Source: Candidatus Vecturithrix granuli (GTDB taxonomy: Bacteria > Moduliflexota > Moduliflexia > Moduliflexales > Moduliflexaceae). From it: a stretch of DNA of 51,762 nt. Every line of letters starts with the position of its first letter. Positions within the stretch are counted from its first letter, which is position 1. The position numbers and the translations under genes were made by a program. The stretch spans positions 351,071 through 402,832 of the forward strand of contig DF820466.1 of the NCBI GenBank assembly GCA_000739535.1, in the 5' to 3' direction. This document shows, in pieces, positions 1 through 51,762 of this stretch. Under the pieces are notes generated by a model, which saw nothing but the letters and a program-made list of their open reading frames with translations, had not been told where the DNA came from and searched no databases.

Positions 1-142
1 CTGCTTTGACAGCGAAAGCAGAGCTTTCGCACTCCTCACCTGCAAACTTTTAAAACAGCTTCTAAGAATATTTTGATTTCATGTAAGTGATTATGATAAT
101 TTCTATGAGGGACAAATCTTTGAAAAGCCGGGAAGTTCTCTG

Positions 143-1246
143 CTACGTTCTCTCCGGATTCAAAATTTCAGCATAATTACGAACAATTGTTTCATAGACC
201 TGATCCACGCTGAGGCTCTGCATACAATAGCCCTTCTGCTCGCGTTCATACACGCATTGCACATAGGAGCCTCCATATTGATAGTGCGGGTATTTATTGC
301 AGGGTATGCAGGCCAGATTCGAGCGTACGATAATATGCCCTTTGCCATAGGGAGCATTCCGCCCGGGATCGCTGGGACCAAACAACCCGACGGTGGGCAC
401 CCGCATGGCGGTTGCTGTATGCATCAACCCTGAATCATTCGAGACAAAGAGCGTACATTGTTTGATCAATGCGGCTGTGTTCAGGATCGTTGTGGGTTCG
501 GGTATCAAAGGCTTGTGCTCCATAAAGGAAAAAATGTCCTTGTTTAAGGAAAGTTCATCGTCGCTCCCCAGGATAAGGATTTTCACGCCAAATTCTTCCG
601 TGAGTCTATCGCCGAGTCTGGCGAAATATTTGGCAGGCCAGCGTTTATAGATATTCCCCTGTGAAGGATTACAGCCAGGATGAAATCCAATCAGGCGATC
701 CTGGGGCGCCACATTGACGCTCTGTAACCAGGTTTCAGCATAGGTCTTTTCTTCCGGGTGCAAATCCCAGCATAAATTATCCTCAGCGTGTGACACGTCG
801 ATGCCAAGGCGCGTCAACAGCGACAAATTTTGTTTGACGTCATGGCAAAACACGCTGCTACCCACCAGGTCGGTTTGTAAAAATCCCAGGGTTTCCATGT
901 AGCCAACCTGATAGCGCGGCGCAATCCGGCGTTTTGCTCCGATCAGAAAACTCAGAAGATTAAATTCCGTACGATTTGCAGGAAATGCCGTGATATTGAC
1001 ATCATACCGTTCCCGCCGCAACATATAGAGAAAGCCCAATTTTCCTTTCAGGGTCGGGTGTGTTGAGGAGTTAAACACATACAAATGCCGACAGCGGTTG
1101 ATACGTTTCAGAATATCTTTGCTTACTTCATGGCGTACCAGCACATCAATGATGGCCTCAGGGAAACGCTGTTGAAGTAGGCGCAGCGTCGGGATAAATA
1201 AAATGGTATTGCCTAACCCGGTTAAGTACGAAATCAGTATTTTCAT
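143..1246 (-). CDS. Glycosyltransferase family 9 (ADP-heptose:LPS heptosyltransferase-like)
   Basis: The ORF translation shows the GT9-like N-terminal motif MKILISYLTGLGNTILFIPTLRLL and a C-terminal GLFGPSDP...NAPYG region typical of heptosyltransferases. The start was trimmed to the internal ATG at 1246 (MKILISY); the longer ORF-track N-terminus looks like read-through. Confidence 0.7.
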   Translation of the reverse strand: MKILISYLTGLGNTILFIPTLRLLQQRFPEAIIDVLVRHEVSKDILKRINRCRHLYVFNSSTHPTLKGKLGFLYMLRRERYDVNITAFPANRTEFNLLSFLIGAKRRIAPRYQVGYMETLGFLQTDLVGSSVFCHDVKQNLSLLTRLGIDVSHAEDNLCWDLHPEEKTYAETWLQSVNVAPQDRLIGFHPGCNPSQGNIYKRWPAKYFARLGDRLTEEFGVKILILGSDDELSLNKDIFSFMEHKPLIPEPTTILNTAALIKQCTLFVSNDSGLMHTATAMRVPTVGLFGPSDPGRNAPYGKGHIIVRSNLACIPCNKYPHYQYGGSYVQCVYEREQKGYCMQSLSVDQVYETIVRNYAEILNPERT

Positions 1247-1499
1247 GGTTTTGTGAATTGGGAAAAACGAAATTTTTTGCCGAGAAACAAGGATATTTTC
1301 AAATAATAGTATATCCTGAGTGTAATTTATGCAAGCGTCTTTACGAAGAATTTGCACTCGTTGGGTTTAGACAGCCCTGTCAAAAAAAATGTAAAATTCC
1401 TGAAAAAAACGTGAGTAATCTCATTCGTTGCGGGAATCTGCCTGGGTGTGTCCGCACGCAGACAGGTGAGCCTTTGAAATTCCCGCAACAACTTCAGAT

Positions 1500-1928
1500 T
1501 CATGGCAGAAATTTTTCAACCCCGGAAATTTTATACACAATCACCCCTTCTTCCATGTCCTCGGTCGAGACCTGGGCGTATCCTTTCTGTGTCAGATGAT
1601 CCACAATCAATTCCGCGGTTTCCAGAGTAATATCAAGCCCCATCGCCAACGTCGGCACACTTACTTTGCCCTGACGCAGACTGGCAAACAGCAGAGCTTC
1701 TCGAATCGGCAGTTTATAGGTCGAAAATAACAGCACAACCCCAATAATGATCAGCGGGGTTCCCAGGGCAAAGGCCCAGATGCCGGTGAGCCAGATCGGA
1801 AAACGCCAGCCAGCGTCCAGGTAGGTAACCACGCCCAGAATAATCAGCCCCCAACTCATCATCCGCCGCCGCTTGCGCCGGACGTTCAGACTCTTCACAT
1901 ATTCCAGAACATTCTCGTTTTGTGCCAT
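1500..1928 (-). CDS. Small membrane protein (two predicted TM helices plus a C-terminal soluble domain), possible partner of the adjacent SPFH protein
   Basis: A hydrophobic N-terminal half (WGLIILGVVTYL..., IIIGVVLLF) is followed by a soluble C-terminus. It lies immediately downstream of, and on the same strand as, the SPFH gene. The first ATG is at 1928; the ORF track begins at a TTG. Confidence 0.45.
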   Translation of the reverse strand: MAQNENVLEYVKSLNVRRKRRRMMSWGLIILGVVTYLDAGWRFPIWLTGIWAFALGTPLIIIGVVLLFSTYKLPIREALLFASLRQGKVSVPTLAMGLDITLETAELIVDHLTQKGYAQVSTEDMEEGVIVYKISGVEKFLP

Positions 1929-1939
1929 AATCAAGCTTC

Positions 1940-1972
1940 AAAAACCGGGTTTCTTCAAGAAACCCGGTTTTT
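1940..1972. terminator. Perfect palindromic hairpin (aaaaaccgggtttcttcaagaaacccggttttt) flanked by A and T runs; bidirectional terminator-like, and a member of a dispersed repeat family
   Basis: Seen in sequence. It sits between the SPFH stop (1986) and the downstream gene start. Near-identical copies occur at 22146-22176, 30594-30626, 35427-35460 and 50355-50388. Confidence 0.55.
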
Positions 1973-1985
1973 CGCAATGTAGGGT

Positions 1986-3956
1986 TCATGGTTTTTGTTC
2001 AACCGGCTGCGTCAATTCTGCCGGAGTCGTAGTTTGAACCTTCAATTGGTTTGCCACCATCAGACTCAGCATATTGAGCACGTCAGAAATCGCGCTGCTC
2101 ATCTGGCTGGTTCCGGCCGCCTGTCCGCCGATCACCATATCAGGCACCCATTTCTGCTTGCCAATCTCAGAGGCAAAACGCGTCATCACTTCTTTATAGA
2201 TATTCAAACGCAGTTCTTCCAGATTATCCGCCTGAATGAGCAATTGCCGCCGTTTGGCTTCCCCTTCGCCCAGGGCGATCTGTTTCAGCTTTTCCTGTTC
2301 GGCCGCCTCGCGTTCCAGTTTTGCCACTTCAAGAAACTGTTCCCCTTGAATGATTGCGACTCGCTTTTGTTCTTCCGCTTTGGTCTCAGCCACAATCTTG
2401 CCGGTTTCCGCATTGATTTTCTGGCTCTGCTGCTGCACCAATGCTTCCTGCCGCGCCAGTTTCGCTTTTTCCTCTTCCCGTTTCTGTTCTTCAATGATCT
2501 GCTCGCGCTGTTTTTCCGCAATTTCCTTGAGTTGGATTGGCTGCAGCAGCTCATCCGGGATCGTATAATCGCGGACAAAGGTATTGGCAATCGTAATTCT
2601 GGCTTTCGTTCCCTCTTGTTGGAGCGCCTGTGCGAATTTATCCTGGAAGTTCTTGCGCGTCTCGCCTTTGACAAAATCAACCGCTTTGAGCATCGAACCT
2701 TCAAGACGGGCAAAGGAACGGGACCCGGGACGGATGATCTTGGTTTTGACGTCATCCATATTTTTTCCGACCGTCGCCACGACATAGGGAGCGTCTTCAG
2801 GATGGATTTCGTAGAGAATGGTCACGTCAATATTAATTCTGAAACCATCGTTTGACAGGAAATCGATCTGGTCGGCAATTGAGGTGTCGCCCTGATCCAG
2901 GAAATGCGTCATCTCATATTTCTGCTTGCGCGTGTCAACCGGCACAATGTCAAATTCATAAGGATTGATGTAGTATAAACCAGGTTTCAAATATTGGGTG
3001 CGAATGCCGCGGAAGCCTTCATCCACTAGCAGTTGGTCGCCCGGCGCAGGTTTGCCGGTTTTGGCAATCATCACACCCACGAAACCATCAGGAATCGCCA
3101 CCGCATCCGTCAATTCCACCTGAAATTCATACGGATTGATATAGTATGTTCCTGGCTCCAGGACTTCTCGGATAATCCCCTGGGACTTGCTGCTGCGATC
3201 CACCAGAACGCTGCCCGGCGGCGGCAATTCTCCGACTTTACGGGTTAATACCCCCACTTTTCCGGCTGGAATCGTGACCGCATCCACAATATCCCATGTG
3301 TAAATATAGGGATGCAAATACTGAATGCCTGGTTCCAACACCTCTTTGATAATGCCGCGATAATTGCTCTCACGCGGTATAAGAATTTGACCAGCCGGCG
3401 CAGGATCGCCGATTTTCCGTGTGAGCACACCGATTTTCCCCGGTTCGATATTCAAGGCATCGTACAGTTCAATGCTGAAATATTTTGTGTTGATCTGATA
3501 GGTTCCCGGTTTCAACGTTGTTGTTCGAATCCCTTTTTCACCCATCTGCACTAACTGACCGGTTTTTTCATCAATCTGATCATCCTCAGCCAGCACCGCG
3601 CCCTCGCGCAGTTCGCGGCCATCCTGCGCAATCAGCACACCGACTTTGCCGTTGGGTACCACCGTTACCGGGACTTTGCTGATTTCCATAAAAGCCGTGG
3701 TAGTCCAGAAAAAATGCAAGCCCGGCCTGAGCACTTCACGCTGCGTGCCTTTATACCCTTCTTCCACAATGAAACGTCCGGGCGGCGGTGTTTTCCCGCG
3801 TTTATGTACTACAATGCCGATATACCCGGGATCAATCGTCACGACACATAGGGTCCAGAGCACTCCTCCCAACACAAGCACAAGCACAGCAATCACCCCA
3901 ATCATGACGGAAGAGCGTAAAGGTTTATATGAGGCAGGTTGTTGAGTTTTTTCCAT
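1986..3956 (-). CDS. SPFH/band-7 (flotillin-like) membrane protein with five tandem ~60-aa N-terminal repeats and an E/A/K/Q-rich coiled coil
   Basis: An N-terminal TM helix is followed by a repeated module (VPxGKVGVLxRKxG...PG..L...GI..EVLEPGxYYINPYEF) occurring five times. After that comes an SPFH core (INIDVTILYEI...ARITIANTFVRDYTIPDE), then a long EEQKREEEKAKLARQEA coiled coil and a C-terminal flotillin-like tail. The RBS is AGGAGGG upstream of the ATG at 3956. Confidence 0.75.
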   Translation of the reverse strand: MEKTQQPASYKPLRSSVMIGVIAVLVLVLGGVLWTLCVVTIDPGYIGIVVHKRGKTPPPGRFIVEEGYKGTQREVLRPGLHFFWTTTAFMEISKVPVTVVPNGKVGVLIAQDGRELREGAVLAEDDQIDEKTGQLVQMGEKGIRTTTLKPGTYQINTKYFSIELYDALNIEPGKIGVLTRKIGDPAPAGQILIPRESNYRGIIKEVLEPGIQYLHPYIYTWDIVDAVTIPAGKVGVLTRKVGELPPPGSVLVDRSSKSQGIIREVLEPGTYYINPYEFQVELTDAVAIPDGFVGVMIAKTGKPAPGDQLLVDEGFRGIRTQYLKPGLYYINPYEFDIVPVDTRKQKYEMTHFLDQGDTSIADQIDFLSNDGFRINIDVTILYEIHPEDAPYVVATVGKNMDDVKTKIIRPGSRSFARLEGSMLKAVDFVKGETRKNFQDKFAQALQQEGTKARITIANTFVRDYTIPDELLQPIQLKEIAEKQREQIIEEQKREEEKAKLARQEALVQQQSQKINAETGKIVAETKAEEQKRVAIIQGEQFLEVAKLEREAAEQEKLKQIALGEGEAKRRQLLIQADNLEELRLNIYKEVMTRFASEIGKQKWVPDMVIGGQAAGTSQMSSAISDVLNMLSLMVANQLKVQTTTPAELTQPVEQKP

Positions 3957-4006
3957 AGAAAAGCCCTCCTTTCGGAAAGTCTGAGTTGGCGTTAATAAAT
4001 GTAATT

Positions 4007-4093
4007 AACTACAAGGATTTCTCATAAGCAAGGATTTTTACCAGTATCAAGCAAAATTTCTGAAAATCCTTGTTTATGAGAAATCCTTGTAGT
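4007..4093. repeat. MITE-like palindromic element, family C (termini AACTACAAGGAT...ATCCTTGTAGT)
   Basis: Seen in sequence as an inverted repeat. Family members are also at 5069-5157, 7481-7655 (carrying a nested family D element), 16831-17018, 18146-18213, 21319-21447, 26953-27026, 43444-43530, 45257-45339 and 50519-50623. CTACAACG-ended variants are at 8950-9237, 24999-25108 and 45057-45127. Confidence 0.8.
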
Positions 4094-4123
4094 GACTTAG
4101 ATGAATTTCTGAATATCTATAAG

Positions 4124-4256
4124 TACAATACTTCGGACAGTTTTGATTCCACCCCCCGCAAGCGGGGGGAAGCGCATCCGAGAGGGGTATGTCCAATTTC
4201 CCCCCGTTGACGGGGGGATAAAGGGGGGTCATACGAAAACTGTTCGAACTATTGTA
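4124..4256. repeat. MITE-like element, family B (termini TACAATACTTCGGACAGTTTT...AAAACTGTTCGAACTATTGTA, with internal C7/G7 hairpins)
   Basis: Seen in sequence. A reverse-orientation copy at 45375-45516 is nested inside a family A element. Confidence 0.8.
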
Positions 4257-4500
4257 TAGTACATAGTAGGGAAATTTTTTCAAGGTGTCAAACAATTCCT
4301 TTACAAAATTGACGAAATATTGTTTACTGTTTTGGGAATTTCAAAAACTTGTTCTCCAAATAAGTAATTATCAATAAGTTTTTTTAGTTTCTCGCAAAGC
4401 CCGCCAAGCTCGAAAAGAATGGATGTTCAAAGGCTTTGCGAGAGAAATCAAACAAATTTATTCATAACTACTTAGCAAGGATGCGAGAAATTCTTGCTTA

Positions 4501-4615
4501 GGTAATGGTTAAATGGGAAGTGATGCGTTCCCTGAGCGAAGTCGAAGGGAACAGTGAGCGGCTCGTTTCGACTTCGCTCAACGAGCGGGCATCACTTCCC
4601 ATTTAACCACTACCC
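4501..4615. repeat. MITE-like element, family A (GGTAGTGGTTAAATGGTAAGTGATG...CATCACTTACCATTTAACCACTACC), flanked by an 8-bp direct repeat CTTGCTTA
   Basis: Seen in sequence as a long imperfect palindrome. Other copies are at 32231-32344 (flanked by CAAATTTG direct repeats), 43164-43278 and 45359-45620 (carrying a nested family B element). Confidence 0.8.
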
Positions 4616-4658
4616 TTGCTTATTCTTTATTCCTGTAGTTTTTTCCAAACAACATTGC

Positions 4659-5039
4659 ATGACAATAATGCTACGCTTAACTCTCGGAGATAAAATTTTG
4701 ATCGGCGGTCTGCTGCTGCTATCGCTCGCCAGCTATCCGCTGCTCAGAACCTTGATGACCGAGGGCAGTCAGGTCCAGATTGAGACCGATGGCAGAATTT
4801 TCCAGGTCGTATCTCTGGATGTTGATCAGACCATAGCTGTCCCTGGCCCGCTTGGCGCAACCTTTGTGGTCATTCATGCCGGCGCGGTGCATGTGTCCGC
4901 CTCGCCGTGCCATAACAAAATCTGCGTGAACACAGGTGAAATTTCTTACGCCGGACAAATGATTGTGTGCGTACCCAATAAAGTGGTCGTCCGCGTCATC
5001 GGCAAACAAGAACTCCCTTATGACGCCGTGACACAGTGA
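4659..5039 (+). CDS. NusG domain II-containing (DUF1312-like) small membrane protein
   Basis: An N-terminal TM helix (ILIGGLLLLSLASYPLL) is followed by VQIETDGRIF...VSASPCHNKICVNTGEISYAGQMIVCVPNKVVVRVIG, which matches the conserved C-x-x-x-ICV...G...VCLP core of NusG_II proteins. The start is placed at the ATG at 4659 because the upstream part of the ORF lies within a MITE. Confidence 0.55.
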   Translation: MTIMLRLTLGDKILIGGLLLLSLASYPLLRTLMTEGSQVQIETDGRIFQVVSLDVDQTIAVPGPLGATFVVIHAGAVHVSASPCHNKICVNTGEISYAGQMIVCVPNKVVVRVIGKQELPYDAVTQ

Positions 5040-5278
5040 AAAGATTTCAGATTTTCCGGCTTTTTTGTGGAACTACAAAGATTGAATTTACAAAGAATTT
5101 GAGATTCATTACAAAATTGGGAATTCAATCCCTTGTAAACTCAATCCTTGTAGTTCCACAAAAAAGCCTTGACTTTCTTCCTGACCCTGCTATAGATCAA
5201 CCGATGTCATGCGAGGAATCAATGTAGGTCGAAACTGAAGTTTCGACCCGGTTACAGGATGAAAAGGAAAGGATTTTT

Positions 5279-6445
5279 ATGCCGGAAGAGCGGACAGCTT
5301 ACGATGTGTTTCTCAGTTTCAACAGCGAAGACCGTGACGCTGTGCGAAAAATTGCGGAATATCTTGCGAAAGAGGTAAAGCTGCATCCCTGGTTCGATGA
5401 ATGGGATCTCAGTCCTGGAGATGAATGGATTGATGGCTTATACCGGGGATTAGAATCATCCGCAGTTTGCGCGATTTTTGTCGGCAAGAATGGTGAAGGT
5501 CCCTGGCAGAGACGAGAAATCAGAGCAGCCCTGATAGAACAAGCAGCACGGTCGGATTTTCGACTTATCCCTGTCCTCCTCCCTGGAACATCAAAACAGC
5601 CGCAATTGCCTCCGTTTTTAAAAGCGTTTATGTGGGTAGATTTGCGACAATATCTCAAGGATCCTGATGGATTGCGTCGTCTTGTCTGCGGGATTCGCGG
5701 CGAACGCCCGGGACGTCCTGTCACCGCCGAGGGCGAACCGGATTTGCGCCTGCACGAAATTGCGGTGGCCTATAATTTCGATTTGAACGAATTTGTGAAC
5801 GATTGTTTAGACGCGCTCTGGGGCAGGCGCGGAATTGTCGGATTTGGCGTGCCCTGCCTGTCGCCTGAATTTCTGAGCAACGTGAGCGAACGCCTGAAAT
5901 ATGAATTGGGACGCCAGAAAGTGCGCGTCAAACCGGCAATTGTGCTGCACCCGCTGTTTACCACTATCGAACAGGCGATTCTGACCGTGAGCCGGCGTTA
6001 CGCGCCGGCCTTGCAGGAAGGCGATGTGTTATTTACCGTGCAAGCAGCGGAAGAAGACGCGGGGCGGCAATTCTGGAACGCCCTGAGCCAGGCTGTGAAC
6101 CCGGCCATCCTGTCTCAACACCGCCTGATCGTTCTCCTGGCGGTCAATCCCGACGCCGGTTTCACGCAAGACATCATCCCGTTAAGCCAGCCGCAATTCA
6201 GAATCGCGGACATGATGCGCTGGGTCGCTCAAATCGTGCGAGCTTGCCAGTGGCCTGAAGAACTGATTGAGGAGTGGACCGACGAATTTCTGGAAGAATG
6301 TCATTGCGAAAATACGCTCCGGATTGATTGGGTCTATGATTATCTGGAAGCCATGTTAGACCTGCTGAGGCAAAAACCGCAACTGTACCAATTTCAGCAA
6401 GAATTATACACAAGGAGACAACGCTATGTCCAGACATCGCTTTGA
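5279..6445 (+). CDS. TIR-domain protein with a ~250-aa C-terminal helical domain (candidate vWA-MoxR-associated effector component)
   Basis: The N-terminal ~135 aa (YDVFLSFNSEDRDAVRKIAEYLAKE...WFDEWDLSPGDEW...VCAIFVGKNGEGPWQRREI...RLIPVLLPG) fit a TIR fold, and they are about 55% identical to the TIR domain of the NACHT protein at 21466. The gene overlaps the downstream ATPase gene by 20 nt. RBS AAAGGAAAGG. Confidence 0.8.
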   Translation: MPEERTAYDVFLSFNSEDRDAVRKIAEYLAKEVKLHPWFDEWDLSPGDEWIDGLYRGLESSAVCAIFVGKNGEGPWQRREIRAALIEQAARSDFRLIPVLLPGTSKQPQLPPFLKAFMWVDLRQYLKDPDGLRRLVCGIRGERPGRPVTAEGEPDLRLHEIAVAYNFDLNEFVNDCLDALWGRRGIVGFGVPCLSPEFLSNVSERLKYELGRQKVRVKPAIVLHPLFTTIEQAILTVSRRYAPALQEGDVLFTVQAAEEDAGRQFWNALSQAVNPAILSQHRLIVLLAVNPDAGFTQDIIPLSQPQFRIADMMRWVAQIVRACQWPEELIEEWTDEFLEECHCENTLRIDWVYDYLEAMLDLLRQKPQLYQFQQELYTRRQRYVQTSL

Positions 6446-7418
6446 TCTGTCGAAAACCTTTGAAAACCGGCAGGATCTGCCGCCCTTTCAGGAGCTTGAG
6501 GACCCGACCGTGCAGCTTGAAGGCGTGCCGCAGGAAAATTGGCCGAAACGCCAGGTGGAACGCGAACCCTATAAAGCCGGCGGCGAACTGATTGAGGCCG
6601 TGAATTTAGCCATGGCTTCAGGCCGGCCCCTGCTGCTGCAAGGCGATCCGGGCTGCGGCAAAACGCGCCTGGCTCATGCGGTGGCGTATGAATTGCAACT
6701 GCCCCTGGAGGAATGTTACATCAAATCCACGACCCGCGCCCAGGATTTGCTCTACACCTACGATGCGGTCAATCGCTTATACGATGCGCAGTTAGGTGCT
6801 GATGGTCCGCGTATCAACAGCATACCCAAATGCCAGCAGATCGCCAATTACATTCGCTTCGGCCCTTTGGGGCGCGCCATTATCCGCGCGCAATATGGCC
6901 GCCGCTCCGTGGTGCTGATTGATGAAATTGACAAGGCGGATCTCGATTTCCCCAACGATCTGCTGCTGGAACTCGACCGCTTGCAATTTCAGGTGGCCGA
7001 AGCGCCGGAAATGCACTACGCCGTGCCGGAAGCTCAGGATAACCTGCGTCCGGTCGTGTTTGTGACCCATAACGAAGAAAAAGCTCTGCCCACCGCTTTT
7101 TTACGGCGCTGTATTTTTCAGTATGTCGAATTTCCCGACAGCGAAGCCGAATTACTGGAAATCCTGGCCGCGCACGACATGACGCACGACGCCTTAAATC
7201 ACGAAGCAGTCAGTGTGATCAGGGAATTTCGTCAGAGAACCGGCTACGAAAAACTGCCGGGCCTGAGCGAATTGCTCGACTGGGTGGGTTATATGCAGAC
7301 CCTTGAACAAGAACAGCCCGAATTGAAGTTAAAAGATAAAGTGCGGAAATTGCCCTTCATCGGCTTCCTGTTCAAACACCAGAGCGACCAGAAACGGGCG
7401 AAAAAGGAATTGTTATGA
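6426..7418 (+). CDS. AAA+ ATPase, MoxR/AAA_5-like
   Basis: Walker A is LLLQGDPGCGKTRLA and Walker B is VVLIDEIDKAD. The size (330 aa) and the position directly upstream of a vWA protein match MoxR-vWA pairs. RBS AGGAGA. The start overlaps the TIR gene. Confidence 0.75.
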   Translation: MSRHRFDLSKTFENRQDLPPFQELEDPTVQLEGVPQENWPKRQVEREPYKAGGELIEAVNLAMASGRPLLLQGDPGCGKTRLAHAVAYELQLPLEECYIKSTTRAQDLLYTYDAVNRLYDAQLGADGPRINSIPKCQQIANYIRFGPLGRAIIRAQYGRRSVVLIDEIDKADLDFPNDLLLELDRLQFQVAEAPEMHYAVPEAQDNLRPVVFVTHNEEKALPTAFLRRCIFQYVEFPDSEAELLEILAAHDMTHDALNHEAVSVIREFRQRTGYEKLPGLSELLDWVGYMQTLEQEQPELKLKDKVRKLPFIGFLFKHQSDQKRAKKELL

Positions 7419-7440
7419 TTATTCAGCCCGCGAAACACGC

Positions 7441-7745
7441 GAAACACGCGAAAAAAAGAAGATTCTTTCGTGAAGTTATGGAACTACAAGGATTGAGTTT
7501 ACAAGGGATGGGTACTGCGTGTATCCGGCGTCTCAGCAATCCCTTGTTCCCTCAATCCTTCTGGTAGTCTCGCCCTACGTGGCGGGTTTATCGGCGCCAT
7601 TCCCGCCGCGTAGGGCGGGACTACTTTTTTACGAAATTATGTAGTAGTTCCACAACTTGCACGGAAGAACCGAAAAATATATTTTTCAACCAAACGTTCA
7701 ATCCGGTTCTTCCTTTTCGTGTGTTTCGCGTGTTTCGCGGGCAGA
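7441..7745. repeat. Composite insertion between the ATPase and vWA genes: a family C MITE (7481-7655) with a family D element (7561-7625) nested near its right end, all bracketed by inverted CGAAACACGCGAAACACGCG repeats (7440-7460 and 7718-7740)
   Basis: Seen in sequence. The family C right terminus GTAGTTCCACA reappears at 7645-7655, after the inserted GGTAGTCTCGCCCTACGTGGCGGG...GGGCGGGACTAC block. Confidence 0.6.
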
Positions 7746-7749
7746 TCGA

Positions 7750-8955
7750 ATGACAACGCCACATTCAACATCAAAGCCGGAAACATATTTTCTGTGGCCC
7801 TTGTTCCAGCAATTGCGCCGGCGCCATTTTCCGCTGGGGCCAGATGATTATGACGCTTTACGCCAGGCAATTCGCGCCGGATTCGGCTGGCGCTCGCGCC
7901 GGGATTTGCGCAATCTCTGTTGTCGCTTATGGGCCAAATCCCGGCAGGAACGGACAACCTTGTTCGAACTGTTCGAACAATACGATGTGCCTGATTGGGA
8001 TGCGACGCCTTTCTTGAGCGCGGGCGCGGCCCAGAAGCGTGAGCCAGGCGCGAGCAAATCTCTTGCTGAGCCGCCGGCCGCGCCAGAGACGCCAACCGGC
8101 GCAGAGAGCGTGCAGATTGTGGCCGAGGCGCGCGGTGATTTGCCGGAAATCATTGCGTCTATTGAGTTCCCGCAGGAGCCGGTGGTCTTGACTCCGCAGT
8201 TGCCGTTAACCTATCGTGAAGTCGCACAGGCCTGGCGGCGTTTACGCCAGCCGGTGCGCACGGGGCCGGCCATTGATCTGGATTTAGACGCCACCATTGC
8301 GCGGCGCTGCCGGTTGGGCATTGCGGCTGAGGTGGTGTTAACGCCGCGCCGCCGTAACACCGCGCGTTTGCTGCTGTTGGTTGACCGCCAGGGTTCGATG
8401 ACGCCTTTTCACGCTCTGAGCGCGGAAGTCTGTCTGGCAATCGAGCAGGCCGGCAATCTAGAACGGGTCGCGTTCTACTATTTTCACGACGTGCCGGCCG
8501 AAGGCGCGGATGAATCGGTGCTGCACGGCTTAGATCAATTGTTTCCGACTTTAGATACGGTGTTTGCGGAGATTGAGCCGTTGCAGACCGGCACGGTCTA
8601 TGCAGATCCGCAGTTGTTACAGCCTCGCGCCCTGGAAGACGTGCTGGCCGAGGCGGCGCAGGGCGCGGCGGTCGTGATTCTAAGCGACGCCGGGGCCGCG
8701 CGCGGCCGTTACGATCTGCTGCGCCTGCTGGATACGGTCGCCTTTCTCAAAGCCTTGCAAAGCTATACGCGCCGCTTTGTGTGGCTGAATCCGCTGCCAC
8801 GCAAATATTGGGCGCACAGCACGGCCGAACAAATCCAGCGTTACGTCCCTATGTTCGCCTTAGATCGCGCCGGCATGTACCGCGCTGTTAACGTGTTGCG
8901 AGGGAAACCTATAACGGATGAAAGAATGGAACGGATGGGAGACTACAACGAATGA
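7750..8955 (+). CDS. von Willebrand factor A (vWA) domain protein, CoxE-like
   Basis: It has a MIDAS-like LLLLVDRQGSM, a later VVILSDAG (hhhhSDG motif) and a C-terminal FVWLNPLP that resembles CoxE-type vWA proteins. It follows the MoxR-like ATPase. The start is set at the first ATG downstream of the MITE (7750); the ORF-track start at 7657 lies inside repeat sequence. Confidence 0.6.
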   Translation: MTTPHSTSKPETYFLWPLFQQLRRRHFPLGPDDYDALRQAIRAGFGWRSRRDLRNLCCRLWAKSRQERTTLFELFEQYDVPDWDATPFLSAGAAQKREPGASKSLAEPPAAPETPTGAESVQIVAEARGDLPEIIASIEFPQEPVVLTPQLPLTYREVAQAWRRLRQPVRTGPAIDLDLDATIARRCRLGIAAEVVLTPRRRNTARLLLLVDRQGSMTPFHALSAEVCLAIEQAGNLERVAFYYFHDVPAEGADESVLHGLDQLFPTLDTVFAEIEPLQTGTVYADPQLLQPRALEDVLAEAAQGAAVVILSDAGAARGRYDLLRLLDTVAFLKALQSYTRRFVWLNPLPRKYWAHSTAEQIQRYVPMFALDRAGMYRAVNVLRGKPITDERMERMGDYNE

Positions 8956-9060
8956 AGGAATAGAACAAATTTGTAAGAGGCACTCATTCTGTTGTCCTAC
9001 AACGAATTGAGAAATGGAACGGATAAAAGACTACTACAGCATTTCGGAAATAAATATACA

Positions 9061-9176
9061 CTGGTAGTCCCGCCCTACGTGGCGGGTTCATCAGCATCAT
9101 TCTACGTGGCGGGTAGTCCCGCCCGACGTGGCGGGTTCATCAGCATCATTCCCGCCGCGCAGGGCGGGGCTACCAG
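9061..9176. repeat. MITE-like element, family D (GGTAGTCCCGCCCTACGTGGCGGG ... CCCGCCGCGCAGGGCGGGGCTACC), with the internal half-site duplicated
   Basis: Seen in sequence. Other members are at 7561-7625 and in the composite array at 25914-26168. Confidence 0.75.
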
Positions 9177-9245
9177 TGTGTACTTTTTAACGAATTTCTT
9201 TTTCAAATTCGTTTCATTTCTTAATTCGTTGTAGTGTTCATATTG

Positions 9246-10709
9246 ATGCTGCAAGAAAATTTAACGCATGAACAACTTTTAGCGCAGCGGCGGGTACAGG
9301 AGTTTGCGCAGGCGGCAGGGGAAAACGCGCTGCACCTGGCCTGCCATGCGGCTTTGCCGGCGGCGTTGACCCCGGAACTGCTGCACTTGCTGCGCATCAA
9401 TTTTTTTCTGGACCCAAAGGATACAAAGACCGGCGACCCCCTGCCCTATACGGCCGAAACGGATTTGTTGCTCTCACCTTTGTGCCAGGAAATCGGGGAG
9501 CAACTGTATGAAATGCCCTCGGAAGTGCGCAACGTGCTGTTGGAACAGTTGCAGCAAGAGTTTGGCGCAGCGCGCATCCGGCGCGTGGCGGCTTTGCTCT
9601 GGAAATACTCGCTGAATCCGCGCCGCGCGCCCTGGCATGAGAATCGCCGCCTGGAACGCGCGCAGCAGTTGACGGCCCTGAATTTCCTCGATCCGCAGCA
9701 AGCGCGTCAATGGTTAGAACAGGCCGAAGAAAAGCAGGGCCGTAGCAAGACAGACTTGCGCGATTGGTTCATTGCCATGCGGCGCGAACTGCCGCGCAGC
9801 GCGATTCTGAGCGGCGGCGCAAAAACAGAGCCTTCCACAACACCCCAGGAACAGGAGTTCGCCTTTGAGACCGTGCGTGTGGATCGTTACGGCAAAATCA
9901 TTGAACGCCAACGTGAAACCGCCTGGCAGTTTACGGAAGAACTCGGCAACGGCGTTATGCTGGAAATGGTCAGGATTCCCGCCGGCCGCTTCCTGATGGG
10001 CGCGCCGGAATCCGAAGAGGGATCAAGCGACGATGAACGCCCGCAGCACGAGGTGCAGATTGCCCCCTTTTATATGGGCCGCTATCCGGTGACGCAAGCG
10101 CAGTGGCGGGCGGTCGTGGAAGTCGCGCCCCAGATTGAGCGCCCTTTAGAGCCTGATCCCTCGTCTTTCAAAGGTGCACAGCGGCCGGTGGAAAATGTCA
10201 TTTGGGATGACGCGGTGGAGTTTTGCCGGCGTTTGTCGCAGCTCACAGGCCAGGAATATCGCCTGCCCTCGGAAGCGGAATGGGAATACGCCTGCCGCGC
10301 CGGCACGACCACCCCCTTTTATTTCGGAGAGACGATTACTACAGATTTAGCGAATTATGATGGGAGTGAGCCTCCCTACGGCGAAGGACCCAAAGGAGTT
10401 TATCACGAACAGACTACCGAAGTCGGTATATTTCCGCCTAACGCTTTTGGCCTCTACGACATGCACGGCAACGTGTGGGAATGGTGTCTGGATGTGTGGA
10501 ACGATAGTCATAAGAATGCTCCTACAGACGGTAGCGCACGGCAAGAAGGAGCAGACATTAATTTACGTTTGTTAAAAGGCGGCTCGTGGTTCGATCCGGC
10601 CTGGAGCCTGCGTTGCGCTTATCGTATCGGGGTCGGGCGTGACGGCAGGGTCGGCGTCAGGGGCTTTCGTCCGGTGCGGGCTGTCGGCGGCCAGTCTTCT
10701 GATTTCTGA
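9246..10709 (+). CDS. FGE-sulfatase (formylglycine-generating-enzyme fold, SUMF1-like) domain protein with a ~230-aa helical N-terminal domain
   Basis: The C-terminal half (MVRIPAGRFLMGAPE...ERPQHEVQIAPFYMGRYPVTQAQW...NVIWDDAVEFCRRLS...YRLPSEAEWEYACRAGTTTPFYFG...GLYDMHGNVWEWCLD...GGSWFDPAWSLRCAYR) carries the FGE-sulfatase signature. The start uses the ATG at 9246; an in-frame GTG at 9234 is also possible. Confidence 0.8.
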   Translation: MLQENLTHEQLLAQRRVQEFAQAAGENALHLACHAALPAALTPELLHLLRINFFLDPKDTKTGDPLPYTAETDLLLSPLCQEIGEQLYEMPSEVRNVLLEQLQQEFGAARIRRVAALLWKYSLNPRRAPWHENRRLERAQQLTALNFLDPQQARQWLEQAEEKQGRSKTDLRDWFIAMRRELPRSAILSGGAKTEPSTTPQEQEFAFETVRVDRYGKIIERQRETAWQFTEELGNGVMLEMVRIPAGRFLMGAPESEEGSSDDERPQHEVQIAPFYMGRYPVTQAQWRAVVEVAPQIERPLEPDPSSFKGAQRPVENVIWDDAVEFCRRLSQLTGQEYRLPSEAEWEYACRAGTTTPFYFGETITTDLANYDGSEPPYGEGPKGVYHEQTTEVGIFPPNAFGLYDMHGNVWEWCLDVWNDSHKNAPTDGSARQEGADINLRLLKGGSWFDPAWSLRCAYRIGVGRDGRVGVRGFRPVRAVGGQSSDF

Positions 10710-10740
10710 TTTTCTGTTTTTCTGTTTTCTGAAGGGGAGT

Positions 10741-10776
10741 CCAGAGGGGTTTACCCCTCTGGCGAAAAAATTTTTT
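10741..10776. terminator. Hairpin ccagaggggtttacccctctgg followed by an A6T6 tract; a putative bidirectional terminator between the convergent FGE-domain and PIN genes
   Basis: Seen in sequence. Confidence 0.4.
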
Positions 10777-10831
10777 GATATAAATTTACGTTTATTAATT
10801 TAAAAATATTAAGGTTTTTCATCCTTATGCT

Positions 10832-10910
10832 CCCCTGAAAATGTAGCGCGAAACTCCAGTTTCGCGCATGGTTGATCGCCGCGAAACTGGAGTTTCGCGG
10901 TACATCTGAA
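10832..10910. repeat. MITE-like element, family E (two CGCGAAACTCCAGTTTCGCG hairpins)
   Basis: Seen in sequence. A second copy in reverse orientation is at 50401-50484. Confidence 0.75.
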
Positions 10911-10980
10911 CAGAGCATGTTCATGCGTTCGTGGTGTGTTTGCCACAACACATGAATAACTCCTGTGAAATCCGGGATGT

Positions 10981-11388
10981 TTATTGAAAAGGATTGACAA
11001 TTTGCAGTTTTCCTTCAATCCTTTGCTTGTGCTGCATATCTTCTGAATATAAAATACTGCAAGAATTCTCCAGGGCCGAGGCAAGGATCATGCTATCCCA
11101 ATAAGAATAGGCGTATCTTTCAAGCATTGATAATGCCAATTTTATGGAATCCTGAGTAAGCAATGTCACAGTAAACGCCTTGAATAATTCGTCAACAACC
11201 GCACGCAGTTCCGAAACAGTCAGGTTCATTTTTCGATAAAGGACATTTGAAACTTCATTAATCACCTGTGTGCTGATGATACTTTTGCGAGTTCTCACAA
11301 GCTGTTGACATCTTTCCCTTTTATCCGGTTCATCTTCGGAATACAGATAAATAATGATATTCGAATCAATAAACACTTTATCTGGCAT
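10981..11388 (-). CDS. PIN-domain ribonuclease toxin (VapC-like)
   Basis: KVFIDSNIIIYLYSEDEPDKRERCQQL at the N-terminus and YSYWDSMILASAL...LYSED later on place acidic residues where a PIN fold needs them. The start is at Met-38 of the track ORF (11388), giving a 4-nt overlap with the upstream small ORF. Confidence 0.7.
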   Translation of the reverse strand: MPDKVFIDSNIIIYLYSEDEPDKRERCQQLVRTRKSIISTQVINEVSNVLYRKMNLTVSELRAVVDELFKAFTVTLLTQDSIKLALSMLERYAYSYWDSMILASALENSCSILYSEDMQHKQRIEGKLQIVNPFQ

Positions 11389-11593
11389 GGGCTTCTTCCC
11401 GGTTAAAGACATACCCTTTGGTTTTGATGCGCACCGCTTGAAAATCCTGATGAGGATGTTCAGCGTCAGCAGGAACAGCAGCCTCATCAAAAAGTACAAT
11501 CACCTTGACGGCCGCATGAGGTTTCAAAGCGTATATCAAAGGCACCTTAATCATTCCATCCGTAATTGTTGTCGTAAATTCGAGTGCTTGCAT
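11378..11593 (-). CDS. Putative antitoxin partner of the PIN toxin (about 72 aa)
   Basis: A small ORF lies immediately upstream of the PIN gene on the same strand, with an overlapping stop/start arrangement typical of type II TA pairs. The sequence family was not recognised with confidence. Confidence 0.45.
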   Translation of the reverse strand: MQALEFTTTITDGMIKVPLIYALKPHAAVKVIVLFDEAAVPADAEHPHQDFQAVRIKTKGYVFNREEAHAR

Positions 11594-11830
11594 CGTTATA
11601 CATTCCCTCAAAAAAATTATGACCCAGGCAATCTTATTCAAACTCTACTCGCAATATATGCGAATTCTCCATGACTGTCAAGGGTCTTTTCATATAATTC
11701 GACCTTAATTGCTCATGATGGAATCTTTGCTGCGCGTGATCTTGCTTGACATCCTCGCGGTTGGAATATATCTTAGGTTCAGAATTACAGGAATGAAGAA
11801 TAAGCAAGAATAAGAAAAGAGGCGAAACGT

Positions 11831-12604
11831 ATGTCGGTGAGTGTGTTGTTAGCCCGGAAAATTGATACTATTGCCCCGGAACTGAAAGATGTGCTCTGGA
11901 CCATGCTGGAAGAGATCGAGCGCAACCGGGAAGAAGCGGTCACGAAAGTTGAGTTTAACGAGTTGAAAGAAATCGTGCGCGATCTGGGTCTGGCCCAGCA
12001 GCGCACTGAAAAGCGCGTCGAAGAATTAGCAGAAGCGCAAAAAGAGTTAGCCGAAGCGCAGAATCGCACGGAGCAACGCGTTGAAGAATTAGCCGGGGCG
12101 CAAAAAGAATTGGCCGAAGCGCAGAAGCGCACAGAACAGAAAATCGAAGAACTGATCGAAGCGCAGAAGCGCACGGAAGAAGAGATTGCGAAACTGTCGC
12201 GTGGGTTGAATAATACGCGCAGTCAGGTAGGCGGATTGGCGCGCAGCGTGGCCTACGCCTTGGAGAATGAAGCCTATCGCAAGCTGCCAACGTACCTGAA
12301 TACCCGGCATGATCTGCGGCTTGAGGAACGGTTTATCCGCCAGGAACTCGGCGGCGAAGAAATGAATATCTTTGCCAAAGCCGTCCGCAATGGCGGCGAA
12401 GAGGTCATGTTAGTCGGCGAAACCGTTTTACGGTTAGATGATATTTCGAAATTTGCACAATTAGAGAAAAATGTCAAAATCGTCAAAGAACATTACCAAC
12501 TGCCGGTGGTGCCGATTCTGGTGACGCACTTTGCGCGTCCGAATCTGTTGGAATACGCCCGGAACGAAGGCATTATCGTGGTGCAGAGCTTTGACTGGGA
12601 CTAA
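11831..12604 (+). CDS. Coiled-coil protein with degenerate 14-aa repeats ([20 protein letters not shown]...) and a C-terminal globular domain; DUF3782-like
   Basis: The tandem heptad-like repeats are visible both in the translation and in the DNA. The C-terminal ~110 aa may adopt a PD-(D/E)xK-like fold, but that is an inference. RBS AAGAGG. Confidence 0.45.
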
Positions 12605-12611
12605 AGCTGTC

Positions 12612-12752
12612 CGGAGTGTCAAAGCTCTGCTTTGACAGCGAAAGCAGAGCTTTCGTACTCCGGGAGCTAACTTTGACAGCGAAAGCAGAGCTTTCGCACT
12701 CCGGGAGCTAACTTTGACAGCGAAAGCAGAGCTTTCGCACTCCGGGAGCTAA
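12612..12752. repeat. Repeat family J: a hairpin-pair element (GTCAAAGCTCTGCTTTGAC / CGAAAGCAGAGCTTTCG) followed by three tandem 41-nt copies
   Basis: Seen in sequence. Related copies lie at 1-35 (cut by the window edge) and at 32375-32423 (a perfect 49-nt palindrome). Confidence 0.75.
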
Positions 12753-12797
12753 AGCGTACTGCTGGTGCGAGCCTGGCGATTGATCGCCCGGCTACTG

Positions 12798-13025
12798 TTA
12801 AGAGATTTCAATTTTCGCGGAATGAACTTCAAAGATCGGGCCCATATTGCCCGCGCTCATGAGATCATCCCGGCGCCGGCCTTTGATTTCCGCTTTTTGA
12901 CCGTCGCGATACAGGTCATCATCGCCGCCGATCAATTCATACTTTTCGCCGTCAGGGGTTTCAAATTCCCACGCGCCCATGCCCAGATCGCGAAACTTCA
13001 CAATACCTTTGAGTATTTTCATCAT
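12798..13025 (-). CDS. Small hypothetical protein (75 aa) whose start overlaps the stop of the subtilase gene
   Basis: The sequence MMKILKGIVKFRDLGMGAWEFETPDGEKYELIGG... reads as coding. The ATGA overlap at 13022-13025 suggests co-transcription with the S8 peptidase gene. Confidence 0.4.
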   Translation of the reverse strand: MMKILKGIVKFRDLGMGAWEFETPDGEKYELIGGDDDLYRDGQKAEIKGRRRDDLMSAGNMGPIFEVHSAKIEIS

Positions 13026-14791
13026 GATTTTTTCCCCGCTAACACTGCTAATCCAAAGCAGAAGATGCCGTTCGCCAGCAGCCAGGCTTTGTCTAACAGG
13101 AAGCCTCCCGGAAGATAGGTGACATTTGCCAGAGAAAAAAAGGCGTCCACAAAGAAATGACTGGCCATACCAACAGCCAGGCCCATTGCAAACCATCGCA
13201 AGCGTTTTGTTCCCAAAAAGGCCACAATCAAGGCTAAAGGCAAGAGCGCACTGTGTAAGATCGGATTGATCAGACCTGCGCCATAGCCAAAGAACACCCG
13301 GTCGAGATTGGGAATGGGGGAACTGAGAACATGAATGACCGTTTGCGCTGCCCCTGACGCGGGAATGAAATCGAGAAAAAACAGTCCTGAGGATGAGAGA
13401 AACATGGCCAGGGAAAACAGAAAGGAGAAGAGTTTGCCATAGCCGTCGGAGCGTTTCAGAAGTTTAAAATAGACCAGGGCAAAGCCGATTCCGGCCAGAA
13501 AATAGATGAGGCTTTCTCTGAGTATGATAGGCGAGGCGACCGCAGCGGGAGAAAGATCTACCGCCTTTTGCACGGCTGCGGCAGCATTGACAATGCCAGC
13601 CCCATATTTCGTCTTATCTTTCTTTTGGGCAGTGCTGAATAAGATTTTTTCAATTTTAGCCGGATCTTTCACACCCAGCGAGACTAACAGTGCGGCCACG
13701 CCAGCCACGTGCGGTGAAGCCATGGATGTGCCCTGAAAATATTCATAGCTGTCTTTAGTTGGATCCGAACGCCCAATCGTATTTTGCAAAATCCCATGCT
13801 CAATGTTCGCTCTTGTATTACCGCCCGGCGCGGCAATATCAATCCCTTTGCCATAATTGGAATAGGGCGCAAGCTCGCCGTCAGGTCCCACGCTGGATAC
13901 GCCAAGCGCGTAAGGATACGCAGCCGGATAACTGGCGCGGTTACGGCTTTCGTTGCCGGCAGCGCACACCACGGTCACACCTTTTTTATGGGCATACTCT
14001 ACAGCTTCGCGCATGAGCTGGCTTTCGCCCGGCCCGCCCAGACTCATGTTGATCACATGCGCGCCATGATCCGCGGCATACACAATGGCTTCCGCAATAT
14101 CCGCAATATTCCCGTAGCCATAACGGTTCAAGACTTTCAAGGGCATAATTGAAGCTTTGTAGGCAATACCGGTTACGCCAATCTTATTATGCGTTGATTG
14201 CGCAATCGTTCCGGCCACATGCGTGCCATGTCCGTGATCGTCATTGGCGTGTTCATCGTCGTCAATAAAGTCATAGCCCTGCACAAACGCGGTTTGCGCC
14301 AAATCCGGCACGCGATGATATACACCGTTCTTATCTTTGTAATCTTCAAATGCCACGCCCGTGTCAATCACAGCAACCACAGCCCCTTTACCATCGGCTG
14401 TTTTCCAGGCTTCTTCCATAGACAACATGTTCATATTCCACTGTTTGGCATACATGGGATCATTCGGAAATTTCATGGCCTGGTAGAGATAGTTCGGTTC
14501 TGCATATTCGATCTCTTTTTCAGCGGTGAGTAACTGCGTCAAGCTTTGCAGTTGCTCTTGAGAAAGCGCGCCGACAGGAAATCGCAGGAGCGCCTCTTCT
14601 TTGGAAAAGATACTGTTATATTCCAGCGTGACGCCATATTTTTGCGCAATGGTCTGAATGAGTTCCAGGCTGGCGTGATCAACGAAATTGACGATCACTT
14701 CTTCATACTGAGGTTGGGCCGCCGACAGGCCCGGAAAAAATACACCCAACATGCCTGCCACCCCTATTATAACCCAAATGATATGTTTCAT
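13022..14791 (-). CDS. S8 family serine peptidase (subtilisin-like) with a signal peptide and a ~190-aa polytopic membrane C-terminal domain
   Basis: The catalytic triad motifs VAVIDTGV (Asp), HGTHVAG (His) and GTSMASPHVAG (Ser) are present. The N-terminal signal is MKHIIWVIIGVAGMLGVFFPGLSAAQ. The C-terminal part is hydrophobic, with about 5-6 predicted TM helices. Confidence 0.85.
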   Translation of the reverse strand: MKHIIWVIIGVAGMLGVFFPGLSAAQPQYEEVIVNFVDHASLELIQTIAQKYGVTLEYNSIFSKEEALLRFPVGALSQEQLQSLTQLLTAEKEIEYAEPNYLYQAMKFPNDPMYAKQWNMNMLSMEEAWKTADGKGAVVAVIDTGVAFEDYKDKNGVYHRVPDLAQTAFVQGYDFIDDDEHANDDHGHGTHVAGTIAQSTHNKIGVTGIAYKASIMPLKVLNRYGYGNIADIAEAIVYAADHGAHVINMSLGGPGESQLMREAVEYAHKKGVTVVCAAGNESRNRASYPAAYPYALGVSSVGPDGELAPYSNYGKGIDIAAPGGNTRANIEHGILQNTIGRSDPTKDSYEYFQGTSMASPHVAGVAALLVSLGVKDPAKIEKILFSTAQKKDKTKYGAGIVNAAAAVQKAVDLSPAAVASPIILRESLIYFLAGIGFALVYFKLLKRSDGYGKLFSFLFSLAMFLSSSGLFFLDFIPASGAAQTVIHVLSSPIPNLDRVFFGYGAGLINPILHSALLPLALIVAFLGTKRLRWFAMGLAVGMASHFFVDAFFSLANVTYLPGGFLLDKAWLLANGIFCFGLAVLAGKKS

Positions 14792-14939
14792 AATTATTTA
14801 CCTCATCGAGATACGTGAGTTTAATCACAGGTCGAAGATTTATCTATTAAGATACGTCTTTGTTGCGCAATGTCAATCAAAATCCTCTGGAAAACAGAGA
14901 AAACTCGTTTGCCTGTGATGGTATTTCTTGACAGCACTT

Positions 14940-15210
14940 CTTGAATCAGTAATCAGTATTCAGTAATCAGTAATCAGTATTTAGTATCCGGTAATCAGTA
15001 TTCAGTAATCAATAGACATTATCGGAAATAGAACACTGATTGGACTGATGAGACTGATCTGTCCTGATGTGGGAAGAGTTTCGATGCTGTCGCGGATCGA
15101 TCCTCCTGAATCGTCGAATTGCCTTTAAAATCAGGGAAAATCAGTCCCATCAGTCCCATCAGTGTTCTATTATTCGTGATAATGTCTATTGATTACTGAA
15201 TACTGACTTG
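14940..15210. repeat. Large inverted-repeat structure with ~65-nt arms (left arm preceded by tandem CAGTAATCAGTATT units) immediately upstream of the chemoreceptor gene
   Basis: Seen in sequence. The left arm at 14990-15055 pairs with the right arm at 15140-15208. A TTGACA lies at 14929-14934. Confidence 0.6.
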
Positions 15211-15219
15211 TAGTGACTT

Positions 15220-16818
15220 ATGAGATCAATGATCACACGCATCACATCCAATTTGCAAGTTCAGGTAGCAGCGATGATCTGCCTGATTATTCTGATTGTC
15301 CTCGGAGTGGGTACCATTGTTGGGGTGAACGAAATTGAGCGAAATTATATCGAAGCGCTCGAATGGCGATCTGAAGCATTAGCTCAAAACCTTGTTTCTG
15401 CGCTCCACAATCGACTCTTACATTCTTCTGACGATAGGTCAATACGTGATGTATTGCGGGAATTTTCAACAGAGTGCCGCCAATTATTCGAATTATACAA
15501 AACAAGACACGTGACCCATGTTGCGATTATTGATGCGGCTGATATGATCGTCGCGCATAACGATCAACTTTTTGAGGATCGACCGATAAGTCGTGTTCTA
15601 CGCGAAACAGCGAAAATCCCTGAAACCACAATTGTCCTGGATCAGGGGATATATCATACCTTTGTGCCGATTAACACCGCGCAGCACGGACGACTGGGGG
15701 TCATTGATATAGGTTTTTCCGAACAGATTGTTCAGGAAAAAATCCGGCGTACTCTTTTTACCACATTCTGGCTATTTTTCTTACTTCCCGTTCTGGCAGG
15801 CGCAGGGTTTATTTGGCTAAGTCGTCCCCTGCTGTCGCCTATTCAGGAAATAATGCAAACAACTGAACGAATTTCCACGGGCGATTTGACCAATATCATA
15901 GTTCCGGAACAAGGGCGCGGAGAAATCCGGCGGCTTACCCACGCATTTCGGATCATGGCCCGGAATTTATATACGATTACGCAGCAAGTTCGACGAGCCG
16001 GAGACCTCATAAAAAACGCCACACATGAAATCCTTGCGGCAACGGATCAATTAGCCGCTGCCCTGGAAGAACAATCGGCCTCGGTGTTGCAGACATCGGC
16101 GACCATGGAAAGTGTGGTAGCGGCTTCCCAACAAATTTCCCAGAGCACAGATGCGGTGGTCCAGATTGCGCAGAAAACCCGTACTGACGCACAACAAGGC
16201 TTGCAAGTCTCGGAAGACACGCTCAAAAAAATGCAGGAAATTGCGGAAGCAAACCGCACAGATACGGAACACATCCAAAACCTCGGTCGCCAATCCGGAG
16301 AGATTGCGCGGATTATGGATGTGATTGATACAATTGCAGACCAGACTAAACTTATCGCATTTAACGCCTCATTAGAAGCTGCTGGAGCCGGAACCGCCGG
16401 AAAACGGTTCGGCATCGTGGCTCAGGAGATCCGCCATCTGGCGGACAGCGTCTTCGGGTCAACCAAAAGCATTCGCCAGACTCTGGCGGATATCCAATCT
16501 TTGGTCCAATCCCTGATTGCCTCGTCGGAAAAAAGCACCAGCAGCATTCACGAGGGCGGAGAATTCACTGGTCTGACGACAGAATGGCTGAAGGAAATTT
16601 TGAAAGGTACGGCCAAAACCACGAATGCCGCCCAAAAGATTTCTCGTTCTATTTTGGGGCAGCAGCGCGCCAGTGAAGAAATTTCAGCGGCTTTGAAAGA
16701 AATCTCGATCAATATCGATCAGTTTGCCCGCTCAAGCGCGATTACCCGAGATATTGCCAGCAAACTCGATACGCTCTCAAAAGAATTGGATGAAGTGTTG
16801 AAAGTATTTAAATTGTGA
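15220..16818 (+). CDS. Methyl-accepting chemotaxis protein (two TM helices, an extracytoplasmic sensor region, HAMP, and an MCP signalling domain)
   Basis: TM1 is AAMICLIILIVLGV and TM2 is FWLFFLLPVLAGAGFIWL. A HAMP-like segment follows (LSPIQEIMQTTERISTGDL), and then the MCP signalling core IADQTKLIAFNASLEAAGAGTAGKRFGIVAQEIRHLA. Confidence 0.8.
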   Translation: MRSMITRITSNLQVQVAAMICLIILIVLGVGTIVGVNEIERNYIEALEWRSEALAQNLVSALHNRLLHSSDDRSIRDVLREFSTECRQLFELYKTRHVTHVAIIDAADMIVAHNDQLFEDRPISRVLRETAKIPETTIVLDQGIYHTFVPINTAQHGRLGVIDIGFSEQIVQEKIRRTLFTTFWLFFLLPVLAGAGFIWLSRPLLSPIQEIMQTTERISTGDLTNIIVPEQGRGEIRRLTHAFRIMARNLYTITQQVRRAGDLIKNATHEILAATDQLAAALEEQSASVLQTSATMESVVAASQQISQSTDAVVQIAQKTRTDAQQGLQVSEDTLKKMQEIAEANRTDTEHIQNLGRQSGEIARIMDVIDTIADQTKLIAFNASLEAAGAGTAGKRFGIVAQEIRHLADSVFGSTKSIRQTLADIQSLVQSLIASSEKSTSSIHEGGEFTGLTTEWLKEILKGTAKTTNAAQKISRSILGQQRASEEISAALKEISINIDQFARSSAITRDIASKLDTLSKELDEVLKVFKL

Positions 16819-17129
16819 ACCTGATACTAAGTAACTGCAAGGATTTCTCATAAGAAAAGGATTTCTGAATATTGCCTGAAAACAAATGTTTTGCCACAGT
16901 AAAAGTTCAGACAAATTATTTGTAATCATTAAAATTTTTGAACTTTTGTGTGAAAATAAAACGCGACTATCAGGCAAAAGTCCGGAAATCCTTGCTTATA
17001 AAAAATCTTTGTAGTTACTTACATTGTTACAGTTTGCAGAAATTTTATTAAAAATGACACTGATGTTGCTTGACAGACCGGGCTTTCAAAATATACATGG
17101 CATGACGAAATAACTACAAGGAGGAATCT

Positions 17130-17954
17130 ATGAAAACAGAAGTATTGCAGAGAATATCAACTCTTCAGGAAGGGACGCAGGGTTGGACATTCACCTCGCA
17201 GCAAGTTGACGATGTGTTCACGATTCGGGTAGCTTTGCCAGCCAGTTATGAACGCTCTGAGCAATCGTATCCGGTGTTATATGTGCTCGATGGCGATCGC
17301 AGTTTCGGCCTGGCCGCGTCAACTATAGCCTATATTAATTTAGGCAGCAATTTTGGGATGGGCAAGCAGATTCCGGAGATGATTGTGGTCGGAATCGGCT
17401 ATGAACGCGGAGTGATCCCCTGGTTATTCACACGGGTGCGCGATTTTACACCCACGGTAGATCCGACCTTCAATTACAACAATCCGAATTTCCGCATTCC
17501 CGTCAGTGGCAAAGCAGAAGCGTTTTTATCCTGCCTGCGGGAAGAATTGATGCCTGCGCTGAAGTCGCAGTACCGCATTGACCCCGCCCTGAGCATGGTC
17601 GCCTCGCATTCAATGGCCGGGCTTTTTGCATTGTATGCGATGCTGCAGCCTGAACAACTCTTTCAGAAATATCTGGCCGTCTGCCCCTTTGTTGGCTGGG
17701 ATAACAATATCCTTTTTGAGCTTGAAGAACGCTATGCTCGAGCACATCAGGAATTGCAGGTCGAGGTCTTCTTTGCCATCACCGGACACGAACCGACGCC
17801 GCCGTATCGCGAAGAAGTTCAGGCATTTTTCGAGCGTCTTCAGCAAAGACAGTATCGCAATTTCAGATGTCATCTGGCATTATATCTTGAGGACAATCAT
17901 TTTTCGGTCTGGTCAAAAGCCTTCATTGACGGGCTGGTGTATCTTTTTAAGTAG
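17130..17954 (+). CDS. Alpha/beta-hydrolase esterase (enterochelin/siderophore esterase-like)
   Basis: YPVLYVLDGD and the nucleophile-elbow-like HSMAGLFALYA are present. The gene lies upstream of an iron-siderophore-type ABC binding protein and permease. RBS AAGGAGG. Confidence 0.6.
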   Translation: MKTEVLQRISTLQEGTQGWTFTSQQVDDVFTIRVALPASYERSEQSYPVLYVLDGDRSFGLAASTIAYINLGSNFGMGKQIPEMIVVGIGYERGVIPWLFTRVRDFTPTVDPTFNYNNPNFRIPVSGKAEAFLSCLREELMPALKSQYRIDPALSMVASHSMAGLFALYAMLQPEQLFQKYLAVCPFVGWDNNILFELEERYARAHQELQVEVFFAITGHEPTPPYREEVQAFFERLQQRQYRNFRCHLALYLEDNHFSVWSKAFIDGLVYLFK

Positions 17955-17971
17955 GTTACTATTTAACTCAT

Positions 17972-18112
17972 CTTTTCGCCGTAGGTGATCCAGTATTGTA
18001 GCAACGAGGGAAGCTCACCCTTCCCTCCTTTCTTTCGCCGTAGGCGATCCGCAACCGCTACGCGGTAGGTATGGAGATGAGGGGGAATGATTGTCGTTGC
18101 TACAATACTTGA
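17972..18112. repeat. MITE-like element, family H (TTTCGCCGTAGGCGATCC...CGCAACCGCTACGCGGTAGG with CAGTATTGTAGCAAC termini)
   Basis: Seen in sequence. A second copy is at 44790-44882. Confidence 0.7.
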
Positions 18113-18229
18113 AGCACTACGTGCTAAATAGTTACGCATACTTGAGGAACTACAAGGATGGCTCATAAGAAGGGGATAAAACATCCTTTTCTTATGAGCC
18201 ATCCTTGTAGTTCTCCACAACAAATACTT

Positions 18230-19303
18230 ATGCGAAAAATTATCATTGTTTCTATGCTTGTCGTTATAGTCCTTTTCATGTCTGGGGCCACATGTTTACA
18301 CGCTCAACAGATTATCGTAACCGATGCCCTGGAACGCCAGATCAATTTTGAAACCCCGCCGCAGCGCATCGTTGTGACAGGTAAGGCGTTTTTTATGATT
18401 ACCGACGCGCTCTATCTGTTTCCCGCAGCCGCTGACCGCATTGCGGCGACGGGGATTTTTCAACAAGGGGCGCAAAGTTTTATCGCCATGCTTGATCCGA
18501 AAGCCGCGGAGAAAGCCGTCTTCGCCCCCAATGCCGGAGCTGAACAAATTGCAGCCTTTCAGCCGGATGCGGTGATTCTCAAAAGCTATCTGGCCGAATC
18601 CCTGGGCACAACTCTCGACGTGCTCGGCATCCCGGTCGTGTATGTCGATCTGGAGACTCCAGAACAATATCTGCGCGATTTACGGATTATAGGTGATTTG
18701 TTCGGACAACCTGAACGTGCGGAAGAACTGGTGGAGTATTATCAACATGGGGTCGAAGAAATTCAAACGGCCTTACACGATCTGGCCGCAACACAGACGC
18801 CGCGGGTTTTGCTGCTGAATTATTCTAATAAAGATGGAGTGACAGCTTTTCAGGTCCCACCATTAAATTGGATTCAAACCCGTCTGGTGGAACTTGCTGG
18901 TGGGGAACCGGTCTGGCGCGAGAGCAATCCGGGCAAAGGCTGGTCAACCGTGACGCTGGAACAGATTTCGGCCTGGGACGCGGATGTTATCCTTATCGTC
19001 TCGTATTTCAAAAATCTGACGGAAGTTCTGCGGGAAATCAAGGCAGATCAAACCTGGAACGCCGTGCGCGCAGTGCAGACAAACCATCTTTATGCCTTTC
19101 CTGGAGATTTGAACATCTGGGATCAGCCGAATCCGCGCTGGATTCTGGGACTGACCTGGTTGGCGCAGAAACTCCATTCTGAAAGGTTCGCGGATGTCGA
19201 TATTATTGCCGTAACCCAGGAGTTTTATCAAAAATTATATAATCTGGATACGGCGTTTTTTGAAACCCATCTACGCCCGATGTTGCAAGGAGATTTGCAG
19301 TGA
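18230..19303 (+). CDS. ABC transporter periplasmic substrate-binding protein, class III (iron-siderophore/cobalamin FecB/BtuF-like)
   Basis: It has a signal peptide (MRKIIIVSMLVVIVLFMSGATCLHAQ) and is adjacent to a FecCD permease with a 4-nt overlap. The start was trimmed to the ATG at 18230 because the upstream portion of the ORF is MITE sequence. Confidence 0.7.
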   Translation: MRKIIIVSMLVVIVLFMSGATCLHAQQIIVTDALERQINFETPPQRIVVTGKAFFMITDALYLFPAAADRIAATGIFQQGAQSFIAMLDPKAAEKAVFAPNAGAEQIAAFQPDAVILKSYLAESLGTTLDVLGIPVVYVDLETPEQYLRDLRIIGDLFGQPERAEELVEYYQHGVEEIQTALHDLAATQTPRVLLLNYSNKDGVTAFQVPPLNWIQTRLVELAGGEPVWRESNPGKGWSTVTLEQISAWDADVILIVSYFKNLTEVLREIKADQTWNAVRAVQTNHLYAFPGDLNIWDQPNPRWILGLTWLAQKLHSERFADVDIIAVTQEFYQKLYNLDTAFFETHLRPMLQGDLQ

Positions 19304-20376
19304 AACAAGAAGCTGCCGGTCTCCCTGCGGCAGTAAATGTCCATTCCGGCTCATCTGCTGCTGCCGTACAGACCTGGCAACAACAGTTTGTCCGTCGCCA
19401 GCAGCTTCTCATCTTTTTAGGGGCTGGACTGCTCGGCTTAATTGTTCTGTCGCTGTTGTTCGGCCGCTATCCTGACTTGGGCCTGCTGACGCCGCAGCGG
19501 ATTTTACAAGACAAAATGGCCTGGCGTTTAGTGCTGTACCTGCGTTTTCCCCGCATTCTCACGGCGGTGCTGTCAGGTATGACCCTGGCGGCCGCCGGAT
19601 TGACCTTTCAAACGATTTTTGCGAATCCTCTGGTCGAACCGGGTTTTCTGGGCGTTTCCCAGGGCGCAGCTTTTGGCGCGGCCTGTTGTATCGTATTTTT
19701 CAACAGTTCCCTGTGGCTGGTACAAGGTATGGCGATGGTGTTTGCGTTTGCCGGATTAGGCATGACCTATTTACTGGCGCGTCGCATCCGTTACGGCGGC
19801 TGGGTTCTGCGTCTGGTTCTGGCCGGGATCGCTGTTTCAGCCATGTTTTCCGCCGGTTTAGGCATTCTCAAATATCTGGCTGACCCGCTGCGGCAATTGC
19901 CGGAAATTACCTTCTGGCTGCTAGGCGGGCTGGCCGGCGTCACCTGGCCGCGCGCGCTATCAATTCTGCCGCTGATCTGCCTGGGATTGAGTATTCTGCT
20001 GGCTCTGCGCTGGCGCCTGAATCTGCTCTCCCTTAGCGATCAAGTGGCCTTTTCCCTGGGAAGCGACGTGCAGCGCGAACGCCTGCTGCTGCTCGCTGCT
20101 GCGGTAGTCTCCACCGCGGCTATAATTTCCGTGGCTGGTATGGTCGGTTGGGTTGGATTAATTGTCCCGCATATCGTGCGGCGTCTCAGCGGGGCCGACA
20201 CGCGCCACGCCATGCCGCTCTCGCTGCTCATCGGCGGCATGTTTACGCTGATCTGCGATAATCTGGCGCGAACCCTGTTTGCCGGTGAGATTCCCCTGGG
20301 CATTTTGACATCCCTGATCGGGGCTGCCAGCTTTCTTATACTCATGACCCGCCAGACCCATAGAGTCCAGCGATAG
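19300..20376 (+). CDS. FecCD/BtuC-family ABC transporter permease
   Basis: It is polytopic and carries the conserved LLLLAAAVVSTAAIISVAGMVGWVGLIVPHIVRRL region typical of FecCD. Confidence 0.85.
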   Translation: MKQEAAGLPAAVNVHSGSSAAAVQTWQQQFVRRQQLLIFLGAGLLGLIVLSLLFGRYPDLGLLTPQRILQDKMAWRLVLYLRFPRILTAVLSGMTLAAAGLTFQTIFANPLVEPGFLGVSQGAAFGAACCIVFFNSSLWLVQGMAMVFAFAGLGMTYLLARRIRYGGWVLRLVLAGIAVSAMFSAGLGILKYLADPLRQLPEITFWLLGGLAGVTWPRALSILPLICLGLSILLALRWRLNLLSLSDQVAFSLGSDVQRERLLLLAAAVVSTAAIISVAGMVGWVGLIVPHIVRRLSGADTRHAMPLSLLIGGMFTLICDNLARTLFAGEIPLGILTSLIGAASFLILMTRQTHRVQR

Positions 20377-20497
20377 GTTGACAGACCCGTGTAATACTCA
20401 TGAGAGCAACTTTATTGAAGAAACCCTTTTTGCTTGACAAAAACGAAAAAATTCTTGCTGGATGATGGCATGTTTGGAATTCCTGGCTTTCCAATGA

Positions 20498-20905
20498 ATG
20501 AATGAACACATTGTCGGAACAATGAGGATTGGAATAATGGTTGAACAAGGCGAATTGATGCAAAAAAGCAAAAGCCGCACACCGCGTATGAAGCGCCGCG
20601 ACAAACGGATTTTGACGGAATTTGCCACTTTAGTCCGGCAGCAATTTCCGGATGCCCGCATCTGGGCCTTTGGCTCACGGGTGAAGGGGACAGCCACAAA
20701 AGAATCGGATTTGGATGTCTGCGTTGTATTGCCGACCTTAACTCGTGCGATTGATCATACGCTCATGGGCGTTGCCTGGCAAGTCGGATTCGACCATGAG
20801 GTCGTGATTTCGACCGTGACCTACTCAACAGAAGAATTTGAACGCGGGCCCTGTTCGCAAAGTGCGTTAGTCCACAATATTTTAACACAGGGGGTACAGG
20901 CATGA
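20498..20905 (+). CDS. Minimal nucleotidyltransferase (MNT) domain protein
   Basis: The Pol-beta-like NTase motif GSRVKGTATKESDLDVCVV (GS...DxD) is present. ATGA overlap with the downstream HEPN gene. Confidence 0.8.
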   Translation: MNEHIVGTMRIGIMVEQGELMQKSKSRTPRMKRRDKRILTEFATLVRQQFPDARIWAFGSRVKGTATKESDLDVCVVLPTLTRAIDHTLMGVAWQVGFDHEVVISTVTYSTEEFERGPCSQSALVHNILTQGVQA

Positions 20906-21318
20906 CGGCGGAAATGCAAGCGTTAATCAGCTATCGTGTCGAGCAGGCGGATGAAGCCCTGGATTCCGCTCAATCGTTATTGGAGCGCGGTAACTATCGT
21001 TCTGTGGTCAATCGGGCGTATTATGCCATGTTTTATGTTGTGCTGGCGTTGCTTGCGCCGATGAAACAACAAACCTCCAGACATGCATGGGTCATGACGC
21101 TGTTTGACCGGGATTTCGTCAAAATGGGGGTGTTTGGCAAAGATTTTTCACGTTGGTTGCACGAAGCGTTCAATCTTCGCCAGCGCTCAGATTATCAAGA
21201 ATTGTTTACCGTGCCGGTCGAAGACGCACAAACTGTACTTGAGCATGCTCAGCAGTTTGTGGCGGGCGTGAAAACGCATATCACCTCACAGCTTTCAACG
21301 TCAGACGCTGGGGATTAA
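20902..21318 (+). CDS. HEPN domain protein (MNT-HEPN pair)
   Basis: It is helical and carries an R-x(4-6)-H-like motif region RQRSDYQ. It is translationally coupled to the MNT gene. Confidence 0.7.
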   Translation: MTAEMQALISYRVEQADEALDSAQSLLERGNYRSVVNRAYYAMFYVVLALLAPMKQQTSRHAWVMTLFDRDFVKMGVFGKDFSRWLHEAFNLRQRSDYQELFTVPVEDAQTVLEHAQQFVAGVKTHITSQLSTSDAGD

Positions 21319-21465
21319 GTAACTACAAGAATGAAGAATAAACAAGAATTTTCAGACCGTTGCTGAATAGCAATGTTTGTTTGAAAAAAAGTGCGACTAT
21401 CAGGCAAAAACCAGAAAATCCTTGCTTATAAAAAATCCTTGTAGTTATTTAAGAGACGTGTAAGC

Positions 21466-24400
21466 ATGATGACAGAAAAAACATATCAGGTCTTTCTGAG
21501 TTTTAACAGCCAGGATCGGGAGGCAGTGGAACAGATTGCTCTGTATCTGGCTGACAAGGCCGGGCTTCGTCCCTGGTTCGATCAATGGGAACTGATTCCG
21601 GGAGAACCGTGGACCCGCAATCTGGAACGCGGACTGGCAGCCTCTGCAACCTGCGCCGTGTTTGTCGGCAAGAGCGGCGAAGGCCCCTGGCAAATCCGCG
21701 AAGTCGAAACCGCGCTGCGGCACCAGGTCGAGAACTATGACTTCCGGGTCATTCCCGTGCTCTTGCCGGACGCTCCGCAAAAACCGGCGCTCCCCATGTT
21801 TCTCTCCGGGAATATGTGGGTTGACTTTCGTAAAGCCGGACTTGAAGATGACGACGCGCTCTGGCGGTTAGAATGCGGCATTCGCGGAAAATCGCCGGGA
21901 CGCGGCCGTCCGCAGCCAGCCGAACAAATCCAGGAAGACCAGGGAGAGCACAATCAGATCACGCCCGGATTTGACCCCACGCCTCTGCGCAACGCCTATC
22001 TGCGCTGGCTGCTGGAGCAGAGCAGTCAGCTTTCGCTGGCCGGCATTGACAAAAAAGCGGCCGGCAAAGGCGCGGAAGACCATTTAAATTTGAGCGCGAT
22101 TTATACGGCCCTGCTGACGCTTGAAGCTGAGCATGAGCGCGATCAGAAACCGGGTTTTTTGGAAAAACCCGGTTTCTCGTCCGAGGAAAGATCGCAGCGC
22201 CGCCTGTCGGCCGTGGCCCAACTCAACCGTCACGCCCGGTTAGTGCTCTTAGGCGACCCCGGCAGCGGTAAGAGCACCTTTGTCAATTTTGTGGTTTTAT
22301 GTCTGGCCGGAGAACTCTTATTCCCATCGGAAAATGGGCAAGAACCTGCCGACGGGAAAGAGGTTTACCCGAATCTGAAACTTTTGACCGCGCCGCTGCC
22401 GGATGATGAAGGCAACGATGCAGAGGAACCCCAGCCCTGGGAGCATGGCGCGCTGCTGCCGGTGCGCGTGATTCTGCGCGACTTCGCGGCGCGCGGTCTG
22501 CCGCCGGCCGGGCAGGAGGCTAAAGCCAGACACTTATGGCAGTTCATCGTCAAAGAATTACAGGCGAACATGCTTGGCGACTACGCTCCCTTTCTGCGCC
22601 AGCACTTGCAGAGCACAGGCGGTCTGATGCTGCTGGATGGCCTGGATGAAGTGCCGGAAGCGGACCAGCGCCGCCCGCAGATCAAGCAGGTGGTCGAGGA
22701 TTTCGGCCGCTGCTTTCCGCGCTGCCGTATGCTCGTCACCAGCCGCACCTACGCCTATCAGGAGCAGCACTGGCGCTTGAGCCATTTTGAAGACGTCACG
22801 CTGGCGTCTTTCAGCCAGGGACAAATCCGACGTTTTGTGGAGCGCTGGTACGCCTATATCGGCCGTCTGCGCGGCCTGAGCGCGGAGAATGCGCAGGGAC
22901 GGGCGGAATTGCTCAAGCGGGCGATCCTGAACAGCGACCGGCTCTACAGTCTGGCCGAACGGCCCCTGCTGCTGACGCTCATGGCCAGTCTGCACGCCTG
23001 GCGCGGCGGCAGCCTGCCGGAAAAACGCGAAGAACTGTATAACGATACCGTAGATTTGCTGCTCGACTGGTGGGAAAGTGCGAAAATGGCGACTACCGCC
23101 GATGGCAGTCGCAAGCTTGTGCAGCCCAGCCTGACCGAATTGCTCAATGTGGGCAAAGACTGCGTGCGCACAGCGTTGAATACCCTGGCGTTCCGGGCGC
23201 ACAAAGACCAGCAGCAGCTTCAGGGCACCGCCGATCTTGCCGAAACGGATCTGGTGGCTGAACTGATGGAAGTCAGCCAGAATCCAGACCTGAAGCCCGG
23301 GCGGTTAATTGAGCACCTCCGCGACCGCGCCGGATTGCTGGCGCCGCGCGGGGTCAAGGTCTATACCTTTCCGCACCGCACCTTTCAGGAATATCTGGCC
23401 GCCTGTTATTTGACCGAGGTGCAGGACGAGGACGAGCAATACCCGGAAAATGCCGCCCTTTTAGCGCGCCAGGAACCAAACCGCTGGCGCGAAGTGGCGT
23501 TGCTGGCCGGGGCCAAAGCCGCGCGCGGCAGCGCGCCGACCCTCTGGGCTTTGGCCGACGCCTTGTGTTATCAAGACGTGTCCGACACTTCTGACCTGGC
23601 TGACGCCTGGGGCGCGCTGCTGGCCGGCCAACTTGTAGCGGAAAACGCCGGCCTGCATAAGATCAGTCCACGCAACCAGGCCAAAATCAAGCGCATTTGT
23701 GAGTGGCTGGTCGCTATTGTCACAGAACGTGTTCCCTTCGACTCCGCTCAGGGAACGGGAACGGTCTTGCCGGCCGTGGAACGTGCACTGGCCGGGAACA
23801 TCCTGGCGCAGCTTGGGGACCCGCGTCCGGGCGTGGGCTGTCGCTTCCGTTCCCTGAGCGGAGTCGAAGGGAGCGGAGTCGAAGGGAGCGGAGTCGAAGG
23901 GAGCGGAGTCGAAGGGAGCGGAGTCGAAGGGAGCATGAGGCTGCCGAATATTGAATGGTGTGAGGCGTCGGCCGGGGCATTTATTATGGGCAGTGATGAC
24001 TACAGTGATGAACGTCCGCCGCATCGCGTGACGCTTTCAAGATCCTACGCCCTCAGCCGCTATCCGGTCACCAATGCGCAATATCAGACCTTTGTGACGG
24101 ATGGAGGTTATACGGAGAAATGGCAGACATGCTGGTCAAAAGATGGATGGAAATGGAAAGAAGAGCACGCGAAAACCGGACCAGGGAAATATGGCGGGGA
24201 GTTTGACCTGCCCAATCATCCGGTGATTGTGGTGTGCTGGCATGAGGCTGCCGCATTTTGTCAATGGTTGACGCGCCGTTTGCAGAAAATAGGGGAGTTG
24301 ACGGCGGATCAAGAAATTCGTTTACCGACTGAAGCTGAATGGGAAAAAGCGGCGCGCGGTGCGGATGGCCGCACCTATCCCTGGGGCAATGAGGCGATCA

Positions 24401-24741
24401 CACCGGAACATGCCAATTATGACGATACCGGCTTAGGCGTGACAAGCGCGGTCGGCTGTTTTCCGCGCGGCGCAAGCCCCTGCGACTGTGAAGACATGAG
24501 CGGCAATGTGTGGGAGTGGTGTTTAGATAGTTGTGATTTGGATAAGAATTATAATCTTGTCACTGATACCTACACTGATGGTATTATTGATCCACTCTGT
24601 ACAACGGGCTCGGACCGCGTGCTGCGGGGCGGCTCCTGGAGCAGCGACGCCAGGGGTTGCCGGTCGGCGTTCCGCTACGGGGGCGCCCCCGGCGACCGCA
24701 GCGGCATCGTCGGGTTCCGCCTCTTGAGGACGCCTTCGTAG
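21466..24741 (+). CDS. STAND NTPase with TIR N-terminus, central NACHT domain and a C-terminal FGE-sulfatase-like domain
   Basis: TIR: YQVFLSFNSQDREAVEQIALYLADK...WFDQWELIPGEPW. NACHT: Walker A LVLLGDPGSGKSTF, Walker B MLLDGLDEV, then TSR. FGE: FIMGSDDYSDERPPHRVTL...YPVTNAQY...RLPTEAEWEKAARG...GNVWEWCLD...GGSWSS. An in-frame (SGVEG)x5 tandem repeat and a KPGFLEKPGFS segment inside it are derived from dispersed repeat families. Confidence 0.85.
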   Translation: MMTEKTYQVFLSFNSQDREAVEQIALYLADKAGLRPWFDQWELIPGEPWTRNLERGLAASATCAVFVGKSGEGPWQIREVETALRHQVENYDFRVIPVLLPDAPQKPALPMFLSGNMWVDFRKAGLEDDDALWRLECGIRGKSPGRGRPQPAEQIQEDQGEHNQITPGFDPTPLRNAYLRWLLEQSSQLSLAGIDKKAAGKGAEDHLNLSAIYTALLTLEAEHERDQKPGFLEKPGFSSEERSQRRLSAVAQLNRHARLVLLGDPGSGKSTFVNFVVLCLAGELLFPSENGQEPADGKEVYPNLKLLTAPLPDDEGNDAEEPQPWEHGALLPVRVILRDFAARGLPPAGQEAKARHLWQFIVKELQANMLGDYAPFLRQHLQSTGGLMLLDGLDEVPEADQRRPQIKQVVEDFGRCFPRCRMLVTSRTYAYQEQHWRLSHFEDVTLASFSQGQIRRFVERWYAYIGRLRGLSAENAQGRAELLKRAILNSDRLYSLAERPLLLTLMASLHAWRGGSLPEKREELYNDTVDLLLDWWESAKMATTADGSRKLVQPSLTELLNVGKDCVRTALNTLAFRAHKDQQQLQGTADLAETDLVAELMEVSQNPDLKPGRLIEHLRDRAGLLAPRGVKVYTFPHRTFQEYLAACYLTEVQDEDEQYPENAALLARQEPNRWREVALLAGAKAARGSAPTLWALADALCYQDVSDTSDLADAWGALLAGQLVAENAGLHKISPRNQAKIKRICEWLVAIVTERVPFDSAQGTGTVLPAVERALAGNILAQLGDPRPGVGCRFRSLSGVEGSGVEGSGVEGSGVEGSGVEGSMRLPNIEWCEASAGAFIMGSDDYSDERPPHRVTLSRSYALSRYPVTNAQYQTFVTDGGYTEKWQTCWSKDGWKWKEEHAKTGPGKYGGEFDLPNHPVIVVCWHEAAAFCQWLTRRLQKIGELTADQEIRLPTEAEWEKAARGADGRTYPWGNEAITPEHANYDDTGLGVTSAVGCFPRGASPCDCEDMSGNVWEWCLDSCDLDKNYNLVTDTYTDGIIDPLCTTGSDRVLRGGSWSSDARGCRSAFRYGGAPGDRSGIVGFRLLRTPS
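22146..22176. repeat. Family F terminator-like palindrome embedded in frame inside the NACHT gene
   Basis: gaaaccgggttttttggaaaaacccggtttc, encoding KPGFLEKPGF. It is identical in core to the intergenic copies at 1940, 30594, 35427 and 50355. Confidence 0.7.
23857..23931. repeat. Five tandem 15-nt copies (gagcggagtcgaagg) inside the NACHT CDS, seeded by a 23-nt match to the internal segment of family A MITEs
   Basis: gttccctgagcggagtcgaaggga at 23849-23872 is identical to 45535-45558 inside the family A element. The array encodes SGVEGSGVEGSGVEGSGVEGSGVEG between the NACHT/helical region and the FGE domain. Confidence 0.75.
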
Positions 24742-24764
24742 CCCTTGATCCTTTTACCCTTTTA

Positions 24765-24791
24765 CCCTTTGCGCAGCAAAGGGGGTTTTTC
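24765..24791 (+). terminator. Rho-independent terminator candidate for the NACHT gene (ccctttgcgcagcaaaggggg + TTTTT)
   Basis: Seen in sequence, 24 nt after the stop codon. Confidence 0.5.
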
Positions 24792-25211
24792 CTGCGGGCG
24801 AGGCGACAGCCGCCCGCCGCTGCGCGTGCGATAGCCGCGCAGCGCGAAAAATTTTTTTAAGGCCCGGGGAAGAGATTGGTCTGGGAATTCAGCCCCAGGA
24901 ACGCCGGACTATGTTTGGGAAATGACAGGAGAGTTGGAGAACTCCAGGGACAAGAGATAAGAAGAGGATGAGATTGAAGGCACTTTGGCATGGGGGAGAA
25001 CTACAAGAATGGCATGTAAGCAAGAATCAGGGCGCGGCCGGTACAACGAATTAAAGAATAAAACGAATTTCCCCATCTCATTCGTTGATTTCTTTAATTC
25101 GTTGTAGTGGTTCGACTGCTGATATGATAAAGAATTGCCGGTTGACAAAAATCAAGAACAGATATATCATAAACTGTAAACAGATAACATCATGAAACAG
25201 AGGAAGACGGT

Positions 25212-25469
25212 ATGGCAAACATGGCAGAACAGCAATTATTGACTCGCATTGTTGTGAATCCCAAAATGATGGTCGGTAAGCCTGTCATTAAAGGCACGCG
25301 CCTGACCATTGAATACATTCTCGGATTATTTGCCCACGGCGCGACAGCCGCAGAGATTTTAGAGGAATATGAAGGTTTAACCTATGAAGATTTGCAAGCG
25401 TGTTTCCTCTTTGCCTCAAAATCTCTGGAAAGTACGCTGTTTATGCCTTTGGCAATGGAGGCCGCATAA
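25212..25469 (+). CDS. DUF433 domain protein (antitoxin-like partner of DUF5615)
   Basis: MVGKPVIKGTRLTIEYILGLFAHGATAAEILEEYEGLTYEDLQACFLFA matches the DUF433 core. Confidence 0.65.
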   Translation: MANMAEQQLLTRIVVNPKMMVGKPVIKGTRLTIEYILGLFAHGATAAEILEEYEGLTYEDLQACFLFASKSLESTLFMPLAMEAA

Positions 25470-25819
25470 ATGCGCTTTCTTGTCGATGAGTGACTGGCCC
25501 GGCTGTCGCTCGATGGCTGCGAACACAGGAGCATGACGTGTTCTCCGTATATGATGACGCTCGCGGGTTAGACGATAATGAGATTATCCAAAAAGCCTTT
25601 GCAGAAAATCGTATTCTTATTACGAATGATAAAGATTTCGGAGAAAAAATTTTCCGTGAGAACTATCCCCACAAAGGCGTAATTCTATTACGGCTTGAAG
25701 ATGAGCGTTTCAGAAATAAAATAGCCGTTCTTCGGAGTTTTTTCCATACATATCCAGATATTTCTCTGACAGAACGGTTTGTTGTGATTACAGAAACAAA
25801 AATTCGTTTTGTTGGATAA
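25470..25819 (+). pseudogene. DUF5615 (PIN-like) gene with an apparent frameshift after codon 7
   Basis: The ATG at 25470 gives MRFLVDE, then a stop. The remaining ~100 codons continue in another frame from 25490 (ARWLRTQEHDVFSV...ILITNDKDF...), which is the typical DUF5615 body. This is either a true frameshift or a sequencing indel. Confidence 0.5.
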
Positions 25820-25913
25820 CGGTTGACATCAAGATATTGTTGGCAAAATGATCGTATTCATCACACTCGCCTCTTTGGGTTAATTCTTCCGAACAGCCTG
25901 GAACTAGTACATA

Positions 25914-26168
25914 CTTTCGGATATAAGTACACAATGAAATAAATCTGGTAGCCCCGCCCTACGTGGCGGGAATGACTTTCGGATATAAGTACACAATGAA
26001 ATAAATCTGGTAGCCCCGCCCTACGTGGCGGGAATGACGCCGATAAACCCGCCACGTAGGGCGGGACTACCAATAAACTACCAATAAACCCGCCACGTAG
26101 GGCGGGACTACCAATAAACCCGCCACGTAGGGCGGGACTACCAATGTGTATTTATTTCCGAAACGCTG
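25914..26168. repeat. Composite family D array: a duplicated 62-nt left unit and three tandem ~30-nt right units (CCCGCCACGTAGGGCGGGACTACCAATAAA), bounded by the inverted flanks ctttcggatataagtacaca / tgtgtatttatttccgaaacg
   Basis: Seen in sequence. Confidence 0.7.
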
Positions 26169-26170
26169 TA

Positions 26171-26944
26171 CTAGTCTCTTCGAGATTGTTCGTAGGCGTC
26201 GCCCTGGACAATCATCGAGAGCACATCCTGTTCGTGCGTGTTTTTAATCACGCGCTCGCCCACGCGGCGGCCGCGTTTGAGCACCATCACGCGGTCGCCG
26301 ACCGCAAAAATATCTTGCAGACGATGGCTGATAATAATCATGGCAACGTCATGCGTATTTTTCAATTCCAGCATCAGATCCAGCACTTGCTGCGTGGCTG
26401 TCACGGAAAGATTGGCGGTGGGCTCGTCCAAAATAATCACTTTCGGATCAAAGGAAATCACGCGGCCGATGGCGACCGATTGCTGCCGTCCGCCGGAAAG
26501 CCCTTCAACCTTGAGCTTGACGGAACTGGCGTCAACTTTCAATTTCTGCAGAATCCGCCAGCTTTCGGCATCCATGGTTTTGACATCCACGAACCATTTC
26601 CTCAGCCAGCCCTTTTTGGTGGGCCATTTCCCTAAATAAATATTAGTAGCAATATCCAAATTCCCGCACAGGGCAAAATCTTGATAGACCATTTCGATGC
26701 CAAGTTCTCTGGATTCGCGGGGATTTGTGATGCGCACAGGGCTGCCTTCAAAAAAGATTTCGCCTTCGTCAGCATTATAGGCCCCGGTCAGAATCTTCAT
26801 TAAGGTTGATTTTCCGGCGGAATTGTCGCCCACCAATCCGAGAATTTCGTTTTTATGCAAGGTCAAATTCACGTCAATCAGCGCCCGAACCGCTCCAAAA
26901 GATTTTGAGATATTTTTCATCTCAACCACAGGTGTTTTCTCCAT
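26171..26944 (-). CDS. ABC transporter ATP-binding protein (single ABC domain, sugar-transporter-like)
   Basis: Walker A is GDNSAGKST, the signature is LSGGRQQS, and Walker B is IILDEPTANL. It is 257 aa, which is a single cassette. Confidence 0.85.
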   Translation of the reverse strand: MEKTPVVEMKNISKSFGAVRALIDVNLTLHKNEILGLVGDNSAGKSTLMKILTGAYNADEGEIFFEGSPVRITNPRESRELGIEMVYQDFALCGNLDIATNIYLGKWPTKKGWLRKWFVDVKTMDAESWRILQKLKVDASSVKLKVEGLSGGRQQSVAIGRVISFDPKVIILDEPTANLSVTATQQVLDLMLELKNTHDVAMIIISHRLQDIFAVGDRVMVLKRGRRVGERVIKNTHEQDVLSMIVQGDAYEQSRRD

Positions 26945-27031
26945 ATTCGTCTATAACTACAAGAATTGATATATAAGCAAGAATACTCCTCGGAGCGATT
27001 CTTGCTTATATATCAATTCTTGTAGTTTTCT

Positions 27032-29176
27032 TTATGTCCTGATTTTGCTCCATGTCCGTTGGATGATCTTTTCGTTACGGATCCAGATATCAAACAGCAC
27101 GGCTCCCAGGATCACAGAGCCGATCACAATTTGCAGCCAGCGCTGCGGAATGGAACGGATCTGGCCTTCGACCAGAATGCCGGTGCTGATAATGCTATTC
27201 AAATAGCCGAGCACAAACGCGCCGATAATCGAGCCGGCGATTGAACCGCGCCCTCCGAGCAATGAAGTGCCGCCGACAATCACCGCAGCAATCACATTTA
27301 ACTCCTGTCCAAGCCCTAATTGAGGCGCAAAAGATTTAATCTTTGTGACGCTGATCATACCAACAATTGCCGCTAAGGTGCTGCACAGTATAAACGCCCG
27401 CAGGCGAACCCAATCGGTGTTAATTCCGGCCAGTAAAGCCGCCCTGGCATTGCCTCCGGTTGAATAGACTTGATAGCCGTACTTTCCTCGCCACAAAACG
27501 AGTCCGCCAATGATGACGGCAACCAGGAAAATAAAGACCTGGTTCGGCAGACCGAATAAGGCTCGGTTGTCGCTGCCAATCAAAAAAAACGAGGTTTTCG
27601 GAAACTGCGTGAGCTGCCATCCTCCGGCAATGGTTGCCGATATTCCCCGGCAGAAGTGCAGCATGCCCAGGGTGGCGATAAACGCCGGCAGGCGGCCCTT
27701 TGTCACTAAGAGACCATTGATTGTGCCAATCAATACCCCCACGCAGACCGTCAAAAGAGCGGCGATCCACCCATTCCATCCATGCCCTTTCACTAGCACA
27801 GACCACATCGCTGCTCCCAGAGACAGAACCGAACCGACCGAGAGATCAATATCTTTATTGATGATGACCATCGTCATCCCCACCGTGATCAGCCCGATTT
27901 CGACGATCTGGTCGCGCAGCACATTGAAAAAATTATCGAAAGACAAAAAATAATCCGGACGAAAAGAATGTCCCACGAGGATCAAAATGACGAGCAGCAA
28001 AATGCCGCCGCTTTCCCGATATTCAAGCAGGCTCTCAGCAAATTTTCCGACGGCGGTTTTCGGCGGAGCTAAGTTGACGACGTATCCGCTGGTTCCCAGG
28101 GTTTCACTCGCCGCCATTTTTGAGGGACGCGCCGGAAGATGTTTCCCTTGAAGTTTGGCCCAGAGCCTTTTGAGAATTTCTTCTTCCCGCACCCAGATAT
28201 CGAGCAGCACCGCAATCAGAATGGCGATTCCGATAAAGATCGGGTTGGCCGTTTGCAGTAAACGCCAGGGACGGTCGCCGCCAAGCCAGATGCCAATCGT
28301 AAGAATTTTCCGGATGGATACAAGAATTCCGGCCCCGATAATCGTTCCGATGACCGACCCGCGTCCGCCGAAAATGCTTGTGCCTCCCACCACCACAGCG
28401 GCAATCACATCGAGTTCAAAAGAATTCCCGGTGGTCGGAGAAAAATTTTTCATGAAGGTGATATTTAACAATCCTGCTAAGGAGGCGCAGAAGCTCGCGA
28501 TCATAAAGGCCCGCAGGCGCACCTGATCGGTATTGATCCCGGCGAATTGCGCGGCTTGCACATTACCGCCGGTCGAATAGACCTGGTAGCCAAACACGGT
28601 TTTGCGTAACACAATTGATCCGATCACGACCACCGCAAGCAACACGAGCACCTGATTATTTAACCCGCCTAACGCCTGATTGTGCGCGCCAAACAGAAAA
28701 AATGACGAAGGCGGCAGAGGCGCGATTTGATACCCGCCGGAGATGGCTAGCGTCAGGCCGCGCGCAAGAAATAACATGCCTAAGGTGGCAATAAAAGCCG
28801 GGAGTTTGCCTTTTGTCGCAAGCAATCCGTTAATATAGCCGATGACCGTCCCCACGATCAGGACGAGCACCGCCACAAGCCAGGCATTCCAATGATAGAA
28901 ATTGGTCATCACCGCAAAATTGGCCGTGGCTAACCCCATCACGGAACCAACTGAAAGATCAATATCGGCGTTGATAATGATGAAGGTCATGCCGACAGCA
29001 ATGATCCCCAATTGCGACATCTCCTGGAACAGACTCAGGAAATTTCGTTTGGACGGAAAGAAATCAGGCCGCAAAATTGAGCCGAGAATCCAGAGCAGGA
29101 TCAAAGCCGCAAAAACTGAAAGTTCCCTGTGTTGGAGAATTCGTGCAAATATCGAAAGTTTCTGGCGTTCGTTCAT
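27032..29176 (-). CDS. Fused double ABC permease (two BPD_transp_2-type domains in one 714-aa polypeptide)
   Basis: Two homologous halves are each about 330 aa, and both carry the conserved segments (DLSVGSVMGLA..., GGTSIFGGRGS.. / GGTSLLGGRGS..). Confidence 0.8.
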   Translation of the reverse strand: MNERQKLSIFARILQHRELSVFAALILLWILGSILRPDFFPSKRNFLSLFQEMSQLGIIAVGMTFIIINADIDLSVGSVMGLATANFAVMTNFYHWNAWLVAVLVLIVGTVIGYINGLLATKGKLPAFIATLGMLFLARGLTLAISGGYQIAPLPPSSFFLFGAHNQALGGLNNQVLVLLAVVVIGSIVLRKTVFGYQVYSTGGNVQAAQFAGINTDQVRLRAFMIASFCASLAGLLNITFMKNFSPTTGNSFELDVIAAVVVGGTSIFGGRGSVIGTIIGAGILVSIRKILTIGIWLGGDRPWRLLQTANPIFIGIAILIAVLLDIWVREEEILKRLWAKLQGKHLPARPSKMAASETLGTSGYVVNLAPPKTAVGKFAESLLEYRESGGILLLVILILVGHSFRPDYFLSFDNFFNVLRDQIVEIGLITVGMTMVIINKDIDLSVGSVLSLGAAMWSVLVKGHGWNGWIAALLTVCVGVLIGTINGLLVTKGRLPAFIATLGMLHFCRGISATIAGGWQLTQFPKTSFFLIGSDNRALFGLPNQVFIFLVAVIIGGLVLWRGKYGYQVYSTGGNARAALLAGINTDWVRLRAFILCSTLAAIVGMISVTKIKSFAPQLGLGQELNVIAAVIVGGTSLLGGRGSIAGSIIGAFVLGYLNSIISTGILVEGQIRSIPQRWLQIVIGSVILGAVLFDIWIRNEKIIQRTWSKIRT

Positions 29177-29295
29177 TGCAGCGATCTTGGGGATCCGGAA
29201 AACACAGAAACACCGGGTTCATGCGTTCCAGGATCAAGATTGGGGCTGACGCCTGAAAGAGCTTGCCGTTCTTCCAGGCGTCAGAAGCTCAGGCG

Positions 29296-30396
29296 TTAGT
29301 TGGTGAAACGTGTTTTCACAATTTCCTGGAAGCGCGCCAGATTTTCCTGGGTCACAACTTCAGCCAGAGTATCCAGGTTGCCAGCCGACACGCCGCGATC
29401 AATTTGGAGAATCAATTGTGCAACAGGCCAGAACCCTTGCAGATATGGCTGTTGGCCTAAAGCACCATCCAGATCGCCGGTTGAGATCAGATCTAATTGG
29501 GCAGGGCCAAGATCAAACCCGTATGAACAAATTTGATCTTTCGTAGCCGTGGACCGAACCGCATTGCCAACCGCAGGAGTAATCGCGCCATTCGGGCCAA
29601 ACAGGCCAACAATGTCCGGAGTTGACTCAATCAGATTAATAATATCCTGCGTCGCATCGGCGGTTGTCGGGCGGACATCAACGCCGATTCCCTGGCCGTC
29701 ATCAACGGTAATTCCCGTCACACCGGCTTTTTCCAATCCTTCGCGGATCGCTTTCGCGGCATATTGTACGCGTTCATTCACTTCAACATTGCCGAGCGTG
29801 GTCGAATTGGGCATGATCACCACGCCTTTGTCAACGCCTTTGTCTAACAAGCATTTGACAATCCCTTCCCCACCGATGGCAGCCGCTGAAGAGGATTGAC
29901 CGGTGTGAGAAATCTGGCTGCGGAAAGGAATGGTCGGATCAAATGAGTTAAAGGTTGCGACCGGAATGCCAAGTTCAAAGGCTTTGTTAATAATATCCTC
30001 ATAAGCCCCAACCTGCGGGGTTGTGATCGCGAGCGCATCCAGTTTGGGATCCGTCAGCACTTGATTGATAATCGCAATGGTCGCCGGAATATTATCAGCC
30101 GCATCAGGAGGTCCGAGACGAAGGATATTCACTGGCAGTCCCATCGCCGTAAAGGCCTGAGCTGCGGTGGTCGCCCCAACGTAACAGGGATTAAAAAACC
30201 CATTCCCGGCAGTATGGGTGACATACGCAATCGTTAATACTCCGTCGTTGGTATGAAAATCTTTGCTCGCAGGGTTAATTTTTCCAGCTTCATCAAAATT
30301 GACTCCTCCGGGCCCGGCTGAAATTTGCGCACTTACCGGCGCCGCCATAAGCAGCACAAGTCCAATCAAACAAGCATAACTCAACATTTTACGCAT
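29296..30396 (-). CDS. Sugar ABC transporter periplasmic substrate-binding protein (Peripla_BP_4/RbsB-like)
   Basis: It has a signal peptide (MRKMLSYACLIGLVLLMAAPVSAQ) and lies in an operon with the permease and ATPase. The start was trimmed to the ATG at 30396. Confidence 0.75.
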   Translation of the reverse strand: MRKMLSYACLIGLVLLMAAPVSAQISAGPGGVNFDEAGKINPASKDFHTNDGVLTIAYVTHTAGNGFFNPCYVGATTAAQAFTAMGLPVNILRLGPPDAADNIPATIAIINQVLTDPKLDALAITTPQVGAYEDIINKAFELGIPVATFNSFDPTIPFRSQISHTGQSSSAAAIGGEGIVKCLLDKGVDKGVVIMPNSTTLGNVEVNERVQYAAKAIREGLEKAGVTGITVDDGQGIGVDVRPTTADATQDIINLIESTPDIVGLFGPNGAITPAVGNAVRSTATKDQICSYGFDLGPAQLDLISTGDLDGALGQQPYLQGFWPVAQLILQIDRGVSAGNLDTLAEVVTQENLARFQEIVKTRFTN

Positions 30397-30637
30397 AACA
30401 AACCCTCCTTGAAGATGTGAGTGAAAATTAGATGAACACAATTACGACCAATGGGCATCCATACTCATTTTCTGGATGCACTTCTCTGGCGAAGGGTAGA
30501 AATGCCCTTTACCAAACAACTTCCGTGTATATTCAATCCGACAGCTTTGTCAAGTGAAAAAATCCTTTCTTCTATGGATATTTGATAGCACCTAAAAACC
30601 GGGTTTCTTCAAGAAACCCGGTTTTTCTATCAGATTA

Positions 30638-32038
30638 TTAATGTAAATACACATCCCATTTCAGATATTTGTCAAAGGCCTCGTGTAGTGCATTGGCCTG
30701 ATTGCCTTGCGTGATGCTGACGTGATGTTCATAGCCATGATAACAGATGTAGCGGAGCAGGGCTTGCAATTCCGGCACTTCTAAGACGCCGATTGCACCA
30801 AAGGAACCGGGCGGATTGGAGACAATTTTCCCCTGTCCCACGATTGATTCGATTTTCCCAACTTCATCATTCGTGTGAATCCGACAGAATGTGATATCAC
30901 TTTTCACAAGCCTGCCATAGATCGTGGCAAAGGAATTGTCCAGACCCTCGCCTTTTACGGCCATGGCGTTATATGTGACTTTTGGGTCTTCCAGCAGACC
31001 AGCCGGACTGTTACTGCAATGAAACAGCACCAACTGATTAGGATCAGGCATCCAGTTATTATTCCAATCGAAAATGCCTGCCGGGCCGCCGCTGGCGAAT
31101 TGCAGGGCGAGCATACTGAGCGCGCCGACGGCGTCTGTTTCACAGGCGCCGGGAATAAGATGCTGGCTTAAATAGCTCATCAGCGTGCAGGGGAAAATGC
31201 CAAACATCTTTTGAAGGGCAGGCCAGCATTGAAACGCAAAGGCGTGCAGCATATTTTCTCGCATCCAGAGTTCAAGCGCGGCGCCGATTTTGGCCAGATT
31301 TTCCAGGGTATGTTGCGGAAGCGGATCACGATTTGGTACATAGGCATCCAATTTTTGTGCCCAGTTAGTAACAGCCTTTTTGTCAATATGGGTAATAATC
31401 TGTTCTAATTCGGATAGATCAAGGGTTTCAACGGAGATCGAATTGGCCTCAAGGATCTTTTCGCTGAATCGCACGGTTTTAAACGGCGCGACTCGCGCCC
31501 CGATCAGGCCGATCCGTACATGTCGCAAGCCTTTGACTACCCGGCAGATTTTGAGAAACTGTTCCAAATCTCGGGTAAACTCATCTTCTTCAGGTAAGGT
31601 GGTAAACATTTGCCCGATCGTGAACGGAATTTTGTATTGTTTCAAAACATTTGAGATCGAAATTTTTCCGCAAAAACTATCGCGTCTGTGCGCCAGATCG
31701 AATTGATCCGGTTTGTCCGAAAACGCCTGAATAAAGACAGGGACGTTCAAGCCGGACATTTTGATGGCTTCCGCGACCGACCGCTCATCGCCAAAGTTTG
31801 GCAGGCTCACCAGAATCCCATCAAGCTCATCCCGATGAGTGCGGAACAGATCGGCGCAGGCCTTCGCCTGCTGAAGATTTGAGACAATGCCGGGACCAAC
31901 TTCATTTTTTTCCAACAGCACATACTCGACCTGACAACGCTGCAACGCCTGGATAATCTCTGTCCTCCCGGCAATTGCTAATTCTTCACTGAAGACATCG
32001 CGGTGGGCGATGATCACTCCTAATTTGATCTTCTGCAT
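30638..32038 (-). CDS. L-fucose/L-arabinose isomerase family protein (COG2407-like), paralog 1
   Basis: It is about 467 aa. LPNFGDE...VPVF...RRDSFCGKISI and a central (G/A)IGAR motif are shared with the paralog at 33763. RBS GGAGAAATGT before the ATG at 32038. Confidence 0.55.
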   Translation of the reverse strand: MQKIKLGVIIAHRDVFSEELAIAGRTEIIQALQRCQVEYVLLEKNEVGPGIVSNLQQAKACADLFRTHRDELDGILVSLPNFGDERSVAEAIKMSGLNVPVFIQAFSDKPDQFDLAHRRDSFCGKISISNVLKQYKIPFTIGQMFTTLPEEDEFTRDLEQFLKICRVVKGLRHVRIGLIGARVAPFKTVRFSEKILEANSISVETLDLSELEQIITHIDKKAVTNWAQKLDAYVPNRDPLPQHTLENLAKIGAALELWMRENMLHAFAFQCWPALQKMFGIFPCTLMSYLSQHLIPGACETDAVGALSMLALQFASGGPAGIFDWNNNWMPDPNQLVLFHCSNSPAGLLEDPKVTYNAMAVKGEGLDNSFATIYGRLVKSDITFCRIHTNDEVGKIESIVGQGKIVSNPPGSFGAIGVLEVPELQALLRYICYHGYEHHVSITQGNQANALHEAFDKYLKWDVYLH

Positions 32039-32230
32039 ACATTTCTCCATGTCAATGAGGCGTGCAAACCTGGGTTTGCCTGATAAATCAGCATTTTGCA
32101 AACTGAAGTTTGCACTCCGGCATGTTCATCTCATGCGTGGTTGTAATTCCTGCTTTAGCAGGAGTAAACGCTTGAAACTGTTGCACGAAATTGTTAAACC
32201 TGTTATCTGCATTATTACCTTACAAATTTG

Positions 32231-32344
32231 GGTAGTGGTTCCATGGTAAGTGATGCCCGCTCGTTGAGCGAAGTCGAAACGAGCCGCTCACCGTTCCCTT
32301 CGACTTCGCTCAGGGAACGCATCACTTACCATGGAACCACTACC
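32231..32344. repeat. Family A MITE copy flanked by 8-bp direct repeats CAAATTTG
   Basis: Seen in sequence. It is adjacent to the family J palindrome at 32375-32423. Confidence 0.8.
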
Positions 32345-32442
32345 CAAATTTGTTGTGATACGTCGAGTTATCCCGGAGTGCGAAAGCTCTGCTTTCGCTG
32401 CAAAAGCAGAGCTTTTGCACTCCTGCCTTCCTGTTGTGAAGG

Positions 32443-33639
32443 TCATTGCGGCGTCAGCATTGACTTTTTCTGAAGCTCATCATAAGTGTTGAGAATTTCT
32501 TGCCCAAACGCAGAAGTCGGTTCAACGCCAGAGACCTGCTGTAAGGTTTGAGCCACACCGATTTCGCGGATCATCGCCTGAAGTTTCACCGCCTCAGGAT
32601 CTTCGGAATAATCATAACGCAAGGCCGCGCCGCAGATCGAGGCGATGCGTTTTGGGAAAATCCCGTATTGCTGGCACAACTTTGCGCTGCCGATCAGTCG
32701 ATCGTTTGGCCCTAGCTTGCGGATCGGATCACGCGCCACGCGCTGCACCGTATCCATAATCAGCGGATTGCCAAAACGAATGTTGACATCTTTGCGAATG
32801 TCAGCGTGTTCGCGGGCGTCCAAATCGTCAGGGTACCTCTTCAACAGGGCTTCCGTGGTTTCATCGAGTGCACCATTAAAAATCGCACAGAGTTCAGGAT
32901 CATCAAAAGGTTCATGCACATAGGTATAGCCTTTTAAATAGCCCAGATAGGCTAAGGCAGCATGTCCCAGATTATGAGTGAAGAGTTTTCGTTCCACTTC
33001 GGCCTGAAAATTTTTTACGGCGTACATGCCCTGAATATCAGGCTCCTGGCCGCGTCTGGCCGGGCCGTCGTAGGCAAGTTTGTGATAGGAATCGGCGACC
33101 ACAAACAGCGGATCTTGCACACCAAAACGTCCGCTGGCGGCCGGCACCATGCGCGCCACGCTTGTACCCACAAAGCCGATGTGTTCTTCAGCCCACGCCG
33201 CAGTTTCGGAATCAAGGCATTGCCGCACCGCCTTTTTTAACATGTCTGCGGCCTCGTAGAGATTCTCACACAAATAGATGTCAACCGGCGAGGTTTGTTC
33301 CTGATGCCGCAGTTTCACACCAGCAGCGATAAGCGGGGCGATCTGCTCCAGATTTTTTACGCCTACCGCTGTAGCGATCATGTCAGCCTGGCTGAAAATT
33401 TCGGCAATCTCCCGGACTTCCTCGGTTGTAAGGGCGTGAATCTGCGTGATAGTCAGATCAATGTGTTGTTTCGAATAGGCATCCAGTAAACGCAAAGGAT
33501 ACTGTTTGCGTTCATTCAGTTTCGCTGCCAGTGCCGAATTATATTCGACAAAACAGGTGGTATAACCGGCTTCCCAGAACAATTGCCCCATAAATCCCCG
33601 GCCAATATTTCCGGCTCCGAATTGGACTGCAATTTTCAT
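32443..33639 (-). CDS. Mannitol dehydrogenase family oxidoreductase (MtlD/UxuB-like)
   Basis: The N-terminus MKIAVQFGAGNIGRGFMGQLF carries the characteristic FGAGNIGRGF dinucleotide-binding motif of the family. Confidence 0.7.
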   Translation of the reverse strand: MKIAVQFGAGNIGRGFMGQLFWEAGYTTCFVEYNSALAAKLNERKQYPLRLLDAYSKQHIDLTITQIHALTTEEVREIAEIFSQADMIATAVGVKNLEQIAPLIAAGVKLRHQEQTSPVDIYLCENLYEAADMLKKAVRQCLDSETAAWAEEHIGFVGTSVARMVPAASGRFGVQDPLFVVADSYHKLAYDGPARRGQEPDIQGMYAVKNFQAEVERKLFTHNLGHAALAYLGYLKGYTYVHEPFDDPELCAIFNGALDETTEALLKRYPDDLDAREHADIRKDVNIRFGNPLIMDTVQRVARDPIRKLGPNDRLIGSAKLCQQYGIFPKRIASICGAALRYDYSEDPEAVKLQAMIREIGVAQTLQQVSGVEPTSAFGQEILNTYDELQKKSMLTPQ

Positions 33640-33762
33640 TGTATTTGGCTAAATAATCAACGAAATTGGCTTGTAGTGAACGCTTCAGCGTTTCTGAAAT
33701 ATGCCTGAAACAACGCTAAAGCGTTGACTACGAACCTTATTCGCGATAATGTCTTATGTTTT

Positions 33763-35172
33763 TTACACAATTGTCACATCATAATTCAGATAACGGGTAA
33801 AAGCTTCTTGAAGCGGTTGCAACATCTGCTGCCCGGGCGACACACTGACATGATGGCGAAAACCCATGTAGCCAATGGTTTGCAGTTTGTCCTGAAGCTT
33901 GTCGAATTCGGCGACTCCGGCGCAGCCGAAGAACTCATCGGGAATCGAATCCGCTGTAAAACGCCCTTCGCCCAGATAACATTTTATTTTCCCATCTTCG
34001 GTGATCATGCTGCCAAAGGTAAATGGGGTTGGCGCGATGCGTCCGACATTACAGCCGTAGGCTTTTCCGGCCCCAACCGAGTTGGACAGAATGGCATGAT
34101 CCGTAATGCGCCCTTTGGCGGTCATCAACGATTGAGGCACAGGGCCGCAATGGAATAGGATGCACTTGTCTTCATCATCCTGATAATTATTATTCCAATC
34201 CAGCAGAGTGGCCGGTTGACCTGAAGCTAAGGACAGTGCGTGCATGACGACCGCATTGCCGGTATCCAATTCGCAGGCCGCCGCAATGCCGCGGTCATTC
34301 AGTTCGCCAAGCAGGACACAAGGCGATACGCCCAATTGCTGCTGCATTTCAATCCAGCAGCGCAGTGAGAGGCAATCCAGATGGTTTTCGGCGATCAAAT
34401 GATCAATTGCCACACCCATTTTGCACAAGGTTGTGAAAGTCTCTTCTTGTACGCCTTCCCAACTGGTGTAAGTTTTGAAATATTCTTTTTTAGCTTTCAC
34501 GTCAGCATTGGTACTATCCAGGCTTTTGATTCTGGCAAACAGATCAGAGAGGTCAAAGGTTTCCACTGTGATGCCATGTTTTTGCAGGGTGAGTTCATCA
34601 ATGCGCACGGTTTTGAACGCGGTGGTACGCGCGCCGATCGCGCCAACCACCAGATTTTTCATGCTGCCGACCACGCGGCAGAGACGGTCGAAATAGGCGA
34701 TATTTTCTGCAAATTTCAGACTGGTTGGATGTACCACGTGCGGCTGTAAGGCCGTAAATTTGACGCCGTACTGGCAAAACACATCCATGATCGAAAATTT
34801 GCCGCAAAAGGCATCCCGCCGTACCTCTGGAGCCATTTTATCCATCTCATCCGGGTAAGCCTGCACCAGAATCGGCGTCCCGGCATCTTTCAGGGCGGCC
34901 ACAGCCCCGGTTTCATCGCCGAAATTCGGCAGGCACAGAATTACACCATCGTATTGGCCGCGATGCGCTTCTAAAAATTTGCGATATTTTTCCCCTTCAG
35001 TTGGCGTTTCTACCGCGCCGTAGCGGGTCGCTTCCGCTTCCATCATGATACTTTCATGCCCCAAACTCTTGAGCACTTTGGGTACCTCTTCACGAGCGCC
35101 GGCTTGCAGCGAGGCCGGAAAAAATCCTCGATTTCCGAAAAACAGGGCAAAGGTTGATTTCTTACGTTCCAT
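33763..35172 (-). CDS. L-fucose/L-arabinose isomerase family protein (COG2407-like), paralog 2
   Basis: LPNFGDE...ILVQA...RRDAFCGKFSI...GAIGAR parallel the motifs of paralog 1. The start was trimmed to the ATG at 35172. Confidence 0.55.
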   Translation of the reverse strand: MERKKSTFALFFGNRGFFPASLQAGAREEVPKVLKSLGHESIMMEAEATRYGAVETPTEGEKYRKFLEAHRGQYDGVILCLPNFGDETGAVAALKDAGTPILVQAYPDEMDKMAPEVRRDAFCGKFSIMDVFCQYGVKFTALQPHVVHPTSLKFAENIAYFDRLCRVVGSMKNLVVGAIGARTTAFKTVRIDELTLQKHGITVETFDLSDLFARIKSLDSTNADVKAKKEYFKTYTSWEGVQEETFTTLCKMGVAIDHLIAENHLDCLSLRCWIEMQQQLGVSPCVLLGELNDRGIAAACELDTGNAVVMHALSLASGQPATLLDWNNNYQDDEDKCILFHCGPVPQSLMTAKGRITDHAILSNSVGAGKAYGCNVGRIAPTPFTFGSMITEDGKIKCYLGEGRFTADSIPDEFFGCAGVAEFDKLQDKLQTIGYMGFRHHVSVSPGQQMLQPLQEAFTRYLNYDVTIV

Positions 35173-35479
35173 ACATCCTCCTCCTCTTTTGACAATCCTA
35201 TCCATTCAATGTTCACGTTTGATTGCCTTTTATCGCAATCAGTCTCTCCAATACTCATCCGATCTAATGATATTTTTGAGCTAACATTTCAGAAGGTTCG
35301 AACCTTGTCAATAGAGAATTTATGTCAGATGTGCTGAATGTCGCCTCTCGTCATTGAAAGAAGAAAAGATTCATGTTTTTGTCTTGACGGAGATGGCGAG
35401 CACCCAGGGAAATGGGATAAATTTTCAAAAAACCGGGTTTTTTCAAAAAACCCGGTTTTTCGACTCCTGATGGCTTTTC

Positions 35480-37996
35480 TCAAGCATGATAGGTATCAAT
35501 CAGACTATAGAGTTTGAGTTTTTGTTCAAACTCTTGCAGGCTCATAGCGCGTTCGGGGTGGACGTGGACTTCTACGGCTTTGCCGGGCATAAGATGGAAA
35601 AAGCGGTGCGAATAGGTCGCTTCAACGCCTTCAATCTCAGGCCAGACCCACAAGGCCGGATGTTTGGCATTGATTGTCACGGCAAAGGAACCGTGAGGAA
35701 GCATTTGGATCTGGGCTGTCAGTTCTGGATCGTAGAGTTCCAGGTGTTTCGGACGGATAAAATAGACCAGGTTCTGGGAAACGACTTCATTATCAACCAA
35801 CAATTCCAGCCAGACCAGCAGTTTGCGTCTGCCTTCTTCCTTGAGATGGTCGGCAAAATCTAACAAACAGACTTTCGTATTCGCTCCGGCCGCGATGTTA
35901 CTGTGATCAAGCGTATTCAAGGCCAGGATTTTTCCGGCCGTATCGGCCAGGGTCCAGCGAATCACGCCTGAAACCGGATGAAGCAGATCATTGGTGACAT
36001 GCACTTCGACAGTACCCCACTCTTGATCTTCCACCGCGGAAATGAGCAGCGGTGCAAAGAAATCCTGTGCCATGTAGTGCAAAGCTTTCCAATTGCCGTA
36101 ATAATCAATGGAGGACCAACTGGCGACCGGCCAGCAGTCGTTCATCTGCCAATATAAGGTGCCCATGCCGCGCGGCATGGAACGCCGCCAATGCTCAACC
36201 GCATATTTCATGGCCATCCCCTGTAAAATTTGCGAAAGCCATAGGAGCATATCGAAACTGGTTGGCAGTTGGCACCAGGAGAGCATGTACTGGATAATTG
36301 CATCATTGCCAATCTGACTGCGCTGGTGCCATTCCATGATGTAGCTTGTGATATTGCGGTCTTCGGGCGCGGTGTACGAGTTGACCACCTGCGGTTCCGG
36401 GAACGATTGAAAACCGAACTCGCTGTTAAAACGATGTTCGCAGGTGCGATACCATTCGAAGGGTTGACGGCCGTGCCAGACTTCCCATAAATGCGCGTCG
36501 CCGCAGGTCGGGTTATTCGGGTCTTTGCGGTCGCCGAGCGGCGAATGCGAACTGGAAGGCCAGTATGCGCGTTCGGGATCATGCTGTTTCGCAATTCCTC
36601 CAATCACGCCGTCAAATAGATAGGTATATTCATCCCAGGTCATAAATCCGGGTTGCGGCGTGTCGCTCAAAAACATCTGGTGAATGTGTTCCAATTCATT
36701 GTTGCCGCACCACAGGGCTATGCAGGGATGATGGCGCAGGCGTTTGACATTTTCGGCGATTTCCTGTTTGACATTGGCGACAAAAGCGTCATCATGAGCA
36801 GCATAGCCGCTGCACGCAAACATAAAATCCTGCCAGATACAGATGCCGTAGTGGTCGCACAATTCATAAAACACATCATCTTCATAAATGCCGCCGCCCC
36901 AGACGCGCAACATGTTAAAATGGGCGTCTGCCGCGCTTTTAATCAGATATTCGTAATGTTCTCTGGTCATGCGCGTCACAAAGGTATCGGCCGGGATCCA
37001 ATTCGCGCCTTTGGCAAAAAAGGGCTTACCATTGACCACAAATTGGAAGGATTCACCCCATTGATCAGGGTGCCGATCAAGCACCAATGTTCGTAAACCA
37101 ATGCGTTTGGAGGTCGAATCAATAACCTTTTCTCCTTGCAATAAGCCTACATTGACTTCATAGAACGGTTGTTCCCCCAACCCGTTCGGCCACCAGAGTT
37201 TGGGCTGTTCAATCGTCAGAGAAGCTTTTGCGGCAGCTTCTGACTGGTTGGGCTGGTCAGACAGGTCAATTTCAGTTTCACACACCAGATCCCCTTCGTG
37301 CAGTACGGTTATCTTTGCTTTCAGGGCAGAGGCTTCTTTGGTTTCAAGATTGACAGCTATCTGCAATCCAACACGCCCGGCCTGCGAATGATCCTGGGTG
37401 ATATACACATCCTGAATGCGACCCGTATTGAAGGCCAGCAGATGAATAGGCCGCCAGATTCCGGCGGTGACGCACATCGGGCCCCAATCCCAGCCGTAAT
37501 TGCACTGGCTTTTGCGGATGCGGTTACTGCCGTCAATGCGATGATGCCCCACGCCGGTCAAATTCAGATAACGCTTCCGTTGTTCAGCCTGAATCACGGG
37601 CATGGTATTGGCAAAAAGAATCTCAATGGTGTTTTCACCCGCTTTGAGATAAGGTTTGACATCAAACTCCCAGGTTCTGAATTGATTATCGGTTTTGCCA
37701 ATTTCCGAGCCGTTGATCGTGATCGTCGCTAAGGTATCCAATCCCAGAAATTGCAGCAGCACGTGTTGGTGGTCTAACAAAGAGGAATCAAGCGTAAAGG
37801 TGCGCGAATAGATCCAATCTGTTTCGCCGATCCACATCTGCCGGGTTTCATTATCCCGGTAAAAGGGATCCTCAATTTTTTCGGCATGTAACAGGTCAGT
37901 ATGCACGCAGCCCGGCACAGTTGCCGGAATCGTTTCAATGTCTCCCTGTTTTCTTACACGCCATTGTCCGCCTAAATCAAATAGTTTCATCTTCAT
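35480..37996 (-). CDS. Glycoside hydrolase family 2 beta-mannosidase
   Basis: It is 838 aa. The N-terminus (MKMKLFDLGGQWRVR...IPATVPGCVHTDLL), a central NMLRVWGGGIYEDDVFYELCDHYGICIWQDFMFAC and the catalytic region (WCGNNE) are typical of GH2 beta-mannosidases. Confidence 0.8.
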   Translation of the reverse strand: MKMKLFDLGGQWRVRKQGDIETIPATVPGCVHTDLLHAEKIEDPFYRDNETRQMWIGETDWIYSRTFTLDSSLLDHQHVLLQFLGLDTLATITINGSEIGKTDNQFRTWEFDVKPYLKAGENTIEILFANTMPVIQAEQRKRYLNLTGVGHHRIDGSNRIRKSQCNYGWDWGPMCVTAGIWRPIHLLAFNTGRIQDVYITQDHSQAGRVGLQIAVNLETKEASALKAKITVLHEGDLVCETEIDLSDQPNQSEAAAKASLTIEQPKLWWPNGLGEQPFYEVNVGLLQGEKVIDSTSKRIGLRTLVLDRHPDQWGESFQFVVNGKPFFAKGANWIPADTFVTRMTREHYEYLIKSAADAHFNMLRVWGGGIYEDDVFYELCDHYGICIWQDFMFACSGYAAHDDAFVANVKQEIAENVKRLRHHPCIALWCGNNELEHIHQMFLSDTPQPGFMTWDEYTYLFDGVIGGIAKQHDPERAYWPSSSHSPLGDRKDPNNPTCGDAHLWEVWHGRQPFEWYRTCEHRFNSEFGFQSFPEPQVVNSYTAPEDRNITSYIMEWHQRSQIGNDAIIQYMLSWCQLPTSFDMLLWLSQILQGMAMKYAVEHWRRSMPRGMGTLYWQMNDCWPVASWSSIDYYGNWKALHYMAQDFFAPLLISAVEDQEWGTVEVHVTNDLLHPVSGVIRWTLADTAGKILALNTLDHSNIAAGANTKVCLLDFADHLKEEGRRKLLVWLELLVDNEVVSQNLVYFIRPKHLELYDPELTAQIQMLPHGSFAVTINAKHPALWVWPEIEGVEATYSHRFFHLMPGKAVEVHVHPERAMSLQEFEQKLKLYSLIDTYHA

Positions 37997-38350
37997 TTCT
38001 CCTGGGGATCAACCACAGATTTCGCAGATTTCACAGATTTTCACATCCGAGAAATCTGCAAAAATTTGTGGCGATTTTTTTCGACTTCAGTGGTTTCGGG
38101 AATGAACCTTCAAATTTCCGAAACGCTTTCTGTTTCGGGAAAGCCGTTTCCTTCATTCCCGAAACAACTGAAACTCAAATGTCAAAAAGATCAATTAAAA
38201 AATCATCATACAATTTTCTTTACTTTGTATAATATGTGAATATAAAAGAGACAACTTTTTCCTGAAAAAAATATCTTTCTGAATTGAAGATCGTGAAAAG
38301 ACCCTGTAACATTATCCTTGATTTTTAGAGAACAATGGGAGGAAATAGGT

Positions 38351-40543
38351 ATGAAAATCCGACGATTCATGTTTGTGACCATAAGTGCTCTGCTACTCAT
38401 GATGTTATTCTCTTGTGCGACGGAAACAAGTAAAAAGCCTGTCAAAAGAGGTTCACAAGCTAAAAAAAGTTCGATGTACAAGCATCTGGCGACCTTACAA
38501 GAAGCCGATTGTAGCGGGGTTAGACCAGGAACAACCGGATCGTTGGTCGCGGATAGCGGCTTTCGTCCCCATCCGCATGGGTTCAGTTTTCCCAACTACA
38601 GCAAAGAATTTCCGGAAGGGAATTTGAAGGTAGAAGATGCGCGGATGCTGTTTGGCGATCAGATTTGTAAAAGCATCAAAGATGGCAAATGTCTGCCGAC
38701 CACGGCTGCTCATCTCTGGATCAAAAATATGAATGCCGCGATGGAGGATGGACATTGCGAAGGCATGGCAGTGCTCAGCTCACTGTTCTTTAGAGAACAA
38801 AGCCAGATTCAAGAATACGGACAAACCACAACCTTTAAGTTGACCCCTGAAAAAACCTCTCTATTGCGTTCGATTGCTGCTTACTGGACGCTTCAAAGTC
38901 TTGAGCCGGTCATCTCTGAATCGTTGTACTATCAAACCAAAACCCCGGCTGAAATTCTGCGCACACTGATTGAGGCGCTGAAAACCGGACAGGAGTTTTA
39001 CACTTTGGGAATTTACGGCAGTTTTGGCGGACACTCGATCACTCCCTATGCCGTGGAAGATATTGGAAAGGGCATCTTTTGGATTCATGTGTATGACAAC
39101 AACTATCCCTGCACCTATAAATATGTCGAAATAGATACCAATCTAAATACCTGGCGTTATGCGGCAGGGGTCATCAATCTCGATGAAGAGCCAATGCCCT
39201 GGGAAGGGAGCACCGGCAGCATTGACTTAACCTCGCTTTCCATCCGCCAACAACCAGTAGAATGTCCTTTTTGTCAAGATGCTCAAACCGGATGTGGTTC
39301 TGGGGGCAGGTTGGCTGTGCTGATGAATAGTAAAGACAGCACGATCAATGCAACCAATCAGTCCGGACAGCAGGTTGGGATTGATGAAATGGGGCGGATC
39401 GTGAATCAGATTCCCGGCGCAAAGCTTTTGCAGTTCAAAGGACCTGAGATGAGCAATGTGGATAAACGTGGTTTGTCCCCATCCGTTCTACGTTCGACGC
39501 TTATCATGCTTCCGCCAGATCCACAATACACTTTTAACCTCACAGGCCATGCAACACTTCAACAGTCAGAAACTGCACAGATTGGAGTATTTCAGCCCTG
39601 TCAGGCATTTACGATTGATCAGATCGCTCTGAAACCAGGGCAGCAAAATCAACTCATCATTGCCAACGGTAATCACTTTCGATACACTCCCGGAGATAAA
39701 GATTCGCCGCAATTTCGCTTCGCTACCTACGCTCCGAGGGCAGTTGATGGCTTATATACGGTGCAGGATATTACCCTCAATGAAGGCGCAATTTTTGATA
39801 TTAAAATTGATCTGGAAACCAATAAAATCAACATCAGCGATGATGATCCTGAACTGGATTCCTTTGATCTCGACGTGACGATAGTCGATGAAGATGGAAA
39901 CATCGAGAAGATGTCTTATGATGATATTGAAGCAGGCGATGAAGGTCAAGCGATCTTTGATGTAGATGAAGAAGGAAATTGGGATCTTGAAATCGACGCC
40001 GACAGCGACGGCTTGATTGATGATGAAGATTTTGATGATGACAACGATGGAGTTGTTGATGATGACGACATTGATGATGACGGCGATGGGATCTCTGATG
40101 ACGAAGATCTGGAAGAAGACTACGATGACGAAGAATTTGACAATGAAGAGTTTGACGATGACGAAGGCTATGACGATGATGAGTATGATAGTAACGATGA
40201 TGATGGGGATGGTGATGATGACGGTGATAACGGTGAGAGCAACGATGATGAGGGCGATGACGGTGACAGCGGTGACGATAAGAGCGATGGTGATGATGAG
40301 GGCAGTGACGATGAGAGCGATGATGATGAAAGCGACGACGATGACGGCAGTGATGATGATGGCGGTGACGATGAGAGCGACAGCGATGACGGCGGTGACG
40401 ATGAGAGCGACAGCGATGACGGCGGTGATGATGAGAGCGACAGCGATGACGGTGGCGATGATGGCAACGATGATGACGGCGGTGATGATGAGAGCGACAG
40501 CGATAACGGTAGCGATGATGATGACGACGGCGATGATGAATAA
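38351..40543 (+). CDS. Secreted lipoprotein with a ~520-aa N-terminal globular region and a ~200-aa C-terminal poly-acidic (D/E/S/G) low-complexity tail
   Basis: A lipobox-type signal is present (MKIRRFMFVTISALLLMMLFSCATE). The RBS is GGGAGGAAATAGGT before the ATG at 38351. The C-terminus is DDDGDGISDDEDLEEDYDDEEFD...(GGDDESDSDD)n, and the period-30 nt tandem repeats that encode it are visible in the DNA from 40330 to 40520. Confidence 0.6.
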   Translation: MKIRRFMFVTISALLLMMLFSCATETSKKPVKRGSQAKKSSMYKHLATLQEADCSGVRPGTTGSLVADSGFRPHPHGFSFPNYSKEFPEGNLKVEDARMLFGDQICKSIKDGKCLPTTAAHLWIKNMNAAMEDGHCEGMAVLSSLFFREQSQIQEYGQTTTFKLTPEKTSLLRSIAAYWTLQSLEPVISESLYYQTKTPAEILRTLIEALKTGQEFYTLGIYGSFGGHSITPYAVEDIGKGIFWIHVYDNNYPCTYKYVEIDTNLNTWRYAAGVINLDEEPMPWEGSTGSIDLTSLSIRQQPVECPFCQDAQTGCGSGGRLAVLMNSKDSTINATNQSGQQVGIDEMGRIVNQIPGAKLLQFKGPEMSNVDKRGLSPSVLRSTLIMLPPDPQYTFNLTGHATLQQSETAQIGVFQPCQAFTIDQIALKPGQQNQLIIANGNHFRYTPGDKDSPQFRFATYAPRAVDGLYTVQDITLNEGAIFDIKIDLETNKINISDDDPELDSFDLDVTIVDEDGNIEKMSYDDIEAGDEGQAIFDVDEEGNWDLEIDADSDGLIDDEDFDDDNDGVVDDDDIDDDGDGISDDEDLEEDYDDEEFDNEEFDDDEGYDDDEYDSNDDDGDGDDDGDNGESNDDEGDDGDSGDDKSDGDDEGSDDESDDDESDDDDGSDDDGGDDESDSDDGGDDESDSDDGGDDESDSDDGGDDGNDDDGGDDESDSDNGSDDDDDGDDE

Positions 40544-40633
40544 GGAGAGTGTAAACGGAAGTGCGCTCTGATAGATTTTACTAGCCGAGGCGGCCTCCGT
40601 CTGACAGCGAGGCTGCCTCCCATGCTCGAATCG

Positions 40634-42604
40634 TTATCCCCTGGATTCCAGGAGCGTCAGAATCCGGTCGAATTGATAGGTTTTCGCAAGCTGGCGCAAA
40701 GTGTTAACAAGAGGAATATAGGTGGTATCCTGGCGTTCGAGCTGATCCAGAATGGAAAGAATGCGCCGTGTGATGCCAAGGTGCGCTAACTGACGGATGT
40801 TCTCGGCGTCTTCGGGAGGCAGGGGAATGAACTCCGTCTGTGTTTGTGCTGCGTGTGGTGTAACTGGATTCATCTCATCTGGGATATTTTCATAAATCCA
40901 TTCGAGTTGAAGATATCTTTGTAACAGTTTCAACAGGTGTTCTCGTTGAAGCGGTTTAATCAAAAAATCTTGAAATCCGGACTGGATCGCGCGCTGACGG
41001 GTTTCTTCAAACACGCTGGCAGAGACGGCTACTATCGCCACCTGATGAAGTGCGGGAATGTTGCGCAAATATTTGACCGTTTCATAGCCATCCATGAGAG
41101 GCATTCGCAAATCCAATAAAATGATATCAGGATGATATGTTGTTGCTTGTTCCAGACATTCCTGCCCATTCGCAGCCTCAATTGCATGAAATCCTAAGGG
41201 AAGCAACATACCGACAAGAACATCGCGGTTATGGGCATCATCATCAACAACTAACACTGTCCGCGGGATACCTCGATAGCCAACAATCTGTGGGGCATAT
41301 TCCTGTTTTTGAGCAACAAATCTAGAAACTTGAGGTAAGTTCACATCAAACCAGAAACGACTCCCCTGACCGATAATACTGCTCACATGGAGTTCACTCC
41401 CCATTAACGTGACGAGTTTGCGACTAATTGCCAGACCGAGACCTGTTCCTTCGAGTGCACTATAAGATTGTGCGACCTGCCGAAACGGGAGAAAAATTTC
41501 ATCCAATTGATCTGATGGAATCCCAATGCCTGTATCTTCGATTGAAAATTGAATCGTGACAATTGGAGGTTGAAGATTAGAAAGTTCTATTCTTCTGATA
41601 TGGAAGGTGACGCTTCCTTGCTCTGTAAATTTGACCGCATTGCTGAGGATATTAATCAGGACTTCGCGTAAACGCTTTTCATCGGCGCACACGCCTGTTG
41701 GTAACTGCGGATCTGGTTCATAGATAAAGCACAACCCTTTTTGTTCGGCGCGGATGCGAGTAATTTTGGCAATATACGCGAGAAAGTCGAGGAAATGAAA
41801 CTCGTTGACTTGCAGTGTCAGGCTTCCTGCTTCGATTTTAGACAGGTCCAGAATTTCATTAATCATGGTCAACAGGTGTTCACCGCTGCTTTTAATTGTC
41901 TCAAGCCCTTCTCGTTGTCGGTCGGTCAGATTTTCTGCACTTTTGAGGATTTGCGCATAACCCAAGATCGCGTTCAGCGGGGTGCGGAGTTCGTGACTCA
42001 TGTTGGCCAGAAATTCATCTTTATGGTGCGAGGCGCGCGCAAGTTGCGCATTCGCTTGCTGCAACTCCGCTGTCCGTTCTTCAACGCGACGTTCTAATTG
42101 TCTTTGAACTTCTTGCAACGCGTGTTCTGCTCGTTTTCGTTCTTCAATTTCTTTGGTGAGTTCCTCTGTGCGAAGGGCAACAAGTTCCTCCAGATGTTCT
42201 TTATAGGTACTTAACTCTTCTTCGCGTTGTTTGCGTCTGATCGCTTTTTCAATGATCAACGCCAGCGTTTTGAGATGATTACCTTCTCGATCTTTGATCA
42301 GATAATCGTACGCGCCAGCTTTCATCGCACGGACAGCAATTTCTTCATTGCCCAGCCCGGTCACGACAATGATCGGGGTGTTTGGCAGTTTCTCAAACAG
42401 ATCAAAAGCCGTGCCATCTTCCAGGGAATAGTCAATGACAGCTGCATCAAAACTGTTCCCATGAATATGTTCCTGGGCTTCTTGCACCGAGCTCGCGATC
42501 TCATACGCATACGGAAATGTCGCCCGCTGCGCAAATCGCTCAAACGCGATCTGGTCAATCTCATCATCTTCAACAAACAAGATTTTCTGCGGAAAATGCT
42601 CCAT
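40634..42604 (-). CDS. Hybrid sensor histidine kinase / response regulator (REC-coiled coil-HisKA-HATPase_c-REC)
   Basis: N-terminal REC: ILFVEDDEIDQ...AAVIDYSLEDGT. HisKA: FLANMSHELRTPLNAILGY. HATPase: IEDTGIGIP...GTGLGLAISRKLV. Second REC: VLVVDDDAHNRDVL...IILLDLRMPLMDG. Confidence 0.85.
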   Translation of the reverse strand: MEHFPQKILFVEDDEIDQIAFERFAQRATFPYAYEIASSVQEAQEHIHGNSFDAAVIDYSLEDGTAFDLFEKLPNTPIIVVTGLGNEEIAVRAMKAGAYDYLIKDREGNHLKTLALIIEKAIRRKQREEELSTYKEHLEELVALRTEELTKEIEERKRAEHALQEVQRQLERRVEERTAELQQANAQLARASHHKDEFLANMSHELRTPLNAILGYAQILKSAENLTDRQREGLETIKSSGEHLLTMINEILDLSKIEAGSLTLQVNEFHFLDFLAYIAKITRIRAEQKGLCFIYEPDPQLPTGVCADEKRLREVLINILSNAVKFTEQGSVTFHIRRIELSNLQPPIVTIQFSIEDTGIGIPSDQLDEIFLPFRQVAQSYSALEGTGLGLAISRKLVTLMGSELHVSSIIGQGSRFWFDVNLPQVSRFVAQKQEYAPQIVGYRGIPRTVLVVDDDAHNRDVLVGMLLPLGFHAIEAANGQECLEQATTYHPDIILLDLRMPLMDGYETVKYLRNIPALHQVAIVAVSASVFEETRQRAIQSGFQDFLIKPLQREHLLKLLQRYLQLEWIYENIPDEMNPVTPHAAQTQTEFIPLPPEDAENIRQLAHLGITRRILSILDQLERQDTTYIPLVNTLRQLAKTYQFDRILTLLESRG

Positions 42605-42687
42605 AACGAGTCAGTAAGCTGAAGACAGACTTCCGAAGTTGATAGACCTGGGAAGTCTCAACCTGTCAGCGAAAACTTGAAAGAATT

Positions 42688-43110
42688 CTAGTCCTCATCC
42701 GGGAATTCACTCAAGGTCCAATAGAGATTAATTGTTTTCACCACATCGACAAATTGTTGATAATCGACAGGTTTCACCATATAACCAGCCACTCCCAGAT
42801 CAAAACTTTCAACCCGATCTTGTTCATTGCGCGAGGTGGTAAGCACCACGACAGGAATTCTTTTGAGGCGTTTGTCATTTTTCACAATCTGTAAAAATTC
42901 AATCCCATTCATTTTCGGCATGTTCAAGTCTAGCAGGATGATGCACGGTTTTTCCTGATCCTGGTTTCTTAAAAATTGCAGACCTTGTTCTCCATTGCCT
43001 GCAATAAGCAGGTGATTAGTCACATTAATCTCTCGCAGCGACCGTTTCACCGTCATGGCATCCACCTGGTCATCTTCTACCAGTAAAATGGGTTTTTTAC
43101 TTTTCATCAT
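42688..43110 (-). CDS. Single-domain response regulator (CheY-like REC)
   Basis: ILLVEDDQVDAMTVKRSL...CIILLDLNMPKMNGIEFL...IPVVVLTTS. Confidence 0.85.
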   Translation of the reverse strand: MMKSKKPILLVEDDQVDAMTVKRSLREINVTNHLLIAGNGEQGLQFLRNQDQEKPCIILLDLNMPKMNGIEFLQIVKNDKRLKRIPVVVLTTSRNEQDRVESFDLGVAGYMVKPVDYQQFVDVVKTINLYWTLSEFPDED

Positions 43111-43539
43111 TAGCCTTCTCCTTCTGTAAATGGAATTCTCATCCGCGCCTGTTAAAAAAACTGGGTAGTGGTTAAATGGTAAGTGACATCCGCTCGTTGA
43201 GCGAAGTCGAAACGAGCCTGGACGTGTTCCCTTCGACTCCGCTCAGGGAACGCATCACTTACCATTTAACCACTACCCTCTTGTGTTGTTCATCTTTGCC
43301 AGTTTTTCAAGGTGAAATTGTAATATTTTAAGAAATGCTCTATAAAGGAATCTATTTTCTGTCAATTATTTTCTGAAAAAAATTCATGAAATTTTTTATT
43401 TAGTTCTGAAAATATAGATAATAACTACGGAACTAAAGGAATAAAGCTACAGGAATGAGGAATAAACAAGAATAAAATGCCATATCAGCAGAAAGAAACG
43501 ATTCTTGCTTATTCCTCATTCCTGTAGCTTTATTGCTGC

Positions 43540-44580
43540 TTATATACCATTCCTGTGGTTCTCAGAACATGGCCCCGTAGTTTCGCGCACCACGAGCGAA
43601 CATTTCAGCAGGGTGAATCCTCCGCTCACAGCAATGCGCTTATTCATCAAATCTGCCAGGGTTTTGACCGCTAATTGACCGATCTGGTAAGTCGGTTGCG
43701 CGATGGTGGTCAGAGGAGGATTGGTGTAAGCGGACATGGAGATATCGCCGAATCCGACCACGGAAATATTCCGGGGTACATGTAAGCCGCGACTGTGGAT
43801 GGCGTGAATTGCGCCAATTGCACTCAAGTCATTAAAAGCCATAATTGCGGTCGGACGGATATTCTCTGGGAGACTCAGGAAATTATGGACGATTTGCGAA
43901 CTTTCTTCGATATTCGGAAAACACCAGCGATATAAATCGTCAGACAAGATCAACCCTGCTTCCCTTAAAGTCTCGCGCACATTTTTCAAAATAACTTTTG
44001 ACGACTCCCATCCCGGCGGACCGGAAATGCAGGCAATGCGCCGGTGATTCAGGCTCAGCAAATATCTGGTTGTTTGGACGATAGCAGTCGCATAATCCAC
44101 CATAATACAGGCGATTTGCGGAATTGCAATCAAACGTGAAACCACGATGGGAATATTGTTCTGGATCTGAAATTTTACCAGCGTTTCGGCGGAAATTTGC
44201 GTTCGCATCACCATCAGCCCATCGAGTCCCCATTTTTTCAGGAGATTGAGATGATGTTCCTGTCGTTCCGGATCTTCGCTGGCATGGAAAATTGCCAGAT
44301 TTAAGCCCTGGCGTTCCGCTTCTTCCTGCGCGCCATTGATGATCTCAACGAACGAGGGATTGAGCACGTTAGGCACAAGCAGTCCGATTTTTTCCGGCCG
44401 GCTGCGCGAAATCCGCTGGCGCGGTTGAAAACCCAGTTCATCAACCGCTTTTTCTACTTTTTTATTTAACTCGTGGCTCACCGGAGACGATTTATTAATC
44501 ACGCGCGACACGGTTGACACAGATACACCGCAATATTTCGCCACATCTTCAATCGTTGGCTTCGACTTCGATTTTTCCAT
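43540..44580 (-). CDS. LacI family transcriptional regulator
   Basis: The HTH is TIEDVAKYCGVSVSTVSRVIN, and a periplasmic-binding-protein-like C-terminal domain follows. The start was trimmed to the ATG at 44580 because the upstream part of the ORF is palindromic repeat sequence. Confidence 0.8.
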   Translation of the reverse strand: MEKSKSKPTIEDVAKYCGVSVSTVSRVINKSSPVSHELNKKVEKAVDELGFQPRQRISRSRPEKIGLLVPNVLNPSFVEIINGAQEEAERQGLNLAIFHASEDPERQEHHLNLLKKWGLDGLMVMRTQISAETLVKFQIQNNIPIVVSRLIAIPQIACIMVDYATAIVQTTRYLLSLNHRRIACISGPPGWESSKVILKNVRETLREAGLILSDDLYRWCFPNIEESSQIVHNFLSLPENIRPTAIMAFNDLSAIGAIHAIHSRGLHVPRNISVVGFGDISMSAYTNPPLTTIAQPTYQIGQLAVKTLADLMNKRIAVSGGFTLLKCSLVVRETTGPCSENHRNGI

Positions 44581-44594
44581 CCTATGGTTCCCTG

Positions 44595-44690
44595 TATCCC
44601 ACCCCGGCCCCTCCCCAAAGGGGAAGGGGAGTGTACAATGGTCCGCTGCTCCCCTCCCCCTTTGGGGAGAGGGCGGGGGTGGGGTCAAAA
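44595..44690. repeat. Palindromic G/C-rich element (ccaccccggcccctccccaaaggggaagggga ... tcccctccccctttggggagagggcgggggtgggg)
   Basis: Seen in sequence. Related arms flank the family G element at 48794-49010. Confidence 0.65.
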
Positions 44691-45358
44691 GTACAAAAAA
44701 ATTATTTATTGTGACTTATTATGAAAAAAAATGAAAAAATGTCAAGAAACTTTATTTGGATTTAAATTTTTGTAACTATTTGCCAGGCTCTTTCGACGTA
44801 GGCGATTCAGTATTGTAGTAAGGGGGAAAGTCCTTCATCCTTTTTCGCCGTAGGCGATTCACAACCGCTGCGCGGTAGGATAAAAGGAGTTGGTGAGGCC
44901 GTCTTTCCTACTGTTAAATTCTTGTAAAACATGCTCGTCTCGACTTCGCTCGACGTGCGGTATTCTGGTCATCGAGTGAAGTCGAGATGACACATATCCA
45001 CAGCCCTGTTCCCAGGAGCGAATTGATCAAATGCCGTGTTTATTTGCAATAATGTTTACTACAACGGATTGAAGAATGGAACGGATTTTAAGAGGAATTC
45101 GTTCCATTCTTCAATCCGTTGTAGTATTTTAAAAAATATTGAACAGAAAGTGCAAAAAATTTTCTGCTATATTTTCTGTTTTTTCTTGACATTTTTTCAG
45201 CATGAAAATCTGACTCATATATCTGGATTAGTGATTCTTTCGTGAAGTTTATGGAAAAACTACATGAATGAGGAATAAACAAGAATAGAACGCTTTACAG
45301 AAAAAAAGGATTCATGCTTATTCTTTATTCATGTAGTTTCAAATGTAGTATAATATTC

Positions 45359-45620
45359 GGTAGTGGTTAAATGCAATAGTTCGGACAGTTTTCGTCTTAC
45401 CCCCCTTTATCCCCCCGTAAACGGGGGGAAACTGGAGAGGGGACGTGTCCTATCTGCTTCCCCCCGCTTGCGGGGGGATTGAGGGGGGTGGAATCAAAAC
45501 TGTCCGAAGTATTGTAAATGCTAAGTGATACTGTTCCCTGAGCGGAGTCGAAGGGAACACGTCCAGGCTCGTTTCGACTTCGCTCAACGAGCGGATGTCA
45601 CTTACCGTTTAACCATTACC
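45359..45620. repeat. Family A MITE carrying a nested family B MITE (45375-45516) with a TAAATG target duplication
   Basis: Seen in sequence. The family A left end GGTAGTGGTTAAATG is interrupted by CAATAGTTCGGACAGTTTT...AAAACTGTCCGAAGTATTG, after which TAAATG repeats and family A resumes to ...CGTTTAACCATTACC. Confidence 0.8.
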
Positions 45621-45653
45621 TAATATTCTATAAAAAACCCTAAGGAGGACGTT

Positions 45654-48600
45654 ATGGGAGATAAAATGCGACCAATCCCGTTTGGTCAACTCATGCAGTG
45701 GATGATGTCGGAATATCGCCGGCAAGGAACGATTTTTGGGATTGAAAAATCTCAATTTTTCCGCAAATCCACAACAAATACGGTCAAAATTCTCGACGAA
45801 GTATGTGAAACCGCGCTTGGCCCGGCCGCAGGGCCTCATACCCAATTGTCGCAAAATATTATTACGGCGTATCTGGCCGGCGGCCGTTTTTTAGAATTAA
45901 AAACCGTACAAAAATTAGATACTTTAGAGTTTGCCAAACCCTGTATTGACGCCCGCGATGAAGGTTATAACACGGAATGGTCAACCGAATTGACTCTGAA
46001 ACAAGCGATTCATGAATATATCAACGCCTGGTTTGCGCTGCATGTGTTAGAAGTCCTGTTCGATCTATCGGCGACCGGCAAACGCTCGTTTATCTTTAAT
46101 ATGAGCATCGGCTACGACCTGGCCGGCATCAAATTGCCGAAAATGGACGAATTTATTAACGGCCTGATTGACGCTTCCGAGCATCCGGTCTATCAAAGCT
46201 GCATGGCGGAGTTGAAACAACTGCTTGCGGACCCGGAATTTCTGAAAGGCACGGATTTGGAAGGCAAAGATTGGTCGTCCGTGTTAGCACAGATTACGCC
46301 GGACATTGTGAGTTCGGCCTCGCTTTCCACCATGCACGGCTGCCCGCCCAACGAAATCGAATCAATCTCTGAGTATCTGTTAACCGAAAAGAAACTGAAT
46401 ACTTACGTCAAACTGAATCCGACTTTGTTGGGCTACCAGCGCGTGCGCGAAGTTCTGAACAGCCTGGGCTATGAATATCTCGGTCTGTCGGAAGACTCGT
46501 TCTCGCACGATCTGCAATACGATGCAGCAATTCCGATGCTGAAACGCTTAGTGCAGACCGCGAAAGATCTCGGCCTGACCTTTGGCGTGAAACTGTCGAA
46601 TACCCTGGGTTCCAGAAATACTCTGGGCATGTTACCGGGGGATGAAATGTATATGTCAGGCCGCGCGCTGTTCCCGCTGACCATCAATCTGGCGGCCATG
46701 CTCTCCGAAATATTCGATGGCAAGCTGCCGATTTCTTACGCTGGCGGTGCATCGCAGTTGAACGTGCAAGACATTTTTGCGGTCGGCATTCGTCCGATTA
46801 CGCTGGCCACGGATTTGCTGAAACCCGGCGGCTATCTGCGCATGAAAGAGATGGCGGAGTTATTAGAAGCCATGCCGGTTCCGCAGGATGAAAGGATTGA
46901 CGTGGCAAAGTTGAAAAATCTGGCCGCGGATGCGTTGAGTAATCCCCTGTACCGCAAAGAGTGGCGCGGAACTGATAAAGCCGCGATTGATGAAAAGCTG
47001 CCGATGTTTGATTGTTACGCCGCACCCTGCAAGCTGCGCTGCCCGATCAATCAGGACGTGCCTGAATACATTCGTCTGCTCAGCGAAAAACGCTACGATG
47101 ACGCCCTGGAACTGATTTACAGCAAAAACGCGCTGCCGCACATCACCGGCTATATCTGCGATCATCAGTGTATGTATAAATGTACGCGCCTCGATTATGA
47201 CGGCGCAGTGCGTATCCGCGACATGAAACTGTTGGCGGCGAATAAAGGCTGGGACAACTATCTGAAACGCTACAAGAACGACATCAAACCCAACGGCGTC
47301 AAAGCCGCGGTAATCGGCGCAGGCCCGGCCGGACTGGCCGCCGCCTATTTTCTGAGCAAAGCCGGATTCAGCGTAACCGTGCTGGAACGGGCGAAATCGG
47401 CCGGTGGGGTGGTGACAAACGTGCTGCCAGCCTTCAGAATTCCGGTCGAAGCGATTCAAGCCGACATTGATTTTATCAAGGCGCATGGCGTGGAATTTCG
47501 CTTTGGCGTGGAAGAACAATTTTCGATTGACGCTCTAAAGCAGCAAGGCTTCAAATACATTTTCATTAGTGTGGGCGCGCAGGTGTCGGGCGAAATGCAA
47601 CTTTCCGGCGACAACCCGAATGTGCGTCATGCCCTGGATTTCCTGCGGGAATTCAAAACCAATCCCGAGGCACTGAAACCCGGCAAATCCGTGGCGATTG
47701 TGGGCGGCGGCAATACGGCGATGGACAGCGCGCGCGCTGCAACCCGCATTCCAGGCGTGGAAAACGTGGCAATCCTTTATCGCCGCACCAAAGAGCAGAT
47801 GCCGGCCGATATGGAAGAGTTCGACAATGCGCTGAAAGAGGGCGTAAAATTCATGCCGCTCTTACTGCCGGAAAATTTCTCCCGTAATGGCGTGTTGACC
47901 TGCCGCAAAATGAAATTAGGCGAAGCAGACGCCAGCGGACGCCAGCGACCGGAACCGACCGAAGAAACGGTTGAGCTGAAAGTGGATACGCTGATTACCG
48001 CTATCGGTGAAAAAGTGGATACCACGCTGCTGCAAGCCGGCGGACTGGAAGTCAATGCAAAAGGCCGGGTGGTGGCTGATCAAGAAACCCTCGAAACTTC
48101 GATTCCGAACGTGTATATGGGCGGCGACGCCTTCCGCGGCCCTTCAACGGTTGTGGAGTCCATGGCCGACGCCCGCAAAGCCGCCGAGAGCATCGCCCGC
48201 AAGGAGATGTCGGACTGGAAAGGCTTTGCTGCAAATCCGAAATTGACCGCCTTTGACAAAGCGCAGCAGATTACGGAGATCAACGCCAAAAAAGCGAAAC
48301 TCACGCTCGAACATCCTGAAACCATTGACGAAACTTTGGCAAAAGTGGAAGCCAGCCGCTGTTTGGAATGTCACGTGTTGTGCAACAAATGCGTCACGGT
48401 CTGCCCGAATCGCGCGAATGTCGCGATGAAAATGGGTAACGGCAATTTCAGAGATACGTATCAAATTCTGCACCTTGACGCGCTCTGCAACGAATGTGGC
48501 AACTGCGGCGTGTTCTGTCCTTACGACGGCAAACCGTACAAGGATAAATTGACCCTGTTCGTACTGGAAGAAGATTTTGCCAACAGTGAAAACAACGGCT

Positions 48601-48791
48601 TTCTGTTCAACAACGGCAGCGGCAAAGTGCGCCTGAACAAGCAGGTTTACGATTTTATGTTCGATCAACAAGGCGCGGTCAGCGTGGATGCGGCTGACGT
48701 GAATGCAAACACTTTGGCAGGCGTGCAGGCGATGATTCAAACCGTGCGCCAGGATTACAGTTTCTATTTGTTTACACCAGCGAATATGTAA
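45654..48791 (+). CDS. ygfK: YgfK-like protein (putative selenate reductase / oxidoreductase subunit; 4Fe-4S plus FAD/NAD(P)-binding domains)
   Basis: It is 1045 aa. The N-terminus is MRPIPFGQLMQWMMSEYRRQGTIFGI. Two dinucleotide-binding sites (VAVIGAGPAGLAAAYFL, VAIVGGGNTAMD) and a C-terminal cysteine cluster (CLECHVLCNKCVTVCPNRA, CNECGNCGVFCP) are present. It is adjacent to an ssnA homolog, as in E. coli. RBS AAGGAGG. Confidence 0.7.
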   Translation: MGDKMRPIPFGQLMQWMMSEYRRQGTIFGIEKSQFFRKSTTNTVKILDEVCETALGPAAGPHTQLSQNIITAYLAGGRFLELKTVQKLDTLEFAKPCIDARDEGYNTEWSTELTLKQAIHEYINAWFALHVLEVLFDLSATGKRSFIFNMSIGYDLAGIKLPKMDEFINGLIDASEHPVYQSCMAELKQLLADPEFLKGTDLEGKDWSSVLAQITPDIVSSASLSTMHGCPPNEIESISEYLLTEKKLNTYVKLNPTLLGYQRVREVLNSLGYEYLGLSEDSFSHDLQYDAAIPMLKRLVQTAKDLGLTFGVKLSNTLGSRNTLGMLPGDEMYMSGRALFPLTINLAAMLSEIFDGKLPISYAGGASQLNVQDIFAVGIRPITLATDLLKPGGYLRMKEMAELLEAMPVPQDERIDVAKLKNLAADALSNPLYRKEWRGTDKAAIDEKLPMFDCYAAPCKLRCPINQDVPEYIRLLSEKRYDDALELIYSKNALPHITGYICDHQCMYKCTRLDYDGAVRIRDMKLLAANKGWDNYLKRYKNDIKPNGVKAAVIGAGPAGLAAAYFLSKAGFSVTVLERAKSAGGVVTNVLPAFRIPVEAIQADIDFIKAHGVEFRFGVEEQFSIDALKQQGFKYIFISVGAQVSGEMQLSGDNPNVRHALDFLREFKTNPEALKPGKSVAIVGGGNTAMDSARAATRIPGVENVAILYRRTKEQMPADMEEFDNALKEGVKFMPLLLPENFSRNGVLTCRKMKLGEADASGRQRPEPTEETVELKVDTLITAIGEKVDTTLLQAGGLEVNAKGRVVADQETLETSIPNVYMGGDAFRGPSTVVESMADARKAAESIARKEMSDWKGFAANPKLTAFDKAQQITEINAKKAKLTLEHPETIDETLAKVEASRCLECHVLCNKCVTVCPNRANVAMKMGNGNFRDTYQILHLDALCNECGNCGVFCPYDGKPYKDKLTLFVLEEDFANSENNGFLFNNGSGKVRLNKQVYDFMFDQQGAVSVDAADVNANTLAGVQAMIQTVRQDYSFYLFTPANM

Positions 48792-48793
48792 TG

Positions 48794-49010
48794 TTTAGGG
48801 AACCCTTCCCCGGCCCTCCCCGAAGGGGCTGGGCTGTTAAGTTTTGTGGATGTTTGTGTCATCTCGACTCCGCTCGACGTGCGGTGTTCCGGTCATCGAG
48901 CGGAGTCGAGATGGCCGGAACACCGCACGTCGAGCGGAGTCGAGACGCTATATTTTGCGAGAACTTAACAGCCCAGCCTCTTCAGGGAGGGGCGGATAGG
49001 GGGTTTTTAA
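48794..49010. repeat. Composite palindromic element: family G core (CATCTCGACTCCGCTCGACGTGCGG...CCGCACGTCGAGCGGAGTCGAGACG) flanked by inverted G/C-rich arms
   Basis: Seen in sequence. It fills the ygfK-ssnA intergenic gap. A shorter family G copy is at 44934-44990. Confidence 0.7.
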
Positions 49011-49011
49011 C

Positions 49012-50337
49012 ATGATGAAAATTTTACAAAATGCAAGAGTCGTTCATTTTTCTCCCGGCTCGGTGCAGGAGAGTTTAGATATTGTGATTGACGGCAGCGT
49101 GATTAAAGAAGTAGGACAAAATTTAGCGGCGAACTACCCTGACGCGGAGGTCAAAGACCTCAAGGGCGCGATGGTGACGCCCGGTATCGTGTGCAGTCAC
49201 AATCATTTCTATTCCGGGCTGGCGCGGGGCATTATGGCGAATATTAAGCCCAGTCAGGATTTTATTTCGATTCTGCTCAATCTCTGGTGGCGTTTGGATC
49301 GCGCGATTGACAAGGACATTCTGTATTACAGCGGCCTGGTCTGTGTGCTGGAAGCGATTAAAGCCGGCACAACGTCGGTGATCGATCATCACGCCTCGCC
49401 GGCCTTTATCAAAGGTTCGCTCGACGTGCTGCGCCAGGGCTATGAAAAAGCCGGGCTGCGCGGCATTCTCTGTTATGAAACCACCGACCGCAACGGGAAA
49501 GACGGCACAAAAGAGGGTGTAGAGGAAAATATCGAATTCGCCAAAAGCGTGGATAAGGTCAAAGCTGCAGGCAAACGCTATCTGGTCGAAGCCGCGATTG
49601 GCGGACACGCGCCTGTGACCTTAGACGACGACGCACTGCGAATGCTGGCTGAAGCTCTTAAAGAAACCGGACGCGGACTGCACATCCACGTGGCGGAAGA
49701 CCGCTACGATGTGTCTGATTCGCACGGCAAATATCAGAAAGACATCATGCAGCGCATGGCAGATTTCGGTCTGGTGAACGACAAAGGCATCTTCGTACAT
49801 GGCGTGCATCTCGGCGCGGCGGATATCGAGGTTCTCAATCAACATGACGCTTTTCTGGTGCACAACGCCCGTTCCAACATGAACAACAATGTCGGCTATG
49901 CCGAAAAATTGCCGACCGTCAAAAATGTGGCGTTAGGCACCGATGGCATCGGCGTGAACATGTTTGAAGAAGTGAAGTGCGCGTATTTCAAACACAAAGA
50001 CACCGGCGGCGCGTATTGGCCCGGCGATTATCTGCGCTTCTTGCAGAACGGCAACACCATTCTGGAACGCTATTTTGGCGAAAAATACGGCAAAGTTGCC
50101 GCCGGATACAAAGCCGACCTCACGATTTACGATTACGACGCGCCCACGCCGTTGACCGGCGATAATGCAGCCGGGCATTTTGTGTTTGGCATGTCCTCCC
50201 GCGACGTGAAAAGCGTGATGGTGGATGGCGTGATGGTCTATGAAGACCGGCAGTTCCCCTTTGATGTAGCCTCGATCTACGTCCAGGCCCAAAAAGAAGC
50301 TCAACGCCTCTGGCAGCGCATGGATGCGTTGGATTAA
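49012..50337 (+). CDS. ssnA: SsnA-like amidohydrolase (putative aminohydrolase/chlorohydrolase family)
   Basis: It is 441 aa. The N-terminus is MMKILQNARVVHF...GAMVTPGIVCSHNHFYSGLARG, with a metal-binding HxH motif. It is the synteny partner of ygfK. Confidence 0.7.
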   Translation: MMKILQNARVVHFSPGSVQESLDIVIDGSVIKEVGQNLAANYPDAEVKDLKGAMVTPGIVCSHNHFYSGLARGIMANIKPSQDFISILLNLWWRLDRAIDKDILYYSGLVCVLEAIKAGTTSVIDHHASPAFIKGSLDVLRQGYEKAGLRGILCYETTDRNGKDGTKEGVEENIEFAKSVDKVKAAGKRYLVEAAIGGHAPVTLDDDALRMLAEALKETGRGLHIHVAEDRYDVSDSHGKYQKDIMQRMADFGLVNDKGIFVHGVHLGAADIEVLNQHDAFLVHNARSNMNNNVGYAEKLPTVKNVALGTDGIGVNMFEEVKCAYFKHKDTGGAYWPGDYLRFLQNGNTILERYFGEKYGKVAAGYKADLTIYDYDAPTPLTGDNAAGHFVFGMSSRDVKSVMVDGVMVYEDRQFPFDVASIYVQAQKEAQRLWQRMDALD

Positions 50338-50624
50338 AACGGCTAAAGTTGGTAGAAACCGGGTTTTTCCGAAAAAACCCGGTTTCTTACACGCTCAGCC
50401 GAAAATCAGATGTCGCGCGAAACTCCAGTTTCGCGGCTGTCAACGGATGCGCGAAACTGGAGTTTCGCGCGACATTTTCAGGGGAACTTCCATGAGCGTA
50501 GGCTCACCCGATGAAATGAAACTACAAGGATTGCGTGTAGGAAGGATTCTTGACGGCAAATTGGTCGGCGTGACCCCGAACCCTGCCTCTGAGAATCCTT
50601 CCTACACCAAATCCTTGTAGTTTC

Positions 50625-51733
50625 ATGATGACGGGTGAGCCTGCGCTCATGGCATACTGCGTGCACTGTATGGTTTCAGACGTGATGAAGCACCAATATA
50701 GTCATGATCAAATTACTCGGTTCTTCGCCAAAGAGGACTATGATCAACAACAGTATTGGCAGGTCATCAAACCGCTGGTGCGACAACTTGAACAGGATGA
50801 TGGCCTGATCGTCGTGGACGACACCATCGAAGAAAAGCCGTATACCGATGAAAACGACATTGTCTCTTGGCACTATGATCACACGACAGGACAGAACGTC
50901 AAAGGCATCAATATTGTCAACTTTCTGTATCATCGTGACAGTGCCAATGCGCCCGAAGTCTCCCTCCCACTTGCCTATGAAGTCGTCTCCAAGCCTGATG
51001 AGTCCGTCGATCCCAAGACCAACAAGACGAAACGGAAGAGCCGGATCAGCAAAAATACCCTCGTTCGGGATCGGTTAAAAATTTTGTGCAGACAGAACCG
51101 GGTTCGTTTCAAATATGTGGCGTTTGATCGTTGGTTTTCTTCGAAGGAGAATATGGCCATGATCAAGCAAGAACTTAGGAAAGATTTTGTCTGTGCGATC
51201 AAAGCCAATCGGACCGTCGCCCTGTCCGAAACGGACAAGCGTACGGGTAATTTTATGCAGGTCTCAAGCGTCGAGTTCCAACCGACCGAACTCCGGGGGG
51301 CTATTTGAAAGGGATGGATTTCCCAGTCCTGCTGACCAAACACGTCTTTACAAACAAAGATGGAAGCCTGGGCGTATTGTATCTCGTATCCAGTGATACC
51401 GCCTTGACCTATACGCAACTCACGACCCTCTATCACAGACGATGGCACGTCGAAGAGTTTCACAAATCGCTCAAACAAAATGTGGCCTTAGAAAAATCCC
51501 CGACCAGAACCGAAACCACGCAGAAAAATCATATTTTTGCGTCAATGCTAGCGTTCATCAAATTAGAGACGCTGAAAGTTCATTCCCACTTGAATCATTT
51601 TGCCTTAAAAAACCATCTCTATCTGACGGCCCTTCAAACATGTTTCAAAGAACTTAAACTTTTACAACAACAGGCTCAGGCTTCGACTATTCAATTTAAC
51701 TCACTTTACGCAGTAGATAAAAAAGTTCTTTGA
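50625..51733 (+). pseudogene. IS4/IS701-like DDE transposase, N-terminally truncated and split by a frameshift in a G6 homopolymer (51295-51300)
   Basis: Two consecutive ORFs (50625-51308 and 51305-51733) have continuous homology (…DRWFSSKENM… / …YHRRWHVEEFHKSLKQ…). Removing one G from ccgggggg would join them. Confidence 0.65.
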
Positions 51734-51762
51734 CAAATATCTTGTGATCATGTTCAGATCCT

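Follow-up and report, generated by a model that had tools for sequence, protein, structure and literature searches.

Many of the gaps between the genes in this stretch of DNA hold short sequences that fold back on themselves and recur. What are they, and how did they get there? The window, meaning the whole stretch of 51,762 nucleotides that was analysed, belongs to Candidatus Vecturithrix granuli, an uncultured wastewater filament of candidate phylum KSB3/Modulibacteria; one of the proteins it encodes is 100% identical to a protein of that organism. The original prediction was of nine distinct families of MITE-like repeats, unusual for bacteria in their density, that occupy nearly every intergenic gap.

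Short hairpin-forming repeats between genes are already familiar from bacteria as 'junk or regulatory' DNA. Modulibacteria are not among the known repeat-rich lineages. Calling such density unusual for bacteria is an overstatement, given that REP-rich genomes have been described from 8 phyla (PMC3733652).

The likely answer is that this intergenic DNA has been colonised by several small, non-coding, hairpin-forming repeat families of the REP, REPIN and MITE kind, with insertions nested in one another. The copies are real, extragenic far beyond chance, nested, present at other loci and in relatives, and can sit in frame within genes.

Extent of the repeats

The presence of short palindromic repeats in the gaps was confirmed, with all nine motifs at or near their predicted places. 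A self-BLAST of the window marks 3449 of 8579 intergenic nucleotides as repeated (40%), and 1200 of 43183 coding nucleotides (2.8%). At least one repeat is found in 22 of the 31 intergenic gaps; 'nearly every gap' thus amounts to about 70%. The intergenic DNA has 29 hairpin axes of 14 or more perfect pairs, where 100 dinucleotide shuffles gave a mean of 0.03 and a maximum of 1. Folding z-scores lie between -5 and -15 for representatives of every family but H.

Counted by motif, there are 4 elements of A, 2 of B, some 18 sites of C and its variant C2, 10 units of D at 3 loci, 2 doublets of E, 5 copies of F, 2 loci of G, 2 copies of H and 3 loci of J. This comes to about 40 sites, so the predicted figure of more than 35 copies in 52 kb holds. 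Copies within the window diverge from one another by 5-30%. Nine families is an overcount, as A's core and G belong to a single family. Additional families lie at 44602-44678, 48803-49002 and 14944-15206. Overall, the interpretation is partly supported: the multi-copy, mostly extragenic palindromic families stand; the count of nine, the unusualness and, outside B, the MITE-like nature do not. That the source genome is under weak streamlining selection is a conjecture.

Repeat families

The families fall into four classes. REP-type hairpins, usually inverted dimers, comprise D (which carries a GTAG tag), E, J and a hairpin with a TGAGCGRAGTCGAA loop. C and C2 are long AT-rich perfect palindromes. 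B is the one true MITE-like element, with terminal inverted repeats and a target duplication, and F consists of terminator-shaped hairpins.

The TGAGCGRAGTCGAA-loop hairpin is the core of A. Because the 12-mer GAGCGRAGTCGA is common to the A core, family G and an in-gene array (18 copies), these three are grouped as one family. The stem is variable, at 4-8 bp, and changes in complementary fashion; the loop of 12-14 nt is conserved and can hold an inner hairpin. Family G has two such units with loop GAGCGAAGTCGA at 44936..44989 (motif), and three units as a 36-bp palindrome at 48851..48947 (fold z = -12.3), nested between palindrome arms at 48803-48843 and 48962-49002.

A itself is a composite palindrome. 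In the first copy, of 114 nt (4501..4614, fold z = -12.5), outer arms GGTARTGGTTAAATGGNAAGTGATGC enclose an inverted doublet of two TGAGCGAAGTCGAA-loop hairpins. Such an inverted doublet resembles an element that lost an internal gene. This copy overlaps the GTG start that was called mechanically for the NusG_II ORF, so that ORF probably starts further downstream. The arms of the second copy (32222..32353, fold z = -14.8) are 100% complementary across 35 nt, and show a concerted change in both arms, from TAAATG to TCCATG and from CATTTA to CATGGA. A third copy is at 43154..43287 (motif and fold).

The fourth copy, at 45359..45620 (motif and junction alignment), is interrupted by B. The body of B occupies 45374-45514 within an arm of A, and TAAATG at both 45368-45373 and 45515-45520 forms a 6-bp target duplication. 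The prediction that repeats are spliced into each other is borne out here. B also exists as a free copy of 133 nt (4124..4256, motif; fold z = -8.0). It has 17-nt terminal inverted repeats TACAATACTTCGGACAG and C6/G6 hairpins in its interior, and looks like the only family here with classical MITE anatomy. Only these 2 copies of B, and this single target duplication, are seen in the window.

D consists of GTAG-tagged REP units. The head-to-head dimer at 7563..7625 (z = -8.9) is built from GGTAGT followed by CCCGCC, a 6-nt loop and GGCGGG. A trimer at 9038..9199 (inverted repeat and fold) lies inside a second palindrome with TTTCGGAAATAAATATACACT arms. Five units form a cluster between convergent genes (25913..26170, repeat match), which contains tandem duplications of 62 nt (x2) and 30 nt (x2.3), all 100% identical. 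E is an inverted doublet of CGCGAAACTSSAGTTTCGCG whose ends are asymmetric. One copy lies between convergent genes at 10831..10910 on the forward strand (z = -8.7); the other, in opposite orientation, is at 50406..50485 (reverse strand, z = -9.5). J appears at 12611..12752 (forward strand, repeat match and fold) as a GGAGTG..GCACTCC hairpin followed by three 41-nt tandem units, again between convergent genes; as a single hairpin adjoining the second A copy (32373..32423, reverse strand, z = -7.5); and as a copy cut by the window start (1..35, forward strand, repeat match).

H is different. Its motif is present in 2 copies, both on the forward strand, at 17974..18112 and 44791..44879 (motif). 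The first consists of a TTTCGCCGTAGGYGATCC direct repeat and a distant inverted repeat AGTATTGTAGCAAC; with a z-score of -2.7 it is not the simple palindrome or hairpin that had been assumed.

C hairpins have CTACAAGGATT..AAGCAAGGATT arms. They occur 38 nt before the SPFH gene start (3994..4107, z = -12), 19 nt past the NusG_II stop codon (5058..5168, inverted repeat and fold), over the called start of a periplasmic-binding-protein ORF (18147..18213, z = -14.9), 3 nt past a LacI-family stop codon (43437..43537, inverted repeat and fold), in a divergent gap (45257..45339, inverted repeat) and, with 61-nt arms, over the called start of the next ORF at 50490..50652 (inverted repeat). The copy at 26955..27027 (z = -14.0), whose arms are complementary at 30 of 30 positions, fills the 87-nt junction of two ABC-transporter genes in one operon. 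A long form with a 90-nt centre begins 10 nt past the MCP stop codon (16828..17021, repeat match); another fills the gap between the HEPN and TIR-NACHT genes, ending 15 nt before the ATG (21316..21451, repeat match). A fragment at 17112-17121 provides AAGGAG ahead of the esterase start.

The C2 variant (CTACAACGRAT) is found at 8908..9037 (repeat match) as units that are partly tandem, with a 17-nt period, and that provide the final codons and stop codon of the VWA gene. A C half-element and a C2 hairpin lie downstream of the TIR-NACHT-FGE gene (25000..25107, motif and self-BLAST), and a C2 hairpin with 31-nt arms, 97% complementary, is at 45057..45126 (z = -15). All in all, C and C2 lie 0-40 nt from start or stop codons. 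Arms of C are 91% alike within one element, versus 68% between elements. Where arms mismatch, the change is an A/G transition; in at least one element this leaves A-C mismatches on the sense strand.

F is a hairpin of the form A5-CCGGGTTTCTT/AAGAAACCCGG-T5. It follows stop codons by 14 nt at the SPFH gene (1941..1971, z = -6), by 12 nt at 30595..30625 (repeat match and fold), by 20 nt at the GH2 gene (35429..35459, repeat match) and by 16 nt at 50354..50385 (repeat match). The repeats had been called probable terminators. For F this is plausible, as 4 of 5 copies lie 10-16 nt, or in the GH2 case 20 nt, beyond a stop codon; the SPFH copy is shaped like a bidirectional intrinsic terminator. A simple terminator scan did not report the F hairpins. 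The idea does not extend to C, most of whose copies occupy operon junctions or lie shortly before start codons, which is not where a terminator would sit.

In Neisseria and Haemophilus, inverted pairs of uptake sequences serve as intrinsic terminators built from a repeated word. F is similar to such Rho-independent terminators in its GC-containing perfect stem, its A5/T5 flanks, its place shortly after stop codons and the reuse of the same stem at several genes. It differs in that one copy is inside an ORF, and nothing points to an uptake or other role for the F word.

Copies within genes

The remaining F-like hairpin is part of the TIR-NACHT-FGE ORF (22146..22176, forward strand, repeat match and translation), where its in-frame reading is KPGFLEKPGF, within a variable linker. 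The same ORF holds two inserts of the TGAGCGRAGTCGAA-loop hairpin. One is a single unit on the reverse strand at 23727..23763, read as VPFDSAQGT (12-mer and translation). The other, at 23842..23934 on the forward strand, is a unit plus a 15-nt tandem array of GAGCGGAGTCGAAGG (x5.3), which translates to SLSGVEG(SGVEG)4. Together they form an inverted pair around a conserved coding segment of 26 residues.

The hairpin is also encoded in two paralogous proteins elsewhere in this genome, on other contigs. The three paralogues, on three contigs, are 53-55% identical; the same two sites are occupied in each, with differing tandem copy numbers. Gene conversion, instead of separate insertions, could be behind this. 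Six homologues lack the inserts. So does the closest sister-species homologue, which is inferred to be orthologous from a shared 3' flank that still aligns. Just beyond that flank, the sister species has C2 hairpins in a different arrangement. These missing inserts, the nesting and the target duplication all point to insertion activity.

Dispersal and mode of spread

Copies are also found beyond this genome. An unrelated metagenome contig (L125) carries D plus several C copies together, the sister species has C2 copies and a B-like interior piece at one locus (L127), and a more distant relative (L122) has one C hairpin and a J-like element. D was matched on only four metagenome contigs, and E, J and the 44689-45653 region had no meaningful plasmid match. 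The sole orthologous gap recovered (L121) is repeat-free in both genomes. On these sequence matches and the paralogues on other contigs, the prediction of dispersed families, not local duplications, is supported.

Could this still be a local phenomenon, made up of regional duplications or a metagenome-assembly artefact? The genome is a population bin from a bioreactor metagenome, and some arrays are 100% identical tandem copies. But families on independent contigs from other samples and species, copies in proteins on two other contigs, and the divergence between copies in the window largely refute this, and make it very improbable. It is rather unlikely that all families are classical MITEs, each an internally deleted autonomous DDE-type IS that moves by cut-and-paste through terminal inverted repeats. 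B fits, with its terminal repeats and 6-bp duplication inside A, and the sister-species contig with C2 and B-like pieces also holds DDE_Tnp_1 fragments. The other families are however palindromic over their whole length, or 20-30-nt hairpins in dimers, without visible target duplications, so that 'MITE-like' is apt for B only. F behaves as a terminator, and Pfam scans of the 52-kb window found no transposase or other mobilising enzyme. In addition, arms co-vary within elements, which repeats bound by a transposase need not do. The likeness of C arms within elements, the matching changes in the second A copy and the covariation of core stems argue for a hairpin logic instead.

Such hairpins could also be immobile and selected by the host, either as RNA hairpins at transcript ends or between cistrons (terminators, RNase barriers, translation modulators) or as palindromes that bind proteins; shared constraints and local duplication would then account for their similarity. 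F directly after stop codons suits this, as do the very stable folds throughout and the several junctions where C starts 3-19 nt from a stop and ends 0-15 nt before a start, a C-type placement repeated in the distant relative. REPs elsewhere have been proposed as RNA elements (PMC3733652). Function alone leaves unexplained the nesting and target duplication, the in-frame linker copies missing from homologues, the 100% identical tandem duplications and the copies in divergent promoter gaps. The A-C mismatches also count against it, and no Rfam family matches the repeats. As the full account it is unlikely, though not implausible.

Under colonisation by small repeats, the form that spreads would be a single-strand hairpin or a short piece of palindromic DNA, and the enzymes that move it would be encoded elsewhere. 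Copies may be retained at sites that tolerate or profit from a stable hairpin, namely transcript ends, the spaces between cistrons and linkers in proteins.

Relation to known repeat systems

Like REPs and REPINs, the repeats are imperfect palindromes of 20-40 nt, largely extragenic and multi-copy. They commonly form inverted dimers that fold up as a single long hairpin, their stem changes are compensated, dimers sometimes lie within other palindromes, and copies occasionally sit in frame inside genes. C elements are larger, with AT-rich arms of 30-60 bp, and often placed upstream of genes. D resembles the GTAG REP superfamily (PMC3733652) in its tag, 6-bp GC stem and head-to-head dimers; Modulibacteria are not among the phyla described there. 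Unlike in GTAG REPs, the GGTAG tags of two D units pair with each other, and some dimers are enclosed by a longer palindrome, which means that the outer end is not GTAG. The usual partners of GTAG REPs and REPINs are RAYT (Y1/HUH) transposases (Bertels & Rainey 2011, PMC3116915; Di Nocera et al. 2013, PMC3733652), and a RAYT-type Y1 enzyme may be the partner of D.

CGTC-tagged REPs include dRS3 of Neisseria, RPE-4/6 of Rickettsia and alphaproteobacterial families; their stem is 8-9 bp long and starts with AT, the loop measures 4-5 nt, and they carry a CCA tail (PMC3733652). Like these, the TGAGCGRAGTCGAA hairpin is spread over distant phyla, is found mostly in head-to-head dimers and has no known dedicated transposase; in some phyla it is preceded by TGTC or CGTC. 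Its short variable stem and long conserved loop do not have the defining geometry.

Unexpectedly, this hairpin was found in more than 15 phyla. In other genomes 67% of its copies are extragenic, and convergent gaps hold more of them than divergent ones do (25 versus 8). Elsewhere in bacteria it forms inverted terminal repeats that bracket small GIY-YIG nuclease genes, and 44% of 120 GIY-YIG homologues have tails encoded by it. The 52-kb window holds no GIY-YIG ORF. Such a nuclease is a candidate partner of the hairpin, and may be the agent that spreads it.

Bacterial MITEs (Correia/NEMIS, Nezha, RUP) are likewise short, non-coding and multi-copy, and B shares their terminal repeats and target duplication; most families here lack such discrete features. 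The small dispersed repeats (SDRs) of Nostoc (Elhai et al. 2008, cited in PMC4390886 and PMC5861425) are described as very small modules that insert precisely into other short palindromes, resulting in nested repeats, and were reported only in Nostocaceae (PMC5861425). The window repeats share this nesting, but their host does not belong to the cyanobacteria, and the window has a single HIP1 site. Lastly, the in-gene core hairpins are in-frame inserts tolerated in linkers, as are Rickettsia palindromic elements and intragenic REPs (PMC3733652). They differ from both in filling the same two sites in three paralogues, as an inverted pair around a 26-residue segment.

Repeat content of the window

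Candidatus Vecturithrix granuli is an uncultured filamentous bacterium, placed in the candidate phylum KSB3/Modulibacteria and recovered by binning from an anaerobic bioreactor. The genome paper gives a coding density of 84.3%, and the only repeats named there are CRISPR arrays and collapsed rRNA operons. The window holds about 34 well-supported genes in 51.8 kb, and 16.6% of it is intergenic. Pfam matches include sugar transporters and isomerases, two-component proteins, TIR/NACHT/FGE-sulfatase proteins and toxin-antitoxin pairs, among others. No tRNA was found in the window. A mannitol-1-phosphate dehydrogenase encoded in the window has 100% identity to the Ca. V. granuli protein, and HIP1 occurs there a single time; a cyanobacterial origin, which the look of the repeats (Nostoc SDRs, heptamer arrays) would have suggested, was rejected on these grounds.

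The original prediction listed nine families of short palindromic repeats, A to H and J, in the intergenic gaps. All of the listed motifs are present, at about 40 repeat sites. They were said to fill nearly every gap; by self-comparison of the window, they occupy 22 of 31. The same comparison marks 40% of intergenic bases as repeated, versus 2.8% of coding bases. The 8.6 kb of intergenic DNA contains 29 hairpins with 14 or more perfect pairs, against a mean of 0.03 after dinucleotide shuffling. Folding z-scores lie between -5 and -15 for representatives of A, B, C, C2 (the C variant CTACAACGRAT), D, E, F, G and J. H differs, with a z-score of -2.7 and no simple palindrome.

The families are real, but they are not nine distinct ones: the A core and G share the 12-mer GAGCGRAGTCGA and are one family. 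Elements are indeed spliced together. In an alignment of the four A copies, B sits inside the fourth as a 141-nt insert between duplicated TAAATG. The term MITE-like fits B only, which has terminal inverted repeats and one target duplication, while most families look like REPs or REPINs. The predicted dispersal is supported as well: the sequences are not unique to the window and have copies on other contigs and in relatives.

What the original prediction observed is thus confirmed, and its interpretation is partly supported. The window elements are dispersed, insertion-prone, non-coding palindromes, mostly REP/REPIN-like rather than classical MITEs. This adds an uncultured candidate-phylum genome to the known REP/MITE-rich bacteria, with repeats previously undescribed in the phylum. 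Rfam gave no match at gathering score. Below that threshold it returned just generic long-hairpin microRNA models from plants and animals, and these matches at permissive settings were dismissed as meaningless.

REP-like and MITE-like families

A GTAG-tagged REP is an imperfect palindrome with a stem of 5-13 bp, a loop of 2-20 nt and GTAG at one end (PMC3733652). The unit of family D, GGTAGT-CCCGCC-CTACGT-GGCGGG with unit word GGTAGYCCCGCC, is such a palindrome, and the variants among its 10 units stay complementary. The units lie at three loci in the window. They form head-to-head dimers (7563-7625, 9063-9174 and 26009-26071), one trimer and a cluster of five units that includes perfect tandem duplications. 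A folding energy of -50 kcal/mol was obtained for the dimer (z = -8.9). At two of the three loci, D stands inside a further palindrome with TTTCGGAAATA arms. Pfam scans found no ORF in the window for a RAYT, the Y1 transposase that is the usual partner of GTAG REPs.

Of all families, only B has discrete terminal inverted repeats, 17 nt long with end word TACAATACTTCGGACAG. A target duplication (TAAATG) is seen at one of its two copies, and the free copy at 4124 has at best TA. Terminal inverted repeats with a target-site duplication were not found in A, C, D, E, F, G, H or J. H (17991-18112) includes the word TACAATACTT, which is the outer end of the B terminal inverted repeat (4124-4140), a hint of possible relatedness between H and B or of a common recognition end.

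A is a 114-nt composite, in which 26-nt outer arms starting GGTAGT surround an inverted doublet of two small hairpins. Alignment of the copies shows one with matching changes in both arms. C and C2 are AT-rich perfect palindromes of 30-60 bp, with an internal direct repeat in each arm. The arms of C are 91% alike on average within an element and 68% between elements. Together with the paired changes in A, this fits copying or selection as hairpins. Such hairpin-wise copying or selection has been argued for REPINs (PMC3116915), and the arms of C and A show the fitting pattern. Transposase-bound terminal repeats, in contrast, are a poorer fit to this likeness within elements.

At several operon junctions, C or C2 starts 3-19 nt past a stop codon, ends 0-15 nt before a start codon, or both. 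These families are present in divergent gaps too.

F has a different nature. It consists of A5-CCGGGTTTCTT/AAGAAACCCGG-T5 hairpins, with a stem of 11-15 bp that includes five G-C pairs. Four copies lie 10-16 nt past stop codons and combine a GC stem-loop, a T run and the post-stop position of intrinsic terminators. Because of this form and position, F is read as bidirectional intrinsic terminators on the sequence, and one named 'family' is a set of terminator hairpins. A simple consensus terminator scan of the window did not report them, probably because the stem closes on a loop below the scan's 3-nt minimum. An F-like hairpin inside the ORF of the TIR-NACHT-FGE gene is at most a possible insertion, since the surrounding linker varies in length in all homologues.

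E, an inverted doublet of 80 nt whose ends are asymmetric, is found in both orientations. The J hairpin, GGAGTG..GCACTCC, has in one case been amplified to 41-nt tandem units. Plasmid BLAST produced nothing meaningful for E, J or the 44689-45653 region, and all three appear to be lineage-specific.

Two further palindromic structures stand out in the window. At 14944-15206, a tandem array of about 10 AATCAGT heptamers continues into a 260-nt nested palindrome and is mirrored by ACTGATT-type repeats. It occupies the divergent gap between a subtilase and a chemoreceptor gene, and is absent from the original prediction. An additional GC-rich palindromic family, of the CCCCGGCCCCTCCCCAAAGGGG.. type, is found at 44602-44678 and at 48803-48843 / 48962-49002, where it forms the outer arms enclosing the G cluster.

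Copies outside the window

The exact D pattern was found on four contigs in a metagenome collection. One of these, 3 kb long, has D together with its outer palindrome, and also several C copies that share 87-97% identity with those of the window; its locus is unrelated to the window. A Vecturithrix sp. contig has C2 hairpins and B-like pieces. A 2.7-Mb contig from a more distant relative holds a J-like element and a single C hairpin, which lies 15 nt upstream of a start codon. None of the families were found at the best non-Vecturithrix homologue loci.

The core hairpin across bacteria

The 12-mer common to the A core and G occurs 18 times in the window: in the A core hairpins, in G units and in an array within a gene. 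It is always a hairpin loop. The stems differ yet remain complementary (GTTCCCT/AGGGAAC, GCTCGTT/AACGAGC, CGTC/GACG and GGTCATC/GATGGCC).

This core hairpin was searched for across phyla with the exact 20-mer CCCTGAGCGRAGTCGAAGGG, using one genome per species. At least 120 genome stretches, spread over more than 15 phyla, contain it; chance alone would give about 2. The matches listed include Acidobacteriota, Bacteroidota, Chloroflexota, Patescibacteria, Cyanobacteria, Verrucomicrobiota, Spirochaetota, Nitrospirota and others, as well as Alpha-, Gamma- and Deltaproteobacteria. The flanks of these copies are unrelated to each other. In copies that deviate from the 20-mer, the loop is retained and the stems are different but again complementary.

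The cross-phylum copies lie outside long ORFs in 67% of cases, even though the loci are 85% ORF-covered. More of them are in convergent than in divergent gaps (25 vs 8). REPs likewise prefer convergent gaps and extragenic sites (PMC3733652). One named class considered for the hairpin was the CGTC-tagged REP, defined by a CGTC tag, an 8-9-bp stem beginning AT, a 4-5-nt loop and a CCA tail (PMC3733652). This candidate was rejected, as the core hairpin has variable stems of 4-8 bp and a conserved loop of 12-14 nt.

No published match to the core hairpin sequence was found in the literature. The small dispersed repeats of Nostoc are reportedly 21-27-nt modules of defined sequence; their hosts are Nostocaceae, whereas Ca. 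V. granuli is not a cyanobacterium. The CCCCTCCCC..GGGGAGGGG hairpins of the window (44602-44678 and 48803-49002) were also considered as equally pan-bacterial, and they turn up at only 1 of the 120 cross-phylum loci.

Hairpins at GIY-YIG nuclease genes

A plasmid BLAST match to the A core leads to a Sphingomonas replicon with a 106-aa GIY-YIG gene. An inverted hairpin doublet lies about 35 nt upstream of this gene, and a reverse unit overlaps its last codons. As background, 8 of about 53 gaps on this replicon hold the hairpin. Among the 120 cross-phylum loci, the only GIY-YIG ORF is in a hairpin-rich locus, with forward units upstream and reverse units downstream.

Protein similarity alone led to four further homologues. 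Two of these are Methylobacterium genes, bracketed by a local variant, CCTCATCCTGAGG..CCTCGAAGGAGG. Brackets are absent at the other two, loci L133 and L135. Two more lineages have perfect brackets, in the form of TGTCAGGCTGAGCGGAGTCGAAGCC..ORF..GGCTTCGACTCCGCTCAGCCTGACA and GTTCGCCCTGAGCTTGTCGAAG..ORF..CTTCGACAAGCTCAGGGCGAAC. In total, inverted units bracket the gene in Sphingomonas, two Methylobacterium species, two Bacteroidota-type contigs and one alphaproteobacterial-type contig.

Inverted copies of the TGAG..TCGAA hairpin, the one dispersed in the window, bracket GIY-YIG genes of about 100 aa at 1440-1960 of locus L130, 1240-1989 of L057, 1460-1860 of L137 and 1440-1830 of L142. At L132 and L134 such brackets lie on the flanks of 601-864. 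The units around the ORFs of L130, L057 and L137 have the same loop as the window's core hairpin (loop TGAGCGRAGTCGAA, unit word GTTCCCTGAGCGRAGTCGAAGGGAAC).

Many of the proteins have hairpin-encoded tails. Among the best 120 homologues, 26 have C-terminal tails that are exact translations of its reverse strand (LRLRS, FDSAQ, STSLR). A further 27 have variant hairpin-encoded tails, for a combined 53 of these 120 (44%). None of 240 control tails did. The tail pattern recurs in 150 more diverse representatives of the family, which counts about 12,000 clusters.

Hairpin and GIY-YIG gene are physically associated. Together with its brackets, the gene resembles a very small IS-like or REPtron-like module. 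It is possible, though we would not call it probable, that the core hairpin belongs to a pan-bacterial family of tiny repeats. The master copy would be a unit of about 400 bp, consisting of a GIY-YIG gene (PF01541, about 100 aa) between two inverted hairpin units. Dispersed single units and inverted doublets would then be derivatives of this unit that lack the gene. The nuclease may make or move hairpins in the way RAYTs relate to REPs and REPINs, and Ca. V. granuli itself would carry such a gene.

Neither the window nor about 100 kb of related loci has a GIY-YIG ORF. When 3454 ORFs from the 120 loci were compared all against all by BLASTP, no gene was recurrently beside the hairpin, as no family was present in more than 7 loci. 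The nuclease link is therefore based on gene-centred and not on repeat-centred evidence. Multi-copy GIY-YIG genes were not seen either: for each of two exact proteins, the neighbours did not change from sample to sample. The genes thus act as single residents with fixed neighbours, and in this they are like RAYTs.

No partnership between a GIY-YIG nuclease and repeats was found in the literature on GIY-YIG with repeats or MITEs. One whole REP superfamily 'lacks a dedicated transposase' (Di Nocera et al., PMC3733652). If the proposal is true, a GIY-YIG partner is a concrete and biochemically testable candidate for this missing-transposase question, and the pairing would explain many spurious peptide tails in databases. 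The larger point is that one hairpin of the window is shared word for word by many phyla, and that elsewhere it forms the ends of GIY-YIG genes.

Repeats and gene annotation

Two core-hairpin inserts lie in the TIR-NACHT-FGE gene (21466-24741), oriented oppositely and on either side of the conserved segment LPAVERALAGNILAQLGDPRPGVG. They are translated in frame, as VPFDSAQGT and SLSGVEG(SGVEG)4. Both inserts are missing from six homologues of other organisms. In two paralogues from the same genome (contigs of 189 kb and 996 kb), they occupy the same sites but differ in tandem copy number, which places the core hairpin on at least three contigs of this genome. The closest sister-species homologue is without inserts, and its 3' flank can still be aligned to the window. 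All of this points to recent gain or homogenisation.

Two NACHT-FGE homologues from other organisms, P0126 and P0129 (A1 columns 330-370 and 805-845), have different in-frame hairpin-encoded linker stretches: LRQAQGER and SVRPEPVEG, and PSQEGN..PPQGGN. The protein family seems repeatedly tolerant of such inserts.

Annotation is affected in several ways. At least four called starts and one stop lie inside repeats, and hairpin units are translated within real proteins (FDSAQG, SGVEG). The starts are at 4554, 18158, 44688 and 50625, for NusG_II, a periplasmic binding protein, a LacI-family protein and a 227-aa ORF. The true starts probably lie downstream; the LacI HTH domain, for instance, starts at residue 45, and that of NusG_II at residue 49. 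The last codons and stop (8953-8955) of the VWA gene come from C2 units.

Coding DNA also has repeats of its own. In a 741-aa ORF without a Pfam match, the last 180 or so residues (39995-40540) form a tail that is nearly all D, E, G, S and N. This tail is encoded by degenerate 15-nt and 30-nt tandem repeats and makes up most of the 'repeat' signal in coding DNA. A 257-aa ORF, also with no Pfam match, has three 63-nt in-frame tandem repeats at 11993-12181 (79% and 63% identity to the first), encoding a coiled-coil-like sequence (AQ.RTE.RVEELA.AQKELAE).

At 5279-10709, one gene each for TIR, AAA ATPase, VWA and FGE-sulfatase-domain proteins stand in a row, separate from the TIR-NACHT-FGE fusion. 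The N-termini of the two TIR proteins share 72% identity in DNA sequence. Such a set of genes resembles STAND or TIR conflict systems. Genes of toxin-antitoxin type lie among the repeats as well: a PIN-domain gene (10981-11499), a nucleotidyltransferase/HEPN pair (20498-21318) and a DUF5615 (Mut7-C-like) gene (25490-25819).

Follow-up and report, generated by a model that had tools for sequence, protein, structure and literature searches.

The question raised by this locus is whether four adjacent genes form one conflict system and, if so, in which direction a signal would pass through it. The window (the whole 51.7-kb stretch of DNA analysed here) comes from Candidatus Vecturithrix granuli, a filamentous bacterium. 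At 5279-10709, four + strand genes encode TIR, MoxR-like AAA+ ATPase, CoxE-type vWA and FGE-sulfatase (FGS) proteins (Table 1).

Gene layout and class of the locus

All four open reading frames described in the sequence-only reading are present on the + strand. The frames are intact, all the conserved motifs are kept, and the start of P2 overlaps the end of P1 by 20 nt. The mechanical ORF of P3 spans 7657-8955; the ATG at 7750, which yields the 401 aa of GAK57650.1, is almost certainly the start. The mechanical ORF of P4 spans 9234-10709, and its true start is the ATG at 9246, giving the length of GAK57651.1. No known defence system was recognised at the locus using the PADLOC models.

Table 1. 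Features of the four-gene locus, in window positions (P1-P4 are the products of genes 1-4)
Feature	Positions	Strand	Description
gene 1 (P1)	5279..6445	+	388 aa; third component, TIR + iSTAND2; identical to GAK57647.1 / U27_04614
TIR domain of gene 1	5300-5686	+	aa ~8-136
iSTAND2 module of gene 1	~5741-6442	+	aa ~155-388
gene 2 (P2)	6426..7418	+	330 aa; MoxR-like AAA+ ATPase; identical to GAK57648.1
repeat element 1	7423..7745		MITE-like, compound; occupies the MoxR/vWA junction
gene 3 (P3)	7750..8955	+	401 aa; stand-alone CoxE-type vWA; identical to GAK57650.1 / U27_04617
repeat element 2	8908..9236		MITE-like, compound; covers the vWA 3' end and the vWA/vWA-L junction
gene 4 (P4)	9246..10709	+	487 aa; vWA-L + FGS; identical to GAK57651.1
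vWA-L domain of gene 4	9246-~9815	+	aa 1-~190
FGS / FGE-sulfatase-fold domain of gene 4	9963-10679	+	
gene 4 region GGSW...GFR	10578..10670	+	matches the variable region (VR) of DGRs in the nearest homologues

The catalogue of Kaur et al. (2021, eLife 10:e70394; Fig. 2-source data 1) already contains GAK57647.1, with the entry "TIR+iSTAND2 -> MoxR". Because P1 is identical to this catalogued protein, the locus is an iSTAND2-type MoxR-vWA ternary conflict system. The same iSTAND2 table lists the Minicystis, Scytonema HK-05, Geodermatophilus and Actinoplanes LAM7112 loci, which were also retrieved independently here. Thus, the operon was already catalogued in 2021 and is a good example rather than a new system, and the novelty that the sequence-only reading implied is not sustained. 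That reading had recognised a vWA-MoxR ternary conflict system whose third component bears TIR, with FGS in the sensor/effector position, which matches the iSTAND2 class. The published neighbourhood of GAK57647.1 ended at MoxR; it is now completed with the vWA and vWA-L+FGS genes, and on its sequence the operon is a complete iSTAND2-type ternary system. Its role in defence or biological conflict is predicted from context. The literature searched reports no experiment on the iSTAND2 class, in agreement with the earlier statement that the exact combination is experimentally uncharacterised.

The layout of published iSTAND2 systems is a signalling domain or EAD joined to iSTAND2, followed by MoxR, vWA, and vWA-L with variable domains (eLife 10:e70394). 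According to the text of that paper, vWA-L plus the effectors forms a separate gene in iSTAND2 systems, as here. The phyletic spread is also shared, covering filamentous cyanobacteria, Actinoplanes, Micromonospora, Frankia, Chloroflexota and myxobacteria. The window locus differs in that vWA and vWA-L+FGS are missing from its published entry, vWA-L+FGS is found in none of the published iSTAND2 rows, direct TIR fusion is a minority arrangement (9 of 120 alignment members), and repeat elements lie in both 3' junctions. The operon is real and conserved, and represents a predicted threat-sensing (immune) system of filamentous bacteria.

Two related classes were compared. VMAP and iSTAND (type 1) systems have the same chaperone pair and a third component with N-terminal TIR, peptidase or EAD domains, and in iSTAND systems FGS is the commonest vWA-linked domain; the systems are DGR-linked (Kaur et al., 2020, eLife 9:e52696). 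In the window, however, vWA-L+FGS is a separate gene and not a C-terminal fusion to vWA. A VMAP ternary system was rejected, as P1 has no VMAP-C and the N-terminal 60 residues of P2 contain neither of the MoxR N-terminal motifs, WxhapG and PsWRxa. In TERNS3 systems, direct fusion of TIR to the third component is typical, and Accumulibacter examples carry vWA-L+TIR+FGS_fold, whereas the core of the third component is TERNS3-N+TERNS3, another alpha+beta domain (Kaur et al., 2021). The authors' table sets P1 apart from TERNS3 by placing it under iSTAND2.

The linkage of the genes was examined with phmmer in loci of other genomes: 76 distinct ones retrieved via the vWA protein, together with three retrieved earlier. 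A MoxR homologue lies directly upstream of vWA in 76 sequence sets, the N-terminal domain of P4 is found in the gene-4 position in 74, and a homologue of the P1 C-terminal domain is found in 58 (window included in each). MoxR is followed by vWA in fixed order in 74 loci, and the gene order is identical throughout the compared loci. These results indicate linkage and not chance adjacency.

Domains of the four proteins

The Pfam searches proposed earlier gave the expected families: TIR_2 in P1 (E=2.8e-26, aa 10-136), AAA_5 in P2 (E=4.1e-10), VWA_CoxE in P3 (E=1.2e-13) and FGE-sulfatase in P4 (E=1.2e-57, aa 244-482). Every motif quoted in the sequence-only reading is present in the translations (GDPGCGKT, LIDEID, DRQGSM, ILSDAG and WLNP).

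The TIR domain of P1 has a putative catalytic Glu, E80, located by inspection in a WQRRE motif at the expected place; this motif is also kept in a paralogous TIR at 21466. The PDB alignments of the P1 TIR to AbTir stop at residue 70, short of E80. TIR is the sole domain at the locus with a plausible toxic or signalling enzymatic activity, and this, together with the kept WQRRE motif, favours it as the output. The C-terminal ~250 aa of P1 had been described as a helical domain or adaptor, and this is wrong. The structure prediction that had been proposed gave an AF2 model with pLDDT 92.7 and an AAA+/STAND-like alpha/beta fold. The domain has no Pfam match even at E<=10, and its homologues comprise 265 cluster representatives at E<=1e-3; by BLASTP it matches the EAD1+iSTAND2 gene of Scytonema HK-05 (E=7e-30) and a Desulfobacterales gene-1 homologue (E=7e-60). 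The Walker A motif GxxxxGK[ST] is absent; after the strand GIVGFGV, only PCLS precedes the helix. Across the 120-sequence alignment, iSTAND2 has neither a Walker A motif nor a conserved Lys. The domain therefore matches iSTAND2, in which a P-loop fold of the STAND/AAA+ type has lost its NTP-binding motifs by erosion. In the 120 aligned sequences, the N-terminal partners of iSTAND2 are EAD1 (32), EAD7 (10), TIR_2 (9), DUF4062 (4), bDLD1 (4), SIR2 (2) and a trypsin-type peptidase (2-3).

P2 has intact Walker A (GDPGCGKT) and Walker B (VVLIDEID) motifs, and against PDB sequences it gives weak matches to midasin and CbbQ/NorQ. P3 has a variant MIDAS motif, DRQGS...SDAG. It has 514 homologues, the best of which are 50-65% identical with ~385-420 aa, and residues D212, S216 and S312 do not vary in alignment A1, where D313 is nearly invariant.

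The C-terminal FGE-sulfatase fold of P4 stands as first read, whereas its supposedly unassigned N-terminal half is the conserved vWA-L linker, kept in 74 of 79 related loci. In three distant loci (L069, L070 and L078) this linker and vWA form a single protein, and in the AF2 model of the linker (pLDDT 84.5) a winged-helix-like part leads into a helical bundle. The database holds 70 P4 homologues with highly variable C-terminal domains, among them TIR, FHA, GUN4, FGS, Lcl_C, CHAT, EADs, nucleoside phosphorylase and GGDEF. Among PDB sequences, the FGS domain matches PvdO best (E=8.5e-38). An active FGE was rejected, as both catalytic Cys residues of human FGE are replaced (C336 by D, C341 by A) when P4 is aligned with 2aft and 2afy by HMMER.

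The three nearest homologous loci (L074, L080 and L081) carry Avd, RT and TR with adenine-specific VR differences. In L080 and L081, the stretch homologous to 10578..10670 is the VR, and copies of the TR lie downstream of RT; 24 of 26 and 16 of 18 VR/TR mismatches, respectively, are at TR adenines. At the positions of the TR Asn residues of these two loci, the window has F, D, A, Y, I, V and G, mostly in NNC codons. Within the 51.7-kb window, neither a TR-like repeat of 10310-10729 nor any homologue of RT or Avd was found. The correspondence of the FGS C-terminus to a DGR variable region was not mentioned in the earlier reading.

Direction of signalling

We regard as fairly probable a complete iSTAND2 MoxR-vWA system with sensing by FGS, gating by MoxR-vWA and output by TIR. 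In gene 1, TIR is joined to iSTAND2, a STAND-like NTPase module that is inactive, and gene 3 encodes the vWA co-chaperone. The vWA-L domain, which is fused to vWA in other systems, would tether FGS, with its C-type-lectin fold, to the vWA protein. The FGS domain would be the receptor that binds an invader-derived molecule, and binding would be relayed via vWA-L/vWA to the MoxR ring. The ATP-driven remodelling by MoxR may set the threshold and release or assemble the TIR-iSTAND2 protein. The gathered TIR domains would then cleave NAD+, leading to NAD+ depletion or an ADPr-derived signal, and this output could halt the infected cell within the filament. FGS is placed as the sensor because the catalytic Cys residues are absent and the nearest homologues are DGR-diversified at this C-terminal stretch, so we infer a direction from FGS to TIR. 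For MoxR-vWA systems of multicellular bacteria, Doré et al. (2024, PNAS 121:e2316469121) argue that sensing is done by the DGR-diversified CLec domain. There, FGS/CLec also adjoins MoxR and vWA genes; the window differs in holding no RT, Avd or TR. Counting against the FGS-to-TIR reading are this absence of a DGR from the window, the lack of a PADLOC match, the insertions in the junctions and the opposite proposal of Kaur et al.

The opposite wiring is the published proposal of Kaur et al. for iSTAND and iSTAND2 systems (PMC8195603). iSTAND2 would sense the invader, for instance through nucleic acid, TIR would make an NAD+-derived signal, MoxR-vWA would set the threshold, and vWA-L+FGS would be the deployed effector, for example sequestering an invader component. 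It agrees with the clear effector enzymes held by the gene-4 position elsewhere, including CHAT, nucleoside phosphorylase, GGDEF and TIR. However, gene 4 here is without an enzymatic effector, its FGS lacks the FGE cysteines, and a C-terminus corresponding to a DGR-diversified ligand-binding part suits a receptor over an effector. We consider this wiring possible but rather doubtful.

A further reading is put forward with still more reserve. The system may be a split STAND/NOD module, in which vWA-L supplies the winged-helix and helical-arm part and iSTAND2 only the NBD-like core and helical lid. MoxR-vWA would keep the halves apart or join them, FGS would take the sensor place held by LRR, TPR or WD40 in NLRs, and FGS would be a frozen or trans-served DGR target.

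Repeat elements in the junctions and remaining explanations

Two MITE insertions had been proposed at 7441-7745 and 8950-9237. The repeat elements are real, and their boundaries are revised to 7423-7745 and ~8908-9236. Element 1 has 32-nt terminal inverted repeats of 94% identity plus inner hairpins. At least 120 metagenome contigs contain the 22-mer of its outer arm, which forms inverted pairs in three cases, and the metagenome copies have only the ~40-46-nt arms in common. Element 2 begins near 8908, within the final vWA codons; its inverted repeats measure 47-49 nt, a hairpin unit of 40 nt is duplicated within it, and its terminal modules recur at 25062-25109 and 45058-45126 (families D6 and D15). 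The hairpin unit GTAGTCCCGCCCTACGTGGCGGG is found in both elements, with 10 copies in the window versus 0 expected. As for MITEs, terminal inverted repeats and dispersed modules are seen; only the ~45-nt arms and hairpin units are common, and no target-site duplication is definable.

The suggestion that the operon may be partly disrupted needs correction. The elements supplant tight, overlapping junctions 2/3 and 3/4; no conserved domain is interrupted, and just the last ~12 vWA codons are recoded. The tail of P3 downstream of RGKP is encoded by element 2, and a strain variant of the vWA protein terminates RGKPGELREQ. If the insertions had broken the transcriptional or translational coupling, vWA and vWA-L+FGS would be made in wrong amounts and the system would be a non-functional, decaying relic. 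The recoded codons and the junction lengths are in favour of this explanation (331 nt for MoxR/vWA and 290 nt for vWA/vWA-L, where relatives have medians near -16 and -13 nt), as is a terminator-like GC hairpin in element 1 (7601-7630), which precedes a T-run on the coding strand. On the other hand, the four ORFs and their motifs are complete, intact copies of genes 1-3 at least 90% identical are present in other assemblies, 7-8 other loci with expanded junctions keep their genes intact, and terminator-like sites are no commoner than in shuffled sequence. A relic is therefore improbable; the insertions, one with the terminator-like hairpin, may reduce the expression of genes 3 and 4.

The maturation of metal centres is the classical role of MoxR-vWA chaperone pairs such as CoxD/CoxE and NorQ/NorD. 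A housekeeping pair of this type, with a metalloenzyme or a PvdO-type, FGE-like oxidase as its client, would fit that precedent and the PvdO match, but it is highly improbable given that no client enzyme gene is conserved beside the operon, that TIR is fused to gene 1, where EAD and death-like adaptors also occur, and that the gene-4 C-termini are hypervariable, with DGR linkage in the nearest homologues.

For the sensing of biological threats by MoxR-vWA modules, the sole experimental support found is that on the Esr pathways of Actinomycetales (bioRxiv 10.64898/2026.09.08.750141). As in the FGS-to-TIR reading of the window locus, a MoxR-vWA pair is coupled to a variable sensor. Unlike that locus, the Esr pathways are without iSTAND2, TIR and FGS, and have a beta-propeller sensor class, a kinase/FHA output and Esx secretion.

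Gene content, conserved order and published status

The four same-strand genes at 5279-10709, proposed by the sequence-only reading together with a 20-nt overlap of the first two, are all present as ORFs and form an operon of 5.4 kb. The four domain types named there were also recovered by profile search. According to Pfam, P1 (the gene 1 protein; P2-P4 likewise) contains TIR_2 at residues 10-136 (E=2.8e-26), P2 is AAA_5 (E=4.1e-10), P3 is VWA_CoxE (E=1.2e-13), and residues 244-482 of P4 are FGE-sulfatase (E=1.2e-57). The C-terminal 250 residues of P1 and the N-terminal 240 residues of P4 had no Pfam match, even at E<=10. PADLOC and NCBIfam gave only weak sub-threshold single-domain matches on the operon, no system was called by PADLOC, and Rfam gave no match in the whole window. 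P1-P4 are exact matches to GAK57647.1, GAK57648.1, GAK57650.1 and GAK57651.1, respectively, of Candidatus Vecturithrix granuli, a filamentous bacterium.

MoxR-vWA "ternary" conflict systems were defined by Kaur et al. 2020 (PMC7159879), and the iSTAND2 (inactive STAND-like module) and TERNS3 classes were added in a follow-up (Kaur et al. 2021, PMC8195603). In Figure 2-source data 1 of the latter, GAK57647.1 (U27_04614) is given as "TIR+iSTAND2*-> MoxR->", and the same-genome paralogue GAK60733.1 is also listed. Therefore, the locus was already catalogued: it is a genuine iSTAND2 locus, complete in its genes, of a class that was described by computational analysis. The published neighbourhood string ends at MoxR, likely because of the 331-nt repeat-filled gap and the intervening accession GAK57649, which is probably a further annotated gene inside the MoxR/vWA gap. 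The present analysis completes this neighbourhood with the vWA and vWA-L+FGS genes (linker domain and FGE-sulfatase-fold domain), and adds confident fold models of iSTAND2 and vWA-L, the FGS domain lacking the FGE cysteines, a variable region of the diversity-generating retroelement (DGR) type that ties this FGS to DGR-diversified homologues, and the junction insertions; the classification is unchanged. Experiments on iSTAND2 systems were absent from the literature searched. A paralogous system of the same genome, U27_00629-U27_00631, lies outside the window; it encodes GAK60733.1, the other TIR+iSTAND2 protein, together with a vWA protein (P0014) that has 58% identity to P3.

Database homologues of P3 number 514, of which the best are 50-65% identical, stand-alone and about 385-420 aa long. 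A locus scan with one genome per species gave 76 distinct loci, and their six-frame ORFs were searched with the six domains of the operon. With the window itself counted, the MoxR domain was matched in 76 sequence sets, vWA in 79, the P4 N-terminal domain in 74 and the P1 C-terminal domain in 58. The order gene 1 - MoxR - vWA - gene 4 is invariable across the scanned loci, and the linkage read from one stretch thus recurs in other genomes. The loci of Minicystis rosea, Nostocales HT-58-2, Scytonema HK-05, Geodermatophilus dictyosporus and Actinoplanes LAM7112 are shared with the published iSTAND2 table; therefore, the retrieved family is the published one. In the distant loci L069, L070 and L078, vWA, the P4 N-terminal domain and FGS form a single polypeptide, by which the P4 N-terminal domain was identified as vWA-L. 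Both Walker motifs are retained in P2 (A, GDPGCGKT; B, VVLIDEID), and its weak PDB sequence matches are midasin and CbbQ/NorQ. P3 has a variant MIDAS (DRQGS...SDAG) found family-wide, in which D212, S216 and S312 do not vary and D313 hardly does.

Features of the window and of two related metagenomic iSTAND2 operons (L080 and L081)
Feature	Position	Strand	Description
P1	5279-6445	+	ORF, 388 aa
P2	6426-7418	+	ORF, 330 aa
P3	7657-8955	+	mechanical ORF; real start almost certainly ATG 7750, 401 aa
P4	9234-10709	+	mechanical ORF; real start ATG 9246, 487 aa
GGSW...GFR stretch	10578-10670		VR-like, in P4
Element 1	7423-7745		32-nt terminal inverted repeats
Element 2	~8908-9236		start inside vWA gene
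PIN-domain protein	10981-11499	-	E=1.3e-11
Small ORF	11378-11641	-	87 aa
Tandem-repeat protein	11831-12604	+	257 aa
TIR-NACHT-FGS protein	21466-24741	+	1091 aa
Hairpin copy	22127-22176		inside TIR-NACHT-FGS frame
Hairpin copies	1922, 30576, 35410, 50336		at or just past gene ends
Short palindromic intergenic repeats	4526-4614, 32258-32356, 43191-43289, 45532-45620
Short palindromic intergenic repeats	12611-12743, 32373-32423
Tandem hairpin cluster	25913-26141		unit GTAGTCCCGCCC
Protein with acidic C-terminus	38318-40543	+	741 aa
Acidic repeat	39995-40549		15-nt period
L080 VR/TR	4155-4279/5850-5974		variable/template repeat
L081 VR/TR	10380-10500/12051-12171		variable/template repeat
L081 FGE-sulfatase gene	12335-13180		stand-alone

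The C-terminal domain of the TIR protein

The iSTAND2 family was seen only by way of the neighbouring genes and an exhaustive phmmer scan; with the P1 C-terminal domain as query, a word-index search for homologues found nothing beyond P1 itself. The phmmer scan gave 265 cluster representatives (E<=1e-3) among 1.84 billion proteins, and the family is therefore rare. When a concatenated iSTAND2 and vWA-L alignment was used as the query, vWA-L matches dominated and just one more iSTAND2 protein was obtained.

The AlphaFold2 model of iSTAND2, calculated from an alignment of 120 of the 265 representatives (pLDDT 92.7), is confident and has a beta-alpha-beta core with a helical lid after it. The domain, called helical in the sequence-only reading, is not a helical adaptor. 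The comparison list of the model contains the RFC small subunit (10.2), ORC4 (9.7), Trip13 (9.5), the NLRs NRC2 (8.8) and ZAR1 (8.2), and RdrA (8.2), and a profile search against PDB sequences gave nothing significant. In P1, just four residues (PCLS) are located between strand 1 (GIVGFGV) and the helix, and the alignment has neither a Walker A motif nor a conserved lysine. These features fit the term "inactive STAND", and the modelled domain is an inactive STAND-like core.

The domains N-terminal to iSTAND2 in the 120 alignment members are EAD1 (32), EAD7 (10), TIR_2 (9), DUF4062 (4), bDLD1 (4), EAD8 (3), EAD9 (3), SIR2 (2) and a trypsin-type peptidase (2-3). Thus, direct TIR fusion is a recurrent minority state. 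The W-x-x-x-E motif of the P1 TIR domain is WQRRE, and, judged from this motif, its Glu80 would be at the place of the catalytic Glu of TIR NADases; the alignment with AbTir stops at residue 70.

A second conflict-type protein is encoded in the window, in a region of raised GC (0.60-0.62). It comprises TIR_2 (residues 9-131), NACHT/nSTAND3 and FGE-sulfatase (residues 833-1088). Its TIR domain has 58% protein identity and about 70-72% DNA identity to that of gene 1, which suggests domain exchange between both systems inside the genome.

The gene 4 protein and the proposed signalling

In 70 database homologues, a conserved N-terminal domain of about 170 aa precedes C-terminal modules of unrelated kinds: TIR, FHA, pentapeptide, HEAT/TPR/WD40, GUN4, FGE-sulfatase (13), Lcl_C, CHAT, EADs, NACHT/NB-ARC, GGDEF and nucleoside phosphorylase. 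Modules are exchanged at both variable positions of the system, in front of iSTAND2 and behind vWA-L. The N-terminal half of P4 had been called unassigned; it indeed has no Pfam match, but it is now identified as vWA-L. In the AlphaFold2 model (pLDDT 84.5), helices come first, then a beta-hairpin (residues 81-89) and a helical bundle, and small winged-helix domains are present in its comparison list. The likeness between vWA-L and the winged-helix/arm region in STAND proteins is only suggestive, because the Foldseek search and the sequence-profile search of the PDB gave nothing significant.

The top PDB sequence match of the FGS domain is PvdO (8.5e-38), and the DGR protein TvpA is also matched (1.2e-20). 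The FGS domain is no active formylglycine-generating enzyme: D and A take the places of both catalytic cysteines in the alignment with human FGE.

P0150 (locus L080) and P0160 (locus L081), the two closest vWA-L+FGS homologues among those with genomic context examined, are 60% and 54% identical to P4, and each is encoded within a gene 1-MoxR-vWA-vWA-L+FGS operon. Gene 1 of L081 encodes a single protein of EAD7 + iSTAND2 length. The genes for the accessory protein bAvd and the reverse transcriptase (RT) are located directly 3' of both operons, and a third locus, L074, has the same bAvd/RT/TR-type cassette. In the TR/VR pairs of L080 (125 nt) and L081 (121 nt), 24 of 26 and 16 of 18 mismatches, respectively, are at TR adenines. 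The GGSW...GFR stretch of P4 aligns with both VRs, and the TR Asn (AAC) positions are F, D, A, Y, I, V and G in the window, mostly in NNC codons. This stretch looks like a diversified or formerly diversified VR. A DGR search across the window gave no TR-like repeat, RT or Avd; for Thiohalocapsa, a DGR sited elsewhere in the genome was described as serving its target in trans (Doré et al. 2024). Past the RT of L081, a second, stand-alone FGE-sulfatase gene aligns partly with the first target (72%) and may be a second DGR target.

We infer that the operon is a gated immune switch. In the wiring of Doré et al. 2024, the FGS domain would be the receptor, vWA-L/vWA and the MoxR ATPase would transduce the signal and set the threshold, and assembly of TIR-iSTAND2 would then turn on NAD+ cleavage. 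A serious rival is the wiring of Kaur et al. (PMC8195603), in which iSTAND2 is the sensor, TIR makes the signal and the cargo of vWA-L is the effector. The Doré-type wiring is favoured for this locus, because TIR is the sole plausible enzymatic output and FGS is a binding fold with hypermutated homologues. In the literature searched, threat sensing by MoxR-vWA systems has experimental support only in another class, with a beta-propeller sensor (bioRxiv 10.64898/2026.09.08.750141). For multicellular bacteria, MoxR-vWA ternary systems have been proposed to work as immune machines resembling NLRs or the apoptosome. With a single clear enzymatic output (TIR) and a single clear non-enzymatic candidate receptor (FGS), this compact operon is well suited to separating the sensing end from the acting end.

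Repeat elements and other features of the window

Inverted-repeat elements occupy both long intergenic gaps of the operon, as the sequence-only reading had stated for two MITE insertions, but their boundaries are revised (see the table). The hairpin unit GTAGTCCCGCCCTACGTGGCGGG is common to both elements and is present in 10 copies in the window against 0 expected. "MITE-like" is a reasonable name from their sequences, with no target-site duplication discernible. By extrapolation, the MoxR/vWA junction of the relatives has a median of about -16 nt and is <150 nt in 66 of 74, against 331 nt in the window; the vWA/vWA-L junction has a median of about -13 nt and is <150 nt in 60 of 67, against 290 nt. 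The 22-mer of the element 1 arm was found in at least 120 metagenome contigs, in inverted pairs three times, and only arms of about 45 nt are common to the copies. On its coding-strand side, element 1 has a GC hairpin and a T-run; sites of this kind are no commoner regionally than in shuffled sequence. Because element 2 starts inside the vWA gene, the last ~12 vWA residues past RGKP are element-encoded, and the vWA ends after RGKP differ among strain variants. The sequence-only reading had supposed that the operon may be partly disrupted; no conserved domain is interrupted by the elements. The idea that an ancestral gene for a vWA-FGS fusion had been split by a repeat element was rejected for the clade of this operon, since nearly all of the best 120 of the 514 vWA homologues are stand-alone proteins of about 385-420 aa, and the close loci nearly all have gene 4 as a gene of its own, fusions being confined to the distant L069, L070 and L078.

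The palindromic hairpin family AAACCGGGTTT...AAACCCGGTTT has one copy within the linker near residue 220 of the TIR-NACHT-FGS protein, and the placement of four other copies is terminator-like. The window is also dense in other short palindromic intergenic repeat families, and the genome of Ca. Vecturithrix granuli appears to be rich in MITE/REP-like elements.

The PIN-domain gene, which comes right after the operon and runs the other way, is overlapped by the small ORF upstream of it; the two may be a VapBC-like toxin-antitoxin pair. The 257-aa protein has no Pfam match and contains three 63-nt tandem repeats with an AQ(K/N)RTE...EEL coiled-coil-like motif. The 741-aa protein also has no Pfam match; its C-terminal ~180 residues are an extremely acidic D/E/G/S-rich repeat, with a GC skew of 0.34.

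What the first reader, a model, noticed from the sequence alone, without database searches (positions are those of the whole stretch)
21466..24741. TIR-NACHT-FGE STAND NTPase: single-chain sensor-switch-effector protein
Seen in sequence: one 1091-aa ORF combines an N-terminal TIR, a NACHT NTPase (GDPGSGKST, LLDGLDEV, TSR), a long helical region and a C-terminal FGE-sulfatase-like domain. This is the domain order of an antiviral STAND protein (effector-NTPase-sensor), here with an enzyme-derived fold as the sensor. An MNT-HEPN pair sits directly upstream and a DUF433/DUF5615 pair downstream, so the region is a small defence island.
Basis: partly seen in the sequence, partly recalled or inferred. 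Interest (0 to 1): 0.7.

Follow-up and report, generated by a model that had tools for sequence, protein, structure and literature searches.

The report
Bacterial NLR-like TIR-NACHT-FGE immune sensor
One 1,091-residue bacterial protein joins an NAD-cleaving TIR domain, an NLR-type NACHT switch and a lectin-fold (FGE-like) binding domain whose tip looks rewritten by a mutagenic retroelement; the protein is real and well formed, but this type of protein has already been described.

Summary
ORF 21466-24741 (+) encodes TIR_2 (E 5e-24), NACHT (above Pfam's cut-off, with GDPGSGKST, DGLDE and TSR) and FGE-sulfatase (E 1e-53). The structure model is confident, and full-length collinear homologues rule out a chimera.

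The FGE-like domain is not an enzyme. It lacks FGE's cysteine pair and EgtB's iron domain, and is the lectin-fold "FGS" sensor.

New here: its last ~32 codons look like a variable region (VR) of a diversity-generating retroelement (DGR).
- 23 of 32 codons are NNC, and adenine is depleted.
- Differences from real template repeats (TRs) fall on TR adenines (p ~1e-6).
- The closest full-length homologue has Avd, reverse transcriptase and TR directly downstream.
- About a quarter of family loci carry a DGR.
- The window has no TR, Avd or reverse transcriptase, so this is a remote or orphaned target.
- Its non-coding 3' flank is better conserved than the coding sequence.

The toxin-antitoxin-like neighbours are not conserved partners, so "defence island" is weakly supported.

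Effector-NACHT-FGS "antigen-receptor-type" proteins and their DGR diversification are published (Kaur 2020, Kibby 2022/23, Doré 2024, Nature 2026). This is a new member of a known, still untested kind.

The parts
21466..24741 (+). Whole gene: TIR-NACHT-FGE(FGS) protein, 1091 aa
   Evidence: ORF; Pfam domains; AF2 model with pLDDT 83.3 and pTM 0.77; more than 2400 homologues. GC is 59.6% against 49.7% for the window.
21484..21885 (+). TIR domain (about aa 7-140), the predicted NADase effector
   Evidence: TIR_2 E 5e-24. A profile of 7 homologous TIRs hits NAD+ hydrolase AbTIR (7uwg/8g83, E ~1e-25), BtpA/TcpB and PdTIR.
21700..21702 (+). Codon of Glu79, the candidate catalytic glutamate of the TIR
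   Evidence: W75 and E79 are invariant in the TIR alignment A4. E79 aligns with the Glu of the 'W..yEl' motif of AbTIR and BtpA. That this Glu is catalytic comes from prior knowledge of TIR NADases.
21895..21957 (+). Disordered linker between TIR and the NACHT module (aa 144-164)
   Evidence: pLDDT below 50. This is the point where homologues carry other N-terminal modules.
21979..22875 (+). NACHT N-terminal helices plus the NACHT NTPase core (aa ~172-470)
   Evidence: Pfam NACHT above its cut-off. Foldseek matches NLRC4 (4kxf, E 3e-10), NLRP3 and NLRP9.
22252..22278 (+). Walker A, GDPGSGKST (aa 263-271)
   Evidence: G263, P265, G266, G268, K269 and T271 are invariant in 74 sequences.
22145..22177 (+). 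In-frame palindromic repeat insertion (EKPGFLEKPGF, aa 227-237)
   Evidence: Perfect 15+15 nt inverted repeat. Four more copies in the window all lie just downstream of stop codons. Absent from homologues. The loop has pLDDT below 50.
22624..22650 (+). Walker B, LMLLDGLDE (aa 387-395): Asp391, small residue Gly392, acidic Asp394-Glu395
   Evidence: G392, L393, D394 and E395 are invariant and D391 is at least 90% conserved. This is the NACHT-type Walker B pattern, known from the Koonin and Aravind definition.
22738..22746 (+). Sensor-1 motif TSR (aa 425-427)
   Evidence: T425 and R427 are invariant and S426 is at least 90% conserved.
22876..23835 (+). Winged-helix and helical domains C-terminal to the NTPase (aa ~471-790)
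   Evidence: Helix-rich with high pLDDT. Included in the roughly 600-650-column Foldseek alignments to NLRC4 and NLRP3.
23733..23763 (+). Left arm of the in-frame inverted repeat (PFDSAQGTG)
   Evidence: 31-nt arm, 94% complementary to 23842-23872. It is a copy of a dispersed 25-nt motif found 6 times in the window against 0 expected.
23842..23934 (+). Right arm plus a 15-nt x 5.3 perfect tandem repeat (SLSGVEGS(GVEGS)4)
   Evidence: TRF gives 100% matches. The stretch has pLDDT below 50 (aa 807-818). The same insertion sits at the same place in Ca. Vecturithrix granuli P0003 and P0017. RNA fold of 23720-23945 is -118 kcal/mol, z -4.45.
23932..24738 (+). FGE-sulfatase-like (FGS, C-type-lectin-fold) domain, the predicted ligand sensor (aa 823-1091)
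   Evidence: Pfam E 1.4e-53. PDB sequence hits: EgtB C-domain, ToxD, PorK, FGE and TvpA. Foldseek: ToxD TM 0.66, TvpA 0.62, PvdO 0.67. No FGE cysteine pair.
24625..24720 (+). DGR-type variable-region (VR) scaffold, codons 1054-1085
   Evidence: 23 of 32 codons end in C against 33% ORF-wide, the top 3 of 1060 windows. Adenine is 8% against 21%. Mismatches to real TRs concentrate on TR adenines: L081 19/26 against 20/70; L118 17/24 against 11/72, p 9e-7. pLDDT is below 50 at 1060-1065.
24721..24860 (+). Conserved 3' end and non-coding flank: LLRTPS tail, CCCTTTTA-type 8-nt repeats (24750-24770), hairpin 24765-24783, hairpins 24794-24817 and 24818-24844, A5T7 tract 24847-24859
   Evidence: 85-89% identical to the flanks of L083 and both L205 paralogues, against 63-70% for the FGE coding body. 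Terminator-like hairpin. A related flank lies downstream of the genuine DGR target in L081.
20498..21318 (+). Neighbour: MNT (20498-20905) and HEPN (20902-21318) pair, not a conserved partner
   Evidence: Pfam. MNT hits PADLOC candidate PDC-S09. Found near only 1 of 84 homologous loci. Terminator-like hairpin at 21358-21375.
25212..25819 (+). Neighbour: DUF433 (25212-25469) and DUF5615/PIN-like (25490-25819) pair, not a conserved partner
   Evidence: Pfam. No PADLOC hit. Found near only 1 of 84 homologous loci.

Best explanation
This is a cytoplasmic, single-chain NLR-like receptor of the bacterial 'antigen-receptor-type' NACHT class.

**Proposed mechanism.**
1. The C-terminal FGE-like domain is a catalytically dead lectin-fold (FGS) module.
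2. Its last ~30 residues form a ligand-binding tip built on a DGR variable-region scaffold.
3. When this tip binds a non-self molecule, most likely a phage protein, it releases the NACHT NTPase from autoinhibition.
4. The NACHT module exchanges nucleotide and oligomerises.
5. The clustered N-terminal TIR domains then form active NADase sites (Glu79).
6. They deplete NAD+ or make a cADPR-type signal, which arrests or kills the infected cell of a filamentous KSB3-type bacterium.

**Origin of the tip.** It was written by mutagenic retrohoming from a template repeat that is not in this window. The gene is therefore a remote (trans) or orphaned DGR target.

**Shown here:** the domains, the motifs, the folds, the loss of FGE and EgtB catalytic features, the VR footprint, and DGR cassettes next to close homologues.

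**Inferred:** ligand identity, autoinhibition and oligomerisation, NADase activity, the abortive-infection outcome, and whether diversification is still going on (about 0.4).
For: **Domains and fold.**
- All three domains score above curated cut-offs.
- NACHT Walker A, the NACHT-type Walker B and sensor-1 are invariant in 74 homologues.
- The fold matches NLRC4, NLRP3 and NLRP9.
- The TIR profile hits the NADases AbTIR and BtpA at E ~1e-25, with invariant Glu79.

**Sensor domain is not an enzyme.**
- The FGE domain is nearest to non-FGE lectin-fold relatives, including the DGR variable protein TvpA.
- It lacks the Cys336/Cys341 pair.

**Family behaviour.** The conserved NACHT-FGE core carries swappable N-termini, as conflict systems do. 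Among the best 120 hits these are TIR in 8, zinc ribbon in 15, effector-associated domains in 5, and metallophosphatase in 1.

**DGR link.**
- 13 of 65 family loci have a TR copy with adenine-specific mismatches.
- Reverse-transcriptase homologues lie in 19 of 84 loci and Avd in 12.
- The closest full-length TIR homologue, P0002, has bAvd, RVT_1 and a TR directly downstream.
- The window's VR shows NNC codons, adenine depletion and TR-adenine-biased differences.
- The 3' tail and flank are conserved above the coding level across at least 3 contigs.

**Literature.** Published work describes this class and its proposed role.
Against: - No experiment exists for any FGS-sensor STAND (PMC10907252).
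- PADLOC finds no known defence family apart from weak TIR matches.
- There is no TR, Avd or reverse transcriptase in 51.8 kb, so current diversification is unproven.
- The VR footprint also fits an old, now frozen VR.
- Three repeat insertions lie inside the ORF. They could mean relaxed constraint, although all are in frame and in disordered loops.
- The neighbouring toxin-antitoxin-like pairs do not co-occur with the family, so genomic context adds little support for defence.
Confidence: 0.65

Rival explanations
1. The machine is the same but the purpose differs. It would be a self/non-self, kin-recognition or programmed-cell-death regulator of a filamentous, multicellular-type bacterium rather than an antiviral sensor. 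The variable lectin tip would then read a bacterial or endogenous ligand.
For: The window comes from a KSB3-type organism. The best named hits are Ca. Vecturithrix granuli and candidate division KSB3. Kaur et al. tie these systems to multicellular prokaryotes and allow non-viral 'invasive entities'. One 10-Mb contig carries at least 5 paralogues, two of them 1.3 kb apart. There is no phage or defence-system context in the window.
Against: bNACHT and Avs relatives that have been tested protect against phage. TIR NADase effectors are typical of abortive infection. Nothing in the sequence points to a self ligand.
Confidence: 0.15
2. A decaying or frozen relic: a horizontally acquired former DGR target that has lost its retroelement, is being colonised by genomic repeats and is no longer functional, or has only a fixed specificity.
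For: No TR, Avd or reverse transcriptase in the window. GC is 59.6% against 49.7%. There are three in-frame insertions of dispersed hairpin repeats. The exact protein is absent from the public collection.
Against: The 1091-codon frame is intact. All catalytic and NTPase motifs are kept. The model is confident, with the insertions confined to loops. 10 of the 11 VR codons that align with AAC codons of the metagenome template repeat L118 still end in C (sequences), which argues against long neutral drift. The non-coding 3' element is conserved at 85-89%.
Confidence: 0.12
3. The C-terminal domain is an active FGE/EgtB/PvdO-type redox enzyme, and the protein is an NTPase-regulated enzyme, as the database name 'SUMF1/EgtB/PvdO family nonheme iron enzyme' implies.
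For: Strong FGE-sulfatase profile match. The best PDB sequence hit is EgtB. Source annotations of homologues use this name.
Against: FGE Cys336 is Ser1060, at a hypervariable position. EgtB, SenA and PvdO models score far below their cut-offs, and EgtB, SenA and OvoA match only their FGE-like part, with no DinB-like iron domain. The would-be active-site loop is the least conserved and lowest-confidence part of the domain.
Confidence: 0.04
4. Assembly artefact: a chimeric ORF joined across repeats.
For: Perfect tandem and inverted repeats lie at the boundary between the helical region and the FGE domain.
Against: Collinear full-length homologues from independent sources cover 99% of the protein. 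The segment between the repeat arms is the conserved linker LPAVERALAGNILAQLGDPRPGVG, present in all homologues. Two Vecturithrix proteins have the same arrangement.
Confidence: 0.01

Closest known systems
'Antigen-receptor-type' bacterial NACHT proteins with a C-terminal FGS domain (Kibby et al., bioRxiv 10.1101/2022.07.19.500537; Kaur et al. 2020, PMC7159879)
   Same: [quoted passage not shown] The architecture and proposed logic are identical.
   Different: I could not place this protein in one of their numbered clades. It has no DGR in cis and carries lineage-specific repeat insertions. The tested bNACHTs had other C-termini.
DGR-diversified STAND/CLec targets of Thiohalocapsa PB-PSB1 and related multicellular bacteria (Doré et al. 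2024, PMC10907252)
   Same: A central NACHT or nSTAND, a C-terminal CLec/FGE domain holding the VR, and sometimes an N-terminal TIR. Found in multicellular bacteria and proposed to act as antigen sensors.
   Different: In those loci the reverse transcriptase, Avd and TR are identified. Here none lies within 21 kb upstream or 27 kb downstream. The phylum differs (KSB3-type).
P0002 / locus L081 (JGI metagenome 3300056874), the closest full-length homologue
   Same: 56% identity over 99% of the protein, with the same TIR-NACHT-FGE order. It also shares the CCCTTTTA-type repeats and the hairpin plus A/T tract after the stop codon.
   Different: L081 has bAvd, RVT_1 and a TR (11460-11595) directly downstream, with 20 of 28 VR/TR mismatches at TR adenines. 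The window has 470 nt of non-coding DNA there, followed by a DUF433/DUF5615 pair.
Avs1-5 antiviral STAND proteins and other experimentally tested STAND sensors (PMC13581612)
   Same: Tripartite effector-STAND-sensor logic. The 2026 survey lists FGE-sulfatase-like domains among STAND sensor types.
   Different: Avs sensors are mostly TPR-like repeat arrays that bind terminase or portal. No PADLOC model other than three TIR-region models matches this protein. The ligand here is unknown.
Treponema denticola TvpA (PDB 2y3c), a DGR variable protein
   Same: An FGE-type C-type-lectin fold with the variable region at the C-terminal end. Sequence hit E 6e-12; Foldseek E 8e-9, TM 0.62.
   Different: TvpA is a stand-alone surface lipoprotein. 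Here the domain is the C-terminus of a cytoplasmic NTPase-TIR protein.
Formylglycine-generating enzyme (human SUMF1, PDB 1y1e/2aii; bacterial FGEs 5nxl, 2q17)
   Same: The same Pfam family and fold.
   Different: The catalytic cysteine pair is not kept: Cys336 aligns with Ser1060, and a 3-residue deletion lies just after the Cys341 position. This is not an FGE.
AbTIR / BtpA(TcpB) / PdTIR bacterial TIR NADases (PDB 7uwg, 4lzp, 3h16)
   Same: These are the best structural-database relatives of the TIR (E 1e-25 to 3e-22), with the conserved Trp-x3-Glu motif.
   Different: They are small effector or virulence proteins with coiled-coil N-termini. Here the TIR is the N-terminal output of a STAND.
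Animal NLRs (NLRC4, NLRP3, NLRP9)
   Same: The NACHT NBD-helical-winged-helix module matches at Foldseek probability 1.0 (E 3e-10 to 1e-9).
   Different: About 13% sequence identity. Animal NLRs use LRR sensors and CARD or PYD adaptors instead of an FGS sensor and a TIR enzyme.

Membership tests
STAND NTPase, NACHT clade | P-loop Walker A, GxxxxGK[ST] | tested here: met
   GDPGSGKST at 263-271. G263, G266, G268, K269 and T271 are invariant in 74 sequences.
STAND NTPase, NACHT clade | NACHT-type Walker B: hhhhD followed by a tiny residue, with acidic residues 2-4 positions downstream (DG[LF]DE) | tested here: met
   LMLLD391-G392-L393-D394-E395. G392 to E395 are invariant. The definition is from prior knowledge (Koonin and Aravind 2000, cited).
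STAND NTPase, NACHT clade | Match to the curated NACHT profile above its gathering score | tested here: met
   PF05729: 41.2 bits against 26.7, E 2e-10. Only profile positions 72-164 match because of an insertion after Walker A.
STAND NTPase, NACHT clade | NBD plus helical plus winged-helix fold as in NLRs | tested here: met
   Foldseek: NLRC4 4kxf E 3e-10 and NLRP3 8swk E 9e-10, both at probability 1.0, with about 620-650 aligned columns, on a model with pLDDT 83.
STAND NTPase, NACHT clade | Ligand-triggered, nucleotide-dependent oligomerisation | not testable with these tools
   Needs biochemistry or cryo-EM.
TIR-domain NADase (AbTIR/BtpA-like) | TIR fold and profile match above cut-off | tested here: met
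   PF13676: 85.5 bits against 28. The profile hits AbTIR, BtpA and PdTIR at E 1e-25 to 3e-22.
TIR-domain NADase (AbTIR/BtpA-like) | Conserved catalytic glutamate | tested here: met
   E79 is invariant in A4 and aligned to the Glu of AbTIR and BtpA. That this Glu is catalytic is prior knowledge.
TIR-domain NADase (AbTIR/BtpA-like) | NAD+ cleavage activity | not testable with these tools
   Needs an enzyme assay.
Formylglycine-generating enzyme (true FGE) | FGE-sulfatase fold | tested here: met
   PF03781 E 1.4e-53. PDB FGEs match at about 1e-15.
Formylglycine-generating enzyme (true FGE) | Copper-binding catalytic cysteine pair (human Cys336 and Cys341) | tested here: not met
   BLASTP against the PDB-verified human FGE segment gives Cys336 -> Ser1060 and Cys341 -> Cys1065, with a 3-residue deletion just after that position. 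Positions 1059-1065 have no majority residue in the family.
EgtB/OvoA/SenA sulfoxide or selenoxide synthases | N-terminal DinB-like iron-binding domain plus FGE-like domain, with a score above the NCBIfam cut-off | tested here: not met
   EgtB 114 bits against 360, SenA 102 against 420, OvoA 70 against 400. Only model positions from about 170 onward match, which is the FGE-like part.
DGR variable protein (target of a diversity-generating retroelement) | C-terminal VR on a CLec/FGE fold | tested here: met
   The scaffold RGGSW-x7-RxAxR-x4-P-x2-R-x4-GFR is identical in layout to the VRs of proven family targets. TvpA fold match.
DGR variable protein (target of a diversity-generating retroelement) | Adenine-mutagenesis footprint in the VR | tested here: met
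   23 of 32 codons are NNC and adenine is 8%. Differences from TRs fall on TR adenines: 17/24 against 11/72, p 9e-7; 19/26 against 20/70, p 1e-4.
DGR variable protein (target of a diversity-generating retroelement) | A cognate template repeat (TR) in the genome | tested here: inconclusive
   None in the 51.8-kb window (blastn). The rest of the genome is not available. The one metagenome scan found TRs with the same scaffold, but from other organisms.
DGR variable protein (target of a diversity-generating retroelement) | DGR reverse transcriptase and Avd | tested here: inconclusive
   No tblastn hit in the window with the L081 Avd or reverse transcriptase. They are present next to 19 (RT) and 12 (Avd) of 84 homologous loci, including the closest full-length homologue. 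Remote targets are documented.
Avs1-5, bNACHT or other systems modelled in PADLOC-DB v2 | Match of the NTPase or sensor part to a defence-system model | tested here: not met
   Only three weak TIR-region hits: SAVED_TIR, PDC-S66 and bSEFIR, at E 5e-7 to 4e-6. NCBIfam antiphage EruA scores 22 bits against 1000.
Defence island | Clustering with recognised defence systems, conserved across relatives | tested here: inconclusive
   The flanking toxin-antitoxin-like pairs are present, but each is seen near only 1 of 84 homologous loci. A second TIR/AAA/vWA/FGE gene set lies 11 kb upstream, with housekeeping-type genes in between.

The most novel reading that the evidence does not exclude
The gene is a live, remote target of a DGR encoded elsewhere in this KSB3-type genome. 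The strongly conserved non-coding block after the stop codon would then be a portable target-recognition module that lets one retroelement service many scattered NLR-like paralogues. That block holds the LLRTPS tail, the 8-nt CCCTTTTA repeats and the hairpin. This would amount to an adaptive-immunity-like repertoire of hypervariable TIR/NACHT receptors. The 7-8-nt periodic repeat that follows the stop codon in most family members is an element I did not find described.
Probability: 0.3. Interest if true: 0.6.

Novelty: new member of a known kind. Interest (0 to 1): 0.35.

Why it matters
Effector-NACHT-FGS proteins are the bacterial proteins that most resemble a receptor with an antibody-like variable tip on an NLR chassis, and none has been tested experimentally.

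- This example is clean and full-length, has a recognisable enzymatic output (a TIR with its catalytic Glu), and gives a confident structure model. It is a reasonable candidate for such a test.
- It shows that members without a retroelement nearby still keep the VR codon footprint and a conserved 3' cis element. This bears on how many 'orphan' FGS sensors are in fact serviced in trans.
- As a discovery it is incremental. The architecture, its DGR link and its enrichment in multicellular bacteria are all published.

Tried and rejected
**Look-ups that found nothing.**
1. Exact-sequence look-ups of the window protein and of the Vecturithrix proteins P0003 and P0017 found nothing on record. I could not read their DNA or identify the source contig.
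2. I searched the window for a template repeat by blastn of both FGE gene ends against the whole window, and found none. tblastn with the L081 Avd and reverse transcriptase also found nothing.
3. Rfam at gathering thresholds and the tRNA scan of the whole window found nothing.

**Searches of limited value.**
It yielded genuine TRs with the same scaffold from other organisms, which served as controls. No contig came from this organism, as megablast of the whole window found nothing.
5. PADLOC and NCBIfam placed the protein in no named defence family.

**Ideas rejected.**
6. I considered that the inverted repeats flanking the gene (21418-21446 and 24999-25027) might be integron attC-like cassette boundaries. 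By eye they lack the RYYYAAC/GTTRRRY core sites and look like copies of dispersed intergenic repeats. I did not test this formally.
7. I considered that MNT-HEPN or DUF433-DUF5615 work together with the gene. I rejected this because they do not co-occur with the family.
8. I considered an enzymatic role for the FGE domain and rejected it.
9. Antisense ORFs inside the gene (22558-23202 and 23461-24024 on the - strand) are most likely by-products of high GC and of the repeat. I did not pursue them.

Full report
**Observation.**

Pfam gives three domains, all above their curated cut-offs:
- TIR_2 at residues 9-131 (E 5e-24).
- NACHT at 357-462 (41.2 bits against 26.7).
- FGE-sulfatase at 833-1088 (E 1.4e-53).

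The quoted motifs are real and are invariant or nearly invariant in an alignment of 74 homologues:
- GDPGSGKST at 263-271.
- LLDGLDEV at 389-396.
- TSR at 425-427.

The NACHT profile matches only from Walker B onward, because about 45 residues are inserted after Walker A.

An AlphaFold2 model built on that alignment is confident (mean pLDDT 83.3, pTM 0.77). Only four internal stretches fall below pLDDT 50: the TIR-NACHT linker (144-164), residues 223-241, residues 807-818, and residues 1060-1065.

Foldseek against the PDB splits the model as expected:
- The middle matches NLRC4, NLRP3 and NLRP9 (E 3e-10 to 1e-9, probability 1.0).
- The C-terminus matches EgtB's C-domain, ToxD, TvpA and PvdO.

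The ORF is not a chimera. P0002, P0003 and P0006 are collinear over 99% of its length at 53-56% identity.

**What each part is.**

*TIR.* A profile of seven homologous TIRs hits the NAD+ hydrolase AbTIR, BtpA/TcpB and PdTIR at E 1e-25 to 3e-22. Trp75 and Glu79 are invariant, and Glu79 aligns with the glutamate of their W-x3-E motif. From prior knowledge, that residue is the catalytic glutamate of TIR NADases.

*NACHT.* It has the clade's Walker B signature: Asp391, tiny Gly392, acidic Asp394-Glu395.

*FGE-like domain.* It is not an FGE.
- I aligned it to a human FGE segment whose sequence I first verified against the PDB. Cys336 falls on Ser1060, Cys341 on Cys1065, and three residues are deleted just after the Cys341 position.
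- It is not an EgtB-type enzyme either. EgtB, SenA and OvoA models score 70-114 bits against cut-offs of 360-420 and match only their FGE-like halves.
- It is therefore the catalytically dead C-type-lectin-fold 'FGS' domain.

**The family.**

More than 2400 proteins match at E <= 1e-10. They share a conserved NACHT-FGE core with interchangeable N-termini. Among the best 120 hits:
- TIR_2 in 8.
- A zinc ribbon in 15.
- Effector-associated domains in 5.
- A metallophosphatase in 1.

A scan of species-representative genomes found the family in Anaerolineae, Caldilineae, Desulfococcaceae, Thermoanaerobaculia, Nitrospirales, Planctomycetes, Chlorobi and others.

The window itself is from a KSB3-type bacterium:
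- The best named relatives of the gene are from Candidatus Vecturithrix granuli.
- A YgfK-like protein at 45654-48791 is closest to 'candidate division KSB3' proteins.

That KSB3 bacteria are filamentous is prior knowledge, not tested here.

**The link to a diversity-generating retroelement (DGR).**

Because TvpA, a DGR variable protein, was among the structural relatives, I tested the family for DGR signatures.
- In 13 of 65 loci, the last 110-140 nt of the gene has a second copy nearby. Mismatches fall almost only on adenines of that second copy, for example 19 of 19 in L026, 24 of 25 in L015 and 14 of 14 in L073. This is the template repeat (TR) versus variable region (VR) signature.
- Homologues of a DGR reverse transcriptase lie in 19 of 84 loci, and Avd in 12.
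- The closest full-length TIR-NACHT-FGE homologue, P0002, is followed directly by bAvd, RVT_1 and a TR with 20 of 28 mismatches at TR adenines.

The window has no TR and no Avd or reverse transcriptase. Yet codons 1054-1085 carry the footprint:
- 23 of 32 codons end in C, against 33% ORF-wide. Only the three overlapping windows at this spot, out of 1060, reach that count.
- Adenine is 8% against 21%.
- Differences from the L081 TR fall on 19 of 26 adenine sites against 20 of 70 other sites (p 1e-4).
- Differences from three same-scaffold TRs found in unrelated metagenomes fall on 17 of 23-24 adenine sites against 11-12 of 72-73 other sites (p ~1e-6).
- The same residues are the unconserved ones in the family consensus RGGxW-x7-RxAxR-x4-P-x2-R-x4-GFR and the low-confidence loop of the model.

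**A conserved 3' element.**

The last 21 coding nucleotides (LLRTPS) plus 45 nt of non-coding flank are 85-89% identical between the window and three other genes: the gene for P0001 (L083) and two paralogues on a 10-Mb ENA contig (L205). The FGE coding bodies of these genes are only 63-70% identical.

The block contains:
- CCCTTTTA-type 8-nt repeats (24750-24770).
- An 8-bp hairpin (24765-24783).
- Further hairpins ending in an A5T7 tract.

L081, a proven DGR target, has the same type of flank on the VR side but not after its TR.

Across the family, 38 of 63 loci show a 7-8-nt periodic motif just after the stop codon, either xxTCTGR or CCCTTTTA. Where I read the flank, a GC hairpin and an A/T run usually follow.

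I read this as a cis element tied to DGR targeting and/or termination. I did not find it described in the papers I read. None of the three related genes has a reverse transcriptase within 10 kb, so in this sub-lineage scattered targets without a local DGR are the rule.

**Neighbourhood.**

- The MNT-HEPN pair ends 147 nt upstream, and a terminator-like hairpin lies between it and the gene (21358-21375).
- DUF433-DUF5615 starts 470 nt downstream.
- Each pair occurs near only 1 of 84 homologous loci, so they are neighbours, not partners.
- The gene's GC is 59.6%, against 49.7% for the window and 41-50% for the toxin-antitoxin-like genes. ABC-transporter genes flank the 5.4-kb stretch.
- 'Small defence island' is a fair label for a variable spot holding three mobile-type modules, but the evidence for it is weak.

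**Mechanism.**

The best-supported reading is an NLR-like sensor-switch-effector:
1. A ligand binds the variable lectin tip.
2. The NACHT module oligomerises in a nucleotide-dependent way.
3. The TIR NADase is activated by proximity.
4. NAD+ is depleted or a signal is made, and the cell arrests or dies.

The parts and their intact motifs are shown. The steps between them are inferred from experimentally studied Avs/bNACHT proteins and TIR NADases. Whether the VR is still being rewritten in trans cannot be decided from this window; I put it at about 0.4.

**Comparison with the literature.**

- Kaur et al. 2020 defined the FGS domain in NTP-dependent conflict systems of multicellular prokaryotes. 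[quoted passage not shown]
- Kibby et al. classed bacterial NACHT C-termini and named the 'antigen receptor type: FGS domain type', likely diversified by DGRs.
- Doré et al. 2024 showed DGRs diversifying CLec/FGE domains of NACHT and nSTAND proteins, some with TIR N-termini. They stated that such CLec-STAND proteins had not been characterised experimentally.
- A 2026 survey lists FGE-sulfatase-like domains among STAND sensor types.

This protein is therefore a new member of a known, experimentally untested kind.

**Verdict.**

The added value of this second look is threefold:
- The loss of FGE chemistry is demonstrated.
- The C-terminal tip carries a DGR-VR footprint although no retroelement lies nearby.
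- A 3' cis element is conserved above the level of the coding sequence.

Noticed in passing
window 5279-10709 (+): A second TIR/FGE conflict-type gene set: a TIR_2 protein (5279-6445, 388 aa), a MoxR-like AAA_5 ATPase (6426-7418), a VWA_CoxE protein (7657-8955) and a 491-aa FGE-sulfatase protein (9234-10709). It resembles the MoxR-vWA 'ternary' systems of Kaur et al. Its TIR is 59% identical to the TIR of the main gene, and the two FGE domains are 35% identical. So one genome uses the same effector module in a split and in a fused design.
   Followed up: partly
window 10709-10790: Downstream of the second FGE gene lies the same kind of flank as in the NACHT-FGE family: TTTTCTG x4, the hairpin CCAGAGGGG-TTTA-CCCCTCTGG, then A6T6. 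Near-identical GGAGTCCAGAGGGG hairpins follow family genes in L012, L082 and L045.
   Followed up: partly
L001-L084, 60 nt after the stop codon of the NACHT-FGE gene: In 38 of 63 loci from many phyla the best self-similarity lag is 7 or 8 nt (xxTCTGR or CCCTTTTA repeats). In the flanks read a GC-rich hairpin and an A/T run usually follow. The CCCTTTTA type occurs in DGR-positive L081 and L038, whose reverse transcriptases are each other's closest. I found no description of this in the papers read.
   Followed up: partly
window 22145-22177; also 1942-1970, 30596-30624, 35430-35458, 50356-50385: A palindrome, GAAACCGGGTTTTTC..GAAAAACCCGGTTTC, occurs five times. Four copies sit just after stop codons, like terminators. 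The fifth is in frame inside the TIR-NACHT-FGE gene and encodes EKPGFLEKPGF in a disordered loop.
   Followed up: partly
window 23733-23763 and 23842-23934: Two inverted, in-frame copies of a dispersed hairpin motif flank the conserved linker LPAVERALAGNILAQLGDPRPGVG. The right copy is expanded to five perfect 15-nt units (GVEGS x5). The predicted RNA stem is -118 kcal/mol, z -4.45. The same arms lie at the same two positions in two Ca. Vecturithrix granuli proteins that are only 53-58% identical. It is unexplained whether this reflects shared ancestry with concerted evolution or repeated insertion.
   Followed up: partly
window ~4500-4615, ~32230-32345, ~43170-43280, ~45525-45610: Intergenic repeat elements of roughly 85-115 nt; three of the four copies are bounded by GGTAGTGGTTAAATGGTAAGTGA-type terminal inverted repeats, giving them a MITE-like look. 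Each has two internal hairpins whose loops are complementary to each other (GAGCGRAGTCGA and TCGACTYCGCTC). They are the source family of the in-ORF motif.
   Followed up: no
window 25880-26145: Arrays of a REP-like palindrome, CCCGCCCTACGTGGCGGG, inside perfect 62-nt x2 and 30-nt x2.3 tandem repeats. They lie between the DUF5615 gene and the ABC-transporter ATPase.
   Followed up: no
L205 10001-12808 and 14138-16987 (ENA ERZ21831104, 10.1-Mb contig): Two NACHT-FGE paralogues lie 1.3 kb apart with no reverse transcriptase within 10 kb. Their VRs share the window's scaffold and 3' flank, and one still has several AAC codons. At least five of the best 120 homologues come from this one contig, so it carries a large paralogous repertoire.
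   Followed up: partly
window 38318-40543 (+): A 741-aa predicted lipoprotein-like ORF with no Pfam hit. Its last ~200 residues are almost purely D/E/G/S/N repeats, which explains the GC-skew spike of 0.34 at 40-41 kb.
   Followed up: no
window 10981-11499 (-) and 50625-51308 (+): A PIN-domain gene lies just after the second FGE gene, and a DDE_5 transposase fragment lies near the window end. These are further signs of a mobile-element-rich region.
   Followed up: no

What the first reader, a model, noticed from the sequence alone, without database searches (positions are those of the whole stretch)
22146..23931. MITE-derived sequences embedded in frame inside the NACHT gene, one expanded into a 5x tandem SGVEG repeat
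Seen in sequence: 22146-22176 is the family F terminator-like palindrome, otherwise found only between genes, here translated as KPGFLEKPGF. 23849-23872 is a 24-nt exact match to the internal segment of family A MITEs (gttccctgagcggagtcgaaggga), followed by five 15-nt tandem copies that encode (SGVEG)5 just upstream of the FGE domain. The reading frame is preserved across both. This either shows exaptation of mobile-repeat DNA as flexible linker sequence in a sensor protein, or marks a repeat-mediated variable region. Tandem 15-mers can also expand or contract by slippage, which would alter linker length.
Basis: seen in the sequence. Interest (0 to 1): 0.65.

Follow-up and report, generated by a model that had tools for sequence, protein, structure and literature searches.

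The report
Hairpin repeats translated inside immune-sensor gene
Three short hairpin-forming repeats of the kind scattered between genes sit in frame in flexible loops of a bacterial NLR-like immune-sensor gene, and one has stuttered into five copies; this kind of event is known, but it is unusually well documented here.

Summary
Most homologs lack all three. The three sites are indel hot spots where other homologs carry other repeats, and they model as coil or low-confidence loops.

'MITE-derived' is only partly right. The gene copies have no MITE ends. The 26-nt hairpin is found across many bacterial phyla, with an invariant 14-nt loop (TGAGCGRAGTCGAA) and a covarying stem. It flanks a large subfamily of ~97-aa GIY-YIG nuclease genes, like the published Ssn/SRM system, though it fails the SRM consensus.

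The array is a slippage expansion. Homolog P0361 has the same junctions with one unit, and GAGC(N11)GAGC supplies the microhomology. Related arrays vary in length between near-identical contigs.

Best reading: tolerated in-frame hairpin insertions in permissive linkers, comparable to Rickettsia palindromic elements. Two points remain unexplained: mirrored arrays with five right-hand units in three diverged genes, and a module-phylogeny break at the left hairpin. Interest is moderate.

The parts
21466..24741 (+). Host gene: a 1091-aa TIR - NACHT (STAND NTPase) - FGE-sulfatase (C-type-lectin fold) protein, intact reading frame
   Evidence: ORF list and translation. Pfam: TIR_2 9-131, NACHT 357-462, FGE-sulfatase 833-1088. 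At least 2278 homologs were found, the best 63% identical.
22146..22176 (+). Site 1 insert: family-F palindrome (14-nt arms, 3-nt loop), read as KPGFLEKPGF (residues 228-237), about 25 residues before the Walker A motif
   Evidence: It is absent from the closest homolog P0001, where it appears as a 10-residue insertion. The site is an indel hot spot that holds other palindromic repeats in P0002, P0005 and P0023. AF2 pLDDT is below 50 over 222-238. It is not called as a terminator on the + strand.
23727..23757 (+).
   Evidence: It is a 31-nt exact match to MITE copy 43222-43252 (D12). Most homologs lack it. It is present at the same site and in the same frame in P0003, P0017, P0016, P0361 and P0363. 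It lies in the coil 753-769 between helices.
23758..23847 (+). Conserved native coding segment between the two hairpin arms (GTVLPAVERALAGNILAQLGDPRPGVGCRF); the helix at residues 770-783 lies within it
   Evidence: The segment is conserved in all 60 aligned homologs. AF2 gives a helix at 770-783 with pLDDT about 90.
23848..23872 (+). Site 3 insert: the hairpin in forward orientation (C-GTTCCC-TGAGCGGAGTCGAA-GGGA), read as RSLSGVEG
   Evidence: It matches family-A internal hairpins exactly. It replaces the native E/Q-D-G of homologs. P0361 has the same junction sequences.
23856..23934 (+). Perfect tandem array of the 15-nt unit GAGCGGAGTCGAAGG, 5.3 copies, encoding (SGVEG)5
   Evidence: Tandem Repeats Finder, 100% identity. 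Alignment to P0361 DNA shows a clean 60-nt (4-unit) gap. AF2 pLDDT is below 50 over 803-819. All six frames of the array are open.
4501..4614 (.). Family-A MITE copy: about 24-nt terminal inverted repeats enclosing the twin hairpin, with an 8-bp direct repeat CTTGCTTA at both ends
32231..32344 (.). Family-A MITE copy, with CAAATTTG at both ends
43164..43277 (.). Family-A MITE copy whose hairpin plus 5 flanking nt equals the site 2 insert
   Evidence: (D12).
45510..45620 (.). Family-A MITE copy with a degenerate left end
35422..35460 (.). Closest intergenic family-F palindrome. Others lie at about 1936-1970, 30590-30625 and 50350-50385. All sit between genes or at gene 3' ends.
   Evidence: (D5).

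Best explanation
Three copies of short, genome-wide dispersed hairpin repeats became fixed in frame in three structurally permissive, indel-tolerant loops of a TIR-NACHT-FGE sensor gene.

The elements:
- Site 1 holds a terminator-like palindrome (family F).
- Sites 2 and 3 hold one and the same 26-nt hairpin, GTTCCC-TGAGCGGAGTCGAA-GGGAAC, in opposite orientations. They lie on either side of a conserved helix just before the FGE/C-type-lectin domain.

What the hairpin is:
- It is not specific to the window's MITE.
- It belongs to a family found across many bacterial phyla, with an invariant 14-nt loop and a covarying stem.
- It flanks a large subfamily of about 97-residue single-domain GIY-YIG nuclease genes. 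This is the same gene-between-hairpins layout as the published Ssn nuclease and its SRM hairpins.
- How it spreads is inferred, not shown: a hairpin- or single-strand-specific process involving such a nuclease.

Why copies survive inside genes:
- The hairpin is free of stop codons in 5 of 6 frames.
- The net insertions are multiples of 3.
- They fall in loops.

The array: the right-hand copy ended in GGGAGC, which creates GAGC(N11)GAGC, a 4-nt direct repeat 15 nt apart. Slipped-strand mispairing expanded it from 1 to 5 units. This adds a Gly/Ser/Glu-rich, probably disordered 25-residue stretch to the linker.

Shown: presence, frame, absence from most homologs, the one-unit state, array length variation elsewhere, the hairpin's distribution, covariation and GIY-YIG association.

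Inferred: the insertion mechanism, the slippage, and that the effect on the protein is neutral or merely tolerated.
For: Presence and absence:
- Most of the 60 best homologs lack all three inserts.
- Codon-level comparison with P0001, P0002, P0016 and P0023 confirms this.

Permissive sites:
- The same three sites carry at least five other repeat-type peptides in other homologs: SPLEGGKGGV, LSEVEG, CQGxKPWQG, GEGPGVRA, PSTHSGQ.
- DNA was checked for P0002 and P0023.
- AF2 (mean pLDDT 83.7) gives pLDDT below 50 at 222-238 and 803-819, and coil at 753-769.

No MITE ends in the gene.

Hairpin family:
- On 61 copies not selected by the search pattern, 77.6% of stem cells pair versus 55% in shuffles. 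Cells changed on both sides number 87 versus 34. Slid controls pair at 29-44%.

GIY-YIG link:
- Eight nuclease ORFs in the fetched loci lie between hairpins, at about -35 and +285 to +300 relative to the start codon.
- In an independent set of 116 GIY-YIG proteins found through the nuclease core alone, 98 have annotated extensions. Of these, 84 contain hairpin-encoded peptides such as ...GFDSAQP...RSLSGVEGN.
- Published parallel: Ssn/SRM (PMC11893778).

Expansion:
- P0361 DNA reads CGTTCCCT(GAGCGGAGTCGAAGG)x1GAGCAT. The window reads the same with x5.
- 45 metagenome contigs carry arrays of at least 2 units, in coding and non-coding contexts.
- L113 and L136 differ by an in-frame 42 nt within about 96% identical flanks.

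Frames.
Against: - Three diverged genes (window, P0003, P0017) all have exactly five right-hand GVEG units. P0003 and P0017 also have mirrored (PFDSA)n arrays on the left. That is more regular than free slippage predicts and could mean selection on length or homogenisation.
- The same hairpin sits at the same site in the same frame on at least three different NACHT backbones. Chance plus tolerance does not fully explain this.
- The source genome's own GIY-YIG gene was not seen. There is none in the window.
- The hairpin does not fit the published SRM consensus.
- The low pLDDT of the inserts is partly expected, because most aligned sequences lack them.
- P0003 and P0017 were examined as proteins only.
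Confidence: 0.72

Rival explanations
1. Recombination joints. The hairpins mark, and perhaps promote, exchange of the C-terminal sensor module (hairpin, helix, array and FGE domain) between different NACHT backbones. They would act as short shared homology or as hairpin/ssDNA-nuclease targets. On this view the cassette travels with the FGE module.
For: - In the FGE region (826-1091) the window protein and P0003 are sisters in 199 of 200 NJ bootstraps, at 77% identity.
- In the NACHT region (240-745) they are never sisters (0 of 200), at 53% identity. The window's nearest relative there is P0001 at 71%.
- The identity switch falls at residues about 750-765, which is the left hairpin.
- NTS/dRS3 hairpins in Neisseria are discussed as recombination sites and as modulators of transforming ssDNA.
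Against: - The site is a domain boundary, where viable chimeras would be selected with or without hairpins.
- P0003's NACHT region is about equally distant from every other sequence, so faster evolution contributes.
- P0017 shares the hairpins but neither module with P0003.
- No DNA-level breakpoint could be mapped because P0003 DNA was not retrievable.
Confidence: 0.15
2. Adaptive exaptation. The Gly/Ser/Glu-rich array, and its mirror on the left in relatives, is a selected flexible linker of defined length that tunes how the FGE sensor domain communicates with the NACHT module.
For: - Three genes at 53-61% identity each have exactly five GVEG units.
- The inserts bracket the helix just before the sensor domain and are predicted to be disordered.
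- The reading frames in use (SGVEG, PFDSA) are the least charged of the six.
Against: - Most family members, including the closest homolog and the DGR-linked ones, work without any insert.
- P0361 has one unit.
- The units are 100% identical at the DNA level, which indicates recent expansion or homogenisation rather than long protein-level maintenance.
- No functional data exist.
Confidence: 0.1
3. Nucleic-acid-level function. The inverted hairpin pair forms a long stem in the mRNA or in single-stranded DNA that regulates translation, mRNA stability, or replication and recombination across the sensor-domain junction.
For: The predicted RNA fold of 23700-23960 pairs the left copy with the right copy in a long stem enclosing the 92-nt segment. 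MFE is -125.3 kcal/mol, z = -3.9, and 0 of 200 shuffles fold as well. In P0003 and P0017 the mirrored arrays would make the stem far longer (inferred from the peptides).
Against: - Any inverted repeat pair gives such a fold.
- There is no covariation evidence for the long-range stem.
- No Rfam family matches.
- P0016 and P0363 have only one arm.
Confidence: 0.05
4. Assembly artefact. The tandem array or the palindrome was created by mis-assembly of repeat-containing reads.
For: Repeats do break assemblies. P0361's contigs end in another repeat. The window's own protein is absent from the large protein collection.
Against: - The 79-nt array is shorter than ordinary reads.
- The frame is preserved across all three inserts.
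- The same architecture occurs in independent assemblies: P0003 and P0017 from NCBI, and P0361 from two separate sequencing runs.
Confidence: 0.02

Closest known systems
Rickettsia palindromic elements (RPEs) and other intragenic MITE or ERIC insertions
   Same: These are dispersed palindromic repeats found in frame inside unrelated protein-coding genes, at positions compatible with the fold. They add a peptide segment without destroying the gene (review PMC10969869).
   Different: RPEs are about 100-150 bp and are described for Rickettsia. Here the units are 26-31 nt, of different sequence, in a KSB3-lineage bacterium. One has expanded into a 15-nt tandem array, and two form an inverted pair around a helix.
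Ssn-related motifs (NTS/SRM hairpins) and SsnA, the single-domain GIY-YIG ssDNA nuclease family (Chenal et al. 2025, PMC11893778)
   Same: Both involve short hairpin repeats (20-50 nt) dispersed in many copies. They are spread across phyla and flank genes for nucleases of about 94-100 residues that consist of a GIY-YIG domain only, in a hairpin-gene-hairpin layout.
   Different: - The family-A hairpin does not match the published SRM consensus.
- It has a 14-nt invariant loop rather than a conserved 5' flank.
- The nearest solved relatives of its nuclease are UPF0213 proteins. Membership of cd10448 could not be tested.
- NTS are reported to be rarely intragenic (2%), whereas this hairpin is often in long open frames.
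- No cleavage data exist.
Bacterial MITEs (the window's family A; Nezha and similar)
   Same: The gene copies match the internal hairpin of family-A MITEs exactly. The left copy shares 5 extra flanking nt with one subfamily.
   Different: There are no terminal inverted repeats and no target-site duplication in the gene. In a Moduliflexus genome the twin hairpin occurs without those ends (L025).
Slippage-prone coding tandem repeats (contingency loci)
   Same: A perfect short tandem array in a coding region, with documented length differences between homologs and between near-identical contigs.
   Different: The unit is 15 nt, so length changes never shift the frame. This allows linker-length variation, not on/off switching.
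DGR-diversified NACHT/STAND-CLec 'antigen sensor' genes of multicellular bacteria (Dore et al. 2024, PMC10907252)
   Same: The host gene has the same TIR/NACHT/FGE-CLec architecture. Two homolog loci have bAvd plus reverse transcriptase immediately downstream.
   Different: There is no reverse transcriptase, Avd or template repeat in this window. The repeats studied here lie at the N-terminal edge of the FGE domain, not at its variable C-terminus.

Membership tests
MITE insertion (window family A) | Terminal inverted repeats at both ends of the inserted copy | tested here: not met
   The TIR pattern GGTAGTGGTTAAATGGTAAGTGAT (up to 3 mismatches) occurs only at the four intergenic copies and never in 21466-24741.
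MITE insertion (window family A) | Target-site duplication flanking the insert | tested here: not met
   Intergenic copies show 8-bp direct repeats (CTTGCTTA, CAAATTTG). No direct repeat flanks the gene copies.
MITE insertion (window family A) | Sequence identity to other family copies | tested here: met
   24-nt and 31-nt exact matches, but to the internal hairpin only.
In-frame palindromic-repeat insertion (RPE-like phenomenon) | A dispersed palindromic repeat lies inside an ORF with the frame preserved, and homologs lack it | tested here: met
In-frame palindromic-repeat insertion (RPE-like phenomenon) | The insert lies in a structurally permissive (loop or surface) position | tested here: met
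   AF2 shows coil or low pLDDT at all three inserts, and all three are indel hot spots in the family. Caveat: low confidence is partly expected for lineage-specific inserts.
In-frame palindromic-repeat insertion (RPE-like phenomenon) | Sequence membership in an RPE family | not tested
   No RPE sequence was compared. The difference in size (26-31 nt versus about 100-150 bp) and host makes membership implausible. The claim here is 'works like', not 'is a member'.
Ssn-related motif (SRM/NTS) | Match to the published degenerate SRM consensus HGTCWYN(0-2)YYVSBRHN(0-5)WNVSBRGN(0-2)RNCYNB | tested here: not met
   The regex does not match the family-A twin hairpin on either strand. It does match another window repeat at 25948-25977 and 26010-26039.
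Ssn-related motif (SRM/NTS) | Hairpin repeat flanking genes for small single-domain GIY-YIG nucleases | tested here: met
   Eight ORFs lie between hairpins. Of 98 homologs with annotated extensions, chosen through the nuclease core alone, 84 run into hairpin-encoded peptides.
Ssn-related motif (SRM/NTS) | The associated nuclease belongs to CDD family cd10448 (Ssn) | not testable with these tools
   No CDD models are available. Pfam gives PF01541 only, NCBIfam gives nothing, and the nearest solved structures are UPF0213 proteins 1zg2 and 1ywl.
Ssn-related motif (SRM/NTS) | Strand-specific ssDNA cleavage next to the hairpin by the cognate nuclease | not testable with these tools
   This requires biochemistry.
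Structured hairpin element | Compensatory stem changes around a conserved loop | tested here: met
   All 6 stem pairs show changes on both sides. The covariation score is 0.609 versus 0.217 in shuffles (0 of 500 reach it), and slid controls score 0.09-0.17.
Intrinsic terminator (family F copy in the gene) | G+C-rich stem followed by a T run on the transcribed strand | tested here: not met
   The scan of 21300-24900 does not call 22146-22176 on the + strand. The stem is followed by TCGTCC. The intergenic copies sit at gene 3' ends.
Phase-variable contingency repeat | The repeat unit is not a multiple of 3, so copy changes switch the frame | tested here: not met
   The unit is 15 nt. All observed length differences are in frame.
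DGR target gene | Nearby reverse transcriptase and Avd, and a template repeat matching the 3' variable region | tested here: not met
   There is no RT or Avd ORF downstream and no second copy of 24561-24745 in the window. Homolog loci L148 and L149 do have bAvd plus RVT_1. A remote DGR elsewhere in the genome cannot be excluded.

The most novel reading that the evidence does not exclude
Hairpins of a GIY-YIG (Ssn-like) nuclease system have been co-opted inside NLR-like immune-sensor genes as 'joints'. Sitting at module boundaries, they would promote exchange of the hairpin-flanked sensor cassette between NACHT backbones. They would also give slippage-driven, length-constrained linker variation (five units in three diverged genes, with mirrored arrays). 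This would be a second diversification layer beside DGR hypermutation of the same domain.
Probability: 0.1. Interest if true: 0.8.

Novelty: new variant of a known kind. Interest (0 to 1): 0.45.

Why it matters
In-frame survival of selfish palindromic repeats is a known curiosity from Rickettsia. This case adds four things.

- It links intragenic repeat peptides (SLSGVEG, PFDSAQG and similar) to a hairpin found across many bacterial phyla. That hairpin flanks a very large GIY-YIG nuclease subfamily, extending the recently described Ssn/SRM idea to a hairpin that the published consensus misses.
- It provides a clean 'before and after' pair, one unit versus five with identical junctions, for how such a hairpin seeds a coding tandem repeat.
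- It places the event in NLR-like sensors. In these genes linker length and module exchange could matter for immunity, and the module phylogeny changes at the hairpin.
- It has an annotation consequence. Many GIY-YIG ORFs and hypothetical proteins are annotated as running through these hairpins, and the resulting peptides are repeat translations, not domains.

Tried and rejected
Searches that found nothing useful:
- Rfam, whole window at gathering threshold plus two permissive local scans: only chance-level hits.
- Full-text search for the core sequences and peptides: no relevant paper.
- Metagenome scan for the gene-specific array junction: 0 hits, so strain-level copy-number variation at this locus could not be assessed.
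- DNA for Ca. Vecturithrix P0003 and P0017: not on record. Their mirrored arrays therefore rest on peptide sequence.
- GIY-YIG relatives in viral contigs, by single protein and by profile: none.
- tblastn of the nuclease against plasmids: two weak hits only.
- NCBIfam for the nuclease: nothing.
- The 91-residue cassette against 1.84 billion representatives: only 62 hits. It did yield P0361 and P0363.

Hypotheses tested and rejected:
- The family-A hairpin as a member of the published SRM: the consensus does not match.
- DGR involvement of the repeats: no RT, Avd or template repeat in the window, and the repeats lie at the wrong end of the FGE domain.
- The gene as the source of the hairpin: rejected because of the hairpin's distribution across phyla and its GIY-YIG association.
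- An invertible-segment reading of the inverted pair: not pursued. The enclosed 92 nt encode a universally conserved helix in one orientation only.

Seen but not relied on: the native codons for (P)FPxVER in P0001 (CCGTTCCCTACTGTCGAACGC) resemble parts of the hairpin. This holds for only one of five homolog DNAs, so I treat it as coincidence.
Full report
**Observation.**
- The window holds one long ORF at 21466-24741. It encodes a 1091-residue protein with TIR (9-131), NACHT (357-462) and FGE-sulfatase (833-1088) domains.
- At 22146-22176 there is a perfect palindrome with 14-nt arms and a 3-nt loop, read as KPGFLEKPGF.
- At 23849-23872 there is a 24-mer identical to the internal hairpin of two family-A MITE copies and one mismatch from two others. 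None is expected by chance.
- Tandem Repeats Finder reports 23856-23934 as 5.3 perfect copies of a 15-nt unit, translated SLSGVEG(SGVEG)4S.
- The four other family-F palindromes lie between ORFs.
It is a 31-nt exact match to MITE copy 43222-43252 (D12) and is read as VPFDSAQGT.
- The two copies bracket 92 nt that encode the conserved segment LPAVERALAGNILAQLGDPRPGVG.

**Context.**
- A conserved YgfK-like enzyme in the window has its best named relatives in candidate division KSB3, at 67-68% identity. The source is therefore a KSB3-lineage bacterium.
- The gene is flanked by MNT/HEPN and DUF433/DUF5615 pairs.
- A TIR / MoxR-like AAA / VWA / FGE gene set lies upstream.
- NACHT-CLec(FGE) proteins with TIR effectors are the architecture described as DGR-diversified putative antigen sensors of multicellular bacteria (PMC10907252).
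- Two homolog loci do carry bAvd and a reverse transcriptase just downstream.
- This window has neither of those genes, nor a template repeat.

**Are these insertions?**
- The protein has at least 2278 homologs, the best 63% identical.
- In an alignment with the 60 best, most lack all three segments.
- At the codon level, site 1 is a 10-residue insertion relative to P0001.
- Site 2 replaces a 6-residue loop with 12 residues.
- Site 3 replaces E/Q-D-G with 32 residues, which is about 27 nt plus four further 15-nt units.
- The same three positions are indel hot spots. Other homologs carry other repeat-type peptides there:
  - SPLEGGKGGV from a C6/G6 palindrome;
  - LSEVEG from this same hairpin family, at site 1 of P0023;
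  - CQGxKPWQG, GEGPGVRA and PSTHSGQ.
- An AlphaFold2 model (mean pLDDT 83.7) puts all three inserts in coil. pLDDT is below 50 at 222-238 and 803-819, and the left insert lies in the coil 753-769 between two helices.
- Low confidence is partly expected for lineage-specific inserts. Taken together with the indel pattern, I regard these as permissive loops.

**What the hairpin is.**
- The gene copies have no MITE termini. The about 24-nt terminal repeat occurs only at the four intergenic copies, two of which show 8-bp target duplications.
Hits came from Cyanobacteria, Geobacter relatives, Bacteroidota, spirochaetes, Thiothrix, Moraxellaceae, Gemmatimonas, Aquificaceae, Dehalococcoidia and a Ca. 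Moduliflexus.
- In Moduliflexus the twin hairpin lacks the window's MITE ends.
- The hairpin is usually accompanied by a second hairpin with the complementary loop and a different stem.
- On 61 copies not selected by the search pattern:
  - the 14-nt loop is invariant apart from its single R (A/G) position, and the 6-bp stem covaries;
  - 77.6% of stem cells pair versus 55% in shuffles;
  - 87 cells are changed on both sides versus 34;
  - slid controls pair at 29-44%.
- Rfam has nothing comparable.

**Link to GIY-YIG nucleases.**
- In the fetched loci, eight small GIY-YIG ORFs lie between hairpins. One hairpin sits about 35 nt before the start codon and another at +285 to +300, the ORF's 3' end.
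- As an independent test, I built a profile of the nuclease core only. It found at least 7928 proteins.
- Of the best 116, 98 are annotated with extensions. Of those, 84 contain hairpin-encoded peptides, typically ...GFDSAQP...RSLSGVEGN.
- That peptide is exactly the element in the NACHT gene, so the hairpin is the cognate flanking repeat of this nuclease subfamily.
- The layout matches that described for Ssn. Those are about 94-residue GIY-YIG ssDNA nucleases whose genes are flanked by NTS/SRM hairpins, compared by the authors to an insertion sequence (PMC11893778).
- Membership is not established:
  - the published SRM consensus does not match this hairpin;
  - the nuclease's nearest solved relatives are UPF0213 proteins;
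  - cd10448 membership cannot be tested here.
- The SRM consensus does match another repeat in the window (25948-25977 and 26010-26039). Its first 12 nt equal the Neisseria NTS.

**The tandem array.**
- Homolog P0361 is also TIR-NACHT-FGE, 49% identical, and was assembled from two sequencing runs. It has both hairpins as single units.
- Its right junction reads CGTTCCCT-GAGCGGAGTCGAAGG-GAGCAT. The window reads the same with five units. The alignment shows one clean 60-nt gap.
- The one-unit state already contains GAGC(N11)GAGC, a 4-nt direct repeat 15 nt apart. That is what slipped-strand mispairing needs (inference).
- Arrays of 2-5 units of the same 15-mer occur in 45 metagenome contigs, in unrelated coding and non-coding contexts.
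- Arrays of up to 9 units occur in the representative library.
- L113 and L136 carry the same ATPase gene with about 96% identical flanks. They differ by an in-frame 42-nt indel in the array.
- The hairpin is open in 5 of 6 frames, and the array in all 6.
Variation at this particular locus could not be checked, because the junction scan found nothing.

**Unexplained regularities.**
- Ca. Vecturithrix P0003 and P0017 carry (PFDSA)n arrays on the left (5 and 8 units). This is the reverse-complement reading of the same 15-mer.
- Each also carries exactly five GVEG units on the right, as in the window. This rests on peptides only.
- The two arms share an inward GGAACG duplication. They are predicted to pair in a long stem (MFE -125.3 kcal/mol, z = -3.9).
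- The window protein and P0003 are sisters for the FGE region in 199 of 200 bootstraps (77% identity). They are never sisters for the NACHT region (0 of 200, 53% identity). The switch falls at about residues 750-765, where the left hairpin lies.
- P0017 shares the hairpins but neither module.
- These facts are compatible with module exchange at or near the hairpin and with some constraint or homogenisation of array length. A domain boundary would be a favoured breakpoint anyway, and P0003's NACHT region is divergent from everything.

**Site 1.**
- The family-F palindrome resembles bidirectional terminators found at gene 3' ends.
- In the gene its stem is followed by TCGTCC, and the scan does not call it on the sense strand.
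- It folds as a 14-bp-arm hairpin and is open in all six frames.
- I read it as another tolerated palindrome in a hypervariable pre-Walker-A loop.

**Verdict.**
- The finding is real and better described as follows. Hairpin repeats of dispersed, probably nuclease-associated families are fixed in frame in three permissive loops of an NLR-like sensor, and one was expanded by slippage.
- This works like the in-frame Rickettsia palindromic elements (PMC10969869), and the hairpin itself works like an Ssn-related motif. Membership in either named family is not shown.
- I rate it a new variant of a known kind, of moderate interest.
- The open points worth follow-up are the module-boundary coincidence, the repeated five-unit arrays and the hairpin-nuclease pairing.

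Noticed in passing
window 25913-26150 (also 7563-7632 and 9063-9181): Another hairpin repeat family (GGTAGYCCCGCCCTACGTGGCGGGAATGAC) sits just downstream of the NACHT locus. Two copies (25948-25977 and 26010-26039, minus strand) match the published SRM consensus for Ssn nucleases. Their first 12 nt (CGTCATTCCCGC) equal the Neisseria NTS.
   Followed up: partly
L148 5285-6694; L149 6327-7804: Homologs P0002 and P0023 have bAvd plus a reverse transcriptase (a diversity-generating retroelement) immediately downstream of the NACHT-FGE gene. My reading, not tested: the window protein's C-terminus (RGGSWSSDARGCRSAFRYGGAPGDRSGIVGFR) resembles a DGR variable region. No RT, Avd or template repeat is in the window.
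   Followed up: partly
window 5279-10709: A gene set encoding TIR (388 aa), MoxR-like AAA (330 aa), VWA (432 aa) and FGE-sulfatase (491 aa) proteins. It resembles the 'ternary conflict systems' described for multicellular bacteria. Its TIR gene is a paralog of the NACHT gene's 5' end (D14/D19, 35, 76).
   Followed up: partly
window 20498-21318 and 25212-25819: The NACHT gene is bracketed by a nucleotidyltransferase/HEPN pair and a DUF433/DUF5615 (PIN-like) pair. By domain content these look like toxin-antitoxin modules and a defence-island-like neighbourhood; that is my reading, not tested.
   Followed up: partly
protein set P0241-P0360 (GIY-YIG homologs): Most annotated ORFs of this nuclease subfamily run 30-75 residues past the about 97-residue core into translated hairpins (GFDSAQP...RSLSGVEGN). 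Database 'C-terminal extensions' of these proteins are therefore probably repeat read-through, not domains.
   Followed up: partly
L150 about 3250-3337 (P0361 gene, 3' end): The P0361 gene leaves the FGE domain after CQWLT and runs into another palindromic repeat (cccctctcc...ggagagggg), then a stop at the contig end. This is either a disrupting repeat insertion or a repeat-induced assembly break.
   Followed up: no
L113 about 5200-5560 and L136 (reverse strand) about 2190-2550: A P-loop ATPase gene carries the same hairpin array in frame (I judged it DnaC/IstB-like by eye). Two about 96% identical contigs differ there by a 42-nt in-frame indel.
   Followed up: partly
window 45400-45490: A cluster of C6/G6 palindromes (cccccc...gggggg) lies next to a family-A MITE. 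The same kind of palindrome is what homologs P0002 and P0023 carry in frame at site 1, read as SPLEGGKGGV.
   Followed up: partly
window 38318-40543 (repeats 39995-40549): A 741-residue ORF with no Pfam match ends in a long, degenerate tandem array. The periods are 15, 30 and 60 nt, encoding Asp/Glu/Gly/Ser-rich repeats.
   Followed up: no
window 12630-12752; also 1-35 and 32373-32423: A 41-nt unit (CTTTGACAGCGAAAGCAGAGCTTTCGCACTCCGGGAGCTAA) is repeated three times in tandem. Related single copies lie at the window start and right next to the family-A MITE at 32231-32344.
   Followed up: no
window 50625-51308: An ORF with a DDE_5 transposase domain lies just after a family-F palindrome.
   Followed up: no
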